The notes below the pieces were generated by a model, which saw only the letters and a list, made by a program, of their open reading frames with translations, did no database searches and had not been told where the DNA came from. DNA of 64,000 bases from Minisyncoccota bacterium. GTDB lineage: Bacteria; Patescibacteriota; Minisyncoccia; Minisyncoccales; RBG-13-42-11. Positions 1-64,000 of this stretch are shown here, one piece after another. Position 1 is the first letter of the stretch. Every line of letters starts with the position of its first letter. Made by a program: the position numbers and the translations under genes. Where the stretch lies: assembly GCA_016782605.1 (NCBI GenBank), contig JADHYE010000001.1, positions 11,128 through 75,127 of the forward strand. Reading direction: 5' to 3'.

Positions 1-50
1 TTTCCGGGAAACTGGCAGAAAACGACATAATCGTAATCCTGAGCAAAGAG

Positions 51-1616
51 ATGGCTGACGCTTTCTTAAAAGAAAATCTTTTAAGCAAAATAGCAGCTAT
101 TTTCCCCTTCAGCCAAAGAAAGCTCAAAGAGGCCTTAAACGAAAAAAAAGAGCAATTAACCAAAACTTCCGGCCTCTGCCTGCTGATCGCCCTGACCAAA
201 CAAACAAGCTCAAAAGAAAAAGAAATGATGGCTGGAAAGAAAAGCTTCAAAATGTTTTCTCTGGTCAAAGAGGTCTCCGTCCTCTTTTCCCGCTTCGCTT
301 CCATAGGAAACTCAGCTAAAGAAGTTTTTAATCGCCGAGCTTTTATTCGTAAAAGCGAAGGCAAAGAAGAGATTTATCTCTTCGCTCCCCTGCTCAAACT
401 GGTCAAAAAAGCAAAGCTTCCAAAGCCTTCCTTCAGAATAAAAATACCTTTCAGAAAACCGCAGATAAAAATAGCAAAACTTAAATTATCTCTGCCGAAA
501 ATAAAAGTGCCGAATTTCAGCAAAAAAATAATCCTGATTTTAGCCTTAATCGCCTTCCTGGCTTTGGGCTTCTTCATTTTCCAAAATGAAGAAGAAAATG
601 ACATCCAAGAATACCAAAAACAGCTCAACCAGATTCAAGAAAAAATACACCAGGCAGAATCGTATCTGATTATCGCTGATTTCAATCCGCAGGCCAAAGA
701 AAACGCCAATAACATATATAAAGAGATCTGGGACGAGCTTTCCTCCCTGGAAAATATTTCATTGAATTTGCCCAAAACTGTCGCCAGCCAAGTCCAAGTT
801 TTAAGAAACACGGTTTCAGAAGATCTTTCTAAGTTGAACAATTTCGTACAAATACCAAAGCCAGAAGAAGTTTTTAAGTTTGAAGCGAAAACATTCATTC
901 CCCAGAAAATGATTTCATTTAACAATGAAATATATTGTTTCAGCTCTTTATCGAAAAACATACTTAAAATAAACCAGGAAAACAAAGACGAAATCCTGCA
1001 AATCAACGAGAAAATAAAATCAGCAACCCTGCTCTCAGATTCAATACTTTTTTTCTCAAAACCGAACAAACTAATTAATCTGAAAAACAGCCAATTCAGC
1101 GAAGCAATATTCCTTAAAGAGCCTTCAAATGACTTTGACTTTAACGCTTTGTCCTCTTTTCGCTCAAGCCTTTACTTTCTGGAAACCAAAAGCAATTCGA
1201 TTATAAGGTACCCTTTCTCCCAAGATCTAAGCTGGGGGAATCCTGAAGCCTGGATTTCTCCGGAAACAAAAACTGCTGTTGAGTTCAAATCAATAGCAGT
1301 TGACGGTTCTGTTTGGATTTTAACGAAGGAAAACACGATTGAAAGGTACTACAACGGCAAACTGCAAGAGACGATAAATATACAAACTTTTCCTTTCGTA
1401 AAAAACCTTTCAAAAATATTCACTTCCAACCAGCTCCAATATTTATATATCCTGGAGCCGGAGCAAAAAAGAATAATCATCTTAAATAAATCAGGACAAA
1501 CAATCAGACAATACCAAAGCGACAAATTCGACAATCTCTTGGACTTTTCAATTTCCCAAGACGGAAAAACAATCTGGCTTTTAAATGGCTTAACGCTTTA
1601 TAAACTAAATCTCTAA
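51..1616 (+). CDS. hypothetical protein with one predicted TM helix; may start upstream of the window, as there is no in-frame stop in bases 1-50
   Basis: long ORF; hydrophobic segment IILILALIAFLALGFFIF; no family recognised; contains one in-frame copy of the GAAGAG..CTCTTC hairpin motif at about 366-383. Confidence 0.4.
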   Translation: MADAFLKENLLSKIAAIFPFSQRKLKEALNEKKEQLTKTSGLCLLIALTKQTSSKEKEMMAGKKSFKMFSLVKEVSVLFSRFASIGNSAKEVFNRRAFIRKSEGKEEIYLFAPLLKLVKKAKLPKPSFRIKIPFRKPQIKIAKLKLSLPKIKVPNFSKKIILILALIAFLALGFFIFQNEEENDIQEYQKQLNQIQEKIHQAESYLIIADFNPQAKENANNIYKEIWDELSSLENISLNLPKTVASQVQVLRNTVSEDLSKLNNFVQIPKPEEVFKFEAKTFIPQKMISFNNEIYCFSSLSKNILKINQENKDEILQINEKIKSATLLSDSILFFSKPNKLINLKNSQFSEAIFLKEPSNDFDFNALSSFRSSLYFLETKSNSIIRYPFSQDLSWGNPEAWISPETKTAVEFKSIAVDGSVWILTKENTIERYYNGKLQETINIQTFPFVKNLSKIFTSNQLQYLYILEPEQKRIIILNKSGQTIRQYQSDKFDNLLDFSISQDGKTIWLLNGLTLYKLNL

Positions 1617-1653
1617 AAGAAAAAGGGTGGCCGGAAAAAGACACCAGCCACCC
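1615..1653 (-). terminator. intrinsic terminator for the 1739..2383 gene
   Basis: GGGTGGC..GCCACCC stem followed, on the minus strand, by a T-run. Confidence 0.5.
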
Positions 1654-1738
1654 TAAATAGATTCACAGGTGTTGACTAGAGTTAGCCATTTTTAAGCCAA
1701 TGGCTATATGGACGACCGTCGAGAGCGATGAACGCTCT

Positions 1739-2383
1739 TCAAGTTGCGCGTAGATGCGACAACAGTAACGGCGCCGACATAGACGATCTGGCTATTACTT
1801 CGGAAATACCATCAAATGTAATGCAATTACCAGAACAGGCTATAACTTCATGGCTTAAACTCTCACGGAAAAACATACCCGCGACAAATGCGCAGTCAAC
1901 CGAAACATCAGGGTGAAGCAGCCCGTGGCTTGTTGTTGTAGTAAGGCCGGGGCTGAACATTGGTGAATTGTCATGCATGGCAGAAGCCAGGTAGAGGGCA
2001 ACAAAATCGGCAGAAACGTTATCTGAATTCGCCGTAAGTCCTTGCTGCCCAATGGATACTCCTCCTTGCGTCATAGGCCGGAACACTGCAGCTCCCAGGG
2101 AGTCGGCTGTCGAACCGAATTGTATATAGTTTATGGAGCCGGAAAGCAAAACACCAGCGAGGTTCCTGCTTGACATATTTGATACCGACGGTGTGTAAGC
2201 GGAACCCAGGCCGTCAACAGGAATAGTGGCTACTGTCGGCCCACCATAGTCAGTTGGAACCATTTCGGGCGCGGCCGCTACCAGCCTTGGAGCAGCCATC
2301 GTCACGCATATGACGAAAACCAGAACAAGAATGCATACGAGAGACAATATTTTTCTCACTATGCTTATGACCCCCTTTTTCAT
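1739..2383 (-). CDS. hypothetical secreted or membrane-anchored Ala/Gly/Ser-rich protein; locally GC-rich (about 50%)
   Basis: 214-aa ORF with N-terminal hydrophobic signal-anchor; a TTGACA and extended -10-like promoter lies upstream; composition unlike its neighbours. Confidence 0.4.
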   Translation of the reverse strand: MKKGVISIVRKILSLVCILVLVFVICVTMAAPRLVAAAPEMVPTDYGGPTVATIPVDGLGSAYTPSVSNMSSRNLAGVLLSGSINYIQFGSTADSLGAAVFRPMTQGGVSIGQQGLTANSDNVSADFVALYLASAMHDNSPMFSPGLTTTTSHGLLHPDVSVDCAFVAGMFFRESLSHEVIACSGNCITFDGISEVIARSSMSAPLLLSHLRAT

Positions 2384-2537
2384 TTTTTCAGTCTCTTCCT
2401 GAAAGTCAGTATTACTTTTCTATATAATCACCCCCTTTTGTGAATCATTATGAAGTTGACAAAGCCAAAATTAGGCTACTAATTATATACATACGCTTAA
2501 ATAAAGCTATTGTCAATAGAAATTGTGGAAAAATAAA

Positions 2538-2572
2538 TTAAAAACAGCGCCTCTCAAAAAGCGCTGTTTCTA
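2538..2572 (-). terminator. intrinsic terminator downstream of rplL
   Basis: AAACAGCGC..GCGCTGTTT stem followed by T-run on the minus strand. Confidence 0.65.
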
Positions 2573-2585
2573 ATTCAAAGATAAT

Positions 2586-3002
2586 TTATTTCAATTCCAC
2601 TTTAGCTCCGGCCTCTTCAAACTTTTTCTTTAGTTCGTCAGCTTCTTCTTTCTTAGCATTCTCTTTGACTACCTGAGGGCCGGAAGCAGCTGCGTCAACC
2701 AGATCTTTAGCTTCTTTCAGTCCTTTCTGAGTGGCATCTCTGACAACTTTTATCACTTCAATCTTCTTTTCGCCGACAGCCGTTAAAACAACGTTGAACT
2801 CGCTCTTTTCTTCTTCTGCAGCTACGCCGGGAGCGGCAGCAACAGGAACAACAGCAACGGGAGCTAAAGCTGATACTCCAAACTTCTTTTCCAAAATCTT
2901 AACCAATTCAGCCAAGTCCAAAACAGACATCTTTTCAATTTCTTCAACTAGTTTTTTAAACTTTTCAGGAATCTTTACTTCTTTTTTTGTTTCTTCTGCC
3001 AT
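2586..3002 (-). CDS. rplL: 50S ribosomal protein L7/L12
   Basis: 138 aa; Ala/Glu/Lys-rich; C-terminal EAGAKVELK typical of L12. Confidence 0.9.
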
Positions 3003-3012
3003 ATTATTTGTC

Positions 3013-3047
3013 GATGAAGTTTCCCCCTTCGGGGTTTGCCTTCATCT
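3013..3047 (-). promoter_or_regulatory. stable GC-rich stem-loop in the rplJ-rplL spacer
   Basis: GATGAAGG..CCCCGAAGGGGG..CTTCATC nested hairpin with no U-tract; candidate processing or stability element. Confidence 0.4.
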
Positions 3048-3074
3048 TCACTTTCGTTTTTGCTCTGCAAAAAC

Positions 3075-3587
3075 TTAGTTTTTAATTATAGTTAATAAAT
3101 ATACCAGACCTTTAAGATTATATTGCAAAGAATATACAAGGTTTGAAACCGGAGCAGAAATGCTGCCCACCAGTTTTGCCAGAAGCTCTGGCTTTGTCGG
3201 AAGCTGAGCCAAAGCAATTATGTCCTCTTTATCTTTAAATGATCCTTCAACAAATCCGCCCAAAATCTTCAAATTCTCATTAGCCAACCCTGACTGATAA
3301 ACTGTTTTTGCCGGCATTATTTCGTCTTCAAATCCGAAAACCAAACCTATTTCCTCTTTGTATTTGTTCTTGTTAAAATCCAGCTTCTTTTCCTTTAAAG
3401 CTTTTTCTATCAATGTTTTCTTAGCTACCTGCAAATTACCTCCAATCTCTTTCAGTTTCTTCCTTAAATCAGACATATCTTTCACTTTTAAACCGGCAAT
3501 GCTAATAAAAATCATTGCTTTCTGCTTGGCAATTTTATCTTTCAAATCTTCAAGTATTTTTTGTTTTTGCAGTTTGGTTTGAGCCAT
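3075..3587 (-). CDS. rplJ: 50S ribosomal protein L10
   Basis: 170 aa; position immediately upstream of rplL; L10-like sequence. Confidence 0.85.
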   Translation of the reverse strand: MAQTKLQKQKILEDLKDKIAKQKAMIFISIAGLKVKDMSDLRKKLKEIGGNLQVAKKTLIEKALKEKKLDFNKNKYKEEIGLVFGFEDEIMPAKTVYQSGLANENLKILGGFVEGSFKDKEDIIALAQLPTKPELLAKLVGSISAPVSNLVYSLQYNLKGLVYLLTIIKN

Positions 3588-3850
3588 AGTGGTAATACTT
3601 AATTAATCGCGGCACGCGTCGCTTACGCTCCGCTAACACCGCTCTTTAGAAGACGAACGCAGTGAGGCGGGAAAAGAGATTTATCTCTTTGACCACTCTC
3701 GGTGCTCAATGAAGCTAAAGCTTCATTCCCCTTTCCGACATGGAATGGTTCTACTGAAACAAAAATGTCTGCTTTCCGCAGACAAAAATCAAGAAAAACT
3801 TAAAACTTTTCCTCGGCGGGTCTTATGGACGCCCACTGTCTGCGGATAAT
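3588..3850 (-). promoter_or_regulatory. long structured rplJ 5' leader with mutually exclusive terminator and antiterminator pairings
   Basis: On the gene strand, GTCTGCGGAAAGCAGAC followed by a U-run (plus coordinates 3761-3783) competes with pairing of CCGCAGACA (3837-3845) to TGTCTGCGG (3776-3784). An approximately 89-nt module (3639-3727) is near-identical to the rplK leader. Confidence 0.5.
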
Positions 3851-3852
3851 AC

Positions 3853-3882
3853 TAATTTATTATATATCCAGAATCTTGTCAA
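3853..3882 (-). promoter_or_regulatory. sigma70-like promoter for rplJ-rplL
   Basis: TTGACA (plus 3877-3882, minus strand), 16-17 bp spacer, then ATAAAT/TAAATT. Confidence 0.45.
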
Positions 3883-3992
3883 GTGTTTCAAAAAGAGTAA
3901 GGGATCCGGTATTAAGGGCTCCCTTATGATAAACATTATACCAGGCATCTTTTAGTGACCTAATAATACGTATTTTAGAATTTTTGTCAAGG

Positions 3993-5033
3993 TTATTTGA
4001 AATACTTTACCTTAGCCGTATTGTGTTCGTCCAAGGTTTTGCTAAAAATAGTTTCTCCTTCCCTGGTGGAAAGATAATACCAGTAATCGCTATCTTGAAG
4101 ATAAACAGCAGCGATAATGCTTTCAAGTCCAGGATTACAAATCGGACCCAAGGGAAGCCCTTTGTATTTGTAAGTATTGTAGGGAGAATCAATTTCTGTA
4201 CCAGAAGCGATCTCTGATCTCATTTCGTCAAACGTCCAGTTTTCTTTTCCTAAGATATAAGCAATGGTGGCGCAGCTGCGCAAGGGTTCGCTATTCTCAA
4301 TCTTTCCCCAGAAAATGCCAGAAACTATTTTTTTGTCCTCCAAAGTTATTACTTCCTTCTCAAGAATACTAGCCATGGTCACTATTTCAAAAATAGTTTT
4401 GCCTTGTTTCTTAATTTCCTCTCTTAATTCAGAATTCAATTTCTTATCGAAATTAATAAGCATTTTTTCAACAACGCTTTCCATGCTTTCTTTGCTGGTT
4501 TTCTCGTAAGTATCGGGAAAAAGATATCCTTCCAGACTTAAATTCTCAGGCTTATCTCTAAGAAAAGCAAAATCAGCAGAAAAATCTTTTGAAGAAGAAC
4601 CGGTTATCGGAGAACCGACCAATCCAAAAAAATCATCAGCCCCAAATAAACCTTTGCTTTCAAAATAAGAAGCGATATCCCTTAAACTCCATCCTTCAAT
4701 AATAGTGATCTTTTCCTTTATGACATTGCCGGAAAAAAGCTTGTCAGCAATCTGAGGCATATTCATTGAAGGAGACAAAATATATTCTCCTGCTTTTAAA
4801 TAAGAAGCCATTCCCACAGTCAAAACATAAACCCGGAAAACAGGAGACCACCTTATCAATCCCTGATTTTCCAAATTCAAGCCGATGTCCCTTGAACCCT
4901 GACCCTTTTCCACGCTGAAAATAACTTCTTTTTCAGAATTCTGTTCTACGGGCAAAATAACCAGCCAGGAAGCAATCAGAACAATAATAACGACAATAAT
5001 TAAAATTAAAGATTTTTTCACCCCGTATATCAA
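3993..5033 (-). CDS. mltG: endolytic murein transglycosylase MltG (YceG family)
   Basis: 346 aa; N-terminal TM segment; YceG-like sequence. The called TTG start and first four codons (MIYG) lie inside the adjacent repeat element. The true start may be the GTG spanning 5019-5021. Confidence 0.75.
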   Translation of the reverse strand: MIYGVKKSLILIIVVIIVLIASWLVILPVEQNSEKEVIFSVEKGQGSRDIGLNLENQGLIRWSPVFRVYVLTVGMASYLKAGEYILSPSMNMPQIADKLFSGNVIKEKITIIEGWSLRDIASYFESKGLFGADDFFGLVGSPITGSSSKDFSADFAFLRDKPENLSLEGYLFPDTYEKTSKESMESVVEKMLINFDKKLNSELREEIKKQGKTIFEIVTMASILEKEVITLEDKKIVSGIFWGKIENSEPLRSCATIAYILGKENWTFDEMRSEIASGTEIDSPYNTYKYKGLPLGPICNPGLESIIAAVYLQDSDYWYYLSTREGETIFSKTLDEHNTAKVKYFK

Positions 5034-5152
5034 CCTCCAAGCATTTTCAATGCGAAAATATCCTGAAGGCTGTCTTTATTTAATAATATATTCAACATAA
5101 TAACTTTGTTTGAGATTTTAATACGAAGTATTCTGGAAGTTGTATTACGGGG
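5021..5152 (+). mobile_element. Family-1 miniature inverted-repeat element, copy 1 (divergent inverted-repeat ends; flanked by TTCA direct repeats)
   Basis: ccccgtatatcaacctccaa ... ttggaagttgtattacgggg; shared core gcattttcaatgcgaaaa...; fills the pcm-mltG spacer. Confidence 0.8.
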
Positions 5153-5153
5153 T

Positions 5154-5789
5154 TCATTTTTTCAATAAAGGAACGAAAATAAACCCTGGATGTTCTTTTT
5201 CTTCAAAATCAGTTTCGTTCTTTTTAATTAAAAGCCAGATTGAAGAATCAACCGGAGCAACAATCCTGCCTCCGATTTTCAGCTGCTTTTTCCAAGAATC
5301 GGGAATATTAACAGCACTAGCAGATGCTAAAATCTTGTCAAACCCTTCGACAAACTCAGGGTGAGAGGAGATATTGGGATAACCGTTGTTTCCGTCAAGA
5401 CAGAAAAACTGAACAATCCCCTTTTTAACGAAATTATATTTTGAAACGTTTTTCTCGCCAAAGTCCTTCAATTCCTGGATTATATCAAGGGAAATAACCT
5501 TTCCTTTTTTACCGACAATTTCAGCTAACAAAGCGCTGGTCCAGCCAGAGCCTGAACCAACATCCAAAACCTTATCCCCTTCATGCAAATCCAGCAATTC
5601 CATCATAAAAGCAACAACCAAAGGCTGAGAAATGGTCTGGCCGAATCCTATAGGCAAAGCCTCGTTGATCTCTGCTAAATTCTTTGAGTCTTCCGGCAAA
5701 AAATCGCTTCTCTTTATTTTTTTAAAAGCTTCTATCACTTTCGGCGTTTTCAGCCAGTTATCTTTAATTAGCTCTTCAATAAGCGGCAT
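5154..5789 (-). CDS. pcm: protein-L-isoaspartate O-methyltransferase
   Basis: 211 aa; SAM-binding motif LDVGSGSGW. Confidence 0.85.
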   Translation of the reverse strand: MPLIEELIKDNWLKTPKVIEAFKKIKRSDFLPEDSKNLAEINEALPIGFGQTISQPLVVAFMMELLDLHEGDKVLDVGSGSGWTSALLAEIVGKKGKVISLDIIQELKDFGEKNVSKYNFVKKGIVQFFCLDGNNGYPNISSHPEFVEGFDKILASASAVNIPDSWKKQLKIGGRIVAPVDSSIWLLIKKNETDFEEKEHPGFIFVPLLKK

Positions 5790-5790
5790 A

Positions 5791-5860
5791 CTAGGTAGTA
5801 GAAATTCGACAAATTTATTTTTCTTTGCTGCCAGGCAGCAGTCGAATTTTCACTACCTGG
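5791..5860 (+). mobile_element. Family-2 miniature inverted-repeat element, copy A (flanked by CATA repeats)
   Basis: ctaggtagtagaaattcgac ... gtcgaattttcactacctgg inverted-repeat ends; its left end abuts the pcm ATG and the element overlaps the last approximately 15 codons and the stop of def. Confidence 0.75.
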
Positions 5861-6312
5861 CATAGTTTTTGTGGTAAACTCATTTTATCAATAAATAGTA
5901 TTCCGTCCAAGTGGTCAATCTCGTGCTGGAAAACCCTGGCTGACAATCCATCAACTTTCATTTTGATTTTTTCCCCCTGCAGATTAAGAAACTCCAGTTC
6001 CACTTCCTTAGCTCTTTTAATCTTTAAAAACAAACCAGGAAAACTCAAGCATCCCTCTTCCATGACTTCTGTCTTTCTGCTTTTCCGCACGATCTTTGGA
6101 TTTATGAAAACTTGCGACTTTCCTTCAAAAAAAGCAGCGATTATGCTTTTTGATTCGCCGATCTGAGAAGCAGCCAATCCAATGCCGTCTTTTTCCATCA
6201 TTATCTTTTTCATTTCTTCGGCCAATATCTTCACCTCCTCGGTTATCTCCTTGATCGCAGAAGATTTCTTTCTCAGTATTGGATTTGGATATTCTAATAT
6301 TTGCTTACTCAT
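5815..6312 (-). CDS. def: peptide deformylase
   Basis: 165 aa; motifs EGCLSFPG and HEIDHLDG; the C-terminal approximately 15 codons are encoded by the Family-2 element. Confidence 0.9.
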   Translation of the reverse strand: MSKQILEYPNPILRKKSSAIKEITEEVKILAEEMKKIMMEKDGIGLAASQIGESKSIIAAFFEGKSQVFINPKIVRKSRKTEVMEEGCLSFPGLFLKIKRAKEVELEFLNLQGEKIKMKVDGLSARVFQHEIDHLDGILFIDKMSLPQKLCQVVKIRLLPGSKEK

Positions 6313-7534
6313 GTCTTCTTAATGCATCAACTGGTTTTAATTTAGCAGCTGTCCTGGCCGGCAGAACTCCGGAAACGCAACCGATAATAAAAGAAAAAAC
6401 CAAGCCGAAAACAACCAAACCGAGGTTTACCGAAGCAGTAAAATAGAAAACAGGATGCACCTGTCCATAGAATTCAATACCTTTGGCCAGTAAGGAACCG
6501 AGCAGAGTGCCGCCTATCCCTCCAATTAAACCGACAATGCCCGCTTCAAAAAGAAATATCAAAAGGATAGCTGAGTTTTTCGCTCCAATTGCCTTCATGA
6601 TACCTATTTCTTTAGTCCTTTCTCTGACCGAAGTAAACATGCTGTTAGTAATTCCGATGCCCCCGACAATAATGGCAATGCTGGCAAAAGCAAAAATGAC
6701 CATCTGAATTATGCCCAAAATATTGCCGGCTATCGCCCCCATTTTTTCGGAAGTGATAACGGAAAAATCAGCCTCGTCGGTTCCTGACCTTCTCTTTCTT
6801 GTTTCGCTTAAGGCTTCTTCAATTTTTTGAGCCACGACATTCTCATCCACTCCGTCTTCAAGCTTAACCATGGCATAAGCAGCAGTGCCCCGCTTTTCTC
6901 CGGTAACGTCCTGGTAGACTTTCATATCCATATATACCATACTGTCGTCCTGCTTGCTGCCCAAGGAATCGAGCACTCCTGCCACCTGGAATTTTCTTCC
7001 CTTTATCGTTATTTCCGAACCGGCTTTCACTTCCTTTGAGAAAATTTCAGTGGCCACCTGGGAACCGATTAAAACTTCGTTTCCTTTGCTCGGCCACCTT
7101 CCTTCGGTCAAACTCCAGCCCTGAAAAATGCTCAAAATATCCAAACCTTCCTTCCACGGATCATAGCCGGCGATGGCTATTTGCTTTGATTCTTCCTTAA
7201 ACCTGGCAATAGCTCCGGTATAAGAAAATCCCAAAACCTTGTCTACGCCTTCTGCTTTTTTAATCGCTTCAATGTCTTCTTTCTGCAGCTTTGCGCCACC
7301 GAACATCATGGACGTAAGAAGATCTTCATCGCTGCCCGGCATAACCATAACCATTTCTCCGCCCATGGCCTGCAGCTGCTGGTTTATCGTTGATTTCAAT
7401 CCTTCTGACAGAGAAAGCAGGGAAATTATTAAAAAAACGCCAATGACAATGCCTAAAATAGTAAGAAAACTTCTCAATGACCTTGTTCTGATATTTCTGA
7501 CGGCAATATTAAAATATTCTTTTAATTCTTCCAT
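6305..7534 (-). CDS. ABC transporter permease (FtsX/MacB-type)
   Basis: 409 aa; N-terminal TM helix, large periplasmic domain, and C-terminal three-TM FtsX-like region. Confidence 0.8.
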   Translation of the reverse strand: MEELKEYFNIAVRNIRTRSLRSFLTILGIVIGVFLIISLLSLSEGLKSTINQQLQAMGGEMVMVMPGSDEDLLTSMMFGGAKLQKEDIEAIKKAEGVDKVLGFSYTGAIARFKEESKQIAIAGYDPWKEGLDILSIFQGWSLTEGRWPSKGNEVLIGSQVATEIFSKEVKAGSEITIKGRKFQVAGVLDSLGSKQDDSMVYMDMKVYQDVTGEKRGTAAYAMVKLEDGVDENVVAQKIEEALSETRKRRSGTDEADFSVITSEKMGAIAGNILGIIQMVIFAFASIAIIVGGIGITNSMFTSVRERTKEIGIMKAIGAKNSAILLIFLFEAGIVGLIGGIGGTLLGSLLAKGIEFYGQVHPVFYFTASVNLGLVVFGLVFSFIIGCVSGVLPARTAAKLKPVDALRRHE

Positions 7535-8235
7535 AAATAGTCTTTGGCAGTGGAATGGTTTTCAACTATCATGCCGTCTTCAATGTTTACTACCTGTTCG
7601 GCATAATTGGCGATCTTTGCATCATGGGTGACTACGACAACGGTCTTGCCCTCATTCTTGTGAAAATCGGTCAGCACTTCCATTATCTTTTCCCCGGTAA
7701 CAGAATCCAAATTTCCCGTCGGCTCGTCAGCGATAATCACTTCGGGATGATTGGCAAAAGCCCTGGCAATAGCCACTCTCTGGCGTTCGCCTCCGGAAAG
7801 CTCTCCTGGCCCATGGAAAATCCTATCCTCCAAATCAACGGAAACTAAAATGTCTTTTGCCCTCTTTTTTCTTTCTTCCTGGGCTATACCCTGAAAAGTC
7901 ATGGGTAGCATTACGTTTTCAATAGCTGAAAGATTAGAAAGTAAATTGAATTCCTGAAAAATAAAACCGAGTATCTTACCACGAAATTGAGCCAGTTGGC
8001 TTTCTGCCATTAAAGAAATGTCTTTGCCTTTTAAAAAAACTTTTCCCTTTGTCGGCGAATCCAAACAGCCGATAATATTTAAAAGAGTTGATTTGCCCGA
8101 GCCCGAAGACCCCATAATCGCCACAAAAGCGCCTGGAAAAATTTCCAGGCTCAATCCTCTTAAAGCGTGAACTTCTGTCTTTCCTAATTCGTAAGTTCTC
8201 CAGACATTATCCAGTTTAATAATTGGCTCTGCCAT
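7522..8235 (-). CDS. ABC transporter ATP-binding protein (MacB/LolD-like)
   Basis: 237 aa; Walker A GSSGSGKST; signature LSGGERQR; Walker B IIADEPT. Confidence 0.9.
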   Translation of the reverse strand: MAEPIIKLDNVWRTYELGKTEVHALRGLSLEIFPGAFVAIMGSSGSGKSTLLNIIGCLDSPTKGKVFLKGKDISLMAESQLAQFRGKILGFIFQEFNLLSNLSAIENVMLPMTFQGIAQEERKKRAKDILVSVDLEDRIFHGPGELSGGERQRVAIARAFANHPEVIIADEPTGNLDSVTGEKIMEVLTDFHKNEGKTVVVVTHDAKIANYAEQVVNIEDGMIVENHSTAKDYLWKN

Positions 8236-9776
8236 TATCTTAAAATTACTTTTTCTCCCTGCTCCAAACCAGAAACAATCTCCACCATATCATTACTACC
8301 TTTTAACCCGACTTCAATATCTTTTTCCTGAACGTTTCCGTCAACAAGAATTTCAACAAAATCTCTGGAATCCCTCGTACGGATTGCATCCTCAGGAAGA
8401 ATCAAAACATTGTCTTTTGTTTGGGCTTTAATGACAATATCAGCTGACATGCCAGACCTTATGCCTTCTGGAGTATCTTCAAATCCAATAATCGTCTCGT
8501 AATAAACCACTCCGTCAACTATTTTCTCCGCCGGGCTTATTAAAATAATCTTTCCTGTAAAAGTTTTTCCAGAAAAAGCAACCAAAGAAATATCAACAGA
8601 ATTACCGACAGCAATCTTAACCACGTCTTCTTCGTAAATATCTACTTTTATCTCGTAGGAAGCTGTTGGCAAAAGCACTATTACCGCTTCCTGTGAACCT
8701 GCTTGCGCTGACTCGCCTTCATTTTTATTTATCTCAGCAATCTTTCCTTCTACCGGACTGATAATCTTTGACTGCTCAATCTCGTTCTGATAAAGCTGCA
8801 CTTTAGTCAAAGCCTGCTTTACCTGGGTTGAATATAAATCAACGTCTACTTGTTTAGGATCGCCCGCCACCAGATCAAAATTATTCTCTGCTTCCTGGAG
8901 ACTTGCTCTCATCGTTTCAACGCCGGCTTCTGCAGAATAGATTGCCTGCTGATTGGTAATGATACTAGCTAAAGCAGTGTTAATATTTGTTTTTAAAGTA
9001 TCCAAAGAAGCTCTGTCAGCTGCTGAAACCTTGCTTTTATAAACAGGGGCTGTATCAACGACAGAACGTATTGTTTCTAGATGCAAAAATGTCTTCTCAA
9101 GATAATCTTTCATTATGGCCAAAGAAGCTTTGATATTTTCATTGGTCGGATTGGCTGCTAACGCATCTAAATTGCTTTCTGTCGCTTTTTCTACGCTTTC
9201 TATAGTATCCCTGGCTATCATTATTTTTCCGGCATCTGAATCAAAAGTACCAACATAACTGATGACAAACTGCTTCACAAAAACCAAAGCATTGTAAATG
9301 GAAGGATAAGAACTGTCCAAAACAGTCATGGCTGTCTGAAAGCTTTGCTGCAGATCATCTTGAGAGTTTTTAAAGGCAATTTGGGCGTTGTTAAGTTGTG
9401 CCTGGGAGATTTTAACTTCTTCAGTGCTAGCTCCTTCCAGCAGCTTTGTCAGATTTAACTGAGCTATCTCATAAGCAGCTCTCGCTTCCTGAAGCTGAAT
9501 ATTAATATCAGCTGTATCCAATATAGCCAATTCTTGTCCGGCCTGCACTTCATCGCCCACAGCAACATAAATCTTTTCAATTTTCCCGGTATTGCCGAAA
9601 TTAAGACTCAGCTTCTCTCCCTTTTCTACCTGTCCTGTTTCAAAAATCTCCTGACTGACGGTTCCTAAGGTTACTTCAACCAAATTAAACTCAGGCTTCT
9701 TTTCTTTCAAGAAAACCTGATAAACGAAAACTACTAGAACGATTACTGCGCCGATTATTAATATTTGTCTTTTCAT
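8235..9776 (-). CDS. efflux periplasmic adaptor (HlyD/MacA-like membrane fusion protein)
   Basis: 513 aa; N-terminal TM; biotin-lipoyl-like segments (AGQELAILDT); long coiled-coil middle region. Confidence 0.6.
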   Translation of the reverse strand: MKRQILIIGAVIVLVVFVYQVFLKEKKPEFNLVEVTLGTVSQEIFETGQVEKGEKLSLNFGNTGKIEKIYVAVGDEVQAGQELAILDTADINIQLQEARAAYEIAQLNLTKLLEGASTEEVKISQAQLNNAQIAFKNSQDDLQQSFQTAMTVLDSSYPSIYNALVFVKQFVISYVGTFDSDAGKIMIARDTIESVEKATESNLDALAANPTNENIKASLAIMKDYLEKTFLHLETIRSVVDTAPVYKSKVSAADRASLDTLKTNINTALASIITNQQAIYSAEAGVETMRASLQEAENNFDLVAGDPKQVDVDLYSTQVKQALTKVQLYQNEIEQSKIISPVEGKIAEINKNEGESAQAGSQEAVIVLLPTASYEIKVDIYEEDVVKIAVGNSVDISLVAFSGKTFTGKIILISPAEKIVDGVVYYETIIGFEDTPEGIRSGMSADIVIKAQTKDNVLILPEDAIRTRDSRDFVEILVDGNVQEKDIEVGLKGSNDMVEIVSGLEQGEKVILR

Positions 9777-10084
9777 ATGTTTTGCTTAATTATTATTTGA
9801 TGCCAGTCCTCGTAGCAATATATTCCCTGGAACATCCAACCGACGAGAAAACCGGCAGAAAGGGTAAAAAACAAAGGCGAAAATCGATATTTCTTTCTTA
9901 AAAAAAATATAAGAAAGCACAATAAAGTCATTGAAATCAGCCAGTGATGCAAATGAATATGCCATCCCCACACATTAAAAGCCAAACTAAACAAGCCGAT
10001 ATCTCCTGTTTTTTCTCCGGCTAAAAACTTGCCAGTAAAATATCCAGCTGATGAACCTGTAAAAAATCCTAATAAAGTTCCCAT
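9773..10084 (-). CDS. hypothetical small membrane protein
   Basis: 103 aa; two or three hydrophobic helices; 4-bp overlap with the upstream gene. Confidence 0.4.
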   Translation of the reverse strand: MGTLLGFFTGSSAGYFTGKFLAGEKTGDIGLFSLAFNVWGWHIHLHHWLISMTLLCFLIFFLRKKYRFSPLFFTLSAGFLVGWMFQGIYCYEDWHQIIIKQNI

Positions 10085-10091
10085 ATTTTTG

Positions 10092-10163
10092 CGGGGGCGC
10101 CAGGATTCGAACCTAGAACAGAAATTTTGGAGATTCCCATGATAGCCATTTCACCACGCCCCC
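10092..10163 (-). tRNA. tRNA-Trp (anticodon CCA); 3' CCA not encoded
   Basis: revcomp GGGGGCGTGGTGAAATGGCTATCATGGGAATCTCCAAAATTTCTGTTCTAGGTTCGAATCCTGGCGCCCCCG folds as a cloverleaf; anticodon loop CTCCAAA. Confidence 0.8.
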
Positions 10164-10167
10164 GTAT

Positions 10168-10500
10168 TTACATATTTCGTCTTGCGCAAAAAGCGTACTG
10201 CAAGAAATAATCATCAAGGTCTTTAAGCGAACTATTGTATTCTTTGCCACCGGTAACAGCATCGCAAAATAATTCTTTTACTCTGGCAATTTCCCTAATT
10301 CTTCCACTCAATCTTGGATCTATAAGAGTCAAATCAAACAACTCCAAAGCCCTGGCAACTGCTCCCCAAAAAGTATCTTCATCTTCCCCCTGCCATTTTC
10401 TAGCCCTGCTAACCTCACTACCGATATTAGCCATTTGCTCAATTAATGAAAGCTTGAACCATCTCCCCGATGAAAGGTCTTTGTGCAAGGTTTTTGTCAT
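10168..10500 (-). CDS. hypothetical protein (downstream member of an overlapping two-gene cassette)
   Basis: 110 aa; 4-bp ATGA overlap with the upstream ORF; no family recognised. Confidence 0.4.
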   Translation of the reverse strand: MTKTLHKDLSSGRWFKLSLIEQMANIGSEVSRARKWQGEDEDTFWGAVARALELFDLTLIDPRLSGRIREIARVKELFCDAVTGGKEYNSSLKDLDDYFLQYAFCARRNM

Positions 10501-10847
10501 TGTGAAATTAATTTCTCTACGATATTTCTAATTTTATTCTGGATTTCTGGATTATCAACACTACGAGAACGATTGCCGAATGACGGTTTCAGATTAATAA
10601 CCGAATCGAATTCTATCATTTCTTCTTTATTTTTTCCCGGATATATATTTATCCCCCATGTGCTTTCGCGCCTTGATGTTTCCTTTTCCATTAATATTGC
10701 TTCTTCGTCAGCATGCATTTCTCCGCCCACGGCCATTATCCCCTGATCAATATCAACAACCGCTTTTATCAAATCGCCAAACTGCTCTTTTGCCATGTCA
10801 ATAAGCTCTTTTTTACTTATTGGATCTTTAATAATTTTTATCTCCAT
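10497..10847 (-). CDS. hypothetical protein (upstream member of the overlapping two-gene cassette)
   Basis: The probable start is the ATG at 10845-10847 (MEIKIIKD...). The track's longer TTG-initiated version runs into the upstream repeat. Confidence 0.4.
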   Translation of the reverse strand: MEIKIIKDPISKKELIDMAKEQFGDLIKAVVDIDQGIMAVGGEMHADEEAILMEKETSRRESTWGINIYPGKNKEEMIEFDSVINLKPSFGNRSRSVDNPEIQNKIRNIVEKLISQ

Positions 10848-10915
10848 ATTGCTTATTTGCTTGCCGAGCTGCAGCAAGATAGAAGAAGAGATTTATCTCT
10901 TCGCTTCTTTGTGAA
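10848..10915 (+). repeat. Family-3 hairpin-pair element (GCTGCAGC palindrome plus GAAGAAGAGAT-TT-ATCTCTTCGC hairpin) abutting the start codon
   Basis: same two-hairpin layout as the 15138-15270 and 56365-56433 copies. Confidence 0.55.
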
Positions 10916-11021
10916 AACTAACTAAAAAGCACTTATATGAATATTATATCTAAAAAATAGATTATTACAAGCAATTTTTCTGTATTAATGTTTATTTAAT
11001 AAACACTAAAAAACCGTCTTC

Positions 11022-11046
11022 TTGAGAAAACGGCCGAAATCGGCTC
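11022..11046 (-). terminator. terminator-like hairpin with U-run after the small ORF 11106..11285
   Basis: GCCGA-TTT-CGGC stem followed by CGTTTTCTC on the minus strand. Confidence 0.35.
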
Positions 11047-11105
11047 CCCTGGTTGGACGATGCCTGTCCTGAGTCGCATCGAAGGGTTAGAACCTGGTTA
11101 AGAAC

Positions 11106-11285
11106 TGCTAATTGGTCTTTTTAATTTTTTTTCTCATGGCTAATAAACCAATAGTAATAAATAATACTCCTGTCAATATCCATAATAGTGATGCAACTCC
11201 CGACATAACAGCTGCTCCAATAACAATCCAAATAACTCCGATAGCTATGTGAATTTGAAAAGGAAATTCTCTTTTTTGTTTTTCC
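11106..11285 (-). CDS. small (59 aa) two-TM membrane protein, missed by the ORF track
   Basis: ATG..TAG ORF translating MEKQKREFPFQIHIAIGVIWIVIGAAVMSGVASLLWILTGVLFITIGLLAMRKKIKKTN; hydrophobic. Confidence 0.35.
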
Positions 11286-11380
11286 ATATGTTTAAAAATT
11301 AATTATTTATTCCTTTTTCAATTCTACCAAAAAACCGCCCAAAACAATAGACGGAATAGCTACATCTCCATTGTTCGATT

Positions 11381-11920
11381 CTATTTTGTAAAAGGTAAAT
11401 TTGTTATTATTCTTGTAATCGCTGGGTGTTGGCTACAAAGTCTATATTGAAGTAATTTTATCACTATAAAAAAATCTTCTATTTCTGAAGTTAGTTTTTC
11501 TGGCCCAGTAAATATTTCTTTCGCCTCTTCAAGTGTGTGTTTAAAATACTCGCCAAGTTTTTCAGTATTAACCTTATTCTTTAAATAAGCTATGATTTTT
11601 TTAAACTCTCCATCATCGAGCCAAATCCCTTTACATTTGTTACAAAAATCTACTCTAACATCAGAACCTCCATAATGAACCTCATATAAATTCACTTTAC
11701 ACGTGGGGCAGATTTTTGAGGAATGAGAAGGTTGAAATTTCTCACTGTCTTTCCAAAGGTCAATATCTAACCATTTTAAAAATTGGTCTTCTTCATCTTT
11801 TGCTTTTCTTAACTCATCCTGATTAAACCAAATTCCTTTACATTGACTACACCTCTCTATTTGGTTTTTATTAAAAGTGATTTTTTCTAACGTTTCTTGT
11901 TTACAATTTGGACAATTCAT
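11381..11920 (-). CDS. zinc-ribbon protein with two CxxC..CxxCxGxW(F/L)(N/D) units (TFIIB-type zinc-ribbon fold)
   Basis: 179 aa; CPNCKQ..CSQCKGIWFNQDE and CPTCKV..CNKCKGIWLDDGE. Confidence 0.5.
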   Translation of the reverse strand: MNCPNCKQETLEKITFNKNQIERCSQCKGIWFNQDELRKAKDEEDQFLKWLDIDLWKDSEKFQPSHSSKICPTCKVNLYEVHYGGSDVRVDFCNKCKGIWLDDGEFKKIIAYLKNKVNTEKLGEYFKHTLEEAKEIFTGPEKLTSEIEDFFIVIKLLQYRLCSQHPAITRIITNLPFTK

Positions 11921-11960
11921 ATAATTATATTTTTAAAAAAATAATCTTTTAATCAGTATA

Positions 11961-11988
11961 CCAAAAAACCGCCACCGCCGAAAGGCGG
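11961..11988 (-). terminator. intrinsic terminator (CCGCC-TTTC-GGCGG followed by a U-run)
   Basis: minus strand reads ccgcctttcggcggtggcggttttttgg. Confidence 0.6.
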
Positions 11989-12029
11989 ATTGGCGATTTT
12001 TATCGTGGCTTGCCCTGAGCGAGCGAAGC

Positions 12030-12066
12030 GAGTCGAATGGGCTCCGGAGGTAGGATTCGAACCTCT
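12030..12066 (-). other. tRNA-like fragment (T-arm-like GGTTCGAATCC plus CTCCGGAGCCCA) downstream of rpmG; not a complete tRNA
   Basis: no D-arm or anticodon arm could be folded; followed by 50 nt and then the terminator at 11961-11988. Confidence 0.3.
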
Positions 12067-12111
12067 ATTATTTTATGTTTATTATTTCCTCAAGCTCAAG
12101 ACAAAAAGCGC

Positions 12112-12276
12112 CTAACGCTTCCCTTCTTTGTGCAAGGTATGCTTTCTGCACCATTTGCAGAATTTCTTAAAACCCAACTTCTTCTCAACAGCTTCCTTTG
12201 ATTTCTTAGTAAAGTAATTAACCCTTTTGCATTCCTGGCATTGAAGTTTAGTAAATGGTCTTTTTTTAGCTGCCAT
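12112..12276 (-). CDS. rpmG: 50S ribosomal protein L33, missed by the ORF track (54 aa)
   Basis: translates MAAKKRPFTKLQCQECKRVNYFTKKSKEAVEKKLGFKKFCKWCRKHTLHKEGKR; lies upstream of the secE-nusG region as in many bacteria. Confidence 0.75.
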   Translation of the reverse strand: MAAKKRPFTKLQCQECKRVNYFTKKSKEAVEKKLGFKKFCKWCRKHTLHKEGKR

Positions 12277-12348
12277 ATGTTTTTATTGTTATTATTTGAT
12301 AAGGCGATGAAGATAAATCTTCATCTTCTCTCTTCTTTGCGACTCGAG

Positions 12349-12420
12349 AGCCTGAGGCCGGGATTGAACCGGCGGCCTCGTCTTTACCAAAGACGTGCTC
12401 TACCAACTGAGCTACCCAGG
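12349..12420 (-). tRNA. tRNA-Thr-like (GGT-type) with an atypical anticodon loop
   Basis: revcomp GCCTGGGTAGCTCAGTTGGTAGAGCACGTCTTGGTAAAGACGAGGCCGCCGGTTCAATCCCGGCCTCAGGCT. The acceptor, D, T and variable arms fold normally. The anticodon arm CGTCT-TGGTAA-AGACG gives a 6-nt loop, or CGTC-TTGGTAAA-GACG an 8-nt loop, instead of the canonical 7. Confidence 0.6.
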
Positions 12421-12432
12421 CAAAAAATAACA

Positions 12433-12517
12433 GTGGGTGTGGTCGGAGTCGAACCGACGGGATCTAATAAGACAGCGGTTTTACAGACCGTTCCCGCCCC
12501 CTACGGGACTACACACC
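12433..12517 (-). tRNA. tRNA-Tyr (anticodon GTA), type II with long variable arm; CCA not encoded
   Basis: revcomp GGGTGTGTAGTCCCGTAGGGGGCGGGAACGGTCTGTAAAACCGCTGTCTTATTAGATCCCGTCGGTTCGACTCCGACCACACCCA. Confidence 0.8.
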
Positions 12518-12690
12518 CTTTTCAGATAATAATCTTTTTGCTCTTTTTAAGTGCTTTGTATTGCCAAATCCGATTTCGTTTATATACCGATGTAAATCTA
12601 ATTAATATATAATTCTATCAATTCATCCTGTTTTTTCTGTTCTTCTTCAATTGTCCATCGTCGAGCCATTATTTAATTTTACTATAAAAA

Positions 12691-13347
12691 TTATAATTTT
12701 CCAATTGATTTGCCGTATTTTCTCCTCCAGGCTTCTATCATTTTGTGATTACCCGAAACCAAAACTTTAGGTACCCGCCATTTCTGGAAAACTTCAGGCC
12801 TGGTGTATTGCGGATATTCCATAAATCCCTTTTCCTTAGTTATCCTTTCTTTCAATAAAGCAGGTTTGCCCAAAACTCCAGGTATTAACCTTGTTATGGT
12901 TTCCATAACTATCATTCCAGGCAACTCCCCTCCCATCAAGTCGTAGTCGCCAACTGACAACTCCATATCAGCAATGTGTTTGGCTACTCTTTCATCAACC
13001 CCTTCATACCGGCCGCAAATCATAATTATCTGGTTTAATTTTGACAACTGATAAGCTGTTTTCTGATTGAATTTCTTTCCCCGGGGAGTAAATAATATGA
13101 CTTTTGTTTTGCCTTTGCCTTTTATCTTTCTAACAGCTTTATATATGGACTCTACCTTCAAAACCATACCCAGCCCTCCGCCAAAAGGCCTATCATCAAC
13201 TGTTTTGCGCTGATCTTTGGCCCAGTCCCTCAAATTATGGACATTTATCTTAATCAATTTCTTTTCCCTGGCTTTCTTAATAAAAGACTCCTTCAGATAA
13301 GAATCGAATATTTGGGGAAAGATTGTAATAATATCAAATTTAAGCAT
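12691..13347 (-). CDS. trmD: tRNA (guanine37-N1)-methyltransferase
   Basis: 218 aa; MLKFDIITIFPQ...; SPOUT-type TrmD motifs. Confidence 0.9.
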   Translation of the reverse strand: MLKFDIITIFPQIFDSYLKESFIKKAREKKLIKINVHNLRDWAKDQRKTVDDRPFGGGLGMVLKVESIYKAVRKIKGKGKTKVILFTPRGKKFNQKTAYQLSKLNQIIMICGRYEGVDERVAKHIADMELSVGDYDLMGGELPGMIVMETITRLIPGVLGKPALLKERITKEKGFMEYPQYTRPEVFQKWRVPKVLVSGNHKMIEAWRRKYGKSIGKL

Positions 13348-13348
13348 A

Positions 13349-13480
13349 CCCTGTATATCAACATCCAGGCATTTTCAATGCGAAAACACCCTGAAGATTG
13401 TCTTTATTTAATAATATATTTAACATAATAACTTTGTTTGAGATTTTAATACGAAGTATTCTGGATGTTGTATTACGGGG
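13349..13480 (+). mobile_element. Family-1 element, copy 2 (flanked by CATA repeats)
   Basis: ccctgtatatcaacatccag ... ctggatgttgtattacgggg; abuts the trmD ATG. Confidence 0.85.
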
Positions 13481-13544
13481 CATAAAAACAAAAACGGCCT
13501 ATTTTGAACAATAGCACCGTTTTTGCACTCTGTAAACTTAGAGT

Positions 13545-13856
13545 TTACAGTTTTAAATCTTCAATAGATTCAGACTTCCTTTCTCTCGTTGGCCTGCCGC
13601 CTTCTGGCTCTTCGATCTTCAAATTCACTCTTGCGTGATTTTTAAGACCGACAATTCTTACCAGATTTCTGATAGATCTGGCGGTAGAACCTTCTTTGCC
13701 GATAATCTGGCCCATGTCTTCAGGGTTCACTTTCAAAGAAAGCAGAACTCCCATCTCGTCAACCGTACGGTCAACTTTAACATCTCCAGGATTGTCGACT
13801 AAAGCTTTAATGAGATATTCAAGGAATTCTTTATCGTTTCCTTTTGTATCAGCCAT
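13545..13856 (-). CDS. KH-domain RNA-binding protein (YlqC/UPF0109-like)
   Basis: 103 aa; GKEGSTARSIRNLV KH motif; sits between rpsP and trmD. Confidence 0.8.
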   Translation of the reverse strand: MADTKGNDKEFLEYLIKALVDNPGDVKVDRTVDEMGVLLSLKVNPEDMGQIIGKEGSTARSIRNLVRIVGLKNHARVNLKIEEPEGGRPTRERKSESIEDLKL

Positions 13857-13947
13857 AGTTCTTTCTGAGTTTTAGTAATTACTGATATTTATTCGTTTCT
13901 AGTAGCGCCGACCTTTCAATAAATCTGAAATGTAGCTACTGATTAGT

Positions 13948-13975
13948 ATTATATTCATTTGAACCATTTTGTCAA
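13948..13975 (-). promoter_or_regulatory. near-consensus sigma70 promoter (TTGACA-N16-TATAAT) between rpsP and the KH gene
   Basis: minus strand reads TTGACAaaatggttcaaatgaaTATAAT. Confidence 0.5.
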
Positions 13976-13981
13976 GAAAAC

Positions 13982-14440
13982 TCATTTTTCAACTTCTTTT
14001 TTCTCTTTAACCTTCTCTTCTTTTTTCTCTTCGGCAGGTTCAGTTTTAATTTCTTCAACAGCCGCTTCAGCCGGCGCTACAACTTCAGCTTGTTTAGGCG
14101 AAGCCTCAACAGGTTTCTCAACAGGTTTCTCTTCGTGCCTCTCCGGCACATCCGCCGGAGAGGCGGACTTTTTTGATTTTTTATGCAAAGCAATCTTTTT
14201 CCCTTCAATGATTTTCTGAGAAATCAGCATATTATGGATGGTTTCAGAAGGATGGGCGCCGACTGAAATCCAGTATTTTATCCTTTCTGCCTTTAATTTC
14301 TTCTCTTTTGTCAAAGGATTATAAAAACCGACTTCTTCAATATATCTTCCTGAAGTCGAAGATTTCTCTTTTTCGACCACCACTATCTTGAATGATGGCT
14401 GATTCTTTTTTCCTGTTCTTAATAATCTAATAACTAACAT
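13982..14440 (-). CDS. rpsP: 30S ribosomal protein S16 with Lys/Glu-rich C-terminal extension
   Basis: N-terminus MLVIRLLRTGKKNQPSFKIVVV typical of S16. Confidence 0.85.
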   Translation of the reverse strand: MLVIRLLRTGKKNQPSFKIVVVEKEKSSTSGRYIEEVGFYNPLTKEKKLKAERIKYWISVGAHPSETIHNMLISQKIIEGKKIALHKKSKKSASPADVPERHEEKPVEKPVEASPKQAEVVAPAEAAVEEIKTEPAEEKKEEKVKEKKEVEK

Positions 14441-14447
14441 ATATATA

Positions 14448-15137
14448 TTACCAATGTTTGACTGCTAAAGCGTTTTTCGCTGCCTCAACTTCTGCTTCTT
14501 GTTTTGAAGATCCTTTGCCTTCGGCCACTAAATCCTTATCAAGGAAAACGCCGATAACGAAATTCTTTGCGTGATCCGGCCCGTGTTCTTTCAAAACTTT
14601 ATAGGTCGGAGTAATGCCCACTCTTTCTTGGGCTGCTTCCTGGAAAGTGGATTTAGCATCCCTGAAAAGACCTTTCTCAATGATTTCCGGCAATTTAACG
14701 ATTAAATTCTTTTTAATGAATTTTTCGCATGCTTTATAGCCTGAATCAAGGTAAGCTGAACCGATAAACGCTTCAAAAGTGTTGGCCAGGATATAATCCC
14801 TTGATTTGCCTGTTTCTTTCATTTCTCCTTTTGAAAGAAGCAAAAAATCATTAAAGCCCAATTCCTTAGCAACCTCAGCAAGCATTTTAGCATTAACCAG
14901 AGAAGCGCGCCAGTTGGTCAATTCGCCTTCCGGCTTTTTGGGATATTTGACAAAAAGGTGTTCGGTAATAATAAGTTCCAAAACCGCATCTCCCAAAAAT
15001 TCCAGTCTTTCATTGTTATCCAGATTGGCTTTCGGATTCTCGTTCAGATAGGAGCGATGGCAAAAAGCCTGAATCAATAAATCCTTGTTTTTGAATTTAA
15101 AATTTAATTGCTTTTCCAATATTGAAAAATCATTCAT
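14448..15137 (-). CDS. rnc: ribonuclease III
   Basis: 229 aa; catalytic signature ERLEFLGDAVLEL; C-terminal dsRBD. Confidence 0.9.
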   Translation of the reverse strand: MNDFSILEKQLNFKFKNKDLLIQAFCHRSYLNENPKANLDNNERLEFLGDAVLELIITEHLFVKYPKKPEGELTNWRASLVNAKMLAEVAKELGFNDFLLLSKGEMKETGKSRDYILANTFEAFIGSAYLDSGYKACEKFIKKNLIVKLPEIIEKGLFRDAKSTFQEAAQERVGITPTYKVLKEHGPDHAKNFVIGVFLDKDLVAEGKGSSKQEAEVEAAKNALAVKHW

Positions 15138-15270
15138 ATACCGAGTCCGCCCAAGGCGGGCGAAGGTGAAGAAGAGGTTTACCTCTTCGACTTACTTTTC
15201 TAATACCGAGTCCGCCCAAGGCGGGCGAAGGTGAAGAAGAGGTTTACCTCTTCGACTTACTTTTCTAATT
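15138..15270 (+). repeat. Family-3 hairpin-pair element present as a perfect 2 x 65-bp tandem duplication filling the nusB-rnc spacer
   Basis: The unit ccgagtccgcccaaggcgggcgaaggtgaagaagaggtttacctcttcgacttacttttctaata occurs twice with 100% identity (15141-15205 and 15206-15270). It starts right after the rnc ATG, and the last four codons and stop of nusB lie in the second unit. Confidence 0.85.
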
Positions 15271-15676
15271 CTTTATAAACGGTCCCCAAAACGCCATTGA
15301 TAAACCTGCCAGAACTCTCTCCGCCAAAAGATTTAGCCAGCTCAATGGCTTCGTTAATAGCCACTTTTGGAGGAACCTCTTCTTTATTAGAATACAGTAA
15401 TTCAAAAAGTCCCATCCTCAGAATATTCCTGTCAACAACCGTTATCTGGCTTATCGGCCATTCAGGGGCTGCCTGTTCAATAATCTTATCCAGCTTTGAA
15501 AGGTGCTTAACTACTCCGGTAATTATCTGCCAGACCAGGCTTAAGTCCTCCAAACCAGGACCGAACTCTTTGATGTTCTTTTCAACTATCTTTTCCAAAT
15601 CATTTTTCCTGCCGCTAAAATCCCACTCGTAAAGAGACTGCATAGCAATACTTCTTGATAAATGACGACTAGCCAT
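15257..15676 (-). CDS. nusB: transcription antitermination factor NusB
   Basis: 139 aa; NusB-like helical protein. Confidence 0.85.
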
Positions 15677-15693
15677 AATAAAATAACAATTAA

Positions 15694-15978
15694 CTATTTT
15701 TTGCTGAGACCTTCCCAGCTCAAAGGTTTTTTAGCTGAAGCTTTTTCATCCTTACCCTCAATCTCCTTTTCTTTCTTTTTTCTTGCTTTTCGGTCCAGCT
15801 TCTTTAAAACGTCAATCACTTCAACTCCCTTGTAATATCCGCAATTCAAACAAACAACGTGGGGCAAAACAGGTTTGCCGCATTTTACACACTTAGTTAA
15901 AACAGGCGCCTTTATGTGAATATGCATGCGGCGCTTGTTTCTTCTTGATTTGGTGTGTTTTTGTTTTGGAACAGCCAT
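15694..15978 (-). CDS. rpmF: 50S ribosomal protein L32 with Lys-rich C-terminal extension
   Basis: [19 protein letters not shown].. plus CxxC pairs. Confidence 0.75.
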
Positions 15979-15999
15979 ATCAATAAATATATTAACACA

Positions 16000-16626
16000 T
16001 CAATTAAATTTCTGCAATGGTTTAAAGGACATTCTGTGTATTTTACAGGGCCCGTGCTTTTTCAGTTGAATCTTGTGAAGCTTAGTGGGATATCCTTTGT
16101 GCTTATTAAAGCCGTACTTAGGATATTTTTTATCGTACCTGTCCATTATCCTGTCACGCGCCACTTTAGCAATAATTGAGGCGGCAGCGCAGGAAAACAC
16201 TTTATCGTCAGCTCCGACAATCAGCTTGTGATTAAAAGATTTCAGTTTATCAGAATTCAAATGGTTGCCGTCAACTAACAAAAAATCTGGTTTGAACTTC
16301 AAGCTCTTCAAGCTTTTCTCCATAGCCAGTTCAGCAGCGTTTTTAATATTAATTCTGTCAATCATACTTTCAGAAACCCTGCCTATCCCCCACCTGATAT
16401 TTTTATTCTTAGTCAAAAGCTTAAACAGTTTTTCTCTATTTTTAGAAGAAAGCTTTTTTGAATCTTTTACTTCCTGGAAAAGTTTTGAATCCAATGTCCT
16501 AACTAAAACTGCAGCTGCGGTCACGGGTCCTGCCAGAGGACCACGGCCTGCTTCGTCCAAGCCAACCACAAACTTAAAGCCCTTTTTACGTAATCTTCTC
16601 TCTTCTTGAAAAAATCCTTGTTTCAT
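16000..16626 (-). CDS. rnhB: ribonuclease HII
   Basis: motif VVGLDEAGRGPLAGPV. The start is taken at MKQGFF (ATG 16624-16626); the track's longer ORF would overlap the dnaE start. Confidence 0.85.
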   Translation of the reverse strand: MKQGFFQEERRLRKKGFKFVVGLDEAGRGPLAGPVTAAAVLVRTLDSKLFQEVKDSKKLSSKNREKLFKLLTKNKNIRWGIGRVSESMIDRINIKNAAELAMEKSLKSLKFKPDFLLVDGNHLNSDKLKSFNHKLIVGADDKVFSCAAASIIAKVARDRIMDRYDKKYPKYGFNKHKGYPTKLHKIQLKKHGPCKIHRMSFKPLQKFN

Positions 16627-16656
16627 AATATACTTAGATAATACTAACACAAAGTC

Positions 16657-19600
16657 ATGAAATTTACCCAGCACCACTTTCCAAAGGAAAAATCTATTCC
16701 CCAAGAAAAAGCCACAAAAAGTGGTGCGGTGTTTACTCATTTACACGTCCACTCCCACTACAGCCTATTGGATGGCTTACCGAAAATCGACCAACTTTTG
16801 GATTACGTAAAAGAACTGGGCATGGACTCTGTCGCTATCACTGACCACGGCAACATCTACGCTGCCGTGGAGTTTTATAAGAAGGCAAAAGAAAAAGGCA
16901 TAAAGCCGATTATCGGATGCGAGATGTATACGGCCCTTGAAAAGATGGCTGACAAAAGGCCAAATATTGACGACAAAAGACACCACCTTGTTTTATTGGT
17001 TAAAAACGAAAAGGGCTACAAGAATTTGGTAAAACTGATAACTAAAGCCCACTTGGACGGATTCTATTATAAGCCGAGGATCGACGATGAACTGCTCAGC
17101 CAATATTCCGAAGGCCTTATCGGCCTTTCTGCTTGTTTGGCCGGAAAAATACCAAAACTGATTCTGGCAAAAAAAATGGAAGAAGCTGAAAAAGTCGCCA
17201 AAAATTATCAGAAGATTTTTGGAAAAGATAATTTTTATCTTGACATACAGCACCATCCCAATTCCGCTGACCAAAAAACAGCAAACAAAGGATTAATCGA
17301 GCTTTCCAAAAAAACAGGCATTCCCTTGGTCGCTACCAATGACGTCCATTACTTGAGACCGGAAGACTCTGATGCCCAAGACATATTAATGTTAATCAAT
17401 ACAGGTTCTGACCCCAATGATCCTGAAAGATTAAGCTTGAAAATGGATGACTTTTCAATGAGAAGCCCGGAACAAATGGCAAAAGATTTCAAAGATCTGC
17501 CGGAAGCCATTGAAAACACGCAGAAAATCGCTGACCTTTGCAACTTCCAATTTGAACTGGATAAAGTAAAGCTTCCCCAATTTGCCGTACCAACCGGAGA
17601 AGATCCGAATACGTATATAGAAAAACTCTGCCAAAAAGGGCTGACTTCAAAATTCGGGGAAAAACCGGAAAAAGAAGTTATTGAAAGGATGAATTACGAA
17701 CTTTCCGTAATCAAACAAACAGGCTTTACTTCATATTTTTTAATTGTCCAGGATTTTGTCAACTGGGCCAAAGAAAACAGAATTGTTGTCGGGCCTGGCC
17801 GGGGCAGCGTCGGCGGATCTTTGGTCGCCTATCTTCTAAATATTACCAATATTGACCCTTTAAAGTACGATCTTTTATTTGAAAGATTTTTGAATCCGGA
17901 AAGAATTTCCATGCCTGATATTGATTTAGATTTTACAGACAGAAGAAGGGACGAAGTGATCCAGTATGTCAGCCAAAAATACGGCCGGGACAAAGTGGCC
18001 CAGATCATAACATTCGGGACCATGGCAGCCAGAGCAGTAGTCAGGGATGTTGGCAGAGCCATGGGACAACCTTACAGCTTTTGCGATCAGATTGCTAAAA
18101 TGATTCCTTTCGGCATGACGCTTGATGAAACGATGAAAAAAGTAAGCGAATTCAGTTCTTTATATGAATCAGACCAAGAAGCTAGAAAACTGATTGACGC
18201 TGCCAAAAAGTTGGAAGGAGTGGCCCGCCACGCCTCAACCCATGCCTGCGGAGTGGTAATCTCAAATACTCCTTTGGACGAAATCGTGCCTCTGCAGCAC
18301 CCTACCCAGAATGACCAAAACATTGTCACCCAGTATGAAATGCATTCTATTGAAGACTTGGGAATCTTGAAAATGGACTTTTTGGGATTGAAAAACCTGA
18401 CCATTATTGAAGACACCCTTTCCAGAATCTACGTCATTCATGGAACAAACCTTAATATTGAAAAGATTCCGACAGACGACAAAAAAACATACAAGCTTTT
18501 TCAAACCGGAGGAACAGTCGGCGTATTCCAGCTTGAGTCGGACGGCATGAGAAGATATCTAAAACAATTAAAGCCGACTGAGTTCGAAGACATTATTGCC
18601 ATGGTAGCGCTTTACCGCCCTGGCCCGATGCAGTTAATTCCCGACTATATCAGCAGAAAAAACAAAAAACAGAAAATAGAATACTTCCATCCTAAGTTGA
18701 AACCGATCCTGGAGAAAACCTACGGCATTGCCGTTTATCAAGAACAGATTATGCGAATCGCCAAAGATATGGCAGGATTCACATTAGCTGAAGCTGACGT
18801 TCTCAGAAAGGCAATCGGCAAAAAGATAAAAGAGCTTTTAATGTCTCAAAAGGAAAAATTCATAGCAGGAATGAAAAAAAACGAGATAAGCGAAAACATT
18901 GCCCAGCAAATCTGGTATTGGATTGAACCTTTCGCCAGCTACAGTTTTAACAGAAGCCATGCTGCTGCCTATGCCACTATCGCCTATCAGACAGCTTATT
19001 TGAAAACCCACTTCCCTGCAGAATTCATGTCGTCTCTTCTGACTTCAGAGAGAAACGATATTGAAAGAATCGCTGTCTTGATCGAAGAATGCAAGAAAAT
19101 GGGCCTGACCGTTCTGCCGCCGGATATAAATGAAAGTTTCACCTTTTTCAGCGTGGTGCCGAAAAAGAACCAGATAAGATTCGGGCTTTCAGCGATTAAA
19201 AATGTCGGTTCTAATATCGTGGAAGTGGTGGTCAATGAAAGAAAAGCAAACGGCCCTTTCATTTCAATCGATGATTTCCTTACCAGAACCAGCTCAAGAG
19301 ATCTCAATAAGAAGTCTTTGGAGAGTTTAATAAAAACCGGAGTTTTTGATAAAATGGCAGAAAGAAACCAGATGCTCTCTAACATTGAAAAGATTCTGGA
19401 ATACGCCAGAGAAAGCCAAAAAACCAAGACTAACGGCCAGACAGGCCTGTTTGACGGAATGAGTTTTAACAACCATATTCATTTGCCAGACACTACCCCA
19501 GCTTCGGAAAAAGAAAGATTGACCTGGGAAAAGGAACTGCTGGGACTCTTTATCAGCTCCCATCCTTTAAACGGATTCGAAAAGCTCCTGGAAAAGAAAG

Positions 19601-19905
19601 TGGTTTCCATAGCCAAGCTTTCAGGCAATGGCTTAAGAAGAAACGCCAGAGTCAAAATTGGAGGCATTATTTCGAATATTAAAAAAATAATAACCAGGAC
19701 GGGCAAACCAATGCTTTTTGTAAACGTGGAAGATTTAAGCAGCAAAATGGAAGTGATCGTCTTTCCGAACATAATCGCTAGAAACCCGTCAATTTTCCAG
19801 GAAAATAAGATTGTCATGGTTTCAGGCAGACTTGATTCAAAAGATGGCATCCAAAAAATAATCTGCGAAGAAATCGAAGAGATATTAGATATAAAAGAAA
19901 ATTAA
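16657..19905 (+). CDS. dnaE: DNA polymerase III alpha subunit
   Basis: 1082 aa; PHP domain HVHSHYSLLDG; polymerase core motifs. Confidence 0.9.
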   Translation: MKFTQHHFPKEKSIPQEKATKSGAVFTHLHVHSHYSLLDGLPKIDQLLDYVKELGMDSVAITDHGNIYAAVEFYKKAKEKGIKPIIGCEMYTALEKMADKRPNIDDKRHHLVLLVKNEKGYKNLVKLITKAHLDGFYYKPRIDDELLSQYSEGLIGLSACLAGKIPKLILAKKMEEAEKVAKNYQKIFGKDNFYLDIQHHPNSADQKTANKGLIELSKKTGIPLVATNDVHYLRPEDSDAQDILMLINTGSDPNDPERLSLKMDDFSMRSPEQMAKDFKDLPEAIENTQKIADLCNFQFELDKVKLPQFAVPTGEDPNTYIEKLCQKGLTSKFGEKPEKEVIERMNYELSVIKQTGFTSYFLIVQDFVNWAKENRIVVGPGRGSVGGSLVAYLLNITNIDPLKYDLLFERFLNPERISMPDIDLDFTDRRRDEVIQYVSQKYGRDKVAQIITFGTMAARAVVRDVGRAMGQPYSFCDQIAKMIPFGMTLDETMKKVSEFSSLYESDQEARKLIDAAKKLEGVARHASTHACGVVISNTPLDEIVPLQHPTQNDQNIVTQYEMHSIEDLGILKMDFLGLKNLTIIEDTLSRIYVIHGTNLNIEKIPTDDKKTYKLFQTGGTVGVFQLESDGMRRYLKQLKPTEFEDIIAMVALYRPGPMQLIPDYISRKNKKQKIEYFHPKLKPILEKTYGIAVYQEQIMRIAKDMAGFTLAEADVLRKAIGKKIKELLMSQKEKFIAGMKKNEISENIAQQIWYWIEPFASYSFNRSHAAAYATIAYQTAYLKTHFPAEFMSSLLTSERNDIERIAVLIEECKKMGLTVLPPDINESFTFFSVVPKKNQIRFGLSAIKNVGSNIVEVVVNERKANGPFISIDDFLTRTSSRDLNKKSLESLIKTGVFDKMAERNQMLSNIEKILEYARESQKTKTNGQTGLFDGMSFNNHIHLPDTTPASEKERLTWEKELLGLFISSHPLNGFEKLLEKKVVSIAKLSGNGLRRNARVKIGGIISNIKKIITRTGKPMLFVNVEDLSSKMEVIVFPNIIARNPSIFQENKIVMVSGRLDSKDGIQKIICEEIEEILDIKEN

Positions 19906-19976
19906 TATATCTCTTCTCCGCCTTCATTCCGTTACCGCGGAACTTGGCAATAGAAGAAATCGTTGAATCATAATAT

Positions 19977-21668
19977 ATGAAAATTGAAACAATACGCCAT
20001 TCTTTAGCCCACATATTAGCTTTTGCTGTCTGGGAACTGAATCCCAAGGTTAAGTTCGGCATGGGACCGGCAATTGAAAACGGCTTTTATTATGATTTTG
20101 ATTCTTCTTTCGTGCCGAAAGACTTGCCAAAAATAGAAAAAAGAATGAAAGAGCTGATAAAACAGAATATTTTATTTAAAAAGAAAATAATTACAAAAAC
20201 AGAGGCCAAAAAGATTTTTAAAGGACAGCCATACAAGCTGGAACTGATTAATGAATTGCCTGATAGCAAAGCCACTATTTATCAAAGCGGGAAATTCATT
20301 GATTTGTGCAAAGGACCCCACATTAAATCAACCAATGAAATAGACCCTGAATCTTTTAAATTGACAAAAATAGCTGGCGCATATTGGAAAGGTTCTGAAA
20401 AAAACCAGATGCTGACCAGAATCTACGGCTTGGCATTTACAAATAAAAAAGAATTGGCCCTTCGTCTTCAAAAAGAAGCTGAAGCTGAAAAAAGGGACCA
20501 CCGTCTTTTGGGACAAAAATTAGGATTGTTTCTTTTTGACGAGGAAGTCGGAGCCGGCCTGCCCATCTGGAAACCGAAAGGAACCATATTAAGGCAAATT
20601 ATCGAAGACTACCTGCACAAAGAATTAAGCTCGCAAGGCTACCAGTGGATAACCAGCCCCCATATCGGAAAATTAGAGCTTTGGAAAACTTCGGGCCATT
20701 GGAACCATTACCGCGAAAACATGTATTCCCCCATTAAAATCGAGGAAGAAGAATATATGTTAAAGCCGATGAACTGCCCTTTTGCTGTAAAGATTTACAA
20801 GTCAGAGATAAGAAGCTATAAAGACTTGCCGATAAAATATGCGGAATTGGGAACGGTTTACCGCTACGAAAGGTCAGGGGTGCTGCACGGCTTAACCCGA
20901 GTCAGGGGCTTTACCCAGGACGATGCCCACATTATCTGCACGCCGGACCAATTATCAAAAGAGATAGAAAACCTTTTGAAATTTAGCTTTAAAATATTAA
21001 AGACTTTCGGATTTAAAGACTATGACATTTATCTTTCCACAAGGCCGGAAAAATATGCGGGAAACTTAAAAGACTGGGAAAAAGCAACCAATGTTTTAAA
21101 ATATGCTCTTCAGAAATTAAAGCTGAAATGGCAGTTAGACCAAGGAGGAGGAGTGTTTTACGGACCGAAAATAGATATAAAAATTAAAGATTCTCTGGGC
21201 AGGCCTTGGCAATGCACGACAGTCCAGATTGACTTCAATTTGACCGAACGTTTCGATATAGCGTATATCAACGAAAAAGGAAAAAAGCAAAAACCTTTCA
21301 TGATTCATCGGGCTATCCTAGGTTCGCTTGAAAGGTTTATCGGAGTTTTGCTTGAACATTATGCCGGCTCTATGCCTTTATGGCTATCCCCCGAACAAAT
21401 CTGGGTTATTCCTTTGGGAGCAAAACATGAAAAATACGCAAAAATAATTACCGAAACCCTGCGAGCTGCCGGTTTTAGAACGCAACTCAAAAACGAAAAC
21501 GAAACCGTTTCAAAGAAAATCCGTACAGGAGAAATGCAAAAAATCCCCTATCTTTTGGTAGTCGGCGATAAAGAAATGAAAGCTAAATCAGTCAGAGTAA
21601 GGGAAAGACAAAAAGGAGATATCGGCGAAATAAAAGTCAATAAATTTATTGAAAAAATTAAAAAATAA
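19977..21668 (+). CDS. thrS: threonyl-tRNA synthetase lacking the N-terminal TGS domain
   Basis: 563 aa; editing-domain HSLAHIL motif; class II core and anticodon-binding domain. Confidence 0.9.
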   Translation: MKIETIRHSLAHILAFAVWELNPKVKFGMGPAIENGFYYDFDSSFVPKDLPKIEKRMKELIKQNILFKKKIITKTEAKKIFKGQPYKLELINELPDSKATIYQSGKFIDLCKGPHIKSTNEIDPESFKLTKIAGAYWKGSEKNQMLTRIYGLAFTNKKELALRLQKEAEAEKRDHRLLGQKLGLFLFDEEVGAGLPIWKPKGTILRQIIEDYLHKELSSQGYQWITSPHIGKLELWKTSGHWNHYRENMYSPIKIEEEEYMLKPMNCPFAVKIYKSEIRSYKDLPIKYAELGTVYRYERSGVLHGLTRVRGFTQDDAHIICTPDQLSKEIENLLKFSFKILKTFGFKDYDIYLSTRPEKYAGNLKDWEKATNVLKYALQKLKLKWQLDQGGGVFYGPKIDIKIKDSLGRPWQCTTVQIDFNLTERFDIAYINEKGKKQKPFMIHRAILGSLERFIGVLLEHYAGSMPLWLSPEQIWVIPLGAKHEKYAKIITETLRAAGFRTQLKNENETVSKKIRTGEMQKIPYLLVVGDKEMKAKSVRVRERQKGDIGEIKVNKFIEKIKK

Positions 21669-23268
21669 TAACCTTATGTCGGAATTATCCCAACAAACGC
21701 AAAAGCTAATTCAAAAATACCAGACCTGGCAAGATTCTTTACAGCCTAAACCGGAAATACCAACTATCCATGTTGACGAAGTTGCTTCAGCTGTTGCTGC
21801 TTTCTATGAAAAAATAAGAGGCGTCGTAGACTGGCGGGAAGAACATTTAATGAGAAGAGCAGCCATTGAAAGAATGTTAAAAAGAAGATTGCTTTTGACC
21901 AAAGACAGCCAGGAGGTTACTGAACCTTTAATACTGGAACTGATCAGAAGCGGACATTTCCCCAATGACAGAATACCGGAAACAGTGATCAGCCAAGTAA
22001 AGAAAATAATAGAAAAGTACGTCTTTATCTTGGAAAACGCTCCCCCGGCTCCAGCTGAAAAAATGAAAGCCCAGCTTTACGACTGGCTTTTATCGATTGC
22101 CGCCTGCGAAATAGAAGAAGAGCTTATTCCGCCTCACCGGGAAAGAGCGCTGATCGATTATATGACAGAAGCAATGACAGAAAAGATACAATTGAACAAC
22201 GGTATTTCTGAGGAACAAAAAAACATCTATATCCATATCGCCGTCCAAAGAGCTCTTTTCAAGCTGGATAATCCGATAATCATCTACAATCTTTTAAAAA
22301 GGCAGTATCCCCAGTGGCACGATCTGAAAAACGGAGACTCCCCGCTTCCGGAAATATCCCAAAATATTTATTCAAGCTGGAAAACTTTTGAAAAATATCT
22401 AAAACAACGCCTTTCGGAAAAATTCTATAAAGTTTGCGAAAGATACGATACTGCTTATTTGGTTCTGGGAGACGTAATTTCCGAAGAGCCGATGACCGCC
22501 CAGGAAAAGCTGTCTATACCAGAAGAGATGGAAAACAAAATATCAGCTGCTTACAAAAAAAGGTTAAAAACCCTGAAAAAGAGAATCAACCGGGCAGCTA
22601 TTTACGCCACTATTTCCATATTCGTCACCAAAATACTTTTGGCGTTGGCGATTGAGGTGCCTTTTGACAGATATGTAACCGGACAATTCAGCTACCAGGC
22701 ATTGGCTTTCAATATTCTGATCCCCGCCCTTTTAATGCTATTTCTAATCTCGACCATCAGGCCCCCTAAAAAGGAAAATCTGCAGCAGGTTGTCATGGAA
22801 ATAATGAAGATAGCCTACTCAACAGAAAGTAAAGACGTGTACACGATAAAAATCCCAAGAAAAAGAGGCTGGCTGATGAATGCCTTTATCACCAGTTTTT
22901 ATTCTTTCGGTTTTCTGACCTCTTTCGGATTAATAATCTTGGGCTTGTACAAATTGGACTTTGGCATACTTTCCATGATAATCTTCCTTGTCTTCATTTC
23001 CTTGATTTCTTTTGCCGGAACAAAACTCAGGGAAAGGTCACGCGAACTGGAAATAATGGAAAGAAAAGAATCGTTCCTAATGTTTATCATTGATCTTTTC
23101 TCTCTGCCGATCATCCGCATGGGCAAATGGCTTTCAGGCCAATGGGCAAAATACAACGTAATTGTCGTCTTTTTCAACTTTCTCATCGACATGCCACTGC
23201 AAACCTTTATTGAATTTCTGGAAAAATGGCGCGAATTCCTTAAAGAAAAGAAGGAAGAAATACACTAA
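21649..23268 (+). CDS. hypothetical protein, soluble N-terminal half plus multi-TM C-terminal half
   Basis: 539 aa; 20-nt overlap with the thrS stop; followed by an intrinsic terminator; no family recognised. Confidence 0.4.
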   Translation: MKKLKNNNLMSELSQQTQKLIQKYQTWQDSLQPKPEIPTIHVDEVASAVAAFYEKIRGVVDWREEHLMRRAAIERMLKRRLLLTKDSQEVTEPLILELIRSGHFPNDRIPETVISQVKKIIEKYVFILENAPPAPAEKMKAQLYDWLLSIAACEIEEELIPPHRERALIDYMTEAMTEKIQLNNGISEEQKNIYIHIAVQRALFKLDNPIIIYNLLKRQYPQWHDLKNGDSPLPEISQNIYSSWKTFEKYLKQRLSEKFYKVCERYDTAYLVLGDVISEEPMTAQEKLSIPEEMENKISAAYKKRLKTLKKRINRAAIYATISIFVTKILLALAIEVPFDRYVTGQFSYQALAFNILIPALLMLFLISTIRPPKKENLQQVVMEIMKIAYSTESKDVYTIKIPRKRGWLMNAFITSFYSFGFLTSFGLIILGLYKLDFGILSMIIFLVFISLISFAGTKLRERSRELEIMERKESFLMFIIDLFSLPIIRMGKWLSGQWAKYNVIVVFFNFLIDMPLQTFIEFLEKWREFLKEKKEEIH

Positions 23269-23288
23269 TTAAGAATTACAAATATGGA

Positions 23289-23318
23289 AAGCGGCCTTGA
23301 GAAGGCCGTTTTGCTGTT
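23289..23318 (+). terminator. intrinsic terminator (GCGGCCTT-GAGA-AGGCCG followed by TTTTGCTGTT)
   Basis: lies inside the track's N-terminal extension of the next ORF, which argues for the later start. Confidence 0.6.
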
Positions 23319-23332
23319 ATAGAATAAAAGAT

Positions 23333-24391
23333 ATGCTAAAGTACCAAATCATCACTTTCGGTTGCCAGATGAATAAAGCGGATTCAGAAAGAATTGCCAC
23401 GACATTAGAAAAGAAGGGCTATAAGCCGACAAAAGACTCAAACAAAGCCAATCTGGTTTTAATTAACATGTGCTCTGTCAGACAGTCAGCAGTCGATAGG
23501 GTCTATGGTAAAATCAACAATTTGAAAAAGATTAAAGTAAAAAATCCAAAACTTAAAACTATTCTTACTGGCTGTATTCTTAAAAAAGACAAAAGAAAGT
23601 TTGAAAAGTTTTTCGATGAAATTTGGAGCAATAAGAACCATTTCAAAGAAAAAGCCAAATGTCAAAACAAGTCCTTAGCTTTCGTGCCAATTTCCAACGG
23701 CTGCAATAATGCCTGTACTTACTGCGTTGTCCCATATACCAGAGGCGCTTTGAACTGCCGAAGCCATAAAGAAATACTGAAAGAAGCTAAAAGTTTTATT
23801 AAAAAAGGATTAAACCCCATTAGAAATGCGATTTCTAACGGGGCAAGGGAAATCTGGCTTTTGGGGCAGAACGTTAACGATTATCATTCGCCAACGAATA
23901 AAACAATAAATTTTGCCAGGCTTTTGGATCTGATAAATGACATTCCAGGAAACTTTAGGATTCTCTTCACATCTCCCCATCCCAAGAACTTTTCCGACGA
24001 ATTGATTGAGTCTTTAGATCGCTGCCAGAAATTCGGCAATTACCTTAACATACCCGTCCAATCGGGAAATGACCAGATATTAAAGAAAATGAACCGTAAT
24101 TATACGGCCAAAGAATATAGAAAGCTAATAGAAAAAATAAAGAAAAAGATACCGAAAATAAAGTTATCTACCGATATTATCGTCGGCTTTCCAGGAGAAA
24201 CCAAAAAACAGTTCCAAGATACGGTAAAACTGTTTAAAGAGATTAAATTTAACTGGGCCTATATTTCAAAATACTCTCCTCGTCCAGGCACCGCTGCCTT
24301 TAAATTAAAAGATGACATCTCCCTGTCAGAAAAAAAGAAAAGAGAAACCATTTTAAGAGAAATTTTAAAAAAAGCATGGAAAATAAACTAA
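23333..24391 (+). CDS. radical-SAM methylthiotransferase (MiaB/RimO family)
   Basis: N-terminal MTTase domain ITFGCQMN; CNNACTYC radical-SAM motif; start moved to MLKYQ because of the terminator upstream. Confidence 0.8.
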   Translation: MLKYQIITFGCQMNKADSERIATTLEKKGYKPTKDSNKANLVLINMCSVRQSAVDRVYGKINNLKKIKVKNPKLKTILTGCILKKDKRKFEKFFDEIWSNKNHFKEKAKCQNKSLAFVPISNGCNNACTYCVVPYTRGALNCRSHKEILKEAKSFIKKGLNPIRNAISNGAREIWLLGQNVNDYHSPTNKTINFARLLDLINDIPGNFRILFTSPHPKNFSDELIESLDRCQKFGNYLNIPVQSGNDQILKKMNRNYTAKEYRKLIEKIKKKIPKIKLSTDIIVGFPGETKKQFQDTVKLFKEIKFNWAYISKYSPRPGTAAFKLKDDISLSEKKKRETILREILKKAWKIN

Positions 24392-25260
24392 TCGTCATAT
24401 TGGGACCGACGGCTTCCGGCAAGTCGGATTTGGCCGTTAAAATAGCCAGAAAAATCAAAGCTGAAGTCATATCTGCTGATTCTAGGCAAGTCTACAAGGG
24501 AATGGATATTGGCAGCGGCAAGATAACCAAAAAAGAAATGAAAGGCATCCCCCACCACCTGCTAAACGTTGCTTCACCCAAAAAAAGATTCACGGTCAGC
24601 CAATATCAAATATTAGCAAAAAAAGCAATAAACAAAGTTTTAAAGAAAGGAAAAATCCCAATTTTATGCGGCGGAAGCGGCTTTTACATTCAAGCAGTAA
24701 TCGACGGTATAGCTATTCCAGAAGTAAAACCAGATTATACCTTAAGAATAAAACTTGAAAAGTTTACAACTGAAGAGTTATTCAAAGAATTAAAAAAACT
24801 GGACAAAGAAAGGGCGAAAAACATTGATAAAAACAACAGAAGAAGACTGATTAGAGCTTTGGAGATAGCGATTAAAACAAAAAAACCTATTCCTTCTTTA
24901 AAAAAGAATCCCCTAGCCTATCCTGTTTTGATTATCGGCATTCAAAAAGAAAAAGAAGAACTAAAAAAACTAATACAAAAAAGACTCTCAAAAAGATTAA
25001 AACAAGGAATGATTGAGGAGACAAAGAAACTCCATAAATCAGGAATCTCTTGGCAAAGACTGGAAGAATTTGGCCTGGAATACCGCTTTATCGCTCAATA
25101 TCTCCAGAATAAGATAAACTATGAAGAAGTGGTAGAACGCATACAGAAAGAAAGCGAACAGTTTGTTAAACGCCAAATGACCTGGTTTAAAAGAGATAAA
25201 CGTATTAACTGGATTAAAAACTATTCTGAAGTTGAAAAATTGATAAAAGAATTTATATAA
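24376..25260 (+). CDS. miaA: tRNA dimethylallyltransferase
   Basis: 294 aa; P-loop ILGPTASGKS. Confidence 0.9.
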   Translation: MENKLIVILGPTASGKSDLAVKIARKIKAEVISADSRQVYKGMDIGSGKITKKEMKGIPHHLLNVASPKKRFTVSQYQILAKKAINKVLKKGKIPILCGGSGFYIQAVIDGIAIPEVKPDYTLRIKLEKFTTEELFKELKKLDKERAKNIDKNNRRRLIRALEIAIKTKKPIPSLKKNPLAYPVLIIGIQKEKEELKKLIQKRLSKRLKQGMIEETKKLHKSGISWQRLEEFGLEYRFIAQYLQNKINYEEVVERIQKESEQFVKRQMTWFKRDKRINWIKNYSEVEKLIKEFI

Positions 25261-25346
25261 AAATATATTTATTATCCAAATTTAAAGGGCTAAGTTTTAT
25301 ACTTGATACTTAGCCCTCCGATGTTCATCTACCCAGATGTCTGGTT

Positions 25347-25532
25347 CTATAAAACCTGACAAATCTGATTAGTAGGTACAAAAAGATTAATTTCATCGGT
25401 TATCCCTGGGATTCCGGTCTTTACAATAACCGACTCAAGGCCGATGAAAACTACTTCTCCGATTTGTGGATGGGCATCGGTGAACATACGGCGGAATGTT
25501 GCCAAACCGCCCACTTTAAGATTTTGTGGCAC
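25347..25532 (-). CDS. small hypothetical protein (about 61 aa) with a strong AAGGAGG Shine-Dalgarno sequence
   Basis: ORF sits in the miaA/gatB convergent spacer; a GTG start lies 9 nt downstream of AAGGAGG; no family recognised. Confidence 0.25.
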   Translation of the reverse strand: MPQNLKVGGLATFRRMFTDAHPQIGEVVFIGLESVIVKTGIPGITDEINLFVPTNQICQVL

Positions 25533-25653
25533 GAATACCACCTCCTTATATATTAAATTATACTACTTTTTTCTACTTTGTCAACCCGGTAGTAGGTTTT
25601 GGACTCATTCGCCGAAGGCGAATAAAAGAAAGCGTGGCTTTGTCCAAAATTCA

Positions 25654-27087
25654 CTACCGTGTCAATATAGCTTTGAGAAGCTTATTAACTGTCTGGGGAT
25701 TGGCTTTTCCCTTTGATTTTGCCATAACTTGGCCGACTAAAAACTGAAGGACACTTTCTTTGCCCCCTTGATAATCTTGAACTACTTTTTGGTTTTCAGA
25801 AATTACTTCTTTAATAATCTTCTCAATTTCAGCTTCATCGCTAATTTGAACCAAACCTTCCTCTTGTATAATCTGCGAAGGGTCTTTCCTATTTTTTAAC
25901 ATCTCCTCCAAAACCATCTTTGCTCCCTTGCTTGAAATTTTATCTTCGGGAATGGAAATAATAAATTTAGCAAAAAGCTCCAGTGAAGGCCTATTCGGAA
26001 TATTATTTTTCTTCATTAGTCCTGGTAAGTCAGTAATCAGATAATTAGTAGCTCGCTTAATTGCTTTTACTAATTCCTTTTTTGAAACGGAAGCTTTAAT
26101 TTCTTGAATAACTCCCTCAAAATATTCCCCTAAATTCTTATTGTATACGAAAATATTAACGCTATTTTTATCCAATCCGTATTCTTTTAATAATCTTTCC
26201 TTTCTTTTCTGAGGAAGTTCGGGAATTTCATCTCTAATCTCTTCTATTTCCTTTTTAGTAAAATGCAGAGGCGGTAAGTCGGGCTCTGGAAAATATCGAT
26301 AATCATGAGCTTCTTCTTTCTGCCTTTGACTAAAGGTTACTTCTTTAATATCGTCCCATCCCCTAGTTTCTTGGATAATCTTTTCTCCTTTATTTAATAA
26401 ATCAATCTGCCTTTTAATCTCATAATCAATTGAGTGTTCTACTGACCTGAAAGAATTGAGGTTTTTAATCTCAACTTTTGTCCCCAATTCCTTTCCCTTG
26501 GTTACAGAAATATTCACTTCCACCCTCATCTGTCCCTTTTCCATATCAGCATCAGAAATATCCAAATAATGCACGATTAAATGAAGCTCTTCGGCAAATT
26601 CCTTTGCTTCTTTGGCTGAAGAAATATCAGGTTCTGTCACTAACTCCATCAAAGGAATGCCGGCTCTGTTAAAATCAACCAGAGAATAATCAGCTCCTTG
26701 AGGATGTAAAAGCTTACCCGTATCTTCTTCCAGATGAATCCTTCTGATTTTTATTTTTTTCCCCCCAATTTCTAAAAATCCTTCTTTACAGAAAGGCTGA
26801 TGCCATTGAGAGATCTGATAACCCTTTGGTAAATCAGGATAAAAATAACTTTTTCGCTCAAATTTTGAATATTCGGCAATCTGACAGTTTAAAGCTAAAC
26901 CAGTCTTTATCACCTTTTTTACAGCTTCCTCGTTAATGACCGGCAAAGTACCAGGATGACCCATACAAACAGGACAAACATTAACATTGGGCTGTTTTTC
27001 ATCTGGATCATTTAAACAACCACAAAACATCTTAGTTTTGGTTTTTAATTCAATGTGTATTTCAAGACCGATTGTCGGCTTATACAT
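25654..27087 (-). CDS. gatB: Asp/Glu-tRNA amidotransferase subunit B
   Basis: GatB N-terminus YKPTIGLEIHIEL; start moved to MYKPT (27085-27087) to remove the overlap with deoC. Confidence 0.9.
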   Translation of the reverse strand: MYKPTIGLEIHIELKTKTKMFCGCLNDPDEKQPNVNVCPVCMGHPGTLPVINEEAVKKVIKTGLALNCQIAEYSKFERKSYFYPDLPKGYQISQWHQPFCKEGFLEIGGKKIKIRRIHLEEDTGKLLHPQGADYSLVDFNRAGIPLMELVTEPDISSAKEAKEFAEELHLIVHYLDISDADMEKGQMRVEVNISVTKGKELGTKVEIKNLNSFRSVEHSIDYEIKRQIDLLNKGEKIIQETRGWDDIKEVTFSQRQKEEAHDYRYFPEPDLPPLHFTKKEIEEIRDEIPELPQKRKERLLKEYGLDKNSVNIFVYNKNLGEYFEGVIQEIKASVSKKELVKAIKRATNYLITDLPGLMKKNNIPNRPSLELFAKFIISIPEDKISSKGAKMVLEEMLKNRKDPSQIIQEEGLVQISDEAEIEKIIKEVISENQKVVQDYQGGKESVLQFLVGQVMAKSKGKANPQTVNKLLKAILTR

Positions 27088-27091
27088 AGAT

Positions 27092-27790
27092 TTACTCAGT
27101 TTTTCTCCAATCTTCTTTGGCTGAAATATCTTTTCCTTTTTCTTCATTAACTATTTCCACTCCGGAACTAGTGCCGATAATATCAGCTCCAGCTTTAATC
27201 ATCATTTCCAAATCAGCAAGAGTCCTAATAAAGCCTGCTACTTTAACCAGTATGCCGGGAGCTGATTCGCGCATTATCCTGACGTGCTTTGCTTTTTCAG
27301 CTAGTTCTGAATGGTCTAAAGGATCTTCAACCGTGGCTGTCTTAACACAAATTGCCCTAGCTTCCTTGACAATCTCTGAAGCTTTTTTAATTTCCTCGTC
27401 AGTCAAATAGCCAGAGCCGATTATCACTTTTGTCGGCAAAACAGCACAAATCTCTTTCAAATCAGACAAAACCTCGTCATATTTACCGTTCTTGAAATCA
27501 TCTATCTTCATTACCACGTCAACCTCGTCAGACCAATCTTCTTTAGCTCTCAAAACCTTTTTCATCCTGATTTCATGAGGGCTGGCTCCTGTTGGCTCAT
27601 CAATCAAAGTGGTAACCTTAACATCGCTGTCTAACAATGATTCTTTGGCTAATTTGGTGTGTTCTGGATAAACGCAAAGTCCCCGGAAACCGTATTCTCT
27701 TGTTTCCTGGCAAACCTTCTTAATCTCCTGTTCTAAAGCTCCTTTTTTAAGAAATGTCTGGTCTATTAATTTAGCTGTGTTTGGCTGCAT
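27092..27790 (-). CDS. deoC: deoxyribose-phosphate aldolase-like (DeoC family)
   Basis: 232 aa; N-terminus LIDQTFLKKGALEQEIKKVCQETREYGF resembles DeoC; TIM-barrel aldolase signature. Confidence 0.6.
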   Translation of the reverse strand: MQPNTAKLIDQTFLKKGALEQEIKKVCQETREYGFRGLCVYPEHTKLAKESLLDSDVKVTTLIDEPTGASPHEIRMKKVLRAKEDWSDEVDVVMKIDDFKNGKYDEVLSDLKEICAVLPTKVIIGSGYLTDEEIKKASEIVKEARAICVKTATVEDPLDHSELAEKAKHVRIMRESAPGILVKVAGFIRTLADLEMMIKAGADIIGTSSGVEIVNEEKGKDISAKEDWRKTE

Positions 27791-28565
27791 AATAAACGTT
27801 TTTTAATAATAAGGCGACTGTTAAGGGGCCCAAGCCTCCTGGCACTGGTGTTAAAAAATCAGCTTTGCCAGCTACGCTTTTTCTGTCCACATCCCCTACT
27901 ACTTTTTTATTCTTCAAAACAACAATGCCTCCATCAATCAAAACAACACCTTTTTTAATCATATCCCCTTTTATATAATTAGGAAATCCACAAGCTGAAA
28001 TAACAATATCAGCTGATTTAATCTCAGGGCTTTTCCTGTTTTTAAGATAACTAATTTTAATTCTCTCTTTTATAAGAGAAGATTTTAGAACATTGCCGAA
28101 AAAATCAGAATTAACCAAAGCAATAATCTTTTTACCTTTAAGGTTTTTGGATGAATCTTTTAAGGCGATAAGAATGGCCGAAATCAAAGGAGAAGAAAAA
28201 TGTGTTTTCTTCTGGAAACCGTCAACATCTTTGTGAAAATCTATCTTTTCTGTAATCTTCCTTGCTTTTAACTTAGAGGGTAATGGCAATTGGACAATGA
28301 TTCCTGCAACGTCTTTATCTTTATTCAATGCTTCAATCTGCCGCACAATCTCTTTTTCCTTAACTTTGCTGTTAAATTTAGAATAGAGAATTCCAATACC
28401 CACTTCTTCAGCCGCCCTTTTTTTGTTCCTAATAAAAAGCTCTGAAGCAGGATCTTTTCCGACTGAAATTACCGCCAGCTTTAATTTCATTCTTTCTTTC
28501 CTGATTCTTTTTTTCAAATCCGACAAGATTTTATCCGCTTTCTTTTTACCATCGAAAATTATCAT
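27771..28565 (-). CDS. folD: methylenetetrahydrofolate dehydrogenase/cyclohydrolase
   Basis: 264 aa; C-terminal TPVPGGLGPLTVALLL. Confidence 0.85.
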   Translation of the reverse strand: MIIFDGKKKADKILSDLKKRIRKERMKLKLAVISVGKDPASELFIRNKKRAAEEVGIGILYSKFNSKVKEKEIVRQIEALNKDKDVAGIIVQLPLPSKLKARKITEKIDFHKDVDGFQKKTHFSSPLISAILIALKDSSKNLKGKKIIALVNSDFFGNVLKSSLIKERIKISYLKNRKSPEIKSADIVISACGFPNYIKGDMIKKGVVLIDGGIVVLKNKKVVGDVDRKSVAGKADFLTPVPGGLGPLTVALLLKNVYYAAKHS

Positions 28566-28597
28566 AAATTGAAGATTTATTAAAATCTTAGATGAGT

Positions 28598-29872
28598 TTA
28601 AAATTTGAACTCATCGTAAATGGGAAACTTCTTGGTTATTCTTTCCACCTCGCTCTTAATCAAATTTTTAATTTTCCGGCTATCAATATTTTTAATAAGC
28701 TTGACGATAAGGCGAGTAATCTCCCTTGATTCTTTCTCTTCCAAGCCCCTAGTGGTGATTGCCGGCGTTCCCAACCTAATACCCGAAGGAAAATAAGGAG
28801 GTTTTTTATCAAAAGGAATGGCGCTTCTGTTAACGTAAATGCCAACCTTATCCAATTCGTTCTGAATTTCCTTCGAGCCAACGCTAAAAGGAGAAACGTC
28901 TATTACCATCAAATGATTATCTGTTCCCCCGCTGATTACCCTGATTCCCTGCTTCTGGAATTCATCAGCCATGGCTTTGGCATTCAGAATAATCTGTTTT
29001 TGGTACTTCCTAAAAGAGGGTTTCATTGCTTCCAAAAAGCAAACAGCTTTAGCAGCAATAACATGTTCCATCGGCCCACCCTGGATACCAGGAAAAACAG
29101 CTTTGTCGATTTTTTGCGCTAAATTTAATTTGCTCTTAAGATTAAATCTGTCTTTAATTTTGCAAAGAATCAGTCCTCCGCGAGGGCCCCTAAGAGTTTT
29201 ATGAGTAGTCGTTGTCACGATATCGCACCAGGGGAAAGGATTGGGATGAACACCAGCAATAACCAAACCGGCGATATGAGCGATATCAGCCATTAAATAT
29301 GCTTTAGCTTTATCAGCAATCTTCCTGAACGCTTTAAAATCAAGAGTTCTTGAATATGAGGTTGTGCTGACAATGATTAATTTCGGCTTGAACTTTAAAG
29401 CTATTTTTTTCACTTCTTTCAAATCAATCTTTTCCGTTTCCCGATCAACCCCGTAATGGGAAAAATTATACAATTTTCCGGAAAAATTAACCGGCGAGCC
29501 GTGCGTCAGATGACCACCAGCCGACAAATCAATGCCCAGTACTCTATCCTTATAGTCCAACAACGCTAAATAAACGGCTGCATTCGCCTGGGAACCAGAA
29601 TGGGGCTGAACATTGGCATGTTCTGCCCCAAACAACTTCTTGGCCCTTTCTATGGCTGTCTGTTCAACCTCATCAATGAATTCATTGCCGCTGTAATACC
29701 TTTTATATGGATAACCTTCAGAATATTTATTGCTCAAAGGCGTGCCCATAACAGACAAGACCTCAGGACTGGCGTAATTTTCCGAGGGAATCAAAACAAG
29801 GCCCTGTTTCTGGCGCAAAATCTCCTTTTTAACCAAGTTATATATTTTAGAATCTGATTTTAAAAGCTTCAT
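28598..29872 (-). CDS. glyA: serine hydroxymethyltransferase
   Basis: 424 aa; PLP-lysine motif TTTTHKTLRGPRGG. Confidence 0.9.
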   Translation of the reverse strand: MKLLKSDSKIYNLVKKEILRQKQGLVLIPSENYASPEVLSVMGTPLSNKYSEGYPYKRYYSGNEFIDEVEQTAIERAKKLFGAEHANVQPHSGSQANAAVYLALLDYKDRVLGIDLSAGGHLTHGSPVNFSGKLYNFSHYGVDRETEKIDLKEVKKIALKFKPKLIIVSTTSYSRTLDFKAFRKIADKAKAYLMADIAHIAGLVIAGVHPNPFPWCDIVTTTTHKTLRGPRGGLILCKIKDRFNLKSKLNLAQKIDKAVFPGIQGGPMEHVIAAKAVCFLEAMKPSFRKYQKQIILNAKAMADEFQKQGIRVISGGTDNHLMVIDVSPFSVGSKEIQNELDKVGIYVNRSAIPFDKKPPYFPSGIRLGTPAITTRGLEEKESREITRLIVKLIKNIDSRKIKNLIKSEVERITKKFPIYDEFKF

Positions 29873-29889
29873 TTCACTTCCCTAATTTT

Positions 29890-30408
29890 TTAAGATTTTT
29901 CTCGAATTTTTCTTTCCAAGGTTACAAAGTTATATTTATAAGAATTATCTTTATCAGGGTTATTTTCAATTCTTCCAATTTCTATCCAATCATTCCAATC
30001 AAATTCTGGGAAATAAGCATCAGCTTCGAACTCTCCCTCAATTAAAGTTAGATACATTCTATCGGCTAATAGTAAAAATTGACGATAAATTGACACTCCG
30101 CCACAAATCATTACCTCATCAAAATTTTTGGCAGCTTCTAACGCCCCTTCTATTGAATGAGTAACTAAGCAATCAGGTGGAATAAAATTTTTATCCAAAG
30201 TTAAAATAATATTAGTCCGCCCTGGTAACGGCTTACCGATGGATTCAAAAGTTTTTTGCCCCATAATTACTGGTTTCCCCATAGTCAGTTGACGAAAATG
30301 TTTCATATCGGCCGGCAAATTCCAAGGCAACTTATTTTTGATACCAACTACCCAATTATTACCTACGGCTGCAATTATTGAAATTAGACACTTGTCCTTT
30401 TTTTTCAT
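29890..30408 (-). CDS. folA: dihydrofolate reductase
   Basis: 172 aa; ISIIAAVGNNWVVGIKNKLPW.. Confidence 0.85.
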   Translation of the reverse strand: MKKKDKCLISIIAAVGNNWVVGIKNKLPWNLPADMKHFRQLTMGKPVIMGQKTFESIGKPLPGRTNIILTLDKNFIPPDCLVTHSIEGALEAAKNFDEVMICGGVSIYRQFLLLADRMYLTLIEGEFEADAYFPEFDWNDWIEIGRIENNPDKDNSYKYNFVTLERKIREKS

Positions 30409-30487
30409 TATATGATATTATATCCTAAGGTTAGAAAATATACAACGTTAAAAATCTTATTTTTTAAATTTAGATTAAATTCTTATT

Positions 30488-31030
30488 ATGAATAAAAAAC
30501 ACAAATGCATTATATTAAACTATTCAGAGCTTAAAAGGGTTGTTGATGCCCACAAAACTTTAGAGCATAAAATTATCTGCACTGTTGGTTCCTGGGATAT
30601 GCTTCATATAGGGCACTTGCGTTATCTTATTAAAGCGAAGGGACAAGGCGATGTGCTCGTTGTAGGAGTGGATAATGATAGGGGAATAAAGTTGTATAAA
30701 AAGAATGAGTTGAGACCTGTTATCCCCCAAGAAGAAAGAATGGAAATGCTTAGTTATCAAGACTGTGTTGACTACGTTACCTTGATAGAGGATATAGATG
30801 ATAACGGCGAATGGCAGTATGAATTAATAAAGACAATAAAACCCCATCTTTTTGTCACAACCACGGACAGCTACCCAGAAGAACAAATTAAAGATATTGG
30901 GCTACACGTTGATAATGTTTTAATTTTGCCAAGACAGGCAGAAAACACTTCGACTACACAAATTATAGAAAGAATGATAAAAAAACATTTAGAAGTAATG
31001 CTCTCTAATATAACAAAGAAAGGAAAATGA
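30488..31030 (+). CDS. cytidylyltransferase-superfamily nucleotidyltransferase (RfaE domain II / HldE C-terminal-like)
   Basis: 180 aa; GSWDMLHIGH HxGH motif and LVVGVDND segment. Confidence 0.6.
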   Translation: MNKKHKCIILNYSELKRVVDAHKTLEHKIICTVGSWDMLHIGHLRYLIKAKGQGDVLVVGVDNDRGIKLYKKNELRPVIPQEERMEMLSYQDCVDYVTLIEDIDDNGEWQYELIKTIKPHLFVTTTDSYPEEQIKDIGLHVDNVLILPRQAENTSTTQIIERMIKKHLEVMLSNITKKGK

Positions 31031-31467
31031 AAAAGTTTGTTAATATAAAAAATGCAAGACGCGGAGAATATCGAAAAGTAATAAAGGAAATAGCCCTAAA
31101 GGGCGAATGTCCTTTCTGCCCAGAAAATTTCAAATATCACAAAAAACCAATCTTCAAACGAAAGGAAGATTGGTTTTTAACAAATGATAGCTGGCCCTAT
31201 AAAAATACCAGTTGCCATCTTATTATCTTGGGGAAAAAACATAAAGAAAAATTTCAAGAATTAACAAAAAAAGATTTAGAATCTGTAGCTTACTTAACTC
31301 GCTGGGCAATTAAAAAATACAAAATTAAAGGAGGTGGATTGGCGATAAGATTTGGCAATACGGATTTTACTGGAGCTTCCGTTACTCATATTCACTTCCA
31401 CTTAATTTCACCAAAAATAGATAAAAAAACAAAATACGCAAAAACAGTGAATTTTCCTATAGGATAA
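31027..31467 (+). CDS. HIT-superfamily protein (GalT-like branch) with CPFC zinc-site-like motif
   Basis: 146 aa; HIHFHLI histidine-triad; ECPFCPENF; 4-bp overlap with the upstream nucleotidyltransferase. Confidence 0.55.
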   Translation: MKKFVNIKNARRGEYRKVIKEIALKGECPFCPENFKYHKKPIFKRKEDWFLTNDSWPYKNTSCHLIILGKKHKEKFQELTKKDLESVAYLTRWAIKKYKIKGGGLAIRFGNTDFTGASVTHIHFHLISPKIDKKTKYAKTVNFPIG

Positions 31468-31469
31468 AT

Positions 31470-32291
31470 TCAAACAGCTATCTCCCCTTTAATCGGTGGA
31501 TAAGGATTATATCCCTCAAGTTGAAAATTTTCATAATCAAAATCAAAGATGTTTTTTATTTTAGGGTTAAGAATCATTTTAGGTAAAGGTCTGGGTTCGC
31601 GGGTTAATTGAAGTTTAACTTGTTCAATATGGTTGAGATAAAGATGGGTGTCAGATAAGGTATGCACAAATTCATAGGCTTTTAATCCAGTAACCTGTGC
31701 CATCATCATCAACAATAAAGAATAAGAAGCGATATTAAAGGGGATACCAAGGAAAACGTCGCAGCTCCGCTGAAAAAGATGCAAAGATAATTTTCCCTGT
31801 ACGTGAAAAAATTTAAAAAAACAGTGGCAAGGAGCAACAAAAACTTTATCAACATCTTCCGGATCCCAAGAGGTAACAACTAAACGTCGGGAATCAGGAA
31901 AATTTTTAAGCTCTTCAATAACATTTGATATTTGGTCAATTACTCTACCGTCTCGAGTTTTCCAACAACGCCATTTCTCGCCGTAAATCGGACCCAGTTC
32001 ACCAGGAGGCAAATTATACTTAGCCGTAGCCTCTGGCATTGCCCACTCATCCCAAATTGTCACTCCATGGTCTTGCAAATACTTTACATTGGTATCTCCT
32101 CGTAAAAACCATAATAATTCATAAATAATTGATTTTAAGGACATCTTTTTTGTGGTAAGTAAAGGGAAACCATCATCCATTTTAAATCGCATCTGATAAC
32201 CACAAACAGCAATATTCCCTATGCCTTGTGGGTCGTTTTTTCTTTCTCCATTTTCTAAAACATATTTTAATAAATCTAAATACTGCTTCAT
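31470..32291 (-). CDS. thyA: thymidylate synthase
   Basis: 273 aa; active-site PCH region [10 protein letters not shown]. Confidence 0.9.
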
Positions 32292-32297
32292 GATTTT

Positions 32298-33149
32298 TTA
32301 TTGTAAAAGATTTTGAGGAATATGTATAATTTCGACCCCAGCTGCCTCTAAGGTTTTTCTCCCATCAAGATTTGAAGCTCCTTCAGAAAAATAGACTTCC
32401 TTAATCCCAGCCCAAGCAATAAGTTTTGCACACAATGAACAGGGAAAATGAGTAAGATAAAGAAATAAACCCTCTAATTTAATTCCGTTTTTAGCGGATT
32501 CGGAAATAAGTTTTTGCTCGGCATGAATAGTTGGAGAAAAATCTTGTTTCTCCCCGGCTTGAAAAAAATCTCTTACTGAGCCAACCTGATAAGGAGTACT
32601 ATCGTTTGGTACCCCTTGGTTATAAGAACGAGCTATTATTTTTTTATTCTTTAGCAAGACCGCTCCAATTTGACGCCACCAATCACTACTTTTTTGAGCT
32701 TCTTTATAAGCTTCTTTCATTATTTCTATGTCAAAATTATCCGTCGAAACCTTAATATCGTCTATCGGTAAATCGGCCACAACTTTTTCCTTATCCCATC
32801 GAAGAAAAACTGATTCCCATTCTATGTTTTCTCCTTTTAAATATTTTTCTTCCAAATTTCGGGAAATTTCGTCTTGGATAAGAATGATTTCTTTGCCCTT
32901 CAGCTCTCCAATGCTGTTTTTGGAAAGAATTGAAACATTTTTAAAATCGAATTTTTCTAATAAATCCTTCACTGTATTTACATCTAAAGAAGCAATATCC
33001 TGTTTAATATCAGAAAGTTCTTTTTGAAAAGTTTCATCAATGATATATATATTAGAAATTCTATCTAATTTTTTTTTAAAAAAATCTAAATAACCCTTAT
33101 GGATTACAGGAATATGAATAATGAGATTTTTATTTCTCATAAAATACAA
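32298..33149 (-). CDS. dCMP/cytidine deaminase-domain protein with about 140-aa N-terminal domain of unknown function
   Basis: 283 aa; zinc motifs HAEQ and PCSLCAKLI in the C-terminal half. Confidence 0.7.
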   Translation of the reverse strand: MYFMRNKNLIIHIPVIHKGYLDFFKKKLDRISNIYIIDETFQKELSDIKQDIASLDVNTVKDLLEKFDFKNVSILSKNSIGELKGKEIILIQDEISRNLEEKYLKGENIEWESVFLRWDKEKVVADLPIDDIKVSTDNFDIEIMKEAYKEAQKSSDWWRQIGAVLLKNKKIIARSYNQGVPNDSTPYQVGSVRDFFQAGEKQDFSPTIHAEQKLISESAKNGIKLEGLFLYLTHFPCSLCAKLIAWAGIKEVYFSEGASNLDGRKTLEAAGVEIIHIPQNLLQ

Positions 33150-33152
33150 GTA

Positions 33153-33575
33153 TCACTCAATGGTAATGCCCATGTTCTTAGCCGTACCCTCAATTATTTT
33201 CATTGCCTGTTCGATGTCATCTGCGTTCAAATCAGGCATCTTTTTCAAAGCTATTTCTTTCAATTGTGCCCTTGAAATCTTGGCCACTTTAGTTTTATTG
33301 GGAGTGCCAGAGCCCTTTTCAATGCCAGCTGCTTTTTTCAATAATTCGGAAGCTGGCGGCTGCTTCAAGATAAAAGTATAGGTTCTGTCCTCAAAAACCG
33401 TGATTTCAACCGGAATAACGAAACCCTGGTTGTTTTTGGTCGCATCGTTGAACCTCTGGCAGAACTCGGATATGTTCACTCCGTATTGAGCCAAAACAGG
33501 ACCGACCGGAGGAGCCGGAGTCGCCAGAGCTGCTTTAATTTGAAGTTTTACGATTGCTTTTACTTTTTTTGCCAT
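33153..33575 (-). CDS. rplK: 50S ribosomal protein L11
   Basis: 140 aa; L11 N-terminus [34 protein letters not shown]. Confidence 0.9.
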
Positions 33576-34031
33576 AGTGGTAATACCTAATTAAGTCGCG
33601 GCTCGCGCATATTATATATTAATATATTGCCTTCGGCGAATGTGCTACTGCCGCTCTTTAGAAGACGAACGCAGTGAGGCGGGAAAAAAGATTTATCTCT
33701 TTGACCACTCTCGGTGCTCAATGAAGCTAAAGCTTCATTTCGGTCTGCGCTTCCGTGAACGGAAGCTTGCCTTCTAACGTTTTCCACCTCATCGGCGGAA
33801 ATCCTGTTTTCCTATACGGAAGAACCTGATGGTTCTTCCGACCCATCTCCGATATGGGATACTATTACGTTAATTATTAATTGTTCAAGCGAGGCAACAA
33901 GTTTTAAAGTAGCTCTCGGAAGCCTATTTGCATGGTTCGCCGGAAGCGAAAATAGGCTGAGAGCGCAACTCCCAAAATCTCGCAGGGATTTTGAGAAGCG
34001 GTACTTTCAAAACTTAGTTGCCGAGCACCCC
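33576..34031 (-). promoter_or_regulatory. 456-nt rplK leader built from modules shared with the rplJ and rpsK leaders
   Basis: 33651-33739 is near-identical to 3639-3727; 33820-33870 (GGAAGAACC..GGTTCTTCC and CCCATATCGGAGATGGG hairpins) is shared with 57721-57790; the approximately 30 nt before the ATG are shared by all three. Confidence 0.5.
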
Positions 34032-34577
34032 TTATAGTTTCTTTATCTGTAAAGAATCCAGTTCAACGGGAGTATCTCTGCCAAACATATTAACCAATAC
34101 CTTTACCTTTCCCCTCTCCTGGTCAACCTCTGAAACCTTTCCGTCAAAATCCTTGAATGGGCCGTCAATAATTTTAACCAAATCCCCTGGCTTGGCTTCT
34201 ATCTTGAAATGCGGCTCATCTCCGGCAATACGCTTCTTTAAAGTTTCAATCTCTTCTACGGAAACTGGCACTGGTGTTGTGCCTGCTCCGACAAAACCAG
34301 TAACATTAGGCGTGTTTCTAACCACGTACCAGGAATCATCGGTCACGATCATTTCCACCAAAACGTAGCCAGGATAAATCTTTTCTTCTATCGTTTTTCT
34401 TTTGCCGTTCTTAATCTTAATCTTTTTCTCTTTGGGAACGATGACGTTGAATATCTTGTCTTCCATGCCCAAAGATTCAACCCTTTGCTTTAAAGCTTTG
34501 GCCACAGCGTCCTCATACCCGGAATAAGTATGGAGAACATACCAATTTTTTTCTGTGCTGATTTGCTGTTTTGGCAT
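34032..34577 (-). CDS. nusG: transcription termination/antitermination factor NusG
   Basis: 181 aa; NGN domain KNWYVLHTYSGYE; KOW motif. Confidence 0.9.
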   Translation of the reverse strand: MPKQQISTEKNWYVLHTYSGYEDAVAKALKQRVESLGMEDKIFNVIVPKEKKIKIKNGKRKTIEEKIYPGYVLVEMIVTDDSWYVVRNTPNVTGFVGAGTTPVPVSVEEIETLKKRIAGDEPHFKIEAKPGDLVKIIDGPFKDFDGKVSEVDQERGKVKVLVNMFGRDTPVELDSLQIKKL

Positions 34578-34582
34578 ATAAT

Positions 34583-34777
34583 TTAAAAAACAAACTTCTC
34601 CAGCAAAGTGGTAAACAAAACGTCAAGCCCTCCCAAATAGGCAGCGACAACCGCTGAAACACCGACCACAATCAAAGTGTATCTTATGGTCGTTTCTCTG
34701 GTCGGCCAATTAACCTTCCTCATCTCCAATCTTACTTCTTTTAAAAAAGTAATAAGTTTATTAATAATTTTTCCCAT
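34583..34777 (-). CDS. secE: preprotein translocase subunit SecE
   Basis: single TM helix; start taken at the ATG for MGKIINK; the track's GTG-extended version runs through the 5' hairpin. Confidence 0.75.
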   Translation of the reverse strand: MGKIINKLITFLKEVRLEMRKVNWPTRETTIRYTLIVVGVSAVVAAYLGGLDVLFTTLLEKFVF

Positions 34778-34796
34778 GTTTTTGAGTCTAAAAAAC

Positions 34797-34845
34797 GGCC
34801 TAACGGCCACAAGTTAAACTTAGCCGAAAACAAACTAGATGTCAA
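34797..34845 (-). promoter_or_regulatory. secE promoter (TTGACA-N17-TAAGTT) followed by a 5'-proximal hairpin plus U6
   Basis: minus strand reads TTGACAtctagtttgttttcggcTAAGTT, then GGCCGTTAGGCCGTTTTTT, then 12 nt to the ATG. Confidence 0.45.
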
Positions 34846-34930
34846 CCCCGCACCACTTTGCAGAAGAAATCTTCTTTTTAATATTTTGAAACAACTAATG
34901 AGATTTAAGTTGCATCAAAGTGGTGCGGGG
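34846..34930. repeat. 15-bp perfect GC-rich inverted repeat (CCCCGCACCACTTTG) with a 55-nt spacer between gyrB and secE
   Basis: arms at 34846-34860 and 34916-34930; one arm lies next to the secE -35. Confidence 0.6.
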
Positions 34931-34939
34931 TCAAGGTTT

Positions 34940-36871
34940 CTAAATGTCTAAATTCTTAACGCCTTTGGCATGCGTCTGGATGAATTTCTTTCGGGGCAGC
35001 ACTTCATCTCCCATCAAGATATCGAAAATTCTGTCAGCTTCCTTGACATCTTCAATATCTACCCTTAATAAAGTCCTTTTTTCAGGATTCATGGTGGTTT
35101 CCCAAAGCTGATCCGGATTCATTTCTCCCAAACCCTTGTATCTTTGTATCGAAACATTCAAGATTTTCTCTTTCTTCAATTTCATTAAAACCTTGTCTTT
35201 TTCCTCTTCGGTATATGCATATTCTATCTTTTTGCCTGACTGTAAACGGTAAAGAGGAGGCTGAGCAATATATATGAAGCCTTTTTCAATCAGCAGCTTG
35301 AAATAGCGGTAAAAAAGAGTTAAAAGAAGAGTTCTTATATGGGAACCGTCAACATCAGCATCAGTCATTATAATAATGCGGTGGTATCTGGCCTTTTCAA
35401 TTTTAAAATCATCAGCCACTGCCGTACCCAAAGCAATGATCAATGATTTTATCTCTTTGGAAGAAAGCATCTTGTCCAGACGGGCGCGCTCAACATTCAA
35501 TATCTTTCCCCTTAAAGGCAGAATAGCCTGGAATCTTCTGTCCCTAGCCTGGCGAGAACTGCCGCCAGCTGACTCACCCTCAACTATGTAAAGTTCTGAG
35601 TCTTCGGGATTTCGAGAACTGCAGTCAGCCAATTTGCCCGGCAAAGCCAATCCCTCTAATGCTCCCTTGCGCAAAACAGTCTCACGCGCCACCCTAGCTG
35701 CTTTCCTGGCTTTTGAAGAAAGAATACATTTTTCAATAATCGCCCGGGCATCCTGCGGATTCCTTTCCAAAAAATCAGTCAGGGTTTCCGAAACAACTGC
35801 TTCCACTGCTGTTTTGGCCTCAGGATTACCTAACTTTGCTTTGGTCTGTCCTTCAAATTGCGGCTCTTTGATTTTTACGGAAACCACGCCGGTAAATCCC
35901 TCTCTGACGTCTTCACCCGACAAATTCTCATCGCTTTCTTTAAGAATGCCGTTCTTTTTGGCGTAATCGTTAAAAGTCCTGGTTAAAGCGGTTCTAAAGC
36001 CGGTCAAGTGATTTCCCCCCTCTCCGGTAAAAATGTTATTGGCAAAACTTTCTTCAAAACATTCATATTCTTCAGTATATTGGAAAGCTGCCTCAACCAG
36101 AATTCCTTCTTTTTCCCCGATACCGTAATAGATATTGGGATGGCGCTTAACCACGTCTCTGGTCAGATATTTGACGTATGAAGACAGTCCGCCCTCAAAA
36201 TAAAAAGCGTAGAACTTTTCCGGTTTTTCCCTTTGGTCAATGGCAGTGATTCTTATCTTTTTTGTCAGGTAAGCCTGCTGCCTGAGATGTTTCAGAATCT
36301 TATTAAAATCGAATTTGATTTCGCTGAATATCTCAGGATCCGGTTCAAAGTAAACCGTGGTGCCTGTCTGCCTGCATTTGCCGTCTTTTTTAACGGCTGT
36401 TTTAGGCTTTCCTTTGGCATATTCCTGGCAATACCTAATGTTATCTCGGCAGACTTCAACCCTCATCCATTTTGAAAGCGCGCAGACCACGGAAACTCCC
36501 ACGCCGTGCAAACCGCCAGCCACCTGGTAAGCTTTGCCTCCGAATTTAGCTCCGGCATGCAATGTTGTCATTACGGTTTCCAAAGCTGATTTTTTAGTTT
36601 GCCAGTGCCTTTCAACCGGAATTCCCCTGCCATCGTCAGTTGTCTTCACTTTGTTGCCTGGCGAAAGAATAACTTCAATGTTTTTTGCATGCCCGGCCAT
36701 TGCCTCATCCAAACTGTTATCAATGCATTCCCAAATCAAATGATGAAGTCCCTCTGGACCGGTTGAACCGATATACATGCCGGGCCTTTTCCTGACAGGA
36801 TCAAGGCCTTCCAAAACATAAATGTCTTTGGCAGTATAATCTTTTTCAGTTTTTTTAGGTTTTTGTAGCAT
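34940..36871 (-). CDS. gyrB: DNA gyrase subunit B
   Basis: The GHKL ATPase, TOPRIM and C-terminal gyrase B domains are present. The start is taken at MLQKPKK (36869-36871). The track's MVLEVDIRG extension comes from the adjacent repeat element. Confidence 0.9.
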   Translation of the reverse strand: MLQKPKKTEKDYTAKDIYVLEGLDPVRKRPGMYIGSTGPEGLHHLIWECIDNSLDEAMAGHAKNIEVILSPGNKVKTTDDGRGIPVERHWQTKKSALETVMTTLHAGAKFGGKAYQVAGGLHGVGVSVVCALSKWMRVEVCRDNIRYCQEYAKGKPKTAVKKDGKCRQTGTTVYFEPDPEIFSEIKFDFNKILKHLRQQAYLTKKIRITAIDQREKPEKFYAFYFEGGLSSYVKYLTRDVVKRHPNIYYGIGEKEGILVEAAFQYTEEYECFEESFANNIFTGEGGNHLTGFRTALTRTFNDYAKKNGILKESDENLSGEDVREGFTGVVSVKIKEPQFEGQTKAKLGNPEAKTAVEAVVSETLTDFLERNPQDARAIIEKCILSSKARKAARVARETVLRKGALEGLALPGKLADCSSRNPEDSELYIVEGESAGGSSRQARDRRFQAILPLRGKILNVERARLDKMLSSKEIKSLIIALGTAVADDFKIEKARYHRIIIMTDADVDGSHIRTLLLTLFYRYFKLLIEKGFIYIAQPPLYRLQSGKKIEYAYTEEEKDKVLMKLKKEKILNVSIQRYKGLGEMNPDQLWETTMNPEKRTLLRVDIEDVKEADRIFDILMGDEVLPRKKFIQTHAKGVKNLDI

Positions 36872-36872
36872 A

Positions 36873-37019
36873 CCCCGTATATCAACTTCCAGAACCAAAC
36901 GCCGTTAGGTGCGTTTTAGCCTGTAAGCGGTTATTTGATAATAATTTCATATTTACAACCATTTGAGTTATGCCCGGCGTTTGTTTAGAACGCACCTTAC
37001 TGGAAGTTGTATTACGGGG
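36873..37019 (+). mobile_element. Family-1b element (copy 3): Family-1 inverted-repeat ends with an unrelated palindromic core
   Basis: ccccgtatatcaacttccag ... ctggaagttgtattacgggg; the core has its own inverted repeat (aaacgccg..ggtgcgtt / aacgcacc..cggcgttt); left flank cata, right flank catt. Confidence 0.75.
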
Positions 37020-37031
37020 CATTTTTTAAAA

Positions 37032-39050
37032 TTATTTTCTAACTTTCCATCCTTGCTCTTTTTCCAAGGATTTAATAACTTTTCTCTGCAAAGAATCAAT
37101 TTCAGAAGAGGAAAGAGTCCTGTCCTCAGCTTGGTAAATTATATGAAAGGCCAAATTCTTTTTGCCCTCTGGCATTTCCATGCCCTCGTAAAGATCAAAT
37201 AATTCAACATTCCGTACTGCCTTTCCACCAGCTTCATAAATTTTATTCAAAATTTCAGCCACTTTCACGTCTTTAGGAACCAGAACAGCTATATCCCTGA
37301 TAGCTGAAGGAAATTTGGAAATCGGCCGGTACTCCTGTTCTTCAGAAGATAATTGTGATAGTTTTTCAAAATCGATATCAAAGAGAATCACTTTGTTTTT
37401 AATTCCCAAAACACTGAGGATTTTAGGAGAAATCTCACCCAAAAACCCTATTTCCTTACCATTGACCTTTATTTCAGCGCACTTGCGAGCATGCCAGATT
37501 GATTGGCTGCTTTGTTCGGGAGTCGGTTGATGTTCGTCGTACCAAACGTCTCCTATACCCAATTTTTCAAAAATCAGATCAACCACGCCCTTCAAATAAT
37601 AAAACTCTTCATCTAGAATCAATCCGGAAAGCTGCCTCTTCTCTATTAAAGGATATTTGAAAACCTTACCCAGCTCAAAAATCTTAAAATTATTAAAATT
37701 ACTGATGTTTTTTTCAACGTTCTTTAACAGCCCTGGAATTAAACTGGCTCTGAGATACTCGTATTCCTGGTTTAAAGGATTTTCCACTTGCACCAGTTCT
37801 TTTTCTTTGTAACCAAACAACTTTGCTTCCTTTTCTCCGAAAAAAGAATAATTATATGTCTCAATAAACCTGGCTTCTTTTAAAACGTTTTTAACGAAAT
37901 CTTCCCAGAAAACATTCAGATTTCTTTTAGCGGGTATTAAATATGATATCGGAGAAACCAAAGGAATTCTATCATAGCCGTAAATCCTGCCGATTTCTTC
38001 AATCAGGTCTTCTGGCAAAGAAACATCCAGCCTGAAAGTCGGCACTTTAACGTAAAATATCTTTGACTGTGAATTCTTAATTTCAAAACCCAATCTTTCC
38101 AATATTTTCTTAATCTCAATTGAAGATATCTTTATCCCCAATAATCTCTCAACATAAGCCAAATCCAATTTTATCATTTTGGCTAAAACTTTTTTAGGAT
38201 AAACGTCAATCACTGAACCAGCCATCTTGCCGCCGGCAATCTCTTCTATCAAAAAAGCTGCCCTGTTGATTGCTGGTTCTGTCAGGCCAGGGTCTATACT
38301 GTGTTCAAATCTCAAAGAAGCGTCTGTCCTAAGATTCAATTTCTTGGAACTCTTTCTGATAACCTGAGGATTGAAGTTGGCTGATTCCAAAACTATTGTT
38401 TTTGTTGATTTGCCAATTTCAGGAGATTTCCCTCCTTTTATGCCGGCAATGGCTATGGGATGATTGCTGTCGGCAATAACCAAAACATCTGGGCTTAAAT
38501 TAAATTTCTGGTCCTCAAGCGTCACAATCTTTTCTTTATCTTTGGCAAACCTTACTACGATTTTTCCTCCGGCAAGCTTTTCCGCGTCAAAAGCGTGCAA
38601 GGGCTGGCCGGTCTCCAACATCACATAATTGGCAATATCCACTATGTTGTTTATCGGCCCTAACCCGCAAATCTTCAGTTCGTCGCTCAGCCATTTGGGA
38701 GAAGGCCCGACTTTAATGTCTTTTACCAGTCTGGCAGTATATCTTAAACAAGCGCTCTTTGCCAGGACTTCCACTTTAACAGAAGCTTGTTTGCCAGCTG
38801 TATTTTTTACCGAAGGAAAACGCTTAATTTGATAGTTTAAAATAGCGGATATTTCCCTGGCAATTCCCATGTGAGAAAAGCAATCCGATGCCCTATTCGG
38901 CCTGATATCAATGTCAAAAATATAATCATTGCCGTTTTTCTTAATTTCTTCAACTTCGGCAAAGTGTTTTGTCAAAAGTTCAGACAAATGTTTTGCCTGA
39001 GGTAATTTTTTATCAAAAAAAGATTGTAACCAATTATATGAAAACAACAT
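37032..39050 (-). CDS. pheT: phenylalanyl-tRNA synthetase beta subunit
   Basis: 672 aa; B3/B4, B5 and FDX-ACB domains. Confidence 0.9.
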   Translation of the reverse strand: MLFSYNWLQSFFDKKLPQAKHLSELLTKHFAEVEEIKKNGNDYIFDIDIRPNRASDCFSHMGIAREISAILNYQIKRFPSVKNTAGKQASVKVEVLAKSACLRYTARLVKDIKVGPSPKWLSDELKICGLGPINNIVDIANYVMLETGQPLHAFDAEKLAGGKIVVRFAKDKEKIVTLEDQKFNLSPDVLVIADSNHPIAIAGIKGGKSPEIGKSTKTIVLESANFNPQVIRKSSKKLNLRTDASLRFEHSIDPGLTEPAINRAAFLIEEIAGGKMAGSVIDVYPKKVLAKMIKLDLAYVERLLGIKISSIEIKKILERLGFEIKNSQSKIFYVKVPTFRLDVSLPEDLIEEIGRIYGYDRIPLVSPISYLIPAKRNLNVFWEDFVKNVLKEARFIETYNYSFFGEKEAKLFGYKEKELVQVENPLNQEYEYLRASLIPGLLKNVEKNISNFNNFKIFELGKVFKYPLIEKRQLSGLILDEEFYYLKGVVDLIFEKLGIGDVWYDEHQPTPEQSSQSIWHARKCAEIKVNGKEIGFLGEISPKILSVLGIKNKVILFDIDFEKLSQLSSEEQEYRPISKFPSAIRDIAVLVPKDVKVAEILNKIYEAGGKAVRNVELFDLYEGMEMPEGKKNLAFHIIYQAEDRTLSSSEIDSLQRKVIKSLEKEQGWKVRK

Positions 39051-39052
39051 AA

Positions 39053-40072
39053 TTAAAATTGATTTAAAAACCTTAAATCTCCCGAACGAAACAACCTGAT
39101 ATCGTTAATCTTGTATTTAAGCATGGCCAGTCTTTCTAAACCAAACCCGAACGCCCAACCCTGCCAGTTTTTAGGAACGAGTTTGGAATTCTTGAAAACA
39201 TTAGGATGAACCATTCCAGCACCAGCCACTTCCAACCAACCTGTACCTTTGCAAACAGAACATCCCTTGCCCTGGCAAACAAAACAGCTTATGGCGATAT
39301 CAAAAGACGGTTCAGTAAAAGGAAAATAATCCGGCCTCAAGCGGAACTTAACGTCTTTCTCAAAAAATCTGCGGAAGAATTCTCCGACAATGGCTTTCAA
39401 ATTGGCTACTGATATATTCCTATCAACCATCAATCCTTCAACTTGGAATAATTGAAATTCATGGGAAGAATCTGTTGCCTCATGCCTGAAAACATTTCCC
39501 GGAACAATTATCCTTAAGGGTGGATTATTCTTTTCCATATAGCGGACCTGGACAGGACTGGTATGAGCTCTAAGCAAACGTTTGTTTTTAAGATAGAAAG
39601 TATCCCAGACATCTCTGGCAGGATGGTCTTTAGGGATATTCAAAGCATCGAAATTATACCATTCTGTTTCCATATCAGGCCCCTCAACAATTAAAAATCC
39701 CATTGATTGGAAAATCTCTTCCACTTTTCTTTTGGTCAAGGTTAAAGGATGCAGATGGCCGGAAAAAGGCTTTTTCCCGGGAATAGTTATATCAATCCAT
39801 TCTGATTCTTTGAGAGAGGTTCCGGTAAAACGCACCTCTTCCATTTTTACTTGTATCTTCTCCTTTAAAAAATCCTTTAGTTTATTTGCTTCGCTGCCGA
39901 TTTTTCTTCTTTCGTCTTTTGAAAGTTTAACCAAAGAACGCAAAACTAAAGTAAGCTCTCCTTTCTTTCCTAAATACTTTTTTAAAACTTCATTCAAAAG
40001 CTCGGCATTTCCTGCACTGTCTATTTCCTTTTCTACTTGTTTTTTAAGCGATTTTAAGTCAATTTGTACCAT
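39053..40072 (-). CDS. pheS: phenylalanyl-tRNA synthetase alpha subunit
   Basis: 339 aa; class II motifs. Confidence 0.9.
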   Translation of the reverse strand: MVQIDLKSLKKQVEKEIDSAGNAELLNEVLKKYLGKKGELTLVLRSLVKLSKDERRKIGSEANKLKDFLKEKIQVKMEEVRFTGTSLKESEWIDITIPGKKPFSGHLHPLTLTKRKVEEIFQSMGFLIVEGPDMETEWYNFDALNIPKDHPARDVWDTFYLKNKRLLRAHTSPVQVRYMEKNNPPLRIIVPGNVFRHEATDSSHEFQLFQVEGLMVDRNISVANLKAIVGEFFRRFFEKDVKFRLRPDYFPFTEPSFDIAISCFVCQGKGCSVCKGTGWLEVAGAGMVHPNVFKNSKLVPKNWQGWAFGFGLERLAMLKYKINDIRLFRSGDLRFLNQF

Positions 40073-40172
40073 ACCTGTTCTTTAATTTTACCTTAAATTT
40101 ACCTTAGAATCAAGCAAAAATCTGGGGAAAACTCAAAGAAAAAACCCACTAAATTAGCTTAAAAAAGCGCAT

Positions 40173-40856
40173 CTAATGGGTTTTTCTAGTAGATTCTATA
40201 TAGGCGATAATTTGATCATGTTTTTCTCGACTGATTCTCCCTTTGGCGAGGCAGCGATGGATAACAAACCACAGAGAAATAGCAGAATGGATTCTACAAT
40301 CGAGACGCTCCATTTCTTTTTTGCCACCCTGCTCTCTATCAAGAAAAATTACCAAATCAGAAACAATCAACCCAGCTTTTCTTATGGCCAAAATCGCCTC
40401 TTCTTTGGTTTCCCCAAAACTAAGCACATCATCAATCAATAAAACAACTTGGCCTAGAGAAAACTTTCCCTCAGCAATGCCAGTTATTCTGCGTTTGCCA
40501 TCGATAACTTCCTTTTTTAATTTCAAAAGGGGCTTTCCTGATAATCGTGAAATTGCCTCGGCGAAAGGTTCGCCAGCCTGAGGAACACCAGCTACCAAAT
40601 CGAACTGAAATCTTTCTCCTTTAATCAAATGAAACATAACTTCGGCAATCGCTTCCACAGCATCGGGAATTAAAGGTCCCCCATACTCTCTTGTTCTTAA
40701 ATTAATCTTAAAGGGAGATTTCGGAGCTGTGGGATCGCCTTCATGATGTTTCAATTTAAATTCTCCAAGTTCAAGTATCCCCAAATTTGCCAAATTATCG
40801 ATCAACAATTTCAGTTCATCGACTATATACCCTTTAACATGCCATTTCTTTGTCAT
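40173..40856 (-). CDS. type I phosphoribosyltransferase (orotate-PRTase-like)
   Basis: PRPP-binding motif VVLLIDDVLSFGET; start taken at MTKKWHVKGY. Confidence 0.55.
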   Translation of the reverse strand: MTKKWHVKGYIVDELKLLIDNLANLGILELGEFKLKHHEGDPTAPKSPFKINLRTREYGGPLIPDAVEAIAEVMFHLIKGERFQFDLVAGVPQAGEPFAEAISRLSGKPLLKLKKEVIDGKRRITGIAEGKFSLGQVVLLIDDVLSFGETKEEAILAIRKAGLIVSDLVIFLDREQGGKKEMERLDCRIHSAISLWFVIHRCLAKGRISREKHDQIIAYIESTRKTH

Positions 40857-40947
40857 TTTACCTCCCATCCTATATGAAATTAGAAAATAGCTGTTTATAT
40901 GCCTCCTTTCTGTACTAATACTATTCAATTTTCAATAAGGCGTCAAA

Positions 40948-40978
40948 CCAAAACCCGCCATTAATATAGGCGGGAAAT
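40948..40978 (-). terminator. intrinsic terminator after the tRNA operon
   Basis: CCCGCC..GGCGGG stem followed by TTTTGGTTTG on the minus strand. Confidence 0.55.
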
Positions 40979-40981
40979 TTA

Positions 40982-41059
40982 TGGCGGACCCGACCGGATT
41001 TGAACCGGCGATCTCCTTCGTGACAGGAAGGCGTGTTAACCAGGCTACACTACAGGTCC
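40982..41059 (-). tRNA. tRNA-Asp (anticodon GTC), CCA encoded
   Basis: revcomp GGACCTGTAGTGTAGCCTGGTTAACACGCCTTCCTGTCACGAAGGAGATCGCCGGTTCAAATCCGGTCGGGTCCGCCA. Confidence 0.85.
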
Positions 41060-41060
41060 G

Positions 41061-41136
41061 TGGTGCCGAGGGTGAGAGTTGAACTCACGACCCCTGCCTT
41101 ATGAAGGCATTGCTCTAACCACTGAGCTACCCCGGC
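41061..41136 (-). tRNA. tRNA-Met (anticodon CAT), elongator type (G1-C72 paired), CCA encoded
   Basis: revcomp GCCGGGGTAGCTCAGTGGTTAGAGCAATGCCTTCATAAGGCAGGGGTCGTGAGTTCAACTCTCACCCTCGGCACCA. Confidence 0.8.
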
Positions 41137-41144
41137 TAATGTTG

Positions 41145-41215
41145 TTGCGGGGGCCGGAATTGCACCGGCGTCTCGAGGTTATGGGCCTCGCAAGGTACTA
41201 CTCCTCCACCCCGCG
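41145..41215 (-). tRNA. initiator tRNA-fMet (anticodon CAT) with C1-A72 mismatch; C at position 33; CCA not encoded
   Basis: revcomp CGCGGGGTGGAGGAGTAGTACCTTGCGAGGCCCATAACCTCGAGACGCCGGTGCAATTCCGGCCCCCGCAA; close to E. coli tRNA-fMet at the acceptor and T arms. Confidence 0.75.
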
Positions 41216-41258
41216 GCAAAACATTTTAATTATACTTTCTTTTTCAAAAAAATCAAGG

Positions 41259-41789
41259 CTAAAAAGCATCCAAATCTCTAAGCGCTTTCTCATAAATGCC
41301 CAGTGCCTTTTTAGTCTCATCCAAAGTTAACTTGTAATCAGGATCGCGAACAATATTGTTGCGAATCTGGTGTGCTTCTTTTAACTCTTCGATATTGGAA
41401 AGAGTGGCGACGGTTAGCTTTTCCAAGCTCTCTTCTAAAGAAGCGCCTCCGTACCCCATCTTTTTCAAAATATCATTCATTGTATTGTCCGCTTCAATAA
41501 CCGTTAACTTGTATTCCGATTCCAAACCAGTATCTAATCTAGCAAGAATCTTCCGCCAATCCCTTTCCATTCTTTTTACGCCAAAAGGCTTGTATCTGAA
41601 GAATTCAGCTGCGTCATAAAGAACATACATTCTCAGCCAAGAAGACTTAAAAAGCGCGAAAATTATGAAGCCCACTGCAAATACGCCAAAAACCATAAAA
41701 GCTATCTTTAAATAGAAAAGCAAATCGTCAAAAGCGGCGGAAGAAAAAAACGGCATGAAACTATTTGTAAATCCTTCAATTATTTCCAT
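41259..41789 (-). CDS. hypothetical membrane protein
   Basis: 176 aa; two TM helices; the ATG is flush with Family-1 copy 4. Confidence 0.4.
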   Translation of the reverse strand: MEIIEGFTNSFMPFFSSAAFDDLLFYLKIAFMVFGVFAVGFIIFALFKSSWLRMYVLYDAAEFFRYKPFGVKRMERDWRKILARLDTGLESEYKLTVIEADNTMNDILKKMGYGGASLEESLEKLTVATLSNIEELKEAHQIRNNIVRDPDYKLTLDETKKALGIYEKALRDLDAF

Positions 41790-41790
41790 A

Positions 41791-41922
41791 CCCCGTATAT
41801 CAACATCCAGGCATTTTCAATGCGAAAACACCCTGAAGATTGTCTTTATTTAATAATATATTCAACATAATAACTTTGTTTGAGATTTTAATACGAAGTA
41901 TTCTGGATGTTGTATTACAAGG
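41791..41922 (+). mobile_element. Family-1 element, copy 4 (flanked by CATA; variant right end ..ttacaagg)
   Basis: its terminal 8 bp supply the last codon and TAA stop of gatA. Confidence 0.85.
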
Positions 41923-43345
41923 CATATAATTTTGATATTTCTAAAATTTTATCTTCTTCGAACGGCTTGCCGATTATCTGAAGTCCGACAGGAAGATTGT
42001 CTATCTTACCGACAGGCAAGGAAACAGCCGGCAATCCAGCCAAACTGACAGGACCGGTAAAAACATCGCAAAGATACATTTGAAGCGGGTCTTTAATCTT
42101 TTCTCCGAGCTTGAAAGCCGGAGTCGGCGCAACGGGTGTCATTAAAACGTCTACCTTTTTAAACGCCTTTTCAAAATCCTGTCTTACCAAAGTCCTTACT
42201 TTCTGGGCTTTCAAATAATAAGCGTCGTAATAACCGCTGGACAAAGCATATGTTCCCAAAATAATCCTGCGGCGTACCTCGTCTCCCAATCCCCTGCCCC
42301 TTGAACGCAAATAAACTTCCATTAAATCATTACTGCTTTTGTCCTGGTGTCCGTATTTTATGCCATCGTATCTTGCCAAATTAGCAGAAATCTCACAAGG
42401 CATAATTATGTAATAAGTAGCTATAGCGTAATCAGTATGAGGTAAACTTACTTCCATTATCTTTGCGCCCATTGCCTCGTATTTCTTTATCGCCTCTTTC
42501 ACTATTTTTTCCACTTCCTTATCAACTTCTTTGACAAAATATTCTTTGGGAACGCCTATTTTCAAGCCCTTGATTTTCAATCCATTGTTTTCAACCCTCA
42601 TATCAACCGAAGTTGAATCCATCTGATCTTTGCCCCTTATTACATCAAAAACAATCTTGCAGTCATCTATATTCTTGGTTAAAGGCCCTATCTGGTCAAG
42701 AGAAGAAGCCATAGCAATCAGTCCGAAGCGGGAAACTGCGCCGTAAGTCGGCCTTAACCCGACCACTCCGCAAAGAGAAGCAGGGTAACGTATCGAACCA
42801 GCTGTATCAGAACCCAAAGCGTAAACTGCCATGTCTGCGGCAACAGCAGCTGCTGAACCAGATGAAGAGCCGCCTGTTACCCTGGTTAAATCGCAAGGAT
42901 TCTTTGTCGGACCGAAGGCTGAATTCTCTCCGGAAGCTCCCATGGCAAACTCATCCAAATTGGTTTTTCCCAAAATAACCGCCTTTTCCTTTTTCAATTT
43001 CCTGACAACCGTAGCCTCATAAAGAGCAACGTAGTTTTCTAAAATCTTTGAAGCAGCCGTACACTTCAACCCTTCAACCATAATATTGTCTTTTACAGCG
43101 CAAGGAATGCCTGCCAGAACCGGTATGTTCTCGCCTCTCTTGATTATATCATCAACTTCTTCTGCTTGCTTTAAAGCTGTTTCCTCGATAACGGACAAAA
43201 AAGCAAAAATGTCTTTGTCTTTTTCCCTTATCTTTTCCAGATAAGCTTTGCACAATTCAACAGATGAGAACTCTTTGTTGACTAATCCTTGATGCGCCTG
43301 AGCAATGGTTAGATCCTGTATCTTCACCCCGTTAGAAGTTTGCAT
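41915..43345 (-). CDS. gatA: Glu-tRNA(Gln) amidotransferase subunit A
   Basis: Amidase signature is present. The first 6 codons (MQTSNG) fall inside the left inverted-repeat end of the element at 43327-43455, and the last codon plus stop fall inside Family-1 copy 4. Confidence 0.9.
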   Translation of the reverse strand: MQTSNGVKIQDLTIAQAHQGLVNKEFSSVELCKAYLEKIREKDKDIFAFLSVIEETALKQAEEVDDIIKRGENIPVLAGIPCAVKDNIMVEGLKCTAASKILENYVALYEATVVRKLKKEKAVILGKTNLDEFAMGASGENSAFGPTKNPCDLTRVTGGSSSGSAAAVAADMAVYALGSDTAGSIRYPASLCGVVGLRPTYGAVSRFGLIAMASSLDQIGPLTKNIDDCKIVFDVIRGKDQMDSTSVDMRVENNGLKIKGLKIGVPKEYFVKEVDKEVEKIVKEAIKKYEAMGAKIMEVSLPHTDYAIATYYIIMPCEISANLARYDGIKYGHQDKSSNDLMEVYLRSRGRGLGDEVRRRIILGTYALSSGYYDAYYLKAQKVRTLVRQDFEKAFKKVDVLMTPVAPTPAFKLGEKIKDPLQMYLCDVFTGPVSLAGLPAVSLPVGKIDNLPVGLQIIGKPFEEDKILEISKLYAL

Positions 43346-43455
43346 ATGTATTATTGGCCAAAAAAGACCAAAGGTTCTTTTTTGGCGGAAGTTTAACGAA
43401 ATAAAGTAATTGTTTAATCTTTAGCATGTTTAACCGTGGCAAACTTCTAACGGGG
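43327..43455 (+). mobile_element. Family-1c-like element: 17-bp perfect inverted-repeat ends (CCCCGTTAGAAGTTTGC) flanked by TTCA repeats, spanning the gatC-gatA spacer and the gatA start
   Basis: ends at 43327-43343 and 43439-43455 with TTCA on both sides; an internal CCAAAAAAGACC..GGTTCTTTTTTGG hairpin; the gatA ATG lies inside the left end. Confidence 0.6.
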
Positions 43456-43456
43456 T

Positions 43457-43741
43457 TCATTTCAAAATTGATTTTACTTTTAAATAATCTTCTTTTTTAT
43501 CGGGAAACGATTCTATTAATTTCCTGCTGCTCCCCTTTCCTTTTGGCTCATCTTTCCTTAATACGTTTTCAACTTTGATCGAATGGCTGGTCGGCTCAAT
43601 GCCGGAAATATTCACTTCTTTCAGTTTTTCAAAATAATCCAAAATCGAAGAAAGCTCTTTCTGATATTTTTCAATTTCTTGATCAGTTAAGCCCAATCTG
43701 GCAAGTTTAGCTATATGTTGTACTTCTTCTTTAGAAATCAT
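43457..43741 (-). CDS. gatC: Asp/Glu-tRNA amidotransferase subunit C
   Basis: 94 aa GatC-like. Confidence 0.8.
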   Translation of the reverse strand: MISKEEVQHIAKLARLGLTDQEIEKYQKELSSILDYFEKLKEVNISGIEPTSHSIKVENVLRKDEPKGKGSSRKLIESFPDKKEDYLKVKSILK

Positions 43742-44790
43742 CTTGGCGGTTCCAAATATTCTGTTTCAACTAATACTTCGTGAAGCTGATCAAGGTTTTC
43801 CAATACCATGCCTGCTCCCCTAACCACAGCTGTTGTCGGGTCTTCAATAACCTTGGTCGGAATCTTGGTTTCTTTTTGAATTAGAGTAGCCAACCCCCTT
43901 AAAAGAGAGCCGCCCCCTGCCATCTGAATCCCTGAAACCATGATATCAGCCAGTAATTCTGGCGGAGTTTCCTCGACAGCTGTTTTCGTTTCGGCAATTA
44001 TCTGTTTTATTGATTTTTCCAAAGCTTTTCTGATATCCTCGTCAGAAACTAGAATTTCCTCGGGCAATCCCGTTACCAAATTCCTCCCCCTCATTGGCAA
44101 CTGCTTTTTCTCTTTTAAAGGATAAGCTGAACCTATTATTATTTTAAGCATTTCTGCTGTTCTTTCGCCGATCAGCAGCTTGTATTCATCTTGGGCGAAC
44201 TGAATAATGTCCTGGTTTAATCTGTCTCCGGCAATCCGGAGAGTTTTTGACAAAACTATTCCTCCCAGAGAAATCACGGCAATATCCGTTGTCCCTCCGC
44301 CAATATCAACTATAAGGTTTCCTCCTGCTTCTTGTATGGGTAAACGAGCGCCCAAAGCTGCAGCCATGGGTTCCTCAATAATGAATACCTCCCTGGCACC
44401 TGCGTTCTTAGCTGCATCAGAAACAGCTTTTTTCTCAACTTCTGTTACTCCGCAGGGAATGCCGATAATCACCCTGGGCCTTGGATTCAAAAGAAACTTT
44501 TTCTGGTGCGCTTTATCAATAAAATACTTTAACATCTGCTCTGTTACTTCAAAATTAGAAACAACGCCGGAAACCAAAGGCCTGGTGGCCACAATATGGG
44601 CTGGCGTACGGCCTACCATTTTCTTTGCTTCATCTCCAATAGCCAAAACCTGGCCTGTTTTCTGATTTATGGCAACAACCGAAGGCTCAGTAATAATGAT
44701 TCCCCTACCCCGAACGTAAACCCGAGAATTAGCTGTTCCTAAATCAATAGCAATATCTTCTGAAAGTATTCTCCAGAGTTTATTAAACAT
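43738..44790 (-). CDS. mreB: rod-shape protein MreB
   Basis: 350 aa actin-fold ATPase; DLGTANSRVYV. Confidence 0.9.
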   Translation of the reverse strand: MFNKLWRILSEDIAIDLGTANSRVYVRGRGIIITEPSVVAINQKTGQVLAIGDEAKKMVGRTPAHIVATRPLVSGVVSNFEVTEQMLKYFIDKAHQKKFLLNPRPRVIIGIPCGVTEVEKKAVSDAAKNAGAREVFIIEEPMAAALGARLPIQEAGGNLIVDIGGGTTDIAVISLGGIVLSKTLRIAGDRLNQDIIQFAQDEYKLLIGERTAEMLKIIIGSAYPLKEKKQLPMRGRNLVTGLPEEILVSDEDIRKALEKSIKQIIAETKTAVEETPPELLADIMVSGIQMAGGGSLLRGLATLIQKETKIPTKVIEDPTTAVVRGAGMVLENLDQLHEVLVETEYLEPPR

Positions 44791-46033
44791 AATTATTTAA
44801 AAATTTACCTAAGTCTTTGATTTTCATCAACTTTGTTTCTTTTTTGTCCCTGAATTTTAATTCAACGGAATTCACCTTCAATGTCCTTTCGCTGACAACG
44901 ATTCTTAAGGGCAAACCGATCAAGTCAGCATCAACGAATTTTTCACCAACGCTCTTATCCTGCCTATCGTCATATAATACTTCAATTCCCTGCTTTTGAA
45001 AATTCTCATATAAACCAAAAGCTGCTTTGCTAACTTTCTGATTGTTTTCTACCTGAATTAGATGAATTAAGAAAGGAGCAACTTCTTTCGGCCAAATAAT
45101 GCCTTTATCGTCATGATTAATTTCGACAATAGCTCCCATTAATCTGCTCAAGCCTATTCCATAACAACCCATGGAAACAAGCTTTTCTTTTTTATCCTTT
45201 CCAACAAAATTAAGATTAAAAACCTTAGAAAACTTGTCTTTTAATTGGAAAATGTTTCCTATCTCAATCGCTTTTTCAACTGATAAAGACTTATTGCCGC
45301 ATTTCGGGCATTTATTCTTTTCCTGCTTGATTATTTCCTTATTTACGGCCAATCTACACTTCTTACAAAGAAAGATTTCGTCTTCGCCAAAAGGCGTCAC
45401 TGTCTGAAATTCATGGGAATACTTGGAAAAGGTACCACCGGCAGCCAGGGTCAAAAATGTCTTGGTGCTTAAACCGCATTTATCAAATATATTAAAGTAA
45501 GCTTTTTTCATTTTCTCGTAATAACCATCAAGGTCTTTTTCATCGGCGTGGAAAGAATATAAATCTTTCATCAAAAACTCCACTCCCCTTAAAAGTCCTG
45601 ATTTCACCCGTAATTCATCTCGAAACTTATCCTGAATCTGATAAGCATAAAAAGGCAGGTCTTTGTACGAGTTAATAAATTCTTTGACTAAGGGAGTAAT
45701 GATTTCCTCGTGAGTCCAGCCAAGGGAAAAGTCTTTGTCTGAACGGTTTTTCAATTTAAACATTTCAGGATACTTCCATCTGCCTGTCGTTTCCCAATTC
45801 TTCTTAGAATGCAAAGCTGGCATTAAAATCTCCTGACCACCAACTGAATTCATTTCATTACGGATAATCTCTTCAATCTTTTTTTGGACCAAAAATCCCA
45901 AAGGTAAAAATGTATATACCCCCGCCATTAATTTACGGACAAAGCCGCCTCTTGTCAAAAACTTGGCATTAATGCTCTGCTCGTCTTTTGGCGCTTCCCT
46001 GATTGTTTTTGTGAAAAGTTGAGATTGTTTCAT
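44783..46033 (-). CDS. proS: prolyl-tRNA synthetase (short form with inserted CxxC..CxxC zinc ribbon)
   Basis: 416 aa; class II core; CKKCR..CPKCG. Confidence 0.85.
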   Translation of the reverse strand: MKQSQLFTKTIREAPKDEQSINAKFLTRGGFVRKLMAGVYTFLPLGFLVQKKIEEIIRNEMNSVGGQEILMPALHSKKNWETTGRWKYPEMFKLKNRSDKDFSLGWTHEEIITPLVKEFINSYKDLPFYAYQIQDKFRDELRVKSGLLRGVEFLMKDLYSFHADEKDLDGYYEKMKKAYFNIFDKCGLSTKTFLTLAAGGTFSKYSHEFQTVTPFGEDEIFLCKKCRLAVNKEIIKQEKNKCPKCGNKSLSVEKAIEIGNIFQLKDKFSKVFNLNFVGKDKKEKLVSMGCYGIGLSRLMGAIVEINHDDKGIIWPKEVAPFLIHLIQVENNQKVSKAAFGLYENFQKQGIEVLYDDRQDKSVGEKFVDADLIGLPLRIVVSERTLKVNSVELKFRDKKETKLMKIKDLGKFLNNYV

Positions 46034-46035
46034 AA

Positions 46036-47112
46036 TTAAAATAATCTGGCAACGTCTTTTATCGTCACCAAAACCATTAATAAAAGTAATAAACTGAAAA
46101 ATACAGCTGTTATGTTCTGCTCCACTTTTTCGCTAATCGGCCTTCTCCTGATAGCTTCAATCCCCAGAAATAATATCTTGCCTCCGTCAACTGCTGGAAT
46201 GGGCAGAATATTGAAAATAGCGATATAAATGGCCACTATGCCGACAAATTGCAGAAAATAATTCGTTCCCATCTGGCTAGCCTGAGTAAAAAGATGAACG
46301 ACCCCTACCGGACCCATCAGTTCAACTCCCGAAGACTGGCCTTGAACAATATTGCTTATCACTTGGCCGTAACCTTTAATTATTGCTCCTGTCATATTAA
46401 CCGTTGCCACCAATCCCTGCCAAGGAGCCTGGTACCAGGAAAAAGACTGCATTGCTGTTCTGACTAAAGCTACGCCCAAAGGACCTTCTCCTGCTGGCGG
46501 CGAAACTCGAGGTACGACTTTGACGTCAAAAACTTCATTCCCCCTTTCAACCGTCAAAACAATCTCTTCTCCTAAATGAGTATTACTGAACTCCTGCACT
46601 TCCCGTATTTTACCAACAGCCAATTGCTCCTCGCTAATTGCCATTCCTTTTATCGTATCCCCAGGTTGTAAGCCAGCAAGTTTTGCCGGAGAGCCAGCAG
46701 AAATGCTAGCAATCTGCACTCTTGGATTAACTAAACCAGAAGCTTCATCGTCTACAGCCACTGCTGTTCCTAAATTGAAAACAATAGCAAATAGAATTGC
46801 TGCCACTATCCAAAAAGAAAGCACTCCGGCAAAAGCAATTAAAGCCCTTTTCCAGACAGCCTGACCTGAAAAACTGCGAGGGTCATTTACCTGACCTATT
46901 TCGCCCGGCATTTTTACGAAAGCACCTAGGGGCAGAAGATTTAAAGAATAAATAGTATCGCCAATTTTTTTTCCGAATATCCTGGGAGGGAAACCTATGC
47001 CAAATTCTTCAACTTTTACTCCGAATTTCTTTGCTACGATAAAATGGCCGAATTCGTGAAGAGTTACTAGCCCTATTAAGCTTAAAGAAGCGATAAGAAT
47101 TGTTAAAAACAT
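46036..47112 (-). CDS. rseP: site-2 protease RseP (M50 family)
   Basis: HEFGHFIVAKKFGV HExxH motif, PDZ segment, multi-TM. Confidence 0.8.
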   Translation of the reverse strand: MFLTILIASLSLIGLVTLHEFGHFIVAKKFGVKVEEFGIGFPPRIFGKKIGDTIYSLNLLPLGAFVKMPGEIGQVNDPRSFSGQAVWKRALIAFAGVLSFWIVAAILFAIVFNLGTAVAVDDEASGLVNPRVQIASISAGSPAKLAGLQPGDTIKGMAISEEQLAVGKIREVQEFSNTHLGEEIVLTVERGNEVFDVKVVPRVSPPAGEGPLGVALVRTAMQSFSWYQAPWQGLVATVNMTGAIIKGYGQVISNIVQGQSSGVELMGPVGVVHLFTQASQMGTNYFLQFVGIVAIYIAIFNILPIPAVDGGKILFLGIEAIRRRPISEKVEQNITAVFFSLLLLLMVLVTIKDVARLF

Positions 47113-47113
47113 A

Positions 47114-47245
47114 CCCTGTATATCAACATCCAGGCATTTTCAATGCGAAAACACCCTGAAGATTGTCTTTATTTAATAATATATTTAACATAATAACTTT
47201 GTTTGAGATTTTAATACGAAGTATTCTGGATGTTGTATCACGGGG
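47114..47245 (+). mobile_element. Family-1 element, copy 5 (flanked by CATA)
   Basis: abuts the rseP ATG and fills the frr-rseP spacer. Confidence 0.85.
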
Positions 47246-47249
47246 CATA

Positions 47250-47810
47250 TTATTCTGATATTTCTTTTTTCTTATTCTCTCCCATTTCTTCTATCTTTTT
47301 ATTGTAATCGTCAACCAACTCCTGAAGCTCGTCTTTAGCCCGGAACTTGTCATCCTCCCTGATTTCTCCCTGTTTTGTTTTATCCTGGATTTCACTCCAA
47401 ACCTCTTCCCTCCACTTTCTAATAGTCCTTCTTGACTGTTCTTCTTTTTCCGCAATGGTCCTGGTTAAATTCTTCCTGTATTCTTCGTTCAAAGGCGGCA
47501 AATTAATCCTGACTGCATCCTTGTCAACAATTGGATTAGCGCCGATTCCCGTCTTTTCCAAAGCTGAAACAATGCCTTCGATATAAGACTTATCCCAAGG
47601 CTGAATTAAAATCTGCTTTGCCTCAGGTGTAGAAATGGCAGCCAATTGTTTTAAAGGAAACTTCTGGCCGAAACAGTCAACAACAACATCCTCCACCAAA
47701 GAAGGCGTTGCCCTGCTGGTACGAATCTTATTCATTTCCTTTTCTAAAAAGCCGATTACCTTGTCTAATTCCGGTTTAATATTTTGAATGATTGTTTTGT
47801 AGCTATCCAT
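47250..47810 (-). CDS. frr: ribosome recycling factor
   Basis: 186 aa RRF-like. Confidence 0.9.
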   Translation of the reverse strand: MDSYKTIIQNIKPELDKVIGFLEKEMNKIRTSRATPSLVEDVVVDCFGQKFPLKQLAAISTPEAKQILIQPWDKSYIEGIVSALEKTGIGANPIVDKDAVRINLPPLNEEYRKNLTRTIAEKEEQSRRTIRKWREEVWSEIQDKTKQGEIREDDKFRAKDELQELVDDYNKKIEEMGENKKKEISE

Positions 47811-47811
47811 A

Positions 47812-47943
47812 CCCTGTGTATCAACATCCAGGCATTTTCAATGCGAAAACATCCTGAAGATTGTTTTTATTTAATAATATATTTAACATAATAACTTTGT
47901 TTGAGATTTTAATACGAAGTATTCTGGATGTTGTATTACGGGG
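47812..47943 (+). mobile_element. Family-1 element, copy 6 (flanked by CATA)
   Basis: abuts the frr ATG and fills the holB-frr spacer. Confidence 0.85.
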
Positions 47944-47951
47944 CATAAAAA

Positions 47952-48842
47952 TTACATTTCCATTACCAGTCTTTCCAGAGCCAATCTGGCGTTAACATTG
48001 GTCTGGGCAAGCAGTAATTTTGTCGTTTGAATTAGATTAATAATATTTTTTAATTTATCAGCTGAATAACTTTTAAAGCTAATATCGGAATTGCCAGAAG
48101 AAAAACGGGCAAGCAGAATGTCCCTGAAATAATTAAGCCAGACATCCAGGGTTTTTTGCGTTTCTATCGGCTCTTCGCTCAAATCTTTTACGTACTGGAA
48201 ACGGGAATAAAGCATTGATTTTGAAAGATTTTTAACTTCTTCTATTTTTTTCTTGAACGCTCCAACCGCTTTTTTATCGGAAACGAAATCCATAACCAGT
48301 CCCGGTTTCCCAGAAGAAATGGAAGAAAGCTCTTCTGCCTCTTTTTTCAAAAACCCTTTGTCTAATAGATAGCGATTGATTTCTTCTTCTTTGACCGGAT
48401 TAAACTTTACAACCTGAACGCGGGAAAGAATGGTCGGTAAAAGATAATGTATTTTGTCGCTGATTAAGATTAAAACGCTGTCACCCCTCGGCTCTTCCAA
48501 TGTTTTTAAAAGCGCTGTCTGTGCCTCCTGATTCATTAAGTGGGCATTATCTATAACAGCTGCTTTCACCGAATTAAAAGAGCTTTTAAGCGAAAATCTG
48601 CGAATCAAATCCCTTATCTGGGAAATCTTTATCTCTTTTTCCTCAGGCGTAACAAGAACAAAATCTGGATGATTGCCAAAATCCTTACTGACTTTATCGC
48701 CAAAAAGCAGCGAAACCCATTGTAAAGCCAAAGTCCTTTTCCCTAATTTTTCGGAACCGGCAAATAAATAAGCGTGGGAAAAAGTCTTAGTCTCAGCCAA
48801 TTTTTTCAAAAGATTCCATTGTTTTTGGTGTCCGACCAACAT
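47952..48842 (-). CDS. holB: DNA polymerase III delta-prime subunit
   Basis: 296 aa; AAA+ clamp-loader N-terminus HAYLFAGSEKLGKRTLA. Confidence 0.65.
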   Translation of the reverse strand: MLVGHQKQWNLLKKLAETKTFSHAYLFAGSEKLGKRTLALQWVSLLFGDKVSKDFGNHPDFVLVTPEEKEIKISQIRDLIRRFSLKSSFNSVKAAVIDNAHLMNQEAQTALLKTLEEPRGDSVLILISDKIHYLLPTILSRVQVVKFNPVKEEEINRYLLDKGFLKKEAEELSSISSGKPGLVMDFVSDKKAVGAFKKKIEEVKNLSKSMLYSRFQYVKDLSEEPIETQKTLDVWLNYFRDILLARFSSGNSDISFKSYSADKLKNIINLIQTTKLLLAQTNVNARLALERLVMEM

Positions 48843-48845
48843 AGC

Positions 48846-49847
48846 TTATCTTTTATTCATTATGCTCTTTTTGTAAACATCAAGGTTTTCCAAAACTACG
48901 CCCGTTCCTTTGGCCACGCAAAGCAAAGGGTCTTCAGCCAGAAAGCAAGGGACGCCTGTTTCCCGGGAAATCATTTCTGTAATATTTCTTAACAATGCGC
49001 CGCCACCAGAAACGATCATGCCTTTGTCGATTATGTCGGCTGACAATTCAGGCGGCGTATCCCTTAATACAGTTTTAATAACATGGATAATATCTCCCAA
49101 GATTTCAGAGATCGCTTCGGCAATTTCGTTGGAAGAAATTTTAACTGTCCGGGGCAAACCGGAAACCAAATCCCTGCCGCGAATTTCTATAAATCTTGGC
49201 TCTTTTTCCGGTATAGCTGTACCTATTTTCATTTTAACCTCCTCTGCTGTCTGTTCTCCGATAGCTAAATTGTATTTTTTCTTTATATAATCTGAAATGG
49301 CAAAATCCATTTTGTCTCCGCCGATCCTGATAGAATTACAAGTGACTATTCCCCCCAAAGATATGACAGCTATTTCAGAAGTCCCGCCGCCGATATCAAC
49401 AATCATATTGCCAGAACAGGAATTAATCGGAATGCCAGCGCCAATGGCTGCTAAAATCGGCTCTTTTGCCAAATATGCCTGTTTGGCACCCGCATTCAAA
49501 GCAGCTTCAATTACCGCTCTTTTCTCGGTTGAGGTAATGCCAGCTGGCACGCCTATCATTAATTCAGGTTTTAAGAAACGCCAAAAACCGCATACTTTAT
49601 CAATAAAATGCCTTAGCATTGCCTGAGTCACCCTGAAATCAGCAATCACCCCGTCTTTTAAAGGACGATAAACCCTAATTGTGTCTGGAGTACGACCGAT
49701 CATTTCTTTTGCTTCTTCCCCGATTGCCAGAATTCTGTTCTCTTCTAGGGCAACAGCAACAACTGAAGGCTCTTGCAAAACCACTCCTTTACCGGGAAGA
49801 AAAACCAAAGAATTGGCAGTACCCAAATCTATACCTATTTTTCTCAT
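48846..49847 (-). CDS. second MreB-like actin homolog
   Basis: 333 aa; IGIDLGTANSLVF; paralog of the 43738..44790 gene. Confidence 0.8.
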   Translation of the reverse strand: MRKIGIDLGTANSLVFLPGKGVVLQEPSVVAVALEENRILAIGEEAKEMIGRTPDTIRVYRPLKDGVIADFRVTQAMLRHFIDKVCGFWRFLKPELMIGVPAGITSTEKRAVIEAALNAGAKQAYLAKEPILAAIGAGIPINSCSGNMIVDIGGGTSEIAVISLGGIVTCNSIRIGGDKMDFAISDYIKKKYNLAIGEQTAEEVKMKIGTAIPEKEPRFIEIRGRDLVSGLPRTVKISSNEIAEAISEILGDIIHVIKTVLRDTPPELSADIIDKGMIVSGGGALLRNITEMISRETGVPCFLAEDPLLCVAKGTGVVLENLDVYKKSIMNKR

Positions 49848-49877
49848 AAATATATTAACAATTAATTCAAATCTATC

Positions 49878-51074
49878 TTATCTTAATTCCCGTCTTTTGA
49901 CAAATATACCAACTATCAAAACTACAATAACTACGAAAATACCGCCGAAAATAAACACTAAATCATATCCCAGAAAACCAATAAGCAAGCCGGAAACCAA
50001 AGCTCCTAAAGCAACGCCTAAAGGAGCAAAAACAGTATCAATGGCACTGGCTTCTTCCGGCTCTGTCTTAAAGCTTCTGGAGACCAATCCTGAACGGCCA
50101 GAATTGCAAATTAAAGCGCCAGCAGAACGTAAAACATTAATCAGCAAAACGCTGAAAAAATTCAAAAAGCCACTAGCTAGACCAAAGACAATCGATAATA
50201 GTCCAGCAATTAATCCGCCCCGAAAAATACTTGCTCTACTATTGCTCTTTTCTAAATATTTAATAAGTAAGAAAGATAAGGGAAGAAACAAAACTGAAAA
50301 AACTGAAATAAAAATCAGAATTAAATTCTGCGACCAGACCAATTGCTCTTTTAAAAATAAAACGAAGAAAGCATGGTAAAAACCGGCCAAAAGCAAAACG
50401 GAAAAAGAAATCAAAAGAAAAGGCAGAATACTTCTCTTTTTTAAAAGTTGAAAAATCTTTTGGTAGTTATTCTGGGAATCCCTGACCTTAAAGCCTGCAT
50501 CCGTTAAAGTTCTCGCTGGTTTCCTTAGTTTAAAAAAGCAAAAAAAGGCGGTAAAAAGATGAAGTGCCATGCTTAAAATAAACACGCCGACAAAATTAAA
50601 CTGCCAGACAAAAAAAGCGCCGATAGCCGGAGCAATGGCATCAGCATAAAAAGGAGCAGAATAAAACCAACCGAAAGACCTGTCAGCATTCTCTAAAGGA
50701 AAACCCATTAAAATAGACCTAATTGAAACAAAAAACAAGGCAGCAGAAACCCCTAGCAAAACCTGCCAGAAATAAAACAATGCCTGGTTTTGAATTAAAA
50801 TCATACCCAGAGCGTAAAGAGCGTAACCAAAAATTCCAATAGCTGAAAGTATGGCCGGATTAATCTTGTGATTCAAAAAACCGGCAATCGGAGCGAATAA
50901 AGCAAGAGGCAAATAAATAAGCAGAAAAGCATAACCAACCTCAGGTAAAGACAAACCACGAGTAACCAAAAACAAAGGGAAATACAAAGAAAATGTTTTG
51001 TAGCCAAACAATAAAAAGAAATGGACTATGGTTGCGTCCATGGTTATCTTTTCTATCTTGGGAATGAAAAACAT
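49878..51074 (-). CDS. MFS-type transporter
   Basis: 398 aa; about 12 predicted TM helices. Confidence 0.5.
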   Translation of the reverse strand: MFFIPKIEKITMDATIVHFFLLFGYKTFSLYFPLFLVTRGLSLPEVGYAFLLIYLPLALFAPIAGFLNHKINPAILSAIGIFGYALYALGMILIQNQALFYFWQVLLGVSAALFFVSIRSILMGFPLENADRSFGWFYSAPFYADAIAPAIGAFFVWQFNFVGVFILSMALHLFTAFFCFFKLRKPARTLTDAGFKVRDSQNNYQKIFQLLKKRSILPFLLISFSVLLLAGFYHAFFVLFLKEQLVWSQNLILIFISVFSVLFLPLSFLLIKYLEKSNSRASIFRGGLIAGLLSIVFGLASGFLNFFSVLLINVLRSAGALICNSGRSGLVSRSFKTEPEEASAIDTVFAPLGVALGALVSGLLIGFLGYDLVFIFGGIFVVIVVLIVGIFVKRRELR

Positions 51075-51090
51075 ATTCAGTTATTCTAGC

Positions 51091-51129
51091 AAAAAAAATA
51101 GCGGGTAGCCATTACAATTGACTACCCGC
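51091..51129 (-). terminator. intrinsic terminator after the TPR gene
   Basis: GCGGGTAG..CTACCCGC stem followed by TATTTTTTTT on the minus strand. Confidence 0.6.
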
Positions 51130-51134
51130 ACTGC

Positions 51135-51893
51135 TCACAGAGCAGATAACTTCTCCTCAACTCCACTGATGTGGAATTTAGCACTCAGCCCAGTCTCCTT
51201 CTGAGACCTCTCATATAACTTTATGGCCGTTCTGTACTCCGTCTTTGCTCTTCGTGTCTCTCCGATTTCCCTAAGGGCATCGGCCTTGTTCTGTTTGGCA
51301 TGCCCCGCTGTTCGGAGATCTCCCTTTGCCAAAGCAGTCTTATGCACCTTTTCGCACACTTGAACACTCTCAGCGAACCTTCCCTCACGACGAAGGGTAA
51401 TGGCCTTGGTATTCCAAACCGATGGCTCTTCGGAGAATGATGCAACAGCCTTATTGATAACTGACCAAGTCTCTGGCTTTTTATCTAAAAGCCAAAGTGC
51501 CAAGGGCAGCCCATTCAAACAGGAAATTTTCCTGCTTTTGTTTCTGGTATTAAGAGCTTCCCGAAACGAAAGCTCTGCTAGTTTAAGGTTGCCCTTCCTG
51601 GTTGCGACCGGGCCTTTGATTGAGATATAATAGTAATCCCATCCCAATATCCGGTTAGCCTCGGCAATCTCTTCTTTGCCGGTTAAACTTACTTTGTTCT
51701 TCTTGATCAAGGCAACTGACTCATCATATTTACCATCTGCATACAATTTCTTAGCCAGTTTCAAGATCTTTTGGGCCGGCATCGCTTTGGCAATTTCCTG
51801 CTCTTTTTTAAAGAACAGATAAACCATTGCATTGCAACCGGTAACAAAGCCCAATAGCAAGATAAATCCTGCTGAAAGAAAAAACTCTGCCAT
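51135..51893 (-). CDS. TPR-repeat protein with N-terminal TM helix
   Basis: 252 aa; tetratricopeptide-like repeats. Confidence 0.5.
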   Translation of the reverse strand: MAEFFLSAGFILLLGFVTGCNAMVYLFFKKEQEIAKAMPAQKILKLAKKLYADGKYDESVALIKKNKVSLTGKEEIAEANRILGWDYYYISIKGPVATRKGNLKLAELSFREALNTRNKSRKISCLNGLPLALWLLDKKPETWSVINKAVASFSEEPSVWNTKAITLRREGRFAESVQVCEKVHKTALAKGDLRTAGHAKQNKADALREIGETRRAKTEYRTAIKLYERSQKETGLSAKFHISGVEEKLSAL

Positions 51894-52192
51894 CTCGGCA
51901 CCTCCTTTCTTTATTTCTTATCTTTCGTTAATATATTAATCAAATCCTTACCTTGCAGGATATAATATGAATTCAACCTCCATCTCTCTTCTCTGCTCCT
52001 CACCATATATATCAACCCATATTGGACATAAAATGAACCACCGCTCCCCTCCTTCTACAATCACATATATTACCACGCTCTTTCCAAAATGTCAACCCCA
52101 TTAGAAGTCCGCCTTGCCGGAGGCATGGCGACAGCCACCAAGGGGGCAGCTTACTTCTAACGGAGTCAAGATTGAGGTATAATAATCATATG

Positions 52193-52264
52193 CCAGGTAG
52201 TGAAAATTCAACCACTGCCGCGGCAGTGAAAAAAATAATAATTTGTCGAATTTCTACTACCTAG
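52193..52264 (-). mobile_element. Family-2 element, copy C, inverted relative to copies A and B and abutting a plus-strand gene (flanked by TATG)
   Basis: ccaggtagtgaaaattcaac cactgccgcggcagtg ... tcgaatttctactacctag; the ATG at 52266. Confidence 0.75.
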
Positions 52265-52265
52265 T

Positions 52266-53570
52266 ATGACCAAAAAGACAAAAACAATACTGTTTTTAGC
52301 CTGCTTACTTGCATTCATCCTGTTAGCTCCCTCAATAGTCCTGTACTCCCAAGGATACAGAATTGATTTTAATCCTCCAGAAGGCGGAAAAATGATTACC
52401 CAAACCGGAGGCCTTTTTTTGAAAGTCACGCCCAAACAAACAGATATTTATATTGACGGCAAACCTAAAAAAAGAACTGATTTTCTATTCGGTTCTGTTT
52501 TAATTGAAAACCTCATTCCTGGAAAGTACAAAGTAGAAATCAAAAAATTAACCAGCCAGGAAGAATACTATCCCTGGGAGAAAAACCTGGAAATACGGGA
52601 AAAACAGGTAACTGAAGCCAAGAACGTTGTCCTTTTCCCGAAAAACGTTAATTTCAACGTCTTATCAACCAACGTAGAACAGCTTTGGCTTTCTCTGGAC
52701 CAAAAGAAACTAATCTTAAAGGAAAATGAAAAAGCCAGCTGGTCCTTAAAGCTTTACGACCCGGAAAAGAATATAAAAAGCTATTTAATAAGCGACGAGG
52801 ATTTCTTCACGAAAGAACCCCAATTAATCAATCTGAAATTCTCGGGAGACTCAAGAAGTATTAATCTGGAAGTCAGCATAAAAGAAGCAATACAATCTTT
52901 TTCTCTGCAACTTGACCAAGCAAAACCAACTTTAAATAAAAAAACAGCAGCCACAACGACAACTGGAAACGCTGCTATCTCGCAACAAGCAGGCAATGAT
53001 ATATATTATCTGGACAGTTTCGGCTATCTTTTCAGGAATAAAGAAAAGCTGGCAGAAACTCCCTTTCAAACAAAACAAGAAACAGAATATGCTTTAGATA
53101 TTTTCAACGGCAACATATTCTTAAAAGAAAACGACAAACTGTACAAATTCAATTACAATCTGAAAACATTTGAACATTTCTTTGACGGAATCAATATCTT
53201 AAAGCTTTCTCCGGACAATAAAAAACTGCTTTACGCTTCAAACAATGAAATGTGGATTCTTTTCCTGGAAGACAAAATCGACCAGCCGCAGAAAAAATCA
53301 GGAGAGAAAATCTTTTTAATCCGCTTATCAGACCAAATCACAAGCATCTCCTGGATAAACGACAATTACCTGGCTTTTCTTGCCGGCAATACCGTTAAAA
53401 TCATTGAAATAGACGACAGGGACAGAATAAACGTTATAGACATCTTTGAAACAAAAAACCTCCCTCAAGAAGGAAGCATTAATGAAATGTCCTGGAACAG
53501 GTTTGACAATAAAATCTATCTCTTGGACGAAAACGGCTATTTATATAGCTCTAACGTCCTGCTCCCGTAA
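52266..53570 (+). CDS. hypothetical secreted or anchored protein (N-terminal TM, PEGA-like segment, beta-rich C-terminal region)
   Basis: 434 aa; no family recognised. Confidence 0.4.
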   Translation: MTKKTKTILFLACLLAFILLAPSIVLYSQGYRIDFNPPEGGKMITQTGGLFLKVTPKQTDIYIDGKPKKRTDFLFGSVLIENLIPGKYKVEIKKLTSQEEYYPWEKNLEIREKQVTEAKNVVLFPKNVNFNVLSTNVEQLWLSLDQKKLILKENEKASWSLKLYDPEKNIKSYLISDEDFFTKEPQLINLKFSGDSRSINLEVSIKEAIQSFSLQLDQAKPTLNKKTAATTTTGNAAISQQAGNDIYYLDSFGYLFRNKEKLAETPFQTKQETEYALDIFNGNIFLKENDKLYKFNYNLKTFEHFFDGINILKLSPDNKKLLYASNNEMWILFLEDKIDQPQKKSGEKIFLIRLSDQITSISWINDNYLAFLAGNTVKIIEIDDRDRINVIDIFETKNLPQEGSINEMSWNRFDNKIYLLDENGYLYSSNVLLP

Positions 53571-54269
53571 TTTGATTTTCTTTTTAAAAGCTTCCCAGCC
53601 CATTTCTCCGGTATTGGCTATAACGCAAACTTCCTTGAACTGGCAATAACGACACTGCCAATTATCGGGGTAATCCGATAATCTGTCGGGAATAACGTTC
53701 TTATCAATCTTCTTTCTAATACCAGCCAAAAAGTCCAAAAGAGAAAGGGCGCATTTTTTATCGTATTTTACGACAAAATCCTTCAGCTGCTGGTTATCTT
53801 TATTAACGTAAAGCAGTATTCCTTTAGGAATCTTAAAATAATGGAGATAAAGCTGAAGCTGAGCAATATTTTCCTCCTTTGGCTCAGTTAACTTACCAAA
53901 AATCATGCTGTTCATACTTTTAATATCCAAAACATATAGTTCCTTGCCATCGCTGATTATGGCATCAGCCCTGCCTGAAATCAGTTCCTGAGGAGGAATA
54001 TTAACTTCGGCAGCCACCACATGGATTTCCCTGGTGCTCAAAAGCGGCTTCATAATAAGCTGATGGATGTGGTCGCCATGGTCAAACAGCCTTAGAATAT
54101 TGGCCTCCATCTCCTTTCTGGGAACATTCTTGAACTTAAAAAACAAAGCTCTGCCGCATTTGCCTGCGTCAGTAATATAAAAGTGATGCTGCTCTTTATC
54201 TCTTTGCCTGTCCAAATAGAATTTATCGATTATATCTTTAAGAAACATAGAGTTTATCTCTTCTGCCAC
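53541..54269 (-). CDS. Cas4-like PD-(D/E)xK nuclease with 4Fe-4S cysteine cluster, stand-alone
   Basis: N-terminal Cys (ITDAGKCGRALFF); GDHIHQ; D..ELYVLDIK; QLQLYLHYF; C-terminal CRYCQFKEVC (Cx2Cx5C); overlaps the rpsI stop by 16 nt. Confidence 0.6.
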   Translation of the reverse strand: MAEEINSMFLKDIIDKFYLDRQRDKEQHHFYITDAGKCGRALFFKFKNVPRKEMEANILRLFDHGDHIHQLIMKPLLSTREIHVVAAEVNIPPQELISGRADAIISDGKELYVLDIKSMNSMIFGKLTEPKEENIAQLQLYLHYFKIPKGILLYVNKDNQQLKDFVVKYDKKCALSLLDFLAGIRKKIDKNVIPDRLSDYPDNWQCRYCQFKEVCVIANTGEMGWEAFKKKIKLREQDVRAI

Positions 54270-54739
54270 TGAGGAGCACGACGAGCGCGCTTCAATCCGA
54301 ACTTCTTTCTTTCCCTCATCCTCGGGTCTCTTTTCAAAAAACCAGCTTTTTTCAACTGTTTCCTCAATTCTGGATCGAATAAAACTAAAGCGCGAGTTAA
54401 ACCGTGCCTGACAGCTTCAGCCTGGGAAGTCGTCCCTCCCCCTTTAACTTTTACTGAAACCTGAAATTTGTCAGAATAATCAGTCAAAATCAAAGGAGAA
54501 AAAATAATACGCTGAAGGTATTTTGTCGGAAAATAATTTTCAAAAGTCCTTGTATTTATTAAAAAGGTCTTTTCTTTTTGAACAGAAATTCTCACCCTGG
54601 CTACAGCTGTCTTTCTCCTGCCTATGCCCTCAAAATACCTGGCTACTTTAGGTTTAACTGTTACTTTGGCAGTTTTTTTAGCTGGAGCTTTTTTGACTTT
54701 CTTTACTGTTTCTTTTTTTGTTTTTTTAGCCTTTGGCAT
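54254..54739 (-). CDS. rpsI: 30S ribosomal protein S9 with lysine-rich N-terminal extension
   Basis: C-terminal GGGTTSQAEAVRHGL..KKFGLKRARRAPQWQKR; start taken at MPKAKK; the track's MDVDIRG extension is derived from the repeat element. Confidence 0.9.
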   Translation of the reverse strand: MPKAKKTKKETVKKVKKAPAKKTAKVTVKPKVARYFEGIGRRKTAVARVRISVQKEKTFLINTRTFENYFPTKYLQRIIFSPLILTDYSDKFQVSVKVKGGGTTSQAEAVRHGLTRALVLFDPELRKQLKKAGFLKRDPRMRERKKFGLKRARRAPQWQKR

Positions 54740-54740
54740 A

Positions 54741-54872
54741 CCCCGTATATCAACATCCAAGCATTTTCAATGCGAAAACACTCTGAAGGCTGTTTTTATT
54801 TAATAATATATTCAACATAATAACTTTGTTTGATATTTTAATACGAAGTATTCTGGATGTTGTATTACAGGG
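54741..54872 (+). mobile_element. Family-1 element, copy 7 (flanked by CATA; variant right end ..ttacaggg)
   Basis: abuts the rpsI ATG; its last 8 bp supply the final codon and TAA stop of rplM. Confidence 0.85.
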
Positions 54873-55215
54873 CATATTTTAATCTTTTAATCATTTTTGC
54901 TCTTAATTTATTCTTGGGCAGCATGCCAAAAACCGCTTTCCTCAAAACTTCTTCCGGATTCTTCTCAAATAACTTCTCCAAAGTTATCTCCTTCAAGCTT
55001 CCCAGATATCCAGAATGACGGTAGTATTTCTTCTGTTTGGCTTTTTTGCCGGTGAATTTCAACTTATCAACGTTTTGGACAATAACAACATCGCCGATAT
55101 CTTTGTACGGCGCAAAGTCTGCTTTCTGTTTCCCCCTCAAAAGCAAAGCTATTTCAACAGCCAGTCTGCCTAAAACCTTATCAGTAGCGTCTATTTTGTG
55201 GGTTTTGCGTTCCAT
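54865..55215 (-). CDS. rplM: 50S ribosomal protein L13
   Basis: 116 aa L13-like. Confidence 0.85.
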   Translation of the reverse strand: MERKTHKIDATDKVLGRLAVEIALLLRGKQKADFAPYKDIGDVVIVQNVDKLKFTGKKAKQKKYYRHSGYLGSLKEITLEKLFEKNPEEVLRKAVFGMLPKNKLRAKMIKRLKYAL

Positions 55216-55217
55216 AG

Positions 55218-55568
55218 TTATTTAACCAATTCTATTATGGCTATTTTGGCAGCATCTACTTTTCTTTGGCCAAGCTTAATAATCCTGGTATATCCTCCTT
55301 TTCTTTCTTTGAATCTCGGGGCGATCTCATCAACCAATTTCTTAACCACTTTTCCAGTAAAAAACTTTGCCAATAATCTGCGCGAAGCCAAAGTGCCGAC
55401 TTTCGCTTTGGTAATCTTTTTTTCAACGAAAGAGGAAACCTCTTTTGCCTTAGCTTCTGTTGTTTTAACTTTTTCTTTCAATATCAAAGCAGCAGCTAAA
55501 GATCTTAAAAGAGCGTTTCTTTGGTCTTTTTCCCTATTTAGTTTTTTCCCTTTTTTTCTTTTTCTCAT
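55218..55568 (-). CDS. rplQ: 50S ribosomal protein L17
   Basis: MRKRKKGKKLNREKDQRNALLRSL.. Confidence 0.85.
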   Translation of the reverse strand: MRKRKKGKKLNREKDQRNALLRSLAAALILKEKVKTTEAKAKEVSSFVEKKITKAKVGTLASRRLLAKFFTGKVVKKLVDEIAPRFKERKGGYTRIIKLGQRKVDAAKIAIIELVK

Positions 55569-56364
55569 TTTTTACTTTTTTGCTTACTGCTTTCTTTTCT
55601 TTTTTCGGCTTCTTGGCCGCTTTTTTCTTTTCTTTGTCTTCCGGTTCTACAGATGCAGCTTTCGGCTGGAAAGCTGTAGCCAGCAACGAAAAGTGGCTAA
55701 TCAAAATTTCCGAAGCCTGATAAAATGCCTGTTCCGGATCGATAATGCCGTCTGTTTCAATTTCCAGAAACAATCTGTCAAAGTCAGTTCTTTCTCCGAC
55801 ACGCATATTCTCAACCCTGGAACTTACCCTTTTTACAGGAGTAAAGCTGGCATCCAGCAGAATAGCTCCTATCTCTAATTTTTCAGGCATGGAGCCTGCT
55901 GTTTTTTTCCTTGTTTCGCGGCTGGAATAGCCAATTCCCTTTTCAATCTGGATTTCCATTTCCAGTTCAGCGGATTTTGAATTCAAAGTGGCAATATGGC
56001 AGTTTTTATTTACCAATTCCACTTGGCTGGGCAGCTTGAAATCAAAGCCCTTCACTGCTTTTTCTCCCTTAACTTTCAGGGTCGCTTTCTGTGGCTCGTC
56101 GCTAAAAAGCTTAAATCTCAATTGCTTCAAATTAAGCATTATAGTGATAACGTCTTCTAAAACTCCTGAAATCGTTGAGAACTCATGGGAAACTCCCTTG
56201 ATTTTGACTTGGGTAATAGCAGCTCCTTCAAGCGAAGAAAGCAAAACCCTTCTCAAAGAATTGCCGACGGTTACTCCGTAGCCAGGACGCAAAGCTTCTA
56301 TTTCAAAAACAGCTTTGTTCCCTTCTTTTTTAACTATTTTGGGAGCGTGAGGTAAATTAATCAT
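55534..56364 (-). CDS. rpoA: RNA polymerase alpha subunit (N-terminal domain plus lysine-rich tail; no recognisable alpha-CTD)
   Basis: 276 aa; alpha-NTD motifs; C-terminal KEKKKAAKKPKKEKK..; overlaps rplQ by 35 nt. Confidence 0.85.
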   Translation of the reverse strand: MINLPHAPKIVKKEGNKAVFEIEALRPGYGVTVGNSLRRVLLSSLEGAAITQVKIKGVSHEFSTISGVLEDVITIMLNLKQLRFKLFSDEPQKATLKVKGEKAVKGFDFKLPSQVELVNKNCHIATLNSKSAELEMEIQIEKGIGYSSRETRKKTAGSMPEKLEIGAILLDASFTPVKRVSSRVENMRVGERTDFDRLFLEIETDGIIDPEQAFYQASEILISHFSLLATAFQPKAASVEPEDKEKKKAAKKPKKEKKAVSKKVKNEKKKKREKTK

Positions 56365-56433
56365 ATAGCGAGTCCCGCAACAACGGGACGAAGGTTAAGA
56401 AGAGGATGAATTCCTCTTCGATTTATTTTGAGT
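56365..56433 (+). repeat. Family-3 hairpin-pair element filling the rpsD-rpoA spacer
   Basis: atagcgagtcccgcaacaacgggacgaaggttaagaagaggatgaattcctcttcgatttattttgag; starts right after the rpoA ATG and contains the rpsD stop. Confidence 0.7.
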
Positions 56434-57052
56434 AAAACTCGAAAATTGCGGAGAGTTCTGCCGGTGGGACAGCCTCTTCTAAATTTGGTGAATCGATGAC
56501 CTTTGCCTCCAGCTTCTCAGCGTCTAATTTGAGCCAAGACGGAGGATTATATTTTTTTAAAGTAGATGATAATTTCTGGAAAATTGTTTTTTTTAAAGAA
56601 TTGGGGTTAACGCTTATTTTGTCCCCTTTCTTAACCAGATAGCTGGAAATATTAATCGGCCTGTCGTTAACCATAAGATGGCTGTGGGAAACCATTTGTC
56701 TGGCAGCAAATTTGGAAGGAGCGAAACCTAATCTGAAAACTACATTGTCCAAGCGGCTCTCCAAAGTTTTAATTAAAGCAGCGCCGGCATCCGTCACCTT
56801 TCCCCTGGCCTTTAAAATATCTTTGACGTAGTTCCTGAATTGCTTCTCTTCCAAATTATACCAGTTCTTTAATTTTTGTTTTTCCCTTAATTCTTTACCG
56901 TATTCAGAAAGCGATTTCACTCTTTTTTTAGCTTTTGGCCCTGGCGGATAAGGTTTTTTGATCATTGGGCATTTCTGCGATGAGCACCTTTCGCCTCTCA
57001 AAAAAAGCTTAATTCCTGCACGACGGCAAATTTTGCATTTAGAAACATTCAT
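56423..57052 (-). CDS. rpsD: 30S ribosomal protein S4
   Basis: 209 aa; N-terminal zinc ribbon CKICRR..C..C; S4 domain. Confidence 0.9.
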   Translation of the reverse strand: MNVSKCKICRRAGIKLFLRGERCSSQKCPMIKKPYPPGPKAKKRVKSLSEYGKELREKQKLKNWYNLEEKQFRNYVKDILKARGKVTDAGAALIKTLESRLDNVVFRLGFAPSKFAARQMVSHSHLMVNDRPINISSYLVKKGDKISVNPNSLKKTIFQKLSSTLKKYNPPSWLKLDAEKLEAKVIDSPNLEEAVPPAELSAIFEFYSK

Positions 57053-57053
57053 A

Positions 57054-57185
57054 CCCTGTATATCAACATCCAGGCATTTTCAATGCGAAAATATCCTGAA
57101 GGCTGTCTTTATTTAATAATATATTTAACATAATAACTTTGTTTGATATTTTAATACGAAGTATTCTGGATGTTGTATTACAAGG
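57054..57185 (+). mobile_element. Family-1 element, copy 8 (flanked by CATA; right end ..ttacaagg)
   Basis: abuts the rpsD ATG and fills the rpsK-rpsD spacer. Confidence 0.85.
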
Positions 57186-57192
57186 CATAAGT

Positions 57193-57642
57193 TTATACCC
57201 TTCTTACTTTTGGCTTACGACAGCCGTTATGCGGAACTGGAGTCATATCCTTAATTGAAACTATTTCCAAACCCCTGGCAGCCAATGACCTAATAGCTGA
57301 ATCTCTGCCAGAACCTATCCCCTTTACGAAAATCTCTATCTTTTCAATCCCTATTTTCTCGGCAATCTGGACGATTGCTTCAGCTACCTTGGAAGCAGCA
57401 AAAGGCGTTGCTTTTTTTGCTCCTTTGAAACCGATATTGCCAGCGCTAGTCCAGCCCAAAACATTACCCTTTGGATCTGTCAAAGTAAGGATGGTGTTGT
57501 TATAAGAAGAAGCAATGTAAATTCTGCCCTCTTGTATCCTTTTAAGGGTTTCTTTGGCCTGCTCTTTCACTTTCGTTTCCATGGCTTCACCTTCTTTCAA
57601 AATCTCTTCTTCAGTTTGTCGTATAACACGTTTTTTACCCAT
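57193..57642 (-). CDS. rpsK: 30S ribosomal protein S11
   Basis: 149 aa S11-like. Confidence 0.9.
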   Translation of the reverse strand: MGKKRVIRQTEEEILKEGEAMETKVKEQAKETLKRIQEGRIYIASSYNNTILTLTDPKGNVLGWTSAGNIGFKGAKKATPFAASKVAEAIVQIAEKIGIEKIEIFVKGIGSGRDSAIRSLAARGLEIVSIKDMTPVPHNGCRKPKVRRV

Positions 57643-57794
57643 AATGGTAATACCTAATTAGGTCGCGGCACGTCCCACTTGCAGCGGGACTAACACCGCT
57701 CTTTAAAAACCCTCGGTTTTTAATATTTTCCTACACGGAAGAACCAAAGGGTTCTTCCGACCCATCTCCGATATGGGACGTTATTACTGAATTA
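57643..57794 (-). promoter_or_regulatory. rpsK leader sharing hairpin modules with the rplK and rplJ leaders
   Basis: 57721-57790 matches 33820-33870; 57691-57705 (taacaccgctcttta) matches the rplJ leader; the approximately 30 nt before the ATG are shared. Confidence 0.5.
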
Positions 57795-58184
57795 TTATGT
57801 AGGTCCCGGAGGCGGCTTTCTGCCAGAACCAACTGTCTTTCTTATATTTCCCCTGGCAGTTCTCGTATTGGTTTTGGTTCTCTGCCCCCGCACAGGCAGG
57901 CCTTTAATGTGCCTGATGCCTATCCAGGTTCCTGCGTCCTTCAACCTTTTAATATTCATCATAATTTCTCTTTTCAAATCGCCCTCTGTCTTATAATTCT
58001 TCTCAATAATGTCTTTTAAGGTAGACACTTCCTGAGTGGTCAATTCTGAAGCTTTTTTTGTTTCTCCAATACCAGCTTCCTCTAAAATTTTCTTGCTCAA
58101 AGAGCGGCCTATTCCGAAAATATAGGTTAGGGCTATTTGTATTTGTTTTTTTTCAGGGATGTTAATCCCGGCAATACGTGGCAT
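57795..58184 (-). CDS. rpsM: 30S ribosomal protein S13
   Basis: MPRIAGINIPEKKQIQIALTYIFGIG. Confidence 0.9.
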   Translation of the reverse strand: MPRIAGINIPEKKQIQIALTYIFGIGRSLSKKILEEAGIGETKKASELTTQEVSTLKDIIEKNYKTEGDLKREIMMNIKRLKDAGTWIGIRHIKGLPVRGQRTKTNTRTARGNIRKTVGSGRKPPPGPT

Positions 58185-58189
58185 AAGTT

Positions 58190-58306
58190 TTATCCTTGAC
58201 GCTGCTTATGTTTGGGATTTTTTTTGCAAATAACATAAATTCGTCCTGATCTTCGGACGATTTTACAGTCTTTGCAAATTTTCTTGACCGATGGACGTAC
58301 TTTCAT
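58190..58306 (-). CDS. rpmJ: 50S ribosomal protein L36, missed by the ORF track (38 aa)
   Basis: translates [38 protein letters not shown]. Confidence 0.8.
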
Positions 58307-58339
58307 AATAAAAAAACAATAATGACTTATTGCGCGAAA

Positions 58340-58555
58340 CTATTTTCCGCGGTATGTTATTCTTCCTTTTTTCAGATCATAGGGGCTTAATTCAACCGTC
58401 ACCCTGTCGCCCGGCAAAACCTTTATCCTGAACATCCTTAATTTACCTGCCAAATGGCACGAAACCTCCTCCCCGTCATCCAGCTTAACTTTAAAATGCG
58501 TGCTGGGAAGAGCTTCTGTGATTATTCCGGTTTTTATTAAGTCATTCTTATCCAT
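58340..58555 (-). CDS. infA: translation initiation factor IF-1
   Basis: 71 aa S1-like OB fold; ..[30 protein letters not shown]. Confidence 0.9.
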
Positions 58556-58603
58556 TAAATAGGCAATTTTTTAGTTTATCAGAAATTAGTTATTTGGTCA
58601 ATG

Positions 58604-59905
58604 CTAATCAATGACCAGATTGAATTTAATCTTACTTAGGTCTTCTGGCACCTTATTGACCCAGAATGGCCAAAACTTGACGCTGGCCCTGGTAATCTTA
58701 GGATAGTTTTCCAAGAAGAGCTTAGCCTCGAGCAAAGACTTTCCTTTTAAGGCGTTTTTAAAGCTGAAAATGTCAACGTCAGCATAGATTTTAGCTGAAA
58801 TTGTCAAAGAAACAGCAATTTTGCCGGTCTCTAAATCAACATCGTCAATAGAATAATTTATTTTCAAACTTTCCTCATAAAGCTTTTTATCCTGGGGAAT
58901 TTGAAAAGTAATCGCTTCTTTAACGTAATTCCTAATATCTTCTTTCTTAAACACTACGACTTGGCATTGCGCTTTCACCTGATAATTAAAGTCTTTTGCT
59001 TCTGTTTCAGCAGAAGTCAAAGAAAAGTTCTCAATAATTTCTGTCTGGATGCTGTCTGGCAAATAATCGAACTTGGAAGAAATCGCTTCTGACTGCAGTT
59101 CTTTCTGCAGCAGTTCATTGCATTCTTTCTCCGCTTGTTTTGTTAAAGTTTCTTCAGCTTGAGATAAATCCTTTTCTGTCACTTTAGCAATTTCTTCATG
59201 GAAGCCGCCTGCCATTGCTTCAAAAGATTCGCCGTAGAATTTAGTATACCTGTCTGTGCCGGCAAATCCCGGTACGGAGAACTTGGTCAAAGCGATATTG
59301 TATTCTTCGCCAGGCTGATCTGCCACCACTTTTACATCTATTTCTCCTGGAACAAGCTTTCCTTTCTCATAAGTACCTCCAGGAACAGTAACTTTGATTG
59401 GCGTGCGGAATACCTTTCCGTCAGCTGAAACAAAACGGGTAGTGGCTATTAAAACCTGCTGCGAAGTTGAATAGGCATTGTACACTTTTATTGTGCCTTG
59501 CGCCTTCTCCTCTTTCATAATTTTACCGGAAGCCGGAAAAGTCTGAACAATGGTTTTTTCTTTCTGAAGCGTTTCTGCCGGAATAATCTTTAAAAGAGAA
59601 TCAATAGCTGTTGCGTTTTTGTCGATATTCGTTTCTTCTATAAGATTAAAAACTTCTGTCTCCGGCCAAACGCTTATTTCAGCTTTAGACAAAGCAATGT
59701 AGCAAAACGCTCCCAATAAAACCAAAAAAAGCAAAGAAAAAGTCAAACCCTTTTTAAAGGGTGGATTAGGAGCTTTTTTAGGAAAACCCCACAAAGGAAC
59801 CTTGGGCTTTTGCTCTAGTTCTATCTTTACTTCTGGCTCTTTGTGCTCCTCCTTTTTTTTCTCTTTTTTCGAAGGAGGGAAAACGTCTATTACTTTTTTG
59901 CTCAT
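58604..59905 (-). CDS. hypothetical protein with Lys-rich N-terminus and one TM helix
   Basis: 433 aa; no family recognised; the ATG is flush with Family-2 copy B. Confidence 0.4.
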   Translation of the reverse strand: MSKKVIDVFPPSKKEKKKEEHKEPEVKIELEQKPKVPLWGFPKKAPNPPFKKGLTFSLLFLVLLGAFCYIALSKAEISVWPETEVFNLIEETNIDKNATAIDSLLKIIPAETLQKEKTIVQTFPASGKIMKEEKAQGTIKVYNAYSTSQQVLIATTRFVSADGKVFRTPIKVTVPGGTYEKGKLVPGEIDVKVVADQPGEEYNIALTKFSVPGFAGTDRYTKFYGESFEAMAGGFHEEIAKVTEKDLSQAEETLTKQAEKECNELLQKELQSEAISSKFDYLPDSIQTEIIENFSLTSAETEAKDFNYQVKAQCQVVVFKKEDIRNYVKEAITFQIPQDKKLYEESLKINYSIDDVDLETGKIAVSLTISAKIYADVDIFSFKNALKGKSLLEAKLFLENYPKITRASVKFWPFWVNKVPEDLSKIKFNLVID

Positions 59906-59906
59906 A

Positions 59907-59979
59907 CCAGGTAGTAGAAATTCGACTAATTAAACATTATTATCACTGCCGCGGTAGTGGTCGAATTTTCACTACCTGG
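59907..59979 (+). mobile_element. Family-2 element, copy B (flanked by CATA)
   Basis: ccaggtagtagaaattcgac .. cactgccgcggtagtg .. gtcgaattttcactacctgg. Confidence 0.75.
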
Positions 59980-60006
59980 CATAATAATATTATACACTAT
60001 TTATGC

Positions 60007-61665
60007 TTATTCCAAAACAGCTCTGATCCTTCTAATGCCAGCGCTGGAAGATTCTTCCTTAACAATCTTGAAATGGCCGAGCTCGCCAGTGCGGCGAACG
60101 TGAGGTCCGCCGCATATTTCCTTTGAAAAATCGCTGATACTGTAAACTTTTACTTTCTCTTCATATTTATCTTCGAAAACTCCGGTCGCTCCCTTCCCCT
60201 TCGCTTCCTCTAAACTCATTTTTTCACAGACCACAGGCAAATCCTCTTTGATTTTCTGGTTAACAATCTCTTCAACTTCTTTAATCTCTTTTTCTGTCAT
60301 CTTTCCTGGATGAACAAAATCAAATCTTAATCTCTCAGTTGTGATATTGCTTCCTTTTTGAGAAACCTGGTTGCCTAAAACCTGCCTCAAGGCAGCTAAC
60401 AACAAATGATTAGCAGTGTGATATTCAACTACTTGCTCAGAATTATCAGCTAATCCTCCTTTGAACATGCCAGAAGAAGAAGTTCTTGAAAGGTCCTGAT
60501 GTTCTTTGAACTTTTTATTAAATTCTTCCACGTTAATATCCCTCCCTCTTTCTTTAGCCAATTCTAAGGTCAATTCTAAAGGAAACCCGTAACTGGTATA
60601 TAATTCAAAAGCGTCTGTGCCTTTTTCAAACTGTTTCAATCCCTCCTCTAATGTCTTCTCAAATTTCTCCTCTTCATTTTGAATTGCTGTTAAAATATCA
60701 GTTTCTTTTGATTTCAACTCAGGATAAACATCTGTGTACATTTCAATCGCTTTTTGAGCTAAAGGAATCAAGAAATTCTCCGGCAAATTAAGCAGTTTGC
60801 CATATCTTATCGCCCTCCTTAAAACTCTTCTCAAAACGTATCCTCTTTCAACATTAGAAGGTAGAATCCCGTCTGAAATTAAAAAAACCGAGCCCTTAAC
60901 ATGATCAGAGATAATTCTTTTTGCTCTTTCATTATCACCCGGAATCTCATTAATAATCGGTAAAAACAAATCAGTCTCAAAAACTGATTTTTTGCCCTGA
61001 ACAACCGTTGCTAATCTCTCTAATCCCATACCAGTATCAACGCCTTTCTGTTTTAAAGAAGTAAGTTTTCCTGTTTTATCCTGGTAATATTCGTTAAATA
61101 CCAGATTCCAAACTTCAATACCGTTAAAATGAATTTCAGTTGTCGGGCCGCAAGGCCCCTCTTCGCCTGTCGGTCCCCAGAAATTATCTTCCCTGCCGCA
61201 CTTTTTAATTTTATTCTCCGGAACACCAAGTTTTTGCCAAATCTCAGATGACTCTTTATCCTCAGAGACCTTCCCATCTCCTTCAAAAACAGTAAAAACA
61301 GCCTTATCTAATGGCAGTTTCAACTCTTTAAAAAGAAATTCATAAGCCAATTTTATCGCTTCCTTTTTAAAATATCCTCCGAAAGAAAAATTTCCAAGCA
61401 TTTCCAAAAAAGTCAAATGGCTATCATCTCCCACCTCTTCAATATCTGACGTCCTGAAGCACTTCTGGCAGGAACAGACATTCTGGCCAAGAGGAGATTT
61501 TTCACCGAGATAATACGGCTTGAACTGCTGCATGCCGGCCGTAGTAAACAAAACACTTGTGTCAGTCGGTATAAGCGAAGAGGAAGGCACTATTTTGTGT
61601 CCCTTTTTTTCAAAAAATTCTAAAAACTTTCTCCTCAGGTCTTTTGAGTTCATTAAAGTTTCCAT
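60007..61665 (-). CDS. alaS: alanyl-tRNA synthetase, short form (catalytic core plus editing-domain region; no C-terminal C-Ala domain)
   Basis: 552 aa; AlaRS N-terminal motifs; HTANHLLLAAL editing-domain histidines. Confidence 0.8.
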   Translation of the reverse strand: METLMNSKDLRRKFLEFFEKKGHKIVPSSSLIPTDTSVLFTTAGMQQFKPYYLGEKSPLGQNVCSCQKCFRTSDIEEVGDDSHLTFLEMLGNFSFGGYFKKEAIKLAYEFLFKELKLPLDKAVFTVFEGDGKVSEDKESSEIWQKLGVPENKIKKCGREDNFWGPTGEEGPCGPTTEIHFNGIEVWNLVFNEYYQDKTGKLTSLKQKGVDTGMGLERLATVVQGKKSVFETDLFLPIINEIPGDNERAKRIISDHVKGSVFLISDGILPSNVERGYVLRRVLRRAIRYGKLLNLPENFLIPLAQKAIEMYTDVYPELKSKETDILTAIQNEEEKFEKTLEEGLKQFEKGTDAFELYTSYGFPLELTLELAKERGRDINVEEFNKKFKEHQDLSRTSSSGMFKGGLADNSEQVVEYHTANHLLLAALRQVLGNQVSQKGSNITTERLRFDFVHPGKMTEKEIKEVEEIVNQKIKEDLPVVCEKMSLEEAKGKGATGVFEDKYEEKVKVYSISDFSKEICGGPHVRRTGELGHFKIVKEESSSAGIRRIRAVLE

Positions 61666-62177
61666 TAGCTGTATCTGTCAGCTACTGATGAAGCAGCGAA
61701 AGATTCCGGCTTGATTTTCGGCTCAAAACCGTTCCCTTTTATCAAACCGGTAACCTCTTTAATCATGTCCCTAGTTTTTCCGTTCTCACCGACATCGGCA
61801 TGAATGTAGCGAAACTGATAGTTAAGATTTGCTTTTCCGGGCTTTTGAATCACCTTTTCAAAGCTTTCTCTCAGATATAAAGCAAATTGGCAGGAAAGAT
61901 AAACTTCTTCTAAAATTCTCTGTTTCCAGTTATAGAAAATCCTTCCTTTATAATCTATCTTTTTAAGAAAAAATCTGCCCCCCTCGCCCACTCTCAAAAC
62001 AACTACTGCCAAAGGAAAATGCGGCTCTGTACCGGAGGAGGAATCGCAACCAACGATAACATCGTAAAACTTTTCAGGTTTTTCGGAAATATAATTAATT
62101 ATCTCCTCAAGCACCTTCTCAATCTTAAGATCGCCCTTGGTCGGATTAAAAAAATAGCCGTTTAGAATCTTATCCAT
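61665..62177 (-). CDS. hypothetical protein (possibly YkuK/DUF458-like RNase H-fold; weak)
   Basis: 170 aa; VIVGCDSS motif; assignment uncertain. Confidence 0.35.
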   Translation of the reverse strand: MDKILNGYFFNPTKGDLKIEKVLEEIINYISEKPEKFYDVIVGCDSSSGTEPHFPLAVVVLRVGEGGRFFLKKIDYKGRIFYNWKQRILEEVYLSCQFALYLRESFEKVIQKPGKANLNYQFRYIHADVGENGKTRDMIKEVTGLIKGNGFEPKIKPESFAASSVADRYS

Positions 62178-62215
62178 AATTTAATGGTTAAAAATAACAA
62201 AAATACCCAATAAGG

Positions 62216-62947
62216 TCAACTTTTCCTCACGCTCTCAATAAAGTCTTTGGCGTTCAGAGAGGCTGCGCCGATTAAAGCGCCGTTTATACCATCAACAGCA
62301 ACAAACTCTTGAATGTTCCTGCTGTTTACGCTCCCGCCGTACAATATCCTCAATTTCTGAGCAATATTTTTACCAAATAATTTAAACAAATTCTCCCGAA
62401 TAAAAGCTGCTCCTTGTTCAGCTTGTTTTGGAGTAGCTACTTTTCCTCCTTTTGTCGTACTTATCGCCCAAACAGGCTCGTAAACAACAACTAAATTCTT
62501 AACCTCATTTTTATTAATTCCAGATAAAGCTATTTCTAGCTGTTTCTTGATTTCTTTGAATTCCTGCTTCTGATTCTTGCTCTTGCTACCAATACAAAGA
62601 ATTGGCTTCAAACCAGCTTTTAAAACCGCCTTTAATTTCCTATTAACTATTTCATCTGTCTCTTTCAGAACTTCTCTTCTCTTAGAATGGCCAAGAATGA
62701 CATATTTTACACCAATGCTTTTCAACATTAAAGGAGAAATTTCCCCGGTAAAAGGCCCTCCGCAACAAAAACAATCCTGGGCTCCCAGTTCCAAACCGGG
62801 ACTGAGAGAAGCAATATATAAAAAAGGAGGGCAGATAACCACCTCTGCTTTTTTAATGTTTTTTACCCCTTTAGCAACAGAATTAAAAAGCTTTTTAGCT
62901 TCTGTCAAACTTTTAGGGTTGCATTTCCAGTTTGCGACAATCAACAT
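62216..62947 (-). CDS. tpiA: triosephosphate isomerase
   Basis: 243 aa; N-terminal ANWKCN; active-site-like YEPVWAI. Confidence 0.9.
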   Translation of the reverse strand: MLIVANWKCNPKSLTEAKKLFNSVAKGVKNIKKAEVVICPPFLYIASLSPGLELGAQDCFCCGGPFTGEISPLMLKSIGVKYVILGHSKRREVLKETDEIVNRKLKAVLKAGLKPILCIGSKSKNQKQEFKEIKKQLEIALSGINKNEVKNLVVVYEPVWAISTTKGGKVATPKQAEQGAAFIRENLFKLFGKNIAQKLRILYGGSVNSRNIQEFVAVDGINGALIGAASLNAKDFIESVRKS

Positions 62948-62973
62948 AATCGTTGTTTTATTATAGAACTTTT

Positions 62974-63720
62974 TTAAGCTTCTGTTAATATTTTGCAGCC
63001 CTTTTCCGCTACAACAATAGTATGTTCAAAATGGCAGGATAAAGAATTATCAGCAGTTTTATAAGCGTGCCCGTCAGAAGCCAATTTGATTTTCCAGTCG
63101 CCTACGGCCAGCATCGGCTCAATGCAGAAAACCATTCCTTCTTTTATTTCAGGACCGCTCCTTCTTTTTCCGTAATTCAATATTTGCGGCTCTTCGTGAA
63201 CTTCTCTGCCAATTCCATGACCGCATAAGTCCTGTATAACGCTGAATCCCTGCGACTCAGCAAATCTCTGGATAGTATTGCCAATATCGCCAAAAGTATT
63301 GCCCGGCCTGACTTTTTTCAACCCTCTCTTTAAAGCTTTCTTCGTTGTGCGGATAAGCCTAGAAACTTCAGAGCTAACCTTGCCGACGGGCAAAGTCACT
63401 GCCATATCAGTATGAAAACCCTTATAAAGCATTCCTAAATCAAGGGAAATTATCTCTCCCTCTTTCAAGACACGATCTGAAGGAATAGCATGGACTATTT
63501 CCTCGTTTATCGAAGTACACAAACAATTAGGATAACCATCGTGTCCCTTAAAAGAACATTTTCCTCCGGATTTTAAAATCAGACTCTCGCTGAGCCTGTC
63601 TAATTCTTTAGTGGTAATTCCTGGCTTCACTTTCTTCTCCAACTCCTGCATAATCTTTGCCAGAATTTTACCGCCTGCTGCCATTATCTTAATTTCCTCT
63701 TTTGTTTTTATCGGAATCAT
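62974..63720 (-). CDS. map: methionine aminopeptidase type I
   Basis: 248 aa; metal-ligand pita-bread fold residues. Confidence 0.9.
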   Translation of the reverse strand: MIPIKTKEEIKIMAAGGKILAKIMQELEKKVKPGITTKELDRLSESLILKSGGKCSFKGHDGYPNCLCTSINEEIVHAIPSDRVLKEGEIISLDLGMLYKGFHTDMAVTLPVGKVSSEVSRLIRTTKKALKRGLKKVRPGNTFGDIGNTIQRFAESQGFSVIQDLCGHGIGREVHEEPQILNYGKRRSGPEIKEGMVFCIEPMLAVGDWKIKLASDGHAYKTADNSLSCHFEHTIVVAEKGCKILTEA

Positions 63721-63829
63721 TTACCAAGTTTTTATTTATAAGTTCGATGAGATGAATCTCATTTCTCGCTCAATTTATATTTATCTCTCAAACGCGAAAT
63801 GAAATAAATATTTCATTGAGCAAACGCAG

Positions 63830-63970
63830 GTGGAAAAGAAGCTTTAGCTTCTTTGACCAAGCCGAGCTTCCGAAAGAGTCAAAGAGATAAATCTCTTTTC
63901 CATCTTTGTTTTCGCTATGCGAAAACTTGATAAACGAAGATGAAGAAGAGGATTTGTCCTCTTCGCTTAC
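63830..63970 (+). repeat. two Family-3-type hairpin modules upstream of map, in plus orientation (GAAGCTTTAGCTTC, AAAGAGATAAATCTCTTT, GAAGAAGAGGATTTGTCCTCTTCGC)
   Basis: reverse-complement relatives of the rplJ/rplK leader hairpins at 3671-3727. Confidence 0.5.
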
Positions 63971-64000
63971 AGAGCTTTTAAAATATCTTTAAAAACATCT

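Follow-up and report, generated by a model that had tools for sequence, protein, structure and literature searches.

Is a leader shared by three ribosomal-protein operons of one bacterium, and if so, what kind of sequence is it? The window analysed here, a stretch of 64,000 nt from a Minisyncoccota bacterium (GCA_016782605.1, JADHYE010000001.1:11128-75127), had been noted to carry near-identical sequence modules upstream of rplJ, rplK and rpsK, for which either one regulator or the spread of mobile hairpin modules had been proposed.

Shared blocks and known leaders upstream of rplJ, rplK and rpsK

All noted features were recovered in place on the minus (coding) strand. Self-BLAST of the window aligned the block at 3639-3727 (rplJ) with 33651-33739 (rplK) over 89 nt with 98.9% identity (E=4e-41), and the block at 33807-33879 (rplK) with 57726-57797 (rpsK) over 73 nt with 87.7% identity (E=3e-16). 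A third block of approx. 25 nt ending at the ATG was common to all three genes (self-BLAST pairs 3583-3618/33571-33607 and 33564-33602/57631-57669); its rplJ copy has a 1-nt deletion relative to the rplK and rpsK copies, and its 24-nt pattern found 0 matches in 100 shuffles of the window. A repeat search of the window recovered the same families as the self-BLAST (D4, D9, D6 and D16). The sharing of modules across three r-protein sites is real and atypical. Two details of the earlier note were adjusted. The 89-nt block with its two hairpins is near-identical between the copies, but the first hairpin of the rplK copy contains one mismatch (AAAAAGATTTATCTCTTT). Shared blocks do lie upstream of all three genes, but the rpsK block is the whole rpsM-rpsK spacer within an operon and not an operon leader. 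The rplK gene is followed by a dCMP deaminase gene and thyA, with no rplA behind it.

We consider it probable that the three "leaders" are copies of one modular, hairpin-rich repeat, here named F2, and not gene-specific regulatory leaders. The features of the three sites are as follows.

3075-3587, minus strand: rplJ (L10; Pfam PF00466, E=6.7e-18), downstream of F2 copy 3
3588-3754, minus strand: F2 copy 3 (rplJ); CM R1 69 bits
3639-3727, minus strand: the 89-nt block, comprising the distal portion of the multibranch insertion of P4 and the 3' strand of P4; 98.9% identical to 33651-33739
3751-3863, minus strand: L10 leader (RF00557-like), full model length, 40.9 bits against a gathering score of 44 (near-threshold), E=2.5e-5 in a local search
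33153-33575, minus strand: rplK (L11; Pfam L11_N and L11 on the called gene), downstream of F2 copy 2
33576-33879, minus strand: F2 copy 2 (rplK), long form; CM R1 96 bits
57193-57642, minus strand: rpsK (S11; Pfam PF00411, E=9e-40), downstream of F2 copy 1
57644-57792, minus strand: F2 copy 1 (rpsK), complete short form filling the rpsM-rpsK spacer; CM R1 152 bits
58152-58238, minus strand: weak match to Alpha_RBS (RF00140, S4-binding) at the rpsM start, 27.3 bits against a gathering score of 38, E=0.029

Matches of Rfam families over the blocks would have made them simply conserved r-protein leader motifs, as the earlier note pointed out, and no family was found on the shared blocks even at E<5. 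The L10_leader match, with a terminator-like hairpin at 3766-3784, lies upstream of the rplJ copy of F2 and separate from it. Orthologous matches of 39-44 bits were found in L021, L022 and L038, and the leader was recognisable by eye in L020, so that it can be recognised at 5/5 of the rplJ sites compared, while F2 occurs in only 3/5 of the lineages. RF00557 gave no match at the rplK or rpsK blocks, and no leader covariance model matched before rplK. The Alpha_RBS match is below its gathering score and therefore only a hint that an S4 leader, if present in the window, sits at the rpsM start and not at rpsK. F2 resembles the r-protein leaders (RF00557, RF00140) in being a structured RNA directly upstream of r-protein genes, but it is not operon-specific, it is dispensable and it matches no leader model, whereas the L10 leader is separate and orthologously conserved. 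L10, L1 or S4 autoregulatory leaders were thus ruled out as the identity of the blocks by Rfam, by the targets other than r-protein genes and by dispensability. A cis-regulatory leader of any one gene or pathway was likewise ruled out, as at least 14 different genes or tRNAs lie downstream of F2 and its occupancy is patchy. Over the three F2 copies no Rfam ribozyme, riboswitch or T-box model matched at E<5, and similarity of F2 to the GTPase-centre site of 23S rRNA was no better than in shuffled controls. This removes a false lead: the blocks are not a new kind of shared r-protein leader, and the canonical L10 leader is intact beside the rplJ copy.

Architecture, fold and 3' tail of F2

The core of F2 consists of the covarying helices P2, P4 and P5, a weak P1 with a GGAG-rich loop, and conserved purine-rich linkers; optional domains are inserted into P4, into P5, or between P2 and P4. 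Copy 1 comprises a weak P1, P2, the linker GUGUAGGAAAA, a simple P4, P5 with the hairpin UCCCGCUGCAAGUGGGA, and the tail ending in GGUAUUACCAU, followed by U-AUG. Copy 2 comprises P1, P2, the linker, P3, P4 with a multibranch insertion of approx. 150 nt, a long variant of P5 and the tail up to the ATG; it folds with -103 kcal/mol (z=-6.2). Its 5' 73 nt are 88% identical to the rpsK copy, and the 89-nt block shared with the rplJ copy is part of its multibranch insertion. In copy 3 a P1-like hairpin (AUUCC-AUGUCGGAAAGG-GGAAU) is followed by a multibranch module replacing P2-P4, the default P5 (CGGAGCGUAAGCGACGCG) and the tail up to the ATG. A diverged homologue of the whole multibranch module was found in L015, and of a part of it in L008.

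The pairing analysis was done on 8 and then on 17 copies. Among the 17, 92.8% of the cells were paired and 16 pairs had changed on both sides; 0/500 shuffles reached the observed values, and slid controls gave 37-54% paired. In P2-P5, 17 G-U pairs were counted against 4 A-C mismatches, which identifies the sense strand as the folding strand.

The 3' tail of approx. 20 nt, YUAAUUARGUAUUACCACU (GUAUUACCACU), abuts the AUG or tRNA position +1, and is conserved across genera and almost invariant while the helices covary. In every sense copy before a protein gene, 1 nt (rarely 3-4 nt) separates the end of the tail from the AUG. At two tRNA genes the junction is exact, the tail ending at 1141 and tRNA-Tyr starting at 1142 in L022, and the tail ending at 985 and tRNA-Lys starting at 986 in L004. 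Every sense copy before a protein gene has TATG as its 3' flank, against a background of T at position -1 in 59% of other genes; elsewhere the flank reads TGGG, TAGC or TATT. On folding predictions the tail is about as unpaired as native initiation regions (accessibility 0.44-0.69, against 0.50 +/- 0.13 in native genes), whereas families 1 and 3, two further repeat families, are predicted to bury the AUG. The C-rich last bases of the tail (UUACCACU) are unlike the A/U-rich native upstream regions. At rpmA the tail alone is kept in L004 and a full F2 in L016. Between the window and L008 the rplK copies show approx. 93% identity over their last approx. 100 nt, against only 54% at the third codon positions of the rplK gene itself.

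Occupancy of F2 sites within and among genomes

Comparison with relatives, as proposed in the earlier note, revealed that the modules vary by strain and species rather than being kept per operon. The rpsK copy is absent in L042, a contig of the same species with 99.9% identical flanks. The empty allele reads CCTACATAATA C TATGGGT and the filled allele of the window CCTACATAATA[149 nt]TATGGGT, which sets the boundaries of this copy as 149 nt in place of 1 nt. The rpsK site is also empty in a MAG of a related species (L003). At rplJ, the window, L021 and L038 carry the copy, and L020 and L022 lack it. Three closer relatives, L045, L046 and L047, have no copy at rplK; their L11 proteins are 85-94% identical, and their nusG-rplK spacers are only 4-7 nt long. 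F2 is dispensable at rpsK, rplJ and rplK: strains or closer relatives lacking the copy exist for each site. At one site the occupying family differs: L003 carries F2 there, and the window carries family 3.

In L021, the closest relative, the rplJ site is occupied by a canonical full-length F2 whose 5' end is the same as in the window. The two rplJ copies have both ends in common and differ in the middle, and the middle of the window copy is 98.9% identical to the window's own rplK copy. As judged from these alignments, F2 copies were shown to swap internal modules. This explains why the 99%-identical block is common to rplJ and rplK, and a different one to rplK and rpsK.

F2 was found in genomes of uncultured CPR (Candidate Phyla Radiation)/Patescibacteria. 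The window has 3 copies, and the loci examined have about 20. Elsewhere it precedes nusG, rpmA, rpsN, serS, ftsE, a GspE-like secretion ATPase gene and hypothetical genes, as well as the tRNA-Tyr and tRNA-Lys genes. About 19 copies are in sense orientation against 2 reversed ones, which lie between genes (L017, L045) and are as well conserved. F2 lands in the few nt that separate an upstream gene (or leader/terminator) from the next start codon, almost always directly 5' of T-ATG and in sense orientation; from this placement it follows that F2 is transcribed within the 5' UTR or operon spacer. R-protein genes make up 5 of about 14 independent sites (rough binomial p~1e-3, with an assumed background of about 55 r-protein genes in 900).

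Probable mobility of F2 and competing explanations

Multiple copies and presence/absence polymorphism at orthologous sites are as expected of a MITE. F2 lacks terminal inverted repeats; all that recurs, and only in some copies, is a 6-7-nt GTAATA(C) motif close to both ends. The 5' ends of the copies are heterogeneous, and no target-site duplication was detected between the filled (window) and empty (L042) alleles. A classical MITE was therefore rejected. The missing inverted repeats and duplication, the subterminal hairpins and the strand-specific folding are traits of IS200/IS605- or REP/RAYT-type elements. Neither a transposase nor another mobilising gene was seen in about 500 kb of CPR loci, and Pfam annotation of the window sample and the loci gave no Y1 transposase; together with the missing inverted repeats and duplication, this leaves transposition a putative mechanism.

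Several known elements are comparable. Pneumococcal BOX elements are modular boxA-boxB(n)-boxC intergenic repeats, and like F2 they are short, non-coding, multi-copy, strongly folding, intergenic and co-transcribed, with modules varying in number and kind and no mobilising enzyme encoded within the element. The two have no sequence relationship, however, and F2 differs in its fixed 3' tail at the start codon or tRNA +1 and in helices that covary across genera; to our knowledge, a fixed distance from start codons has not been reported for BOX. REP/BIME, REPIN-RAYT and IS200/IS605-derived palindromes share with F2 hairpins instead of terminal inverted repeats, the missing target-site duplication, strand asymmetry, mosaic make-up, long persistence and patchy occupancy. 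F2 is a multi-helix unit of 70-300 nt, whereas REP is a palindrome or doublet of 20-40 nt; no RAYT/Y1 transposase was present in the DNA examined, and the 5' flanks of F2 are only A/T-rich, with no constant 4-5-nt target seen. Neisseria Correia elements and ERIC are MITEs co-transcribed into mRNAs, thus intergenic and co-transcribed like F2, which differs by having no terminal inverted repeats or target duplication.

At least three further repeat families of the window also abut start codons. Families 1 and 3 closely resemble Correia/ERIC, with 20-nt terminal inverted repeats, a duplicated target, a long RNA stem and gene-adjacent insertion. Both duplicate the start codon, and family 1 provides a relay uORF ending 10 nt before the real AUG. 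Correia elements, by comparison, duplicate TA and are not known to be specific for start codons. In a full-text literature search no prior description of such start-codon repeats was found, and they are apparently undescribed.

We concluded, with a probability of roughly 0.65, that F2 is a mobile, non-autonomous, BOX/REP-like element that is co-transcribed as 5' UTR and spreads within and among CPR/Patescibacteria genomes. Patchy occupancy and many unrelated sites favour the earlier suggestion of spreading hairpin modules. On insertion F2 would replace translational coupling or the native pre-start sequence with its own accessible tail, so that essential genes may tolerate it. The strand-asymmetric hairpins, together with the missing inverted repeats and duplication, suggest movement by a single-strand, IS200/IS605- or REP-like route, or by recombination. 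Against mobility alone count the near-invariance of the tail, the tail-only rpmA site (L004), the 3' conservation of the rplK copies, the exact tRNA +1 junctions and the r-protein enrichment; these suggest either that copies already in place are under selection or that F2 acts at the RNA level in addition to spreading selfishly.

Such a role is central to an alternative that we regard as unlikely, in which F2 is a domesticated expression cassette, kept since its RNA helps the downstream gene in a largely SD-less genome, mobility being the mere means of spread. With its stable 5' hairpins and the GGAG-rich loop of P1, F2 would block 5'-to-3' decay and shield the start region from the sequence upstream, and the invariant, unstructured tail would be a putative standard ribosome landing pad. 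Known 5' mRNA stabilisers (ompA-type 5' hairpins, B. thuringiensis cryIIIA STAB-SD) may be compared, having stable 5'-proximal hairpins and SD-like GGAG-rich sequence far upstream of the start codon; the likeness is purely analogy, and F2 is a multi-copy mobile unit. An invariant tail beside covarying helices, retention of the tail alone at rpmA, an accessibility equal to native start regions while families 1 and 3 bury the AUG, the rarity of SD sequences (most window genes have none), the strong sense bias and the enrichment at translation-apparatus genes are all consistent with a cassette, as is the retention of RNase J, RNase III and PNPase as core RNases by CPR bacteria (PMC12641178). Strains or close relatives, however, manage without F2 at each of the three sites, the reversed copies are conserved equally well, and the C-rich tail end does not resemble native upstream regions.

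It is more doubtful that F2 represents a new class of portable RNA module setting the 5' end of the downstream RNA, with a putative cleavage or ribosome-loading point at the AUG or tRNA +1. That F2 is a processing signal, with a cut by the RNA itself or by a host RNase at the tail end that would free a (near-)leaderless mRNA or a tRNA with defined 5' end, by analogy to mitochondrial tRNA punctuation, we judge improbable. The position of the tail end at AUG and tRNA genes would fit, as would the scarcity of SD sequences, a TATAAT box 6 nt before the ATG at a hypothetical-gene site, which is compatible with native leaderless transcripts, and the combination of conserved helices with invariant single-stranded junctions known from catalytic or protein-bound RNAs. 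Known small self-cleaving ribozymes, however, base-pair on either side of the bond that they cut, while the sequences downstream of F2 are unrelated, and no Rfam ribozyme family matched. Genome compaction (native spacers at the compared sites are 4-8 nt) and a preference for insertion before T-ATG, given T at -1 in 59% of other genes, can explain most of the adjacency; reversed copies exist, and the tRNA cases are only two.

The single regulator proposed in the earlier note gained no support from this analysis, and we hold it to be very improbable that one trans-acting factor, protein or RNA, binds the tail or junctions and co-regulates translation-apparatus genes including tRNAs. The invariant single-stranded tail, the over-representation of r-protein, nusG, serS and tRNA genes among the sites and conservation across genera would agree with it, but strains and species differ in whether a given gene carries F2, which also precedes ftsE, the secretion ATPase and hypothetical genes or is reversed, rplJ keeps its own L10 leader, and no candidate for such a regulator was found. 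Similarity by chance or an artefact of assembly, e.g. chimeric joining at repeats, has a negligible probability: breaks at these repeats are frequent in contigs from the same population (those of L039, L040, L043 and L002 lie within or next to elements), but the BLAST E-values, identical junctions in independent assemblies from other samples (L001, L039, L041) and homologous elements in JGI, ENA and NCBI contigs of other organisms argue against it.

If F2 were a module setting 5' ends, operon-internal genes of SD-poor CPR bacteria would be able to initiate on their own in a leaderless-like manner, as a bacterial equivalent of tRNA punctuation in mitochondria, and families 1 and 3 would follow the same principle. 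In the streamlined genomes of CPR bacteria, several structured repeat families insert exactly at the start codons of essential genes; one of them, F2, shows cross-genus conservation, RNA-like covariation and an invariant pre-start tail. A practical consequence is that metagenome assemblies break at these repeats, which also give rise to spurious small ORFs.

Shared blocks upstream of rplJ, rplK and rpsK

The earlier note had claimed that the sequences preceding rplJ, rplK and rpsK share near-identical modules, and this sharing was confirmed by self-BLAST of the window. The block common to rplJ and rplK (3639-3727 and 33651-33739) was 98.9% identical over 89 nt (E=4e-41), and the one common to rplK and rpsK (33807-33879 and 57726-57797) was 87.7% identical over 73 nt (E=3e-16). 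All three sites also have the pre-ATG block, in agreement with the repeat search, and its pattern never occurred in shuffles of the window. The three blocks lie on the minus strand directly upstream of their genes, in copies of a modular hairpin-rich repeat, here called F2:

3588-3754, minus strand, F2 copy before rplJ (3075-3587)
33576-33879, minus strand, F2 copy before rplK (33153-33575)
57644-57792, minus strand, F2 copy before rpsK (57193-57642)

The description of the blocks as operon leaders held only in part. They do stand upstream of the genes, but the rpsK block is the entire rpsM-rpsK spacer and rplK has no rplA downstream. Instead rplK is followed by dCMP deaminase, thymidylate synthase (thyA) and related genes (32298-33149 and 31470-32291, minus strand), and no L1 gene was found beside L11 in the window or in the relatives examined. 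An explanation by known leader models had to be abandoned: the shared blocks matched nothing in Rfam, relaxed thresholds included, and at gathering thresholds only tRNAs were detected. With relaxed thresholds a full-length L10_leader was found at 3751-3863 on the minus strand (40.9 bits, gathering score 44), upstream of the shared block. The leader match has UACCG.AGACAG...CCGAGG as its conserved core, together with a terminator-like hairpin. At rplJ of relatives the L10 leader scored 39-44 bits (L021, L022, L038) or was recognisable by eye (L020, related MAG), and the only S4-type match was a weak Alpha_RBS at the rpsM start. We concluded that the shared modules are real, but are not operon-specific autoregulatory leaders.

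The window has a G+C content of ~39% and carries most genes on the minus strand. Among all its gene starts, almost none is preceded by a Shine-Dalgarno sequence; a clear exception is a TPR-repeat protein gene (51135-51893) with AAAGGAGGTG upstream (51894-51910). General leaderless transcription was considered and rejected, as the -10-like boxes near the starts had no consistent spacing in an informal look by eye. It forms part of a metagenome contig of 77 kb (ENA ERZ24794679 NODE_753). The NCBI proteins identical to its L10 and L11 carry the label 'MAG: Candidatus Pacebacteria bacterium' and the next relatives are labelled Nealsonbacteria or Parcubacteria, which places the organism in the CPR/Patescibacteria. 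In the relative L047, rplK is followed (10426-20423) by phage-like genes, with YopX, HNH, a helicase and numerous small ORFs, and by a partial second L11 gene of 95 aa; the block has the appearance of a prophage or island that integrated at the rplK 3' end. The gyrB of a Nealsonbacteria relative (L046, 2540-5761) contains an intein (1073 aa, Pfam Intein_splicing).

Copies, anatomy and fold of F2

Public collections were scanned with the pre-ATG block and then searched with R1, a covariance model of F2 built from eight copies. Pattern scan and R1 search gave ~20 distinct copies in CPR contigs. Two matches to the pre-ATG block in a metagenome scan were due to chance, as were 14 of 14 matches in viral contigs, inside phage genes, to the tail (the ~20-nt 3' end of F2 that abuts the start codon). 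The sites in the comparison loci were:

ftsE: L005
nusG: L007, L008
rplK: L008
serS, 69-nt minimal form: L010
rpsN: L011
GspE-like ATPase: L015
rpmA, full element: L016
rpmA, tail only: L004
uncharacterised protein: L018
rplJ: L021, L038
hypothetical gene: L003
tRNA-Tyr: L022
tRNA-Lys: L004
between genes, reverse orientation: L017, L045

Ribosomal protein genes were over-represented among the F2 sites in a rough binomial test with an assumed background of ~55 such genes in 900. A degenerate tail-like sequence, TAATTAAGAATTACAAATATG, lies at 23266-23294 of the window (plus strand) before an ATG at 23292; it may be an old remnant or may have arisen by chance. On the coding strand, F2 consists of the following parts (P1-P5 are its helices):

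P1: CCCAU-AUCGGAG-AKGGG, weak and poorly supported
P2: UCGGRAGAACC-loop-GGUUCUYCCG
Linker after P2: GUGUAGGAAAA, then an optional P3
P4: YUAGAAACC-GNG-GGUUUCUA, can carry a ~150-nt multibranch insertion
Joint between P4 and P5: AAGAGCG
P5: GCGGU...GCCGC, distal part variable, smallest form GC-GAA-GC
Tail: GA(C)YUAAUUARGUAUUACCACU, ends at AUG

The 89-nt block of the earlier note is part of the multibranch insertion in P4. When 17 copies were fitted to the R1 model, 92.8% of the alignment cells were paired and both partners had changed in 16 pairs. These values were not reached in any of 500 shuffles, and slid controls were 37-54% paired. An independent MAFFT alignment of 8 copies gave the same picture. 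G-U pairs outnumbered A-C mismatches in the helices by 17 to 4, and therefore it is the sense strand that folds, be it in RNA or in single-stranded DNA of the same sense. Each of the three copies in the window is well folded (z-scores -3.9, -2.2 and -6.2). A small hairpin, (A/G)AAGAGATAAATCTCTT(C/T), was seen at the intergenic places 364-386, 10883-10905 and 63878-63901 as well as inside the 89-nt block (3670-3693), and may be a sub-module common to several families.

Insertion, module exchange and neighbouring repeat families

In L042, a contig of the same population from another sample, both flanks at rpsM-rpsK were 99.9% identical to the window. The contig reads ...CCTACATAATA-C-TATGGGT, as compared with ...CCTACATAATA-[149 nt]-TATGGGT in the window, and from this allele pair the rpsK copy is a clean insertion that replaced one base. 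Neither a target-site duplication nor inverted repeats were found at the copy in the same pair. The rpsM-rpsK spacer of the related MAG is only 4 nt long. At rplJ of L020, AATATAT-ATG comes right after the L10-leader terminator, without F2, and L021, which is a closer relative (L10 91% identical) than the MAG of L020, carries there an F2 of full length and canonical form; F2 is present in L038 (L10 72% identical) and absent from L022 (75%). The nusG-rplK spacer is just 4-7 nt in three relatives with 85-94% identical L11, and a fourth relative has a different structured spacer. In the window the nusG stop is separated from the F2 copy by a unique 152-nt segment with a strong fold (33880-34031, minus strand, -56.7 kcal/mol). 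This segment has its closing helix, CGGCAAC...GTTGCCTC, in common with the otherwise unrelated-looking 141-nt nusG-rplK spacer of L048, and may be yet another element family. Before the hypothetical gene at 58604-59905, F2 is found in L003 and another repeat, family 3, in the window.

At rplJ, the copies in the window and in L021 agree in their 5' end (GTAGAACCATYCCATGTCGGAAAGGGG), P5 and tail; in between, the window has the multibranch module and L021 has P2-P3-P4. The multibranch module of the window rplJ copy is 98.9% identical to that of the window's own rplK copy, and the copy in L003 combines an rpsK-type body with an rplJ-type P5. Such mixed ends and middles indicate that F2 copies exchange modules, by recombination or gene conversion, which accounts for the pairwise sharing of blocks recorded in the earlier note. 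In several assemblies of this population, contigs end precisely at a copy of F2 or of family 1, described below (L002, L039, L040, L043), so the repeats fragment short-read assemblies.

Three further repeat families of the window abut start codons. Family 1 is a MITE of ~135 nt with eight copies, 20-nt terminal inverted repeats (CCCCGTAATACAACATCCAG / CTGGATGTTGATATACGGGG) and TATG on both sides, family 3 a ~85-nt MITE, TATG|CCAGGTAGTGAAAATTCGAC...GTCGAATTTCTACTACCTGG|TATG, of the same architecture and with the same TATG duplication:

Family 1, minus strand: 5017-5187, 13345-13515, 36869-37022, 41787-41957, 47110-47280, 47808-47978, 54737-54907, 57050-57220
Family 3: 5787-5864 (minus), 52177-52276 (plus), 59895-59995 (minus); L039 6661-6741; part in L017 4147-4348
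Family 4, minus strand: 15133-15262 (tandem 65-nt pair), 56365-56425

The family 1 copies are 92-99% identical and precede yceG, trmD, gyrB, a hypothetical gene, rseP, frr, rpsI and rpsD. That TATG, start codon included, was duplicated is evident from empty sites in L003; the family was absent from the examined loci of the related MAG (L003, L004, L020). Family 3 precedes a PCMT methyltransferase, two hypothetical genes and a sortase, with orientation following the gene. In both families the real AUG is buried in a long stem (predicted unpaired probability 0.01-0.07). Seven of the eight family 1 copies keep a uORF of 41-46 codons, which begins with the duplicated ATG and stops at a UGA 10 nt ahead of the AUG of the gene; the divergent gyrB copy keeps it with in-frame indels, and one assembly calls it as a 41-aa gene (L042 1955-2080). 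Such a uORF might serve as a translational relay, opening the stem. Family 4 comprises the hairpin GAAGAGGTAAACCTCTTC, a variable G+C hairpin and ACTCGSTAT-ATG. It immediately precedes rnc (RNase III) and rpoA, and similar pieces are present in L010, L016 and L019.

BOX, REP/BIME and MITE-like repeats are the known kind of object to which F2 belongs. It is set apart from them by the lack of inverted repeats or duplication, a covarying multi-helix body, CPR hosts, and an invariant tail abutting AUG or tRNA +1. No description of F2 was found in Rfam or in the literature searched on CPR intergenic repeats, leaders and leaderless mRNAs. We consider it probable (roughly 65%) that the shared modules are a mobile, modular, structured repeat co-transcribed as 5' UTR.

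The tail, the start codon and selfish DNA

Several other readings of F2 were rejected. A promoter in the tail, with transcription from the ATG as main function, would need a TAnnnT hexamer at a usable distance, which was not found, and is also countered by the sense-strand G-U pairs in the upstream helices. Mimicry of the GTPase-associated centre of 23S rRNA, the L10/L11 site, was suggested by the resemblance by eye of UUAGAAAC...CUAAAGAGCGGUGUUAGC to E. coli 1065-1100; local alignment scores against E. coli 23S fell within the shuffled distribution. The tail resembles a T-box (AAUUAGG..UACC), without an Rfam T-box match and with ACCA, not UGGN. A tRNA-like closing helix with 3' ACCA was dismissed because its 5' partner GUAAUA occurs in only two window copies and is not conserved, and a small ORF inside F2 (AUGGGUCGG...) because many copies lack the AUG. 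For P5 as a guide to the target gene, no complementarity was seen by eye. GUAUUACC may be complementary to the 16S 530 loop, though an 8-mer match is weak evidence.

Against a required function of F2 argue the empty sites, present in some strain or relative for each site, and the reverse-oriented copies, which are equally well conserved. Part of the adjacency of tail and start is imposed by the shortness of native spacers (only 4-8 nt); T is already at position -1 in 59% of the other genes. AGGTATTACCACTATG, which comprises the final 16 nt of the tail plus the start codon, is present twice in tandem ahead of the GspE-like gene in L015 (2778-2813) and creates a short out-of-frame ORF.

Sense copies of F2 all have an almost invariant tail, and at rpmA in L004 the tail survives on its own. 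Over their last ~100 nt the rplK copies in the window and in L008 share ~93% identity, as compared with only 54% at rplK third codon positions, and with closer relatives devoid of F2 this points to recent spread of one subtype or to strong constraint. In nearly all copies 1 nt separates the end of the tail from the AUG. At L022 1036-1144 and L004 890-987 the tail ends exactly at position +1 of tRNA-Tyr and tRNA-Lys, respectively, which, as far as DNA-level targeting models were formulated, fits none of those considered. Unlike in families 1 and 3, the predicted accessibility of the tail (0.44-0.69) is comparable to 0.50 +/- 0.13 for native initiation regions. The invariant tail, the solo tail, the similarity of the two rplK copies, the exact ends, the enrichment at ribosomal protein genes and the accessibility argue that F2 may be more than selfish DNA.

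Follow-up and report, generated by a model that had tools for sequence, protein, structure and literature searches.

What places short repeats flush against so many start codons in this genome, and are they mobile DNA or part of the host's own regulation? The window analysed here is a stretch of 64,000 nucleotides from a Minisyncoccota bacterium, a dense genome in which only about 5 kb of the window is neither coding nor element DNA. Twelve elements bounded by terminal inverted repeats (TIRs) abut a start codon in a single fixed orientation: eight of Family 1 (F1), three of Family 2 (F2) and one of F4 at gatC-gatA. The original prediction had counted nine copies for F1 and its relatives, one more than we find, and three for F2, as we do. 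The TIRs in the window fit the family consensus to within one to three mismatches. The elements are as follows.

5021 to 5152, minus strand: F1 non-autonomous element of 132 nt at the junction of pcm (5154-5789) and a YceG/mltG-like gene, TGAA duplication.
5791 to 5860, minus strand: F2 non-autonomous element of 70 nt at the def/pcm junction, TATG duplication.
13349 to 13480, minus strand: F1 element of 132 nt abutting the trmD start codon, TATG on both flanks.
36873 to 37019, minus strand: F1 variant of 147 nt at the pheT/gyrB junction; site empty in L169 and L170.
41791 to 41922, minus strand: F1 element at the junction of gatA and a 176-aa ORF.
43327 to 43455, minus strand: F4 element, CCCCGTTAG-ended, of 129 nt at the gatC/gatA junction, 18-nt perfect TIRs (CCCCGTTAGAAGTTTGC).
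47114 to 47245, minus strand: F1 element at the frr/rseP junction, TATG duplication; sister genomes empty.
47812 to 47943, minus strand: F1 element at the holB/frr junction, TATG duplication; sister genomes empty.
52193 to 52264, plus strand: F2 element of 72 nt abutting the ATG of the plus-strand gene 52266-53570.
54741 to 54872, minus strand: F1 element at the rplM (L13)/rpsI (S9) junction.
57054 to 57185, minus strand: F1 element at the rpsK (S11)/rpsD (S4) junction; empty in L033, L034, L169 and L170.
59907 to 59979, minus strand: F2 element of 73 nt abutting the start of the gene (433 aa) that lies downstream of alaS; site empty in L034.

All 12 lie within 1 nt, at their 3' end, of the host start codon, which bears out the proposed rule of flush insertion in fixed orientation. 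That orientation follows the gene and not the chromosome, as had also been claimed, is illustrated by the copy at 52193, which is chromosomally inverted and abuts a plus-strand gene. In the sense of the gene, nine elements are flanked by TATG on both sides, one by AATG and TATG, and two (5021 and 43327) by TGAA, in agreement with the earlier tally of ten CATA- and two TTCA-flanked copies. Gene-sense TATG reads as CATA on the plus strand, and TGAA as TTCA. The claim that each element exactly fills its spacer holds on the start-codon side and fails upstream, where at least 27 nt are left at 13349, 52193 and 59907. In 10 of the 12, an ORF opened by the upstream start ends about 22 nt or less from the host start; at 13349 the upstream ATG opens a 41-codon ORF ending 10 nt before the host ATG.

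Four related elements had been overlooked.

25585 to 25661, minus strand: F2-like element of 77 nt, TTGA duplication, away from a start codon.
34846 to 34930, minus strand: F5 element of 85 nt with CCCCGCACCACTTTG TIRs, TTGA duplication at a TTGACA -35 box.
52096 to 52165, minus strand: F4-type element of 70 nt, TTGA duplication at a minus-strand TTGACA-17-TAATAT promoter.
16667 to 16731, plus strand: F5-like element of 65 nt inside dnaE, TTTA duplication.

The first three thus share a TTGA duplication at a -35 box, which at 25585 makes up bases one to four of a TTGACA-16-TATAAT promoter. In dnaE, element and duplication together add 69 nt in frame after codon 3.

Related genomes establish that the start-codon repeats of the window are real, recent insertions. 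Two sister genomes, L169 and L170, are syntenic with the window (RRF identity 95% and 89%), and in both all seven comparable TIR-element junctions are empty, with a single copy of the target. The 4-bp flanks are therefore target-site duplications left by transposition, as originally read. Two of the empty arrangements had been forecast before the comparison: the ATGA overlap of gatC and gatA, from which the TGAA duplication at 43327 derives (site empty in L169 and L170), and the 14-nt overlap of gatA with the 176-aa ORF, where gatA now stops at a TAA within the 5' TIR of the element at 41791. The rplM and rpsI genes likewise overlap by 14 nt in the sister genomes, without an element. At 5021 the insertion separated a stop and a start codon that ancestrally overlapped as ATGA, and the host gene now begins with GTG, borrowing the last G of the element. 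The S11/S4 site is empty also in L033 and L034, and the F2 site beside alaS is empty in L034. Orthologous spacers in relatives, then, do not carry the same sequence at every locus, as an ancient conserved leader would require; the F2 element at 52193 is the sole window copy also present in a sister genome (L169, 5846-5922).

F1 TIRs are spread across Patescibacteria. The pair was found at 30 loci in assemblies labelled Saccharibacteria, Parcubacteria, Portnoybacteria, Terrybacteria, Curtissbacteria, Liptonbacteria and others, and at 120 or more loci in metagenomes; since exact TIR matches were required, degraded copies are under-sampled. The 133 distinct full copies retrieved include 77 flanked by TATG on both sides. 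Among 109 independent sites in other genomes and metagenomes where the F1 element measures 100 nt or more, the host ATG follows the 3' TIR at a distance of 0 to 1 nt in 102, host start codons outside the window being ORF predictions only. The placement exceeds what chance would give. One contig (L014) carries two oppositely oriented F1 copies, each facing its own gene.

The ~312-nt class of these copies suggests what the short elements derive from. Full-length F1 is about 312 bp long and consists of two 20-bp TIRs and one ORF running through both. The ORF lacks its own start codon and begins at the duplicated host ATG (MPSNTTSS...), where public gene calls also place its start; its stop is a TGA in the 3' TIR, created by three differences between the 5' and 3' TIRs and lying 10 nt before the downstream ATG, which heads an intact host gene. 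An ATG is flush with the 5' end in 28 of 30 such copies, the ORF is intact to the TGA of the 3' TIR in 25, and a host ORF follows directly in 28. The product is a GIY-YIG nuclease of about 101 aa in the UPF0213/Slx1-like branch (Pfam PF01541, E = 2e-15). Its catalytic residues (Tyr, Tyr, Gly, Arg and Glu) do not vary across an alignment of 38 sequences, and differences per codon position are 0.23, 0.11 and 0.45; the ORF is under purifying selection. Among long copies the TIRs are 94-97% identical and the interior 74%. Disorder is predicted for the TIR-encoded termini, and no DNA-binding module is evident in the protein, which seems to be the catalytic domain alone.

The same layout recurs with other ends. 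The nuclease P0242 (MPGSENSS...) is bounded by F2-type TIRs with ATG and TATG flanks, P0313 (MNPVR...LTG) by F4-type TIRs with a TGAA duplication, and P0285 shows the arrangement at alaS. In full-length F2 a TAA directly precedes the 3' TIR; in F4 the TGAA duplication comes from an ATGA junction, and element stop and host start overlap as (A/G)TGA. Because each has a full-length GIY-YIG form with the same layout, F1, F2 and F4 are related and not independent, and the idea of unrelated cargo under one external rule gives way to families that each descend from their own TIR-bounded nuclease gene. Even the TIRs of F1 and F2, thought to be unrelated in sequence, are identical at 13 of 20 positions. 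Remnants persist in the short copies: the F1 variant at 36873 retains part of the nuclease C-terminus (RLQAKTHLTAFGSGS), and F2 miniature elements (MITEs) keep degenerate nuclease N-terminal motifs. The window itself appears to hold non-autonomous derivatives only. In line with the earlier statement that it encodes no transposase, a scan of 50 window proteins turned up neither a nuclease nor a transposase.

We therefore consider it probable that the window elements are stripped-down copies of a mobile element of about 0.3 kb, made of a GIY-YIG gene and its TIRs, that borrows and recreates the host ATG. Insertion would duplicate (T)ATG at the start of a host gene, and the upstream copy of the ATG, with that gene's promoter and initiation signals, would start the element ORF. 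The nuclease may work on the TIRs in trans, with a hairpin or cruciform as the probable substrate of a structure-specific activity, and could mobilise full-length copies and MITEs alike, with machinery that would prefer T-A-T-G in one orientation. The earlier suggestion of a trans-acting enzyme with a TATG-at-start preference remains a reasonable reading: a T precedes the host ATG at 80 of 86 F1 sites, against about 50% for general genes in the same sequences. The host gene would be translated by termination and re-initiation after the element ORF, from which it would follow that frame-keeping derivatives persist at start codons and hairpin-only ones of 63-84 nt elsewhere. Hairpin-only derivatives of that size are found away from start codons. 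Of 65 MITEs, 23 can still be read without interruption from the ATG as far as the TIR stop (shuffled mean 3, maximum 9); as this is about one-third, re-initiation cannot be the sole route of host translation.

The candidate for the mobilising enzyme is thus a nuclease of about 100 aa, and not the DDE or IS200/IS605 transposase originally envisaged. GIY-YIG enzymes are not known to act as transposases, and a 3-4-bp duplication in combination with TIRs is classically the mark of DDE transposases, of which some (e.g. IS1380 and piggyBac-like elements) combine a 4-bp duplication with CC...GG ends. The elements might accordingly be ordinary MITEs driven by an unseen DDE enzyme, the GIY-YIG ORF being passenger cargo between the TIRs. 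The small size of the nuclease, its lack of a DNA-binding domain and the continued transposition of hairpin-only derivatives with the same TIRs to other sites fit this reading, which we nevertheless consider unlikely. The nuclease is the only ORF in the 30 long F1 copies and crosses both TIRs; no longer, autonomous-type spacing of the F1 TIR pair was seen in about 150 loci, and no transposase family in the 50 window proteins scanned. In at least three further TIR lineages the same layout comes with a diverged GIY-YIG gene particular to that lineage, as expected if enzyme and ends co-evolve and improbable for passengers.

Insertion could also be essentially unspecific: in a very compact genome, purifying selection alone would produce the pattern if the only survivors are insertions at junctions that recreate an ATG. 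The scarcity of non-coding DNA agrees with this, as do the absence, at start codons, of derivatives disrupting the reading frame downstream and the occurrence of other duplications (TAAA, CTTG, TTTA and TAAG). We judge it quite improbable, however, given the excess of T before the ATG and the recurrence of one tetranucleotide in a single orientation among 77 of 133 copies. The window offers about 30 free intergenic TATG sites away from starts and 41 at start codons, yet all ten TATG-type insertions are at starts. Tandem arrays in L057 and L106 arose by repeated insertion into the same tetranucleotide, and cargo-less short copies at CTTG share one orientation in seven of seven cases. Within the preferred reading of a start-codon-borrowing nuclease element, occupancy of start codons could still owe much to selection, short derivatives with the F1 TIRs being found at CTTG and TAAA sites.

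That the repeats belong to the host, as conserved leaders with a regulatory role or as modules for RNA processing (promoter, RNase III site, operator), can hardly be entertained, and is refuted as their origin. The TIRs do fold into a long stem that also pairs both AUGs (z = -3.3 to -7.4), in operons needing balanced expression and a genome encoding RNase III, but orthologous junctions in four related genomes lack elements entirely, full-length forms encode a nuclease, and there is neither an Rfam match, even at E = 1, nor a consistent internal promoter. The proposed role as portable promoters is likewise unsupported.

Among known systems, bacterial MITEs such as Correia/NEMIS of Neisseria and ERIC are likewise short non-coding repeats present in many copies. 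They have TIRs and duplicate their target, adjoin genes, are co-transcribed with them and can form long RNA stems. They differ from the window elements in duplicating TA rather than (T)ATG or TGAA, in lacking the flush position and fixed orientation at start codons, and in their parent, an IS with a DDE transposase rather than a GIY-YIG ORF running from TIR to TIR. Rickettsia palindromic elements are mobile palindromes tolerated in expressed units by keeping the reading frame, much as the 69-nt in-frame insertion in dnaE behaves; their insertion sites are inside coding regions and no autonomous parent is known for them, whereas the window elements lie at start codons and have one. GIY-YIG homing endonuclease genes (I-TevI, the T4 seg genes) are selfish DNA with the nuclease as sole product, inserting between or within essential genes. 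Free-standing and intron-encoded homing genes share this nuclease-only economy with F1, but their enzymes add a C-terminal DNA-binding domain to the catalytic one, and the genes return by recombination to a single cognate site and have neither TIRs nor duplications, where F1 occupies many genes with both.

In fold, the F1 nuclease is nearer to Slx1 and UPF0213 (solved structure BH0048) than to I-TevI or UvrC. UPF0213 proteins (BH0048, EF2693; YhbQ type) and the Slx1 nuclease domain, of about 100 aa, are its best sequence and structure matches and share its invariant Tyr, Tyr, Arg and Glu; Slx1 cleaves DNA at branches and stem-loops. Both are described as cellular proteins and, unlike the F1 nuclease, neither is known to be TIR-bounded or mobile. 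In rRNA genes of the candidate phyla radiation (CPR, Patescibacteria), the same bacterial group, GIY-YIG ORFs are carried by insertions of which none is a group I or group II intron; they occupy many scattered sites and do not home to a single one (PMC11270868). These resemble F1 in being non-intron GIY-YIG ORFs; the study concerns rRNA genes only and reports no TIRs, duplications or start-codon capture (PMC11270868). Our literature search found no published description of a start-codon-borrowing GIY-YIG/TIR arrangement, nor of the TIR elements or of two further repeat families in the window.

56365 to 56422, minus strand: Family 3 two-hairpin element at the rpsD/rpoA junction; missing from L169, L170 and L034.
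15138 to 15256, minus strand: Family 3 element in the form of a 65-nt tandem duplication (97% identical) at the junction of nusB and the RNase III gene.
57643 to 57794, minus strand: Family 6 multi-hairpin repeat of 152 nt at the rpsM/rpsK junction; missing from L033, L169 and L170.

Families 3 and 6 are insertions too, without TIRs and 4-bp duplications; the element at 56365 falls outside the GIY-type families for that reason, and the duplication at 57643 is 1 nt at most. Family 3 had been described as beginning immediately after a start codon, but the copy near 10848 stops 12 nt short of the ATG, and in other genomes the motif is usually not flush; the family does not follow the start-codon rule. 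The repeat unit at 15138 takes in the last 11 nt of nusB. Relatives of Family 6 precede rplJ (starting near 3588) and rplK (starting near 33576).

The window is gene-dense, with a G+C content of 36-40%, and its genes are mostly minus-strand housekeeping genes, including those for ribosomal proteins, tRNA synthetases, gatCAB, frr, gyrB, dnaE, rpoA and RNase III. Repeat searches recovered the element families and flanks of the original prediction, with eight copies of F1 in place of the nine first counted. The elements with terminal inverted repeats (TIRs) at start codons are as follows.

Start-codon elements of the window, in gene sense
F1, eight copies (seven of 132 nt, one 147-nt variant): TATG / CCCCGTAATACAACATCCAG ... 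CTGGATGTTGATATACGGGG / TATG-gene
F2, three copies (70-73 nt): TATG / CCAGGTAGTGAAAATTCGAC ... GTCGAATTTCTACTACCTGG / TATG
F4, one copy (43327-43455, between gatC and gatA): perfect 18-nt TIRs

The TIR arms measure 18-23 nt and are complementary at 17/20 positions in F1, 87% in F2 and 18/18 in F4; the TIR variant of the window is CAACATCCAG. The 3' end of the element lies at most 1 nt from the host start in all 12 cases, and three elements, which had been thought to fill their spacers exactly, leave upstream-side sequence unfilled. Nine elements are flanked by TATG/TATG, one by AATG/TATG and two by TGAA/TGAA. The two TGAA cases occupy former ATGA stop/start overlaps, and the host start is now a GTG that uses the element's last G. 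All ten TATG-type insertions occupy start-codon TATGs, while about 30 other intergenic TATG sites in the window are free. With lengths of 70-147 nt, copy numbers of 8, 3 and 1, and ends matching those of 312-nt copies that bear an ORF, the window elements qualify as non-autonomous derivatives (MITEs). About 25-35 nt at either end are common to all window F1 copies and the full-length form. The seven 132-nt copies have in common an unrelated cargo, with a 41-codon frame open from the upstream ATG to a stop in the TIR, and the 147-nt copy retains a remnant of the nuclease C-terminus; no GIY-YIG domain or gene was found in the window. For 10 of these 12 elements, an ORF read from the upstream start terminates no more than about 22 nt away from the host start.

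The window's S4 and its RRF, the product of frr, show 100% identity to proteins from a metagenome-assembled genome of Candidatus Pacebacteria, which places the organism in the Patescibacteria or candidate phyla radiation (CPR). Relatives of both proteins were retrieved together with the surrounding genes. Two sister genomes, L169 (RRF 95% identical) and L170 (89%), are collinear with the window over approximately 36.8-58 kb and have a single TATG or TGAA target at 7/7 comparable TIR-element junctions.

Junctions in the sister genomes
S11/S4: ttaaacTTATGag
L13/S9: 14-nt gene overlap
holB/frr: ttttTATGgat
frr/rseP: aataaTATGgtt
gatC/gatA: aaATGAAgac
gatA/orf176: 14-nt gene overlap
pheT/gyrB: aaaaTATGtca

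Two of these junctions, the overlap of ATGA and that of 14 nt at gatA, had been predicted from the window sequence before the sister genomes were seen, and both were borne out. The S11/S4 site is also empty in two other relatives, L033 (S4 88% identical) and L034 (S4 80%), and the alaS-side F2 site is empty in L034. The sole element common to L169 and the window is the F2 copy at 52193; across a 20-kb syntenic block, the window holds 11 elements and the sister genome with the 95%-identical RRF holds one. Since the orthologous spacers are empty in relatives, the window elements are insertions and not conserved leaders, and the transposition that had been proposed for them is established.

The two-core F1 TIR pattern was found at 30 loci of genome assemblies whose labels include Saccharibacteria, Parcubacteria, Portnoybacteria, Terrybacteria, Curtissbacteria and Liptonbacteria, and the 5' TIR alone at no fewer than 120 metagenome loci. 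Among 133 distinct complete F1 copies, 77 have TATG/TATG flanks and almost all others have an ATG-containing flank. For elements of at least 100 nt, the host ATG begins 0-1 nt past the 3' TIR at 102 of 109 independent sites. A T precedes the ATG at 80/86 sites, compared with approximately 50% for genes generally in the same sequences. Insertions were found before many unrelated genes, and one contig (L014) carries two oppositely oriented F1 copies, each facing its own gene. Paired TIRs co-vary (CCCAG with CTGGG and CCCCG with CGGGG; CAACTT with AAGTTG versus CAACAT with ATGTTG), and a three-position asymmetry, 5' GTAATAC versus 3' GATATAC, is conserved everywhere. The copies fall into four length classes of 63-84, 120-153, 212-243 and 309-315 nt. 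An ORF through every element was considered and rejected, as the frame from the ATG to the TIR stop is open in only 23/65 MITEs of 100-160 nt, against a mean of 3 in shuffled sequences. The 63-84-nt copies are hairpin-only derivatives with the same TIRs; a host ORF follows directly in only 2/19 of them, and their duplications are CTTG, TAAA or CATG.

The class of approximately 312 nt consists of one ORF over the entire element. Its start is the upstream copy of the duplicated ATG, the 5' TIR is translated as MPSNTTSS, the interior reads ...FFYVYVLES..RYIGYTNNLKRRIEEH...LIYFEGC..DAKRRENYLKTTQGRRFLGLRL..., and the 3' TIR is translated as FGSGS up to the TGA of GTTGATATAC, 10 nt ahead of the host ATG. 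It is exactly the conserved difference between the 5' and 3' TIRs that creates this stop codon. Among 30 copies of this class, the ATG is flush in 28, the ORF intact in 25 and a host ORF immediately downstream in 28. The element protein matched Pfam GIY-YIG (PF01541) with E = 2e-15 and 57 bits (cutoff 22.6), and Y14, Y25, G27, R35 and E59 are invariant in the alignment of element nucleases. Public databases hold hundreds of close homologues, all beginning MPSNTTSS or MPRNTTSS and annotated as 'GIY-YIG nuclease family protein' or 'excinuclease ABC subunit C'. Across 16 intact copies, differences at codon positions 1, 2 and 3 were 0.23, 0.11 and 0.45, indicating purifying selection on the protein, and DNA identity was 94-97% in the TIRs versus 74% in the interior. 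The predicted structure (mean pLDDT 82) has the three-stranded sheet plus helices of the GIY-YIG alpha/beta fold, with disorder predicted for the TIR-encoded tails. Foldseek matched the model to 1zg2 and Slx1 with probability 1.0, and the closest solved structures were UPF0213 BH0048 and the nuclease domain of Slx1, with I-TevI and UvrC more distant. By these sequence and structure comparisons, the full-length element protein belongs to the GIY-YIG superfamily and is a predicted nuclease.

Relatives of the element nuclease number 5860 cluster representatives at E <= 1e-3, and the N-termini of some translate other TIRs. The element of one such small GIY-YIG protein, P0242 (MPGSENSS...), is bounded by CCCGGTAGTGAAAATTCAAG and CTTGAATTTCTACTACCGGG, with an ATG before it, a TATG-host after it and a TAA stop just ahead of the 3' TIR. 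A second, P0313 (MNPVR...SLTG), is bounded by TCCCGTTAGAGAT and ATCTCTAACGGGA with a TGAA duplication; it starts at the ATG of the host and stops at the TGA of the downstream duplicate, which overlaps the restored host ATG. P0285, at alaS, is built in the same way; there the duplication is TATG and the overlap ATGA. The families had originally been taken as sequence-unrelated cargo under one rule. That view did not hold, as other TIR lineages have GIY-YIG full-length forms of their own and the F1 and F2 TIRs are identical at 13/20 positions; with the same layout and parentage, the insertion rule reflects common descent and not convergence. A protein encoded on 62 contigs (P0220) was rejected as a multi-copy active element, being one locus sampled in many metagenomes.

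Outside the F1 group, many small GIY-YIG proteins end in ...YLTG, for which the coding sequence is an inverted repeat, TATCTCACGGGG or CTAACGGGG, that matches a repeat near the 5' end of the same genes. At locus L174 (780-1061) the ATG is outside the repeat, at a distance of 9 nt, and there is no evident duplication. Judging from such sequences, the TIR-bounded layout may extend well beyond these CPR lineages.

The elements thus insert with duplication at start codons, and the full-length form is an ORF-only GIY-YIG gene placed on the host ATG, with its stop just before the restored ATG. In the most far-reaching interpretation, to which we give an even chance of being right, they would represent a new class of autonomous transposable element, the smallest known at approximately 0.3 kb. 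Its sole gene would encode an Slx1/UPF0213-like nuclease of approximately 100 aa that recognizes its own TIRs as DNA structure; lacking a promoter and a start codon, it would be expressed only via the captured host ATG, which is restored behind it to keep the host gene translationally coupled. In the most likely mechanism, the nuclease would mobilize the elements in trans, with a probable preference for T-A-T-G in one orientation, and its kinship to Slx1 suggests that the TIRs may be recognized as a hairpin or cruciform. The host gene would be translated through termination and re-initiation, which has been described where two genes overlap or lie close together (PMC6728339, PMC10666635). In the RNA, both AUGs are also paired within the stem that the TIRs build, so that the host start would be freed by ribosomes translating the upstream ORF. 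The machinery may also be able to use other sites, with selection acting against derivatives from which ribosomes would run past the host ATG in the wrong frame; the avoidance of start codons by the 63-84-nt derivatives fits this proposal.

A possible but disfavored alternative is that an unseen DDE transposase moves the elements and the nuclease is a passenger. Our scans covered the window and approximately 150 loci, and no GIY-YIG transposase is known, both of which leave room for such an enzyme. What counts against it is that each of four TIR lineages has a nuclease of its own, arranged in the same way. No DDE transposase gene (IS1380 or piggyBac-like) was found between TIRs, where the long copies encode only the GIY-YIG ORF, and the approximately 150 loci contained no longer-spaced TIR pair. 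Nor were there solo TIRs or distant TIR pairs marking a longer autonomous element; what looked like such cases proved to be ends of contigs, a nested insertion (L099) and a truncation fused to a gene (L098). The proposal that selection alone explains the start-codon pattern is contradicted by the target statistics, and an origin as host regulatory leaders by the empty sites. Inheritance of the duplication with the element, through microhomology copying, was also rejected, since one short subfamily has CTTG, CATG, TTTA and TAAA flanks.

Known systems were compared with the nuclease-encoding elements. True, variable duplications and terminal repeats rule out IS200/IS605-type, IS91-type, bridge-RNA (IS110) and integron attC elements. 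IS200/IS605 elements make no duplication, have subterminal hairpins and insert 3' of a fixed tetranucleotide, whereas here the repeats are terminal and both flanks are identical and vary between copies (TATG, TGAA, TTGA, TTTA, TAAG). Integron attC sites lie in cassette arrays beside an integrase and have a GTTRRRY core, whereas the neighbors here are core housekeeping genes and GTTGATA does not fit GTTRRRY. GIY-YIG homing endonuclease genes encode a C-terminal DNA-binding domain and have one long cognate target; the element nuclease, by contrast, is approximately 101 aa, consists of the catalytic domain only and is inserted before many unrelated genes. In the freely accessible full text searched, we found no account of start-codon capture or of GIY-YIG elements that have both TIRs and target duplications, and the terms 'GIY-YIG transposase' and 'GIY-YIG transposon' did not occur. 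The closest report notes that some insertions in CPR rRNA genes, which are not introns, contain GIY-YIG ORFs (PMC11270868).

If the nuclease is the mobilizing enzyme, it would add a new enzymatic class for DNA transposition beside DDE, HUH, serine, tyrosine and Cas1 and would lower the known minimum size of an autonomous mobile element. Likewise, if the ~0.3-kb transposon class is real, thousands of 'GIY-YIG nuclease family' and 'excinuclease ABC subunit C' annotations (5860 representatives) could be such elements. The elements would illustrate how a parasite survives in the tightest operons (rpsK-rpsD, rplM-rpsI, gatC-gatA, frr) of a genome of approximately 1 Mb without killing its host, by seizing the start codon and then handing translation back. 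Annotation errors stem from them, in the form of 41-codon ORFs, extended or truncated N-termini and 'excinuclease ABC subunit C' labels. On contig L031 the 41-codon element ORF was called as a gene and S4 truncated to 192 aa (2814-2939, 3001-3579), and the gatA call in the window (43345) is lengthened by six element-encoded residues. The presence or absence of insertions separates very close CPR lineages, and a compact, orientation-specific, start-codon-targeting element might serve as a genetic tool for the CPR.

The original prediction had placed Family 3 under the start-codon rule; it is a different kind of element. Its two-hairpin motif comprises CGAAGAG-loop-CTCTTC, TTCACCTTCG, a GC-rich hairpin and CTCGG.

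Occurrences of the Family 3 motif
Window: 56365-56422, 15138-15256, ~10860-10905, ~340-410, ~63900-63965
Other contigs: L009, L022, L034, L059, L086, L091, L093, L101, L106, L111, L116, L128, L129

The motif is conserved in many CPR genomes in varied contexts and is absent between S4 and rpoA in the sister genomes; it appears to be a further family of mobile elements or structured RNAs. Family 6 is a multi-hairpin repeat of approximately 150 nt before rpsK (57643-57794), rplK (~33576-33870) and rplJ (~3588-3760); it is missing at the S13/S11 junction in L033, L169 and L170 (acataatattATGggt), with a duplication of at most 1 nt. Absence from sister genomes indicates that Families 3 and 6 are insertions too. 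TIRs, 4-bp duplications and Rfam matches were found for neither family; with Rfam 15, the whole window gave only tRNAs at gathering score, and F1, Family 3 and Family 6 gave nothing at E <= 1. At 15138-15256 the Family 3 motif is tandemly duplicated as a 65-nt unit (97% identical) that includes the last 11 nt of nusB. The RNase III gene (14448-15137) follows immediately downstream of this duplication, so the motif is possibly an RNase III substrate or autoregulatory site.

Several other insertions touch promoters and coding sequence. F2-like, F5 and F4-type TIR elements at 25585-25661, 34846-34930 and 52096-52165 have TTGA or CTTG duplications that coincide precisely with the 5' border of -35 hexamers, as do those at L136, L038, L129 and L019; examples of the promoters are TTGACA-16/17-TATAAT, TAATAT or TAAGTT. 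Because the duplicated TTG begins the -35 box, the promoter is regenerated downstream of the element. Within F1 and F2, no consistent sense-orientation match to a sigma-70 promoter was found, and an extended -10-like TGaTATACT in the F1 3' TIR was dismissed, as it is only 4 nt from the ATG and has no counterpart in F2 or F4. Leaderless-type geometry, a TTGNNN-16..18-TANNNT promoter ending 6-8 nt before the ATG, was seen at 12/91 F1 targets (L003, L010, L021, L027, L073, L121, L125 and others), where the ORF of the inserted element would form the transcript 5' end. An F5-like element at 16667-16731 (65 nt) and its TTTA duplication together lengthen dnaE (16657-19905; DNA polymerase III alpha) by 69 in-frame nt behind codon 3, ahead of the PHP domain that begins at residue 28. 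The element is apparently translated, giving the protein an N-terminal insertion of 23 aa. A 29-nt palindrome at 23815-23843 inside a radical-SAM (MiaB-like) ORF (23297-24391) consists of F4-type ends only, CCCCATTAGAAAT-GCG-ATTTCTAACGGGG, with no obvious duplication around it. Elements are stacked at L099, L057, L106, L154, L002 and L019, and neighboring copies in tandem arrays have one TATG, TAAA or ATGA in common. At L099 (~2184-2400, reverse strand) the TTGA of an F1 3' TIR contains a nested CCCCGTATAGC... element of 38 nt, and at L002 an F2 and an F1 copy adjoin at one start codon.

Follow-up and report, generated by a model that had tools for sequence, protein, structure and literature searches.

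The window analysed here (the whole stretch of 64,000 nucleotides) contains eight copies of a short repeat, each placed between two genes read from the minus strand. These were located by searching with the left-end 21-mer, allowing up to three mismatches; all eight matches fall on the plus strand, and shuffled sequence gave none. Alignment separates them into seven copies of 132 bp and one variant of 147 bp, at exactly the positions reported in a first-pass annotation of this DNA, whose estimate of about 90-95% identity compares with a measured pairwise range of 92.4-99.2% (mean 94.5%) among the seven 132-bp copies. The features are listed below, with the range including the flanking 4-bp repeats in brackets and the upstream gene named first; uORF denotes the open reading frame within a copy.

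5021-5152 (5017-5156), minus strand: copy 1, 132 bp, pcm / YceG (mltG); TTCA repeats at 5017-5020 and 5153-5156 (TGAA on the gene strand)
13349-13480 (13345-13484), minus strand: copy 2, 132 bp, khpA / trmD; CATA repeats (TATG on the gene strand) at 13345-13348 and 13481-13484
13358-13483, minus strand: uORF of copy 2, 41 codons, from the upstream ATG to a TGA in the 3' inverted repeat
14448-15137, minus strand: rnc
36873-37019 (36869-37023), minus strand: copy 3, 147-bp variant, pheT / gyrB; CATA at 36869-36872 and CATT at 37020-37023
36882-37022, minus strand: uORF of copy 3, 46 codons, reading MPRNTTSS...AFGSGS-stop
41791-41922 (41787-41926), minus strand: copy 4, 132 bp, gatA / 176-aa ORF; TATG repeats
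41800-41925, minus strand: uORF of copy 4
47114-47245 (47110-47249), minus strand: copy 5, 132 bp, frr / M50 (rseP); TATG repeats
47123-47248, minus strand: uORF of copy 5
47812-47943 (47808-47947), minus strand: copy 6, 132 bp, holB / frr; TATG repeats
47821-47946, minus strand: uORF of copy 6
54741-54872 (54737-54876), minus strand: copy 7, 132 bp, rplM / rpsI; TATG repeats
54750-54875, minus strand: uORF of copy 7
57054-57185 (57050-57189), minus strand: copy 8, 132 bp, rpsK / rpsD; TATG repeats
57063-57188, minus strand: uORF of copy 8

The downstream genes and the presence of rnc agree with the first-pass annotation, the 'membrane protein' of which is the 176-aa ORF, without assigned function. 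Also as described there, the termini are inverted repeats (TIRs) of 20 bp, each consisting of 7 bp, a fixed 3 × 3 mismatch and 10 bp, and small hairpins with TTC loops (GCATT-TTC-AATGC and AATAC-TTC-GTATT) lie close to both ends of the window copies. The interior is not the continuation of one full palindrome, as had been supposed, but comprises these subterminal hairpins and a 41-codon ORF. This uORF, ending at TGA, is retained in all seven 132-bp copies and in the variant (41 or 46 codons), and has the start and stop of the nuclease ORF described below; frame 0 is open for 41 codons within an AT-rich interior in which each other frame has three stops. The uORF of copy 3 still corresponds to the nuclease ORF at both its N-terminal and its C-terminal end, this copy belonging to a subfamily of 147-150 bp that is common to many other Patescibacteria (CPR) genomes. 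Other assemblies of this organism list the uORF of copy 8 among their called genes, with a product of 41 aa.

Target duplications, start codons and empty sites

Direct repeats of 4 bp, overlooked in the first-pass annotation, flank all eight copies. At seven of them the repeat is of the TATG type (CATA on the plus strand) and holds the start codon of the host gene; copy 1 was inserted at the ATGA overlap between the pcm stop and the mltG start. Hence the description of the copies as lying upstream of genes is right as to which genes they adjoin, but their actual place is the start codon itself, now present in duplicate. The downstream ATG now starts trmD (13345-13347, copy 2), gyrB (copy 3), the 176-aa ORF (copy 4), rseP (copy 5), frr (copy 6) and rpsD (copy 8). 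Before the insertion of copy 7, the 3' end of rplM contained the ATG of rpsI; rplM now stops at a TAA of the element (54865-54867), its tail changing from ..KYAKG-stop to ..KYAL-stop; similarly, gatA now terminates at an element-supplied TAA (41915-41917), and mltG now starts at a GTG (5019-5021) made up of the last G of copy 1 plus TG. The earlier contention that copies reside within essential operons without disrupting genes is borne out.

Two syntenic relatives (L163 and L164), whose frr genes are 89-95% identical to that of the window and which keep the same operons, have no element at any of the six junctions compared, and each of these six empty sites equals the window sequence minus the element and minus one TATG. 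The single TATG at these element-free junctions establishes that the window copies are real insertions, and their absence from close relatives with intact operons indicates that they are both recent and dispensable. The view of the element as a mobile, non-coding, TIR-bounded repeat that has spread recently is thus sustained by empty sites in closely related genomes.

The element is not confined to one genome region, but occurs elsewhere and in other genomes: the survey outside the window covered about 100 copies, drawn from metagenomes and some 20 CPR MAGs. Among these roughly 100 further copies, 68 are flanked by TATG on both sides and most others by xATG; about nine have a repeat of 3 bp only (ATG) and about ten differ at the first repeat base. 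Perfect but non-canonical repeats (TGAA, TAAG, TTTA, TAAT, TAAA and ATGA) are also found, which establishes that the duplication is derived from the target. The copies directly precede an ORF start in 89 of 104 cases from other genomes and metagenomes, and start-codon position and orientation hold together in about 90% of roughly 100 copies. The shared chromosomal orientation noted at first pass is correct for the window, but the orientation is really relative to the target gene, an arrangement that also holds for about 100 copies in other genomes. The genes targeted in different genomes have unrelated functions, and a target logo contains no information beyond TATG; because, in addition, the window has about 43 non-start intergenic TATG sites as against 46 start TATG sites, target sequence does not account for the start-codon placement of the short copies.

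The nuclease-coding form and nucleotide-level constraint

In many Patescibacteria MAGs and metagenomes the same 20-bp termini also bound a coding form of 309-318 bp, which has both termini and flanks in common with the short forms. Its single ORF, intact in 25 of 27 cases (100-103 codons, from the upstream ATG to a TGA 12 nt from the end), is predicted by profile match to encode an Slx1/UPF0213-type GIY-YIG nuclease of about 101 aa. This ORF lacks a start codon of its own and takes as its beginning the upstream one of the two duplicated ATGs; its stop, a TGA within the 3' inverted repeat, lies 11 nt ahead of the ATG that starts the host gene. The TIRs thus lie inside the ORF, the 5' repeat being codons 2-8 and the 3' repeat the last three codons, the TGA and nine more bases. 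Decayed intermediates of 212-243 bp also exist. A tblastn search of the window found no GIY-YIG sequence, and there is no nuclease ORF in it; nor was a nuclease-coding copy with the TIR variant of the window, CAACATCCAG, found either in the window or outside.

Three independent full-length ORFs match the Pfam GIY-YIG family (PF01541) at E 4.3e-16 and 59 bits (cut-off 22.6), and the nuclease ORF matches PDB 1ZG2 (UPF0213) at E 4e-8. Among solved structures, UPF0213 BH0048 and Slx1 come closest (best sequence and structure matches 1ZG2, 1YWL and Slx1). An AF2 model adopts the beta-beta-alpha-beta-alpha GIY-YIG fold (pLDDT 76; E11-18, E24-29, H32-41, E53-61, H64-74), residues 1-7 and 97-101, which the TIRs encode, being disordered; its top Foldseek matches are 1ZG2 and Slx1. 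Of the residues characteristic of the superfamily (the Tyr of GIY, the Tyr-x-Gly of YIG, an Arg and a Glu), Y14, Y25, R35 and E71 are invariant among 45 sequences, and G27 nearly so (at least 90%); the protein is a bare catalytic domain lacking a DNA-binding module. Profile and model together place the full-length relatives, though not the window copies, in the Slx1/UPF0213 branch of the GIY-YIG superfamily. The ORF is intact and under purifying selection (dN/dS = 0.107, synonymous sites being nearly saturated). Proteins of 100-102 aa form at least 680 clusters, nearly all starting MPxNTTS and ending GxGS; among about 9,100 representatives the TIR-type nucleases group tightly, in one clade that makes up a single cluster at 50% identity. 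In a sister family (L252) the TIRs differ, the TATG flanks and start-codon position are the same, and nuclease and TIRs have co-diverged.

The termini and internal stems are under nucleotide-level, structure-like constraint: the only frozen synonymous sites are those of the TIR codons and of two complementary pairs of internal segments; the TIR arms covary, with six pairs changed on both sides and none of 500 shuffles reaching the observed values; and the 3' subterminal hairpin is maintained through compensatory changes. Both ends covary and stay conserved in non-coding copies as well. A known structured RNA, such as a riboswitch or leader, can be set aside, as the element matches no Rfam family (at the gathering threshold only tRNAs pass, the lowest E-value over the element being about 5-7) and the orthologous junctions in relatives do not carry it. 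Most of the short families outside the window have a uORF that ends prematurely within the element, so that termination and reinitiation at the TGA is not the general route of host-gene expression.

Possible mode of mobility and alternative explanations

The window repeats are probably non-autonomous, MITE-like deletion derivatives of a family of very small GIY-YIG mobile elements in Patescibacteria. Like MITEs, they have TIRs, target repeats at all eight copies and empty sites, and they lack an enzyme while a longer coding form with the same ends exists, whose enzyme would mobilise them in trans. An element of about 312 bp would insert at T-ATG in one orientation with a 4-bp target duplication; the host's original ATG, together with its promoter and initiation region, would become the start of the nuclease, and the duplicated ATG would restart the host gene 11 nt after the nuclease TGA. 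The nuclease may make the DNA breaks that mobilise full-length and short copies alike, recognising either the conserved CCCNGTA...TACNGGG ends or the folded hairpins, with fill-in and ligation presumably supplied by host enzymes. Ribosomes entering at the original ATG would translate through and unfold the element (in the window, as the 41- or 46-codon uORF), terminate at the TGA and start anew at the ATG next to it. Start-codon occupancy may then reflect a T-ATG cleavage preference combined with selection, in that (i) the nuclease would be expressed only from copies directly behind a working ATG, and (ii) the hairpins would be harmless to the host only if translated and at a gene boundary. 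Counting against such a mechanism, a hydrolytic nuclease alone accounts for neither the joining nor the 4-bp duplication, and we know of no GIY-YIG enzyme that performs transposition.

Alternatively, this might be a free-standing homing endonuclease gene, the nuclease cutting empty T-ATG sites and the element being copied in by double-strand-break repair, through homology between cells at the same locus and microhomology at new loci, with TIRs and hairpins serving expression or RNA stability. GIY-YIG is a classical homing-endonuclease fold, and identical insertions recur at the same locus in many samples. As with the phage T4 seg genes, or I-TevI and I-BmoI in introns, the element is selfish, has a GIY-YIG nuclease as its only product, and is tightly packed against the host genes that it separates or borders; its terminal pentamer CCCNG fits CNNNG, the cleavage motif of I-TevI. 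Homing, however, yields no target duplication and requires long flanking homology, whereas here unrelated target loci have just the 4 bp in common, rather than one long specific site, and the repeats covary with the target. Unlike such genes, the element has TIRs and a nuclease of the Slx1/UPF0213 branch reduced to its catalytic domain, with no DNA-binding module; it has no start codon of its own, occupies many unrelated loci per genome and gives rise to spreading derivatives without coding capacity (at seven loci here), in which both ends are nevertheless conserved. Thus, although the many homing endonucleases in rRNA introns of CPR bacteria (PMC11270868) also speak for it, this explanation appears unlikely.

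The repeats could instead be ordinary MITEs, mobilised by a classical transposase encoded elsewhere that perhaps also moves the 312-bp form, with the GIY-YIG ORF as passenger or captured host repair gene. TIRs with target duplications are the signature of DDE transposition, IS5, IS701 or IS1380-like enzymes giving 4-bp duplications, and perfect duplications at non-canonical targets fit staggered strand transfer; the lack, to our knowledge, of GIY-YIG transposases counts in the same direction. Paired termini, however, are at most 318 bp apart in all 149 loci (the 120 metagenome stretches listed and 29 genome loci), among which no longer, transposase-bearing element was found between them. TIRs lying within an ORF that lacks its own start are hard to square with a passenger gene. 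The ORF is also under strong purifying selection, travels with the ends in hundreds of clusters and has co-diverged with the TIRs in the sister family; and an orientation fixed strictly with respect to a 4-bp target that is not palindromic would be unusual with the symmetric transpososomes of DDE enzymes. We therefore consider this quite unlikely. Descent from a known IS or MITE family, for which the first-pass annotation proposed to search, is not supported: the only ORF of the coding relatives is the GIY-YIG nuclease, which belongs to none of the classical transposase classes (DDE, DEDD, HUH, Ser and Tyr).

It is very improbable that the copies, whatever their mobile origin, are now kept as host regulatory parts (a structured leader with uORF, or an RNase III site separating cistrons): stable predicted RNA hairpins (z -3.8 and -4.4, the first AUG pairing with part of the second), the presence of rnc, the open frame 0 and the translation-related genes downstream in the window fit this, but the relatives do without all six copies in the same operons, targets are unrelated in function across genomes, Rfam gives no match, and substitutions in the window uORF, in a test for selection that itself lacks power, gave P = 0.35.

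Comparison with characterised systems is consistent with a GIY-YIG family distinct from each. Like bacterial MITEs, especially the Correia elements of Neisseria, the repeats are short (100-160 bp), TIR-bounded, flanked by a target duplication, present in many copies near genes, co-transcribed and predicted to fold into long hairpins, which in Correia RNA are cleaved by RNase III. Unlike Correia elements, to which they show no sequence similarity and no Rfam match, they duplicate TATG rather than TA, sit on start codons in one orientation, and have as coding parent a 312-bp GIY-YIG element instead of an IS with a DDE transposase. Very small size, structurally maintained subterminal hairpins, a tetranucleotide target and oriented insertion recall IS200/IS605 and its PATE derivatives; membership is rejected, however, as the enzyme is GIY-YIG rather than Y1 HUH, the TIRs are long, and there is a true duplication that covaries with non-canonical targets, whereas IS200/IS605 makes none. 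Rickettsia palindromic elements, mitochondrial byp elements, IStrons, inteins and group I introns likewise invade essential genes or operons and leave the host product intact, but do so by in-frame translation, splicing or bypassing; here the start codon is duplicated and translation is probably coupled. Finally, stand-alone prokaryotic Slx1-like/UPF0213 proteins (COG2827, YhbQ-type) have the same minimal fold and conserved motifs, Slx1 being a structure-specific nuclease acting on branched DNA. They are treated as housekeeping or of unknown function, and no paper in the literature library searched reports mobile members or describes such an element.

We judge it an evenly balanced question whether this is a new class of transposable element, in which a 101-aa GIY-YIG protein is the sole enzyme, a start-codon-less ORF is completed by the host ATG and exploits the promoter and ribosome-binding signals of the host, reinitiation returns the ribosome to the host gene, a structure-specific, Slx1-like nuclease recognises ends and stems as folded nucleic acid, and the chemistry is that of nuclease plus host repair. 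If so, an element of about 312 bp would be among the smallest, perhaps the smallest, autonomous mobile DNA known; nuclease plus host repair would constitute a new transposition chemistry; and the wider family of small 'UPF0213' GIY-YIG proteins may in large part consist of such elements or of domesticated forms descended from them.

Copies in the window and their empty sites

The first-pass annotation had described eight near-identical elements with inverted-repeat ends of about 20 bp and small subterminal hairpins. A left-end 21-mer (up to three mismatches) matches exactly these eight places, all on the + strand, as against none in 100 shuffles, and alignment bears out their division into seven copies of 132 bp, which are 92.4-99.2% identical (mean 94.5%), and a 147-bp variant at 36873-37019. 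The ends are 20-bp terminal inverted repeats (TIRs) composed of 7 bp, a fixed 3 × 3 mismatch and 10 bp, and the hairpins are found in the window copies. The genes had likewise been named correctly: Pfam gives YceG/mltG, trmD, gyrB, a 176-aa ORF without assignment (orf176), M50/rseP, frr, rpsI and rpsD downstream and pcm, khpA, pheT, gatA, frr, holB, rplM and rpsK upstream, and rnc lies at 14448-15137. The label 'MITE' was right in kind, but it missed the placement on start codons, the TATG repeats and a nuclease-coding parent.

The neighbouring genes are all encoded by the - strand, and on this gene strand every window copy has the form ...TATG - CCCNGTAATACAAC(A/T)TCCAG ... CTGGA(A/T)GTTGATATACNGGG - TATG-gene. 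A 4-bp direct repeat flanks each copy, and the ATG of its downstream member starts the next gene. The exception is copy 5021, whose repeats are TGAA/TGAA (5017-5021, 5153-5156) and whose target was the ATGA in which the pcm stop overlaps the mltG start; here the mltG ATG is lost and a new GTG start is formed from the element's terminal G plus TG. The 3' ends of rplM and gatA originally overlapped the next start codon (that of rpsI and orf176, respectively); these genes now stop at a TAA from the element's 5' arm (54865-54867; 41915-41917), and the rplM tail has changed from ..KYAKG-stop, as in the relative L164, to ..KYAL-stop. Each copy is traversed by an upstream ORF (uORF) of 41 codons (46 in the variant, where it reads MPRNTTSS...AFGSGS-stop), which runs from the upstream ATG to a TGA in the 3' repeat; 11 nt separate this stop from the host ATG. 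Between khpA and trmD, the first ATG of copy 13349 is immediately preceded by a terminator-like hairpin (AAAAACGG...CCGTTTTTG, then a T run; 13485-13545).

The frr protein places the organism among 'Candidatus Pacebacteria' (Parcubacteria). Two relatives, L163 and L164, are syntenic with the window and encode frr proteins 95% and 89% identical to its own. The rplM-rpsI, holB-frr, frr-rseP, gatA-orf176 and pheT-gyrB junctions were aligned in both, and rpsK-rpsD in L163 only, the L164 coordinate used having fallen off the junction. At the compared junctions there is no room for the element between the genes. At four of them the relatives' sequence is homologous to that of the window minus the element and one TATG, leaving a single TATG at the junction; rplM-rpsI reads GTATG in both relatives, and at pheT-gyrB the upstream repeat is AATG in the window versus TATG in the relatives.

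Empty start site, example sequence: AAAATATGGCAAAA

Thus the window copies were inserted after the split from these close relatives, and the family is mobile, with TIRs and target duplication.

The window copies are also present in other assemblies of the same organism. In two of these loci, L160 and L161 (1552-1677, 1739-2317), gene callers annotated the 41-aa uORF as a gene and called rpsD 17 codons short (192 versus 209 aa); a third, L162, has its first base within the element, 52 nt ahead of rpsI, so that the repeat also breaks assemblies.

The full-length form, its nuclease and its relatives

Metagenome copies were found by a left-end scan, and their counts are counts among the matches listed. 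Among these matches, loci hold 120-158-bp copies as well as copies of 309-318 bp, with termini and TATG flanks common to both; the lengths of the long copies are almost all multiples of three, and 25 of the 27 (22 distinct sequences) carry an intact 100-103-codon ORF that runs from the upstream ATG to the same TGA. Its product is a GIY-YIG nuclease (PF01541, E 4e-16), to which, among solved structures, the UPF0213 proteins BH0048 and EF2693, and Slx1, come closest; an AF2 model has the GIY-YIG fold, with TIR-encoded residues 1-7 and 97-101 disordered. Pairwise dN/dS is 0.107, with synonymous sites near saturation (pS 0.65). In its complete form the element is, in other words, 312 bp of nuclease ORF that lacks its own start codon.

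No nuclease ORF was found in a search across the window, so that the window copies are deletion derivatives, non-autonomous with respect to the complete form. The matches listed include no coding partner that carries the window's TIR variant. Decayed intermediates measure 212-243 bp. In one such copy (219 bp; L040 1026-1244) the two asymmetric trinucleotides that form the TIR mismatch have changed places relative to the ORF remnant and TATG flanks, the sole case among the roughly 100 copies in the matches listed.

At 90% identity, at least 680 clusters of this nuclease are on record in the protein database. Nearly all measure 100-102 aa and have an MPxNTTS start and a GxGS end; their annotation is limited to 'GIY-YIG nuclease family protein' or to the incorrect 'excinuclease ABC subunit C'. 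At 50% identity the family forms one cluster among about 9,100 small GIY-YIG representatives. A sister GIY-YIG family (P0246, 98 aa, MPGSENSS...; L252 523-842, also L253 and L254) has different 20-bp TIRs, CCCGGTAGTGAAAATTCAAG and CTTGAATTTCTACTACCGGG, and a stop codon just before the 3' TIR, but shares the terminal heptamer (CCCNGTA/TACNGGG tips), the central mismatch, the TATG flanks and the placement on the downstream start codon. In the wider family of small GIY-YIG proteins, the 149 closest representatives (P0241-P0389) include 17 with an ...LTG end and 13 with an MP start, a hint that termini may be encoded within the ORF in other clades too. One protein, P0304 (L251), has a 16-nt inverted repeat overlapping both ORF ends.

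In one-genome-per-species collections a two-termini pattern recovered 29 loci, all from MAGs and nearly all labelled Patescibacteria (Saccharibacteria, Parcubacteria, Terry-, Portnoy-, Curtiss- and Liptonbacteria among them). The MAG CAZGDX01 (L005, L006, L022, L028), labelled Gammaproteobacteria, has four copies, two with the window's CAACATCCAG TIR variant; the sole protein checked from it, an aminotransferase-malate dehydrogenase fusion, has CPR and DPANN as nearest named relatives, so that the label looks doubtful. A scan of viral_contigs gave 85 exact 16-mer matches, all due to chance, and no real element, and the consensus uORF peptide, looked up for further loci of the same genome, gave no record.

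Target sites, folding and a proposed mechanism

Among the matches listed, 68 of about 100 distinct copies are flanked by TATG/TATG; most others share xATG and about nine only ATG. The perfect non-canonical repeats (TGAA, TAAG, TTTA, TAAT, TAAA, ATGA) show that the duplication derives from the target. An ORF starts immediately after the element in 89 of 104 copies, the few exceptions being located either at a stop codon or some bases ahead of a start; orientation relative to the gene is the same in nearly all copies (again among the matches listed). The target logo holds no information beyond T-A-T-G. Given 46 start, about 43 intergenic non-start and 258 coding TATG sites in the window, a TATG preference combined with purging of coding insertions predicts only about half of the copies on starts. 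In L074 (59-657, on the - strand of that locus), a full-length copy of 309 bp and two short copies of 141 bp stand in tandem with single TATGs between them: each insertion recreates a target, and new copies enter the TATG at the edge of an existing one. As regards the host, a T at position -1 (TATG) is present in 46 of 66 window gene starts, about 70% of predicted genes; the inspected window genes have A/T-rich leaders and no obvious Shine-Dalgarno-like motifs upstream.

The ORF is also constrained as nucleic acid: synonymous positions are frozen only at the TIR codons (2-8, 103-105) and in two pairs of complementary segments, TTCTTC (codons 11-12) with GAAGAA (39-40) and GATGCCAAACGC (68-71) with GCGTTTGGC (99-101). 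The TIR arms pair in 97.6% of cells, with changes on both sides at six pairs, a level reached by none of 500 shuffles. Just 5' of the 3' TIR, most copies among the matches listed have a hairpin kept by compensatory changes (CAAACGCC/GGCGTTTG, GACCCCGCC/GGCGGGGTC, GATCCCGC/GCGGGATC, AGACGCC/GGCGTCT). RNA folding predictions give structures of significant stability (z -3.8 to -4.4), and the predicted full-length fold comprises the TIR stem, which reaches into pairing of AUG no. 1 with UAU, and two internal stems. As to whether mRNA or single-stranded DNA is the folded molecule, sense and antisense minimum free energies for the 3' hairpin and for the whole element contradict each other. Rfam, searched at the gathering threshold across the window and at an E-value threshold over 47050-48010, returned only noise and tRNAs, the window's tRNA genes being:

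10092-10163, 12349-12518 and 40985-41215, - strand: six tRNA genes, three of them clustered at 40985-41215 just downstream of orf176

Two candidate features were rejected. An outward promoter at the 3' end (TGATATACT, resembling an extended -10 whose final hexamer base is A or G in the window copies) would lie too close to the ATG, and a scan gave one weak site versus 3.5 expected. A universally conserved uORF is contradicted by short-copy lengths, which outside a few families are not multiples of three, and by an early stop in most short families outside the window among the matches listed; for the window uORF, a substitution-pattern test for selection gave P = 0.35, a test without power.

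We propose that the nuclease makes the DNA breaks, perhaps recognising the CCCNGTA/TACNGGG ends, which are conserved, or else the folded stems, and that host enzymes would carry out fill-in and ligation. Ribosomes initiating at the original ATG would unfold the element, terminate at the TGA and reinitiate 11 nt on, and host-gene expression could survive in this way. Start-codon occupancy may then reflect cleavage preference together with selection at two levels: the element would require a working ATG, and the host would be spared harm only where the hairpin is translated and stands at a gene boundary. Three points weaken this reading: to our knowledge, no GIY-YIG transposase has been described; in most short families outside the window the uORF ends early; and the matches listed lack a coding copy with the window's TIRs. 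A possible variant is 'restriction-ligation' through cohesive ends, which would account for orientation and precise excision and leaves the perfect non-TATG duplications unexplained. Alternatively, a classical transposase could act in trans, elements could home by break repair, or the repeats could be host regulatory RNAs. No longer autonomous element with a classical transposase occurs among the loci listed, extra single-end matches there and in the window being due to chance; homing endonuclease genes share the enzyme fold, whereas the element differs from them by its TIRs, its target duplication and its many loci; and none of the three explains the TIR-within-ORF architecture as well as nuclease-driven mobility does. 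An IS200/IS605-type model, with the right-hand TATG as part of the element, is ruled out by the covarying non-canonical repeats, and likeness to integron attC sites by the position of copies among housekeeping genes rather than in cassette arrays.

Relation to known elements and significance

The family behaves like a MITE/IS pair. By the defining tests its GIY-YIG enzyme places it outside every IS class; hairpins and an oriented 4-nt target are features that it has in common with IS200/IS605, but it differs in making a true duplication. No published description was found in the full-text literature, where most subscription journals were out of reach, nor in work consulted on GIY-YIG phylogenomics, CPR rRNA insertions and Patescibacteria gene transfer.

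If the nuclease drives mobility, GIY-YIG would become the sixth enzyme class in prokaryotic transposition, and self-contained mobile elements would have a new minimum size. A testable function is also offered for the widespread small UPF0213/Slx1-like proteins, and a 100-aa nuclease with an oriented 4-bp target and defined DNA ends may interest tool builders. The element also illustrates a new harmless route into essential operons, in which the start codon is duplicated and translation probably captured, as opposed to splicing or in-frame reading. For CPR genomics, these elements break assemblies, yield spurious 41-aa genes and wrong start-codon calls, and give upstream proteins (rplM, gatA) altered C-termini. 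Because they are polymorphic between close strains, they can be used to mark strains and, in uncultured bacteria, to report naturally on translation reinitiation.
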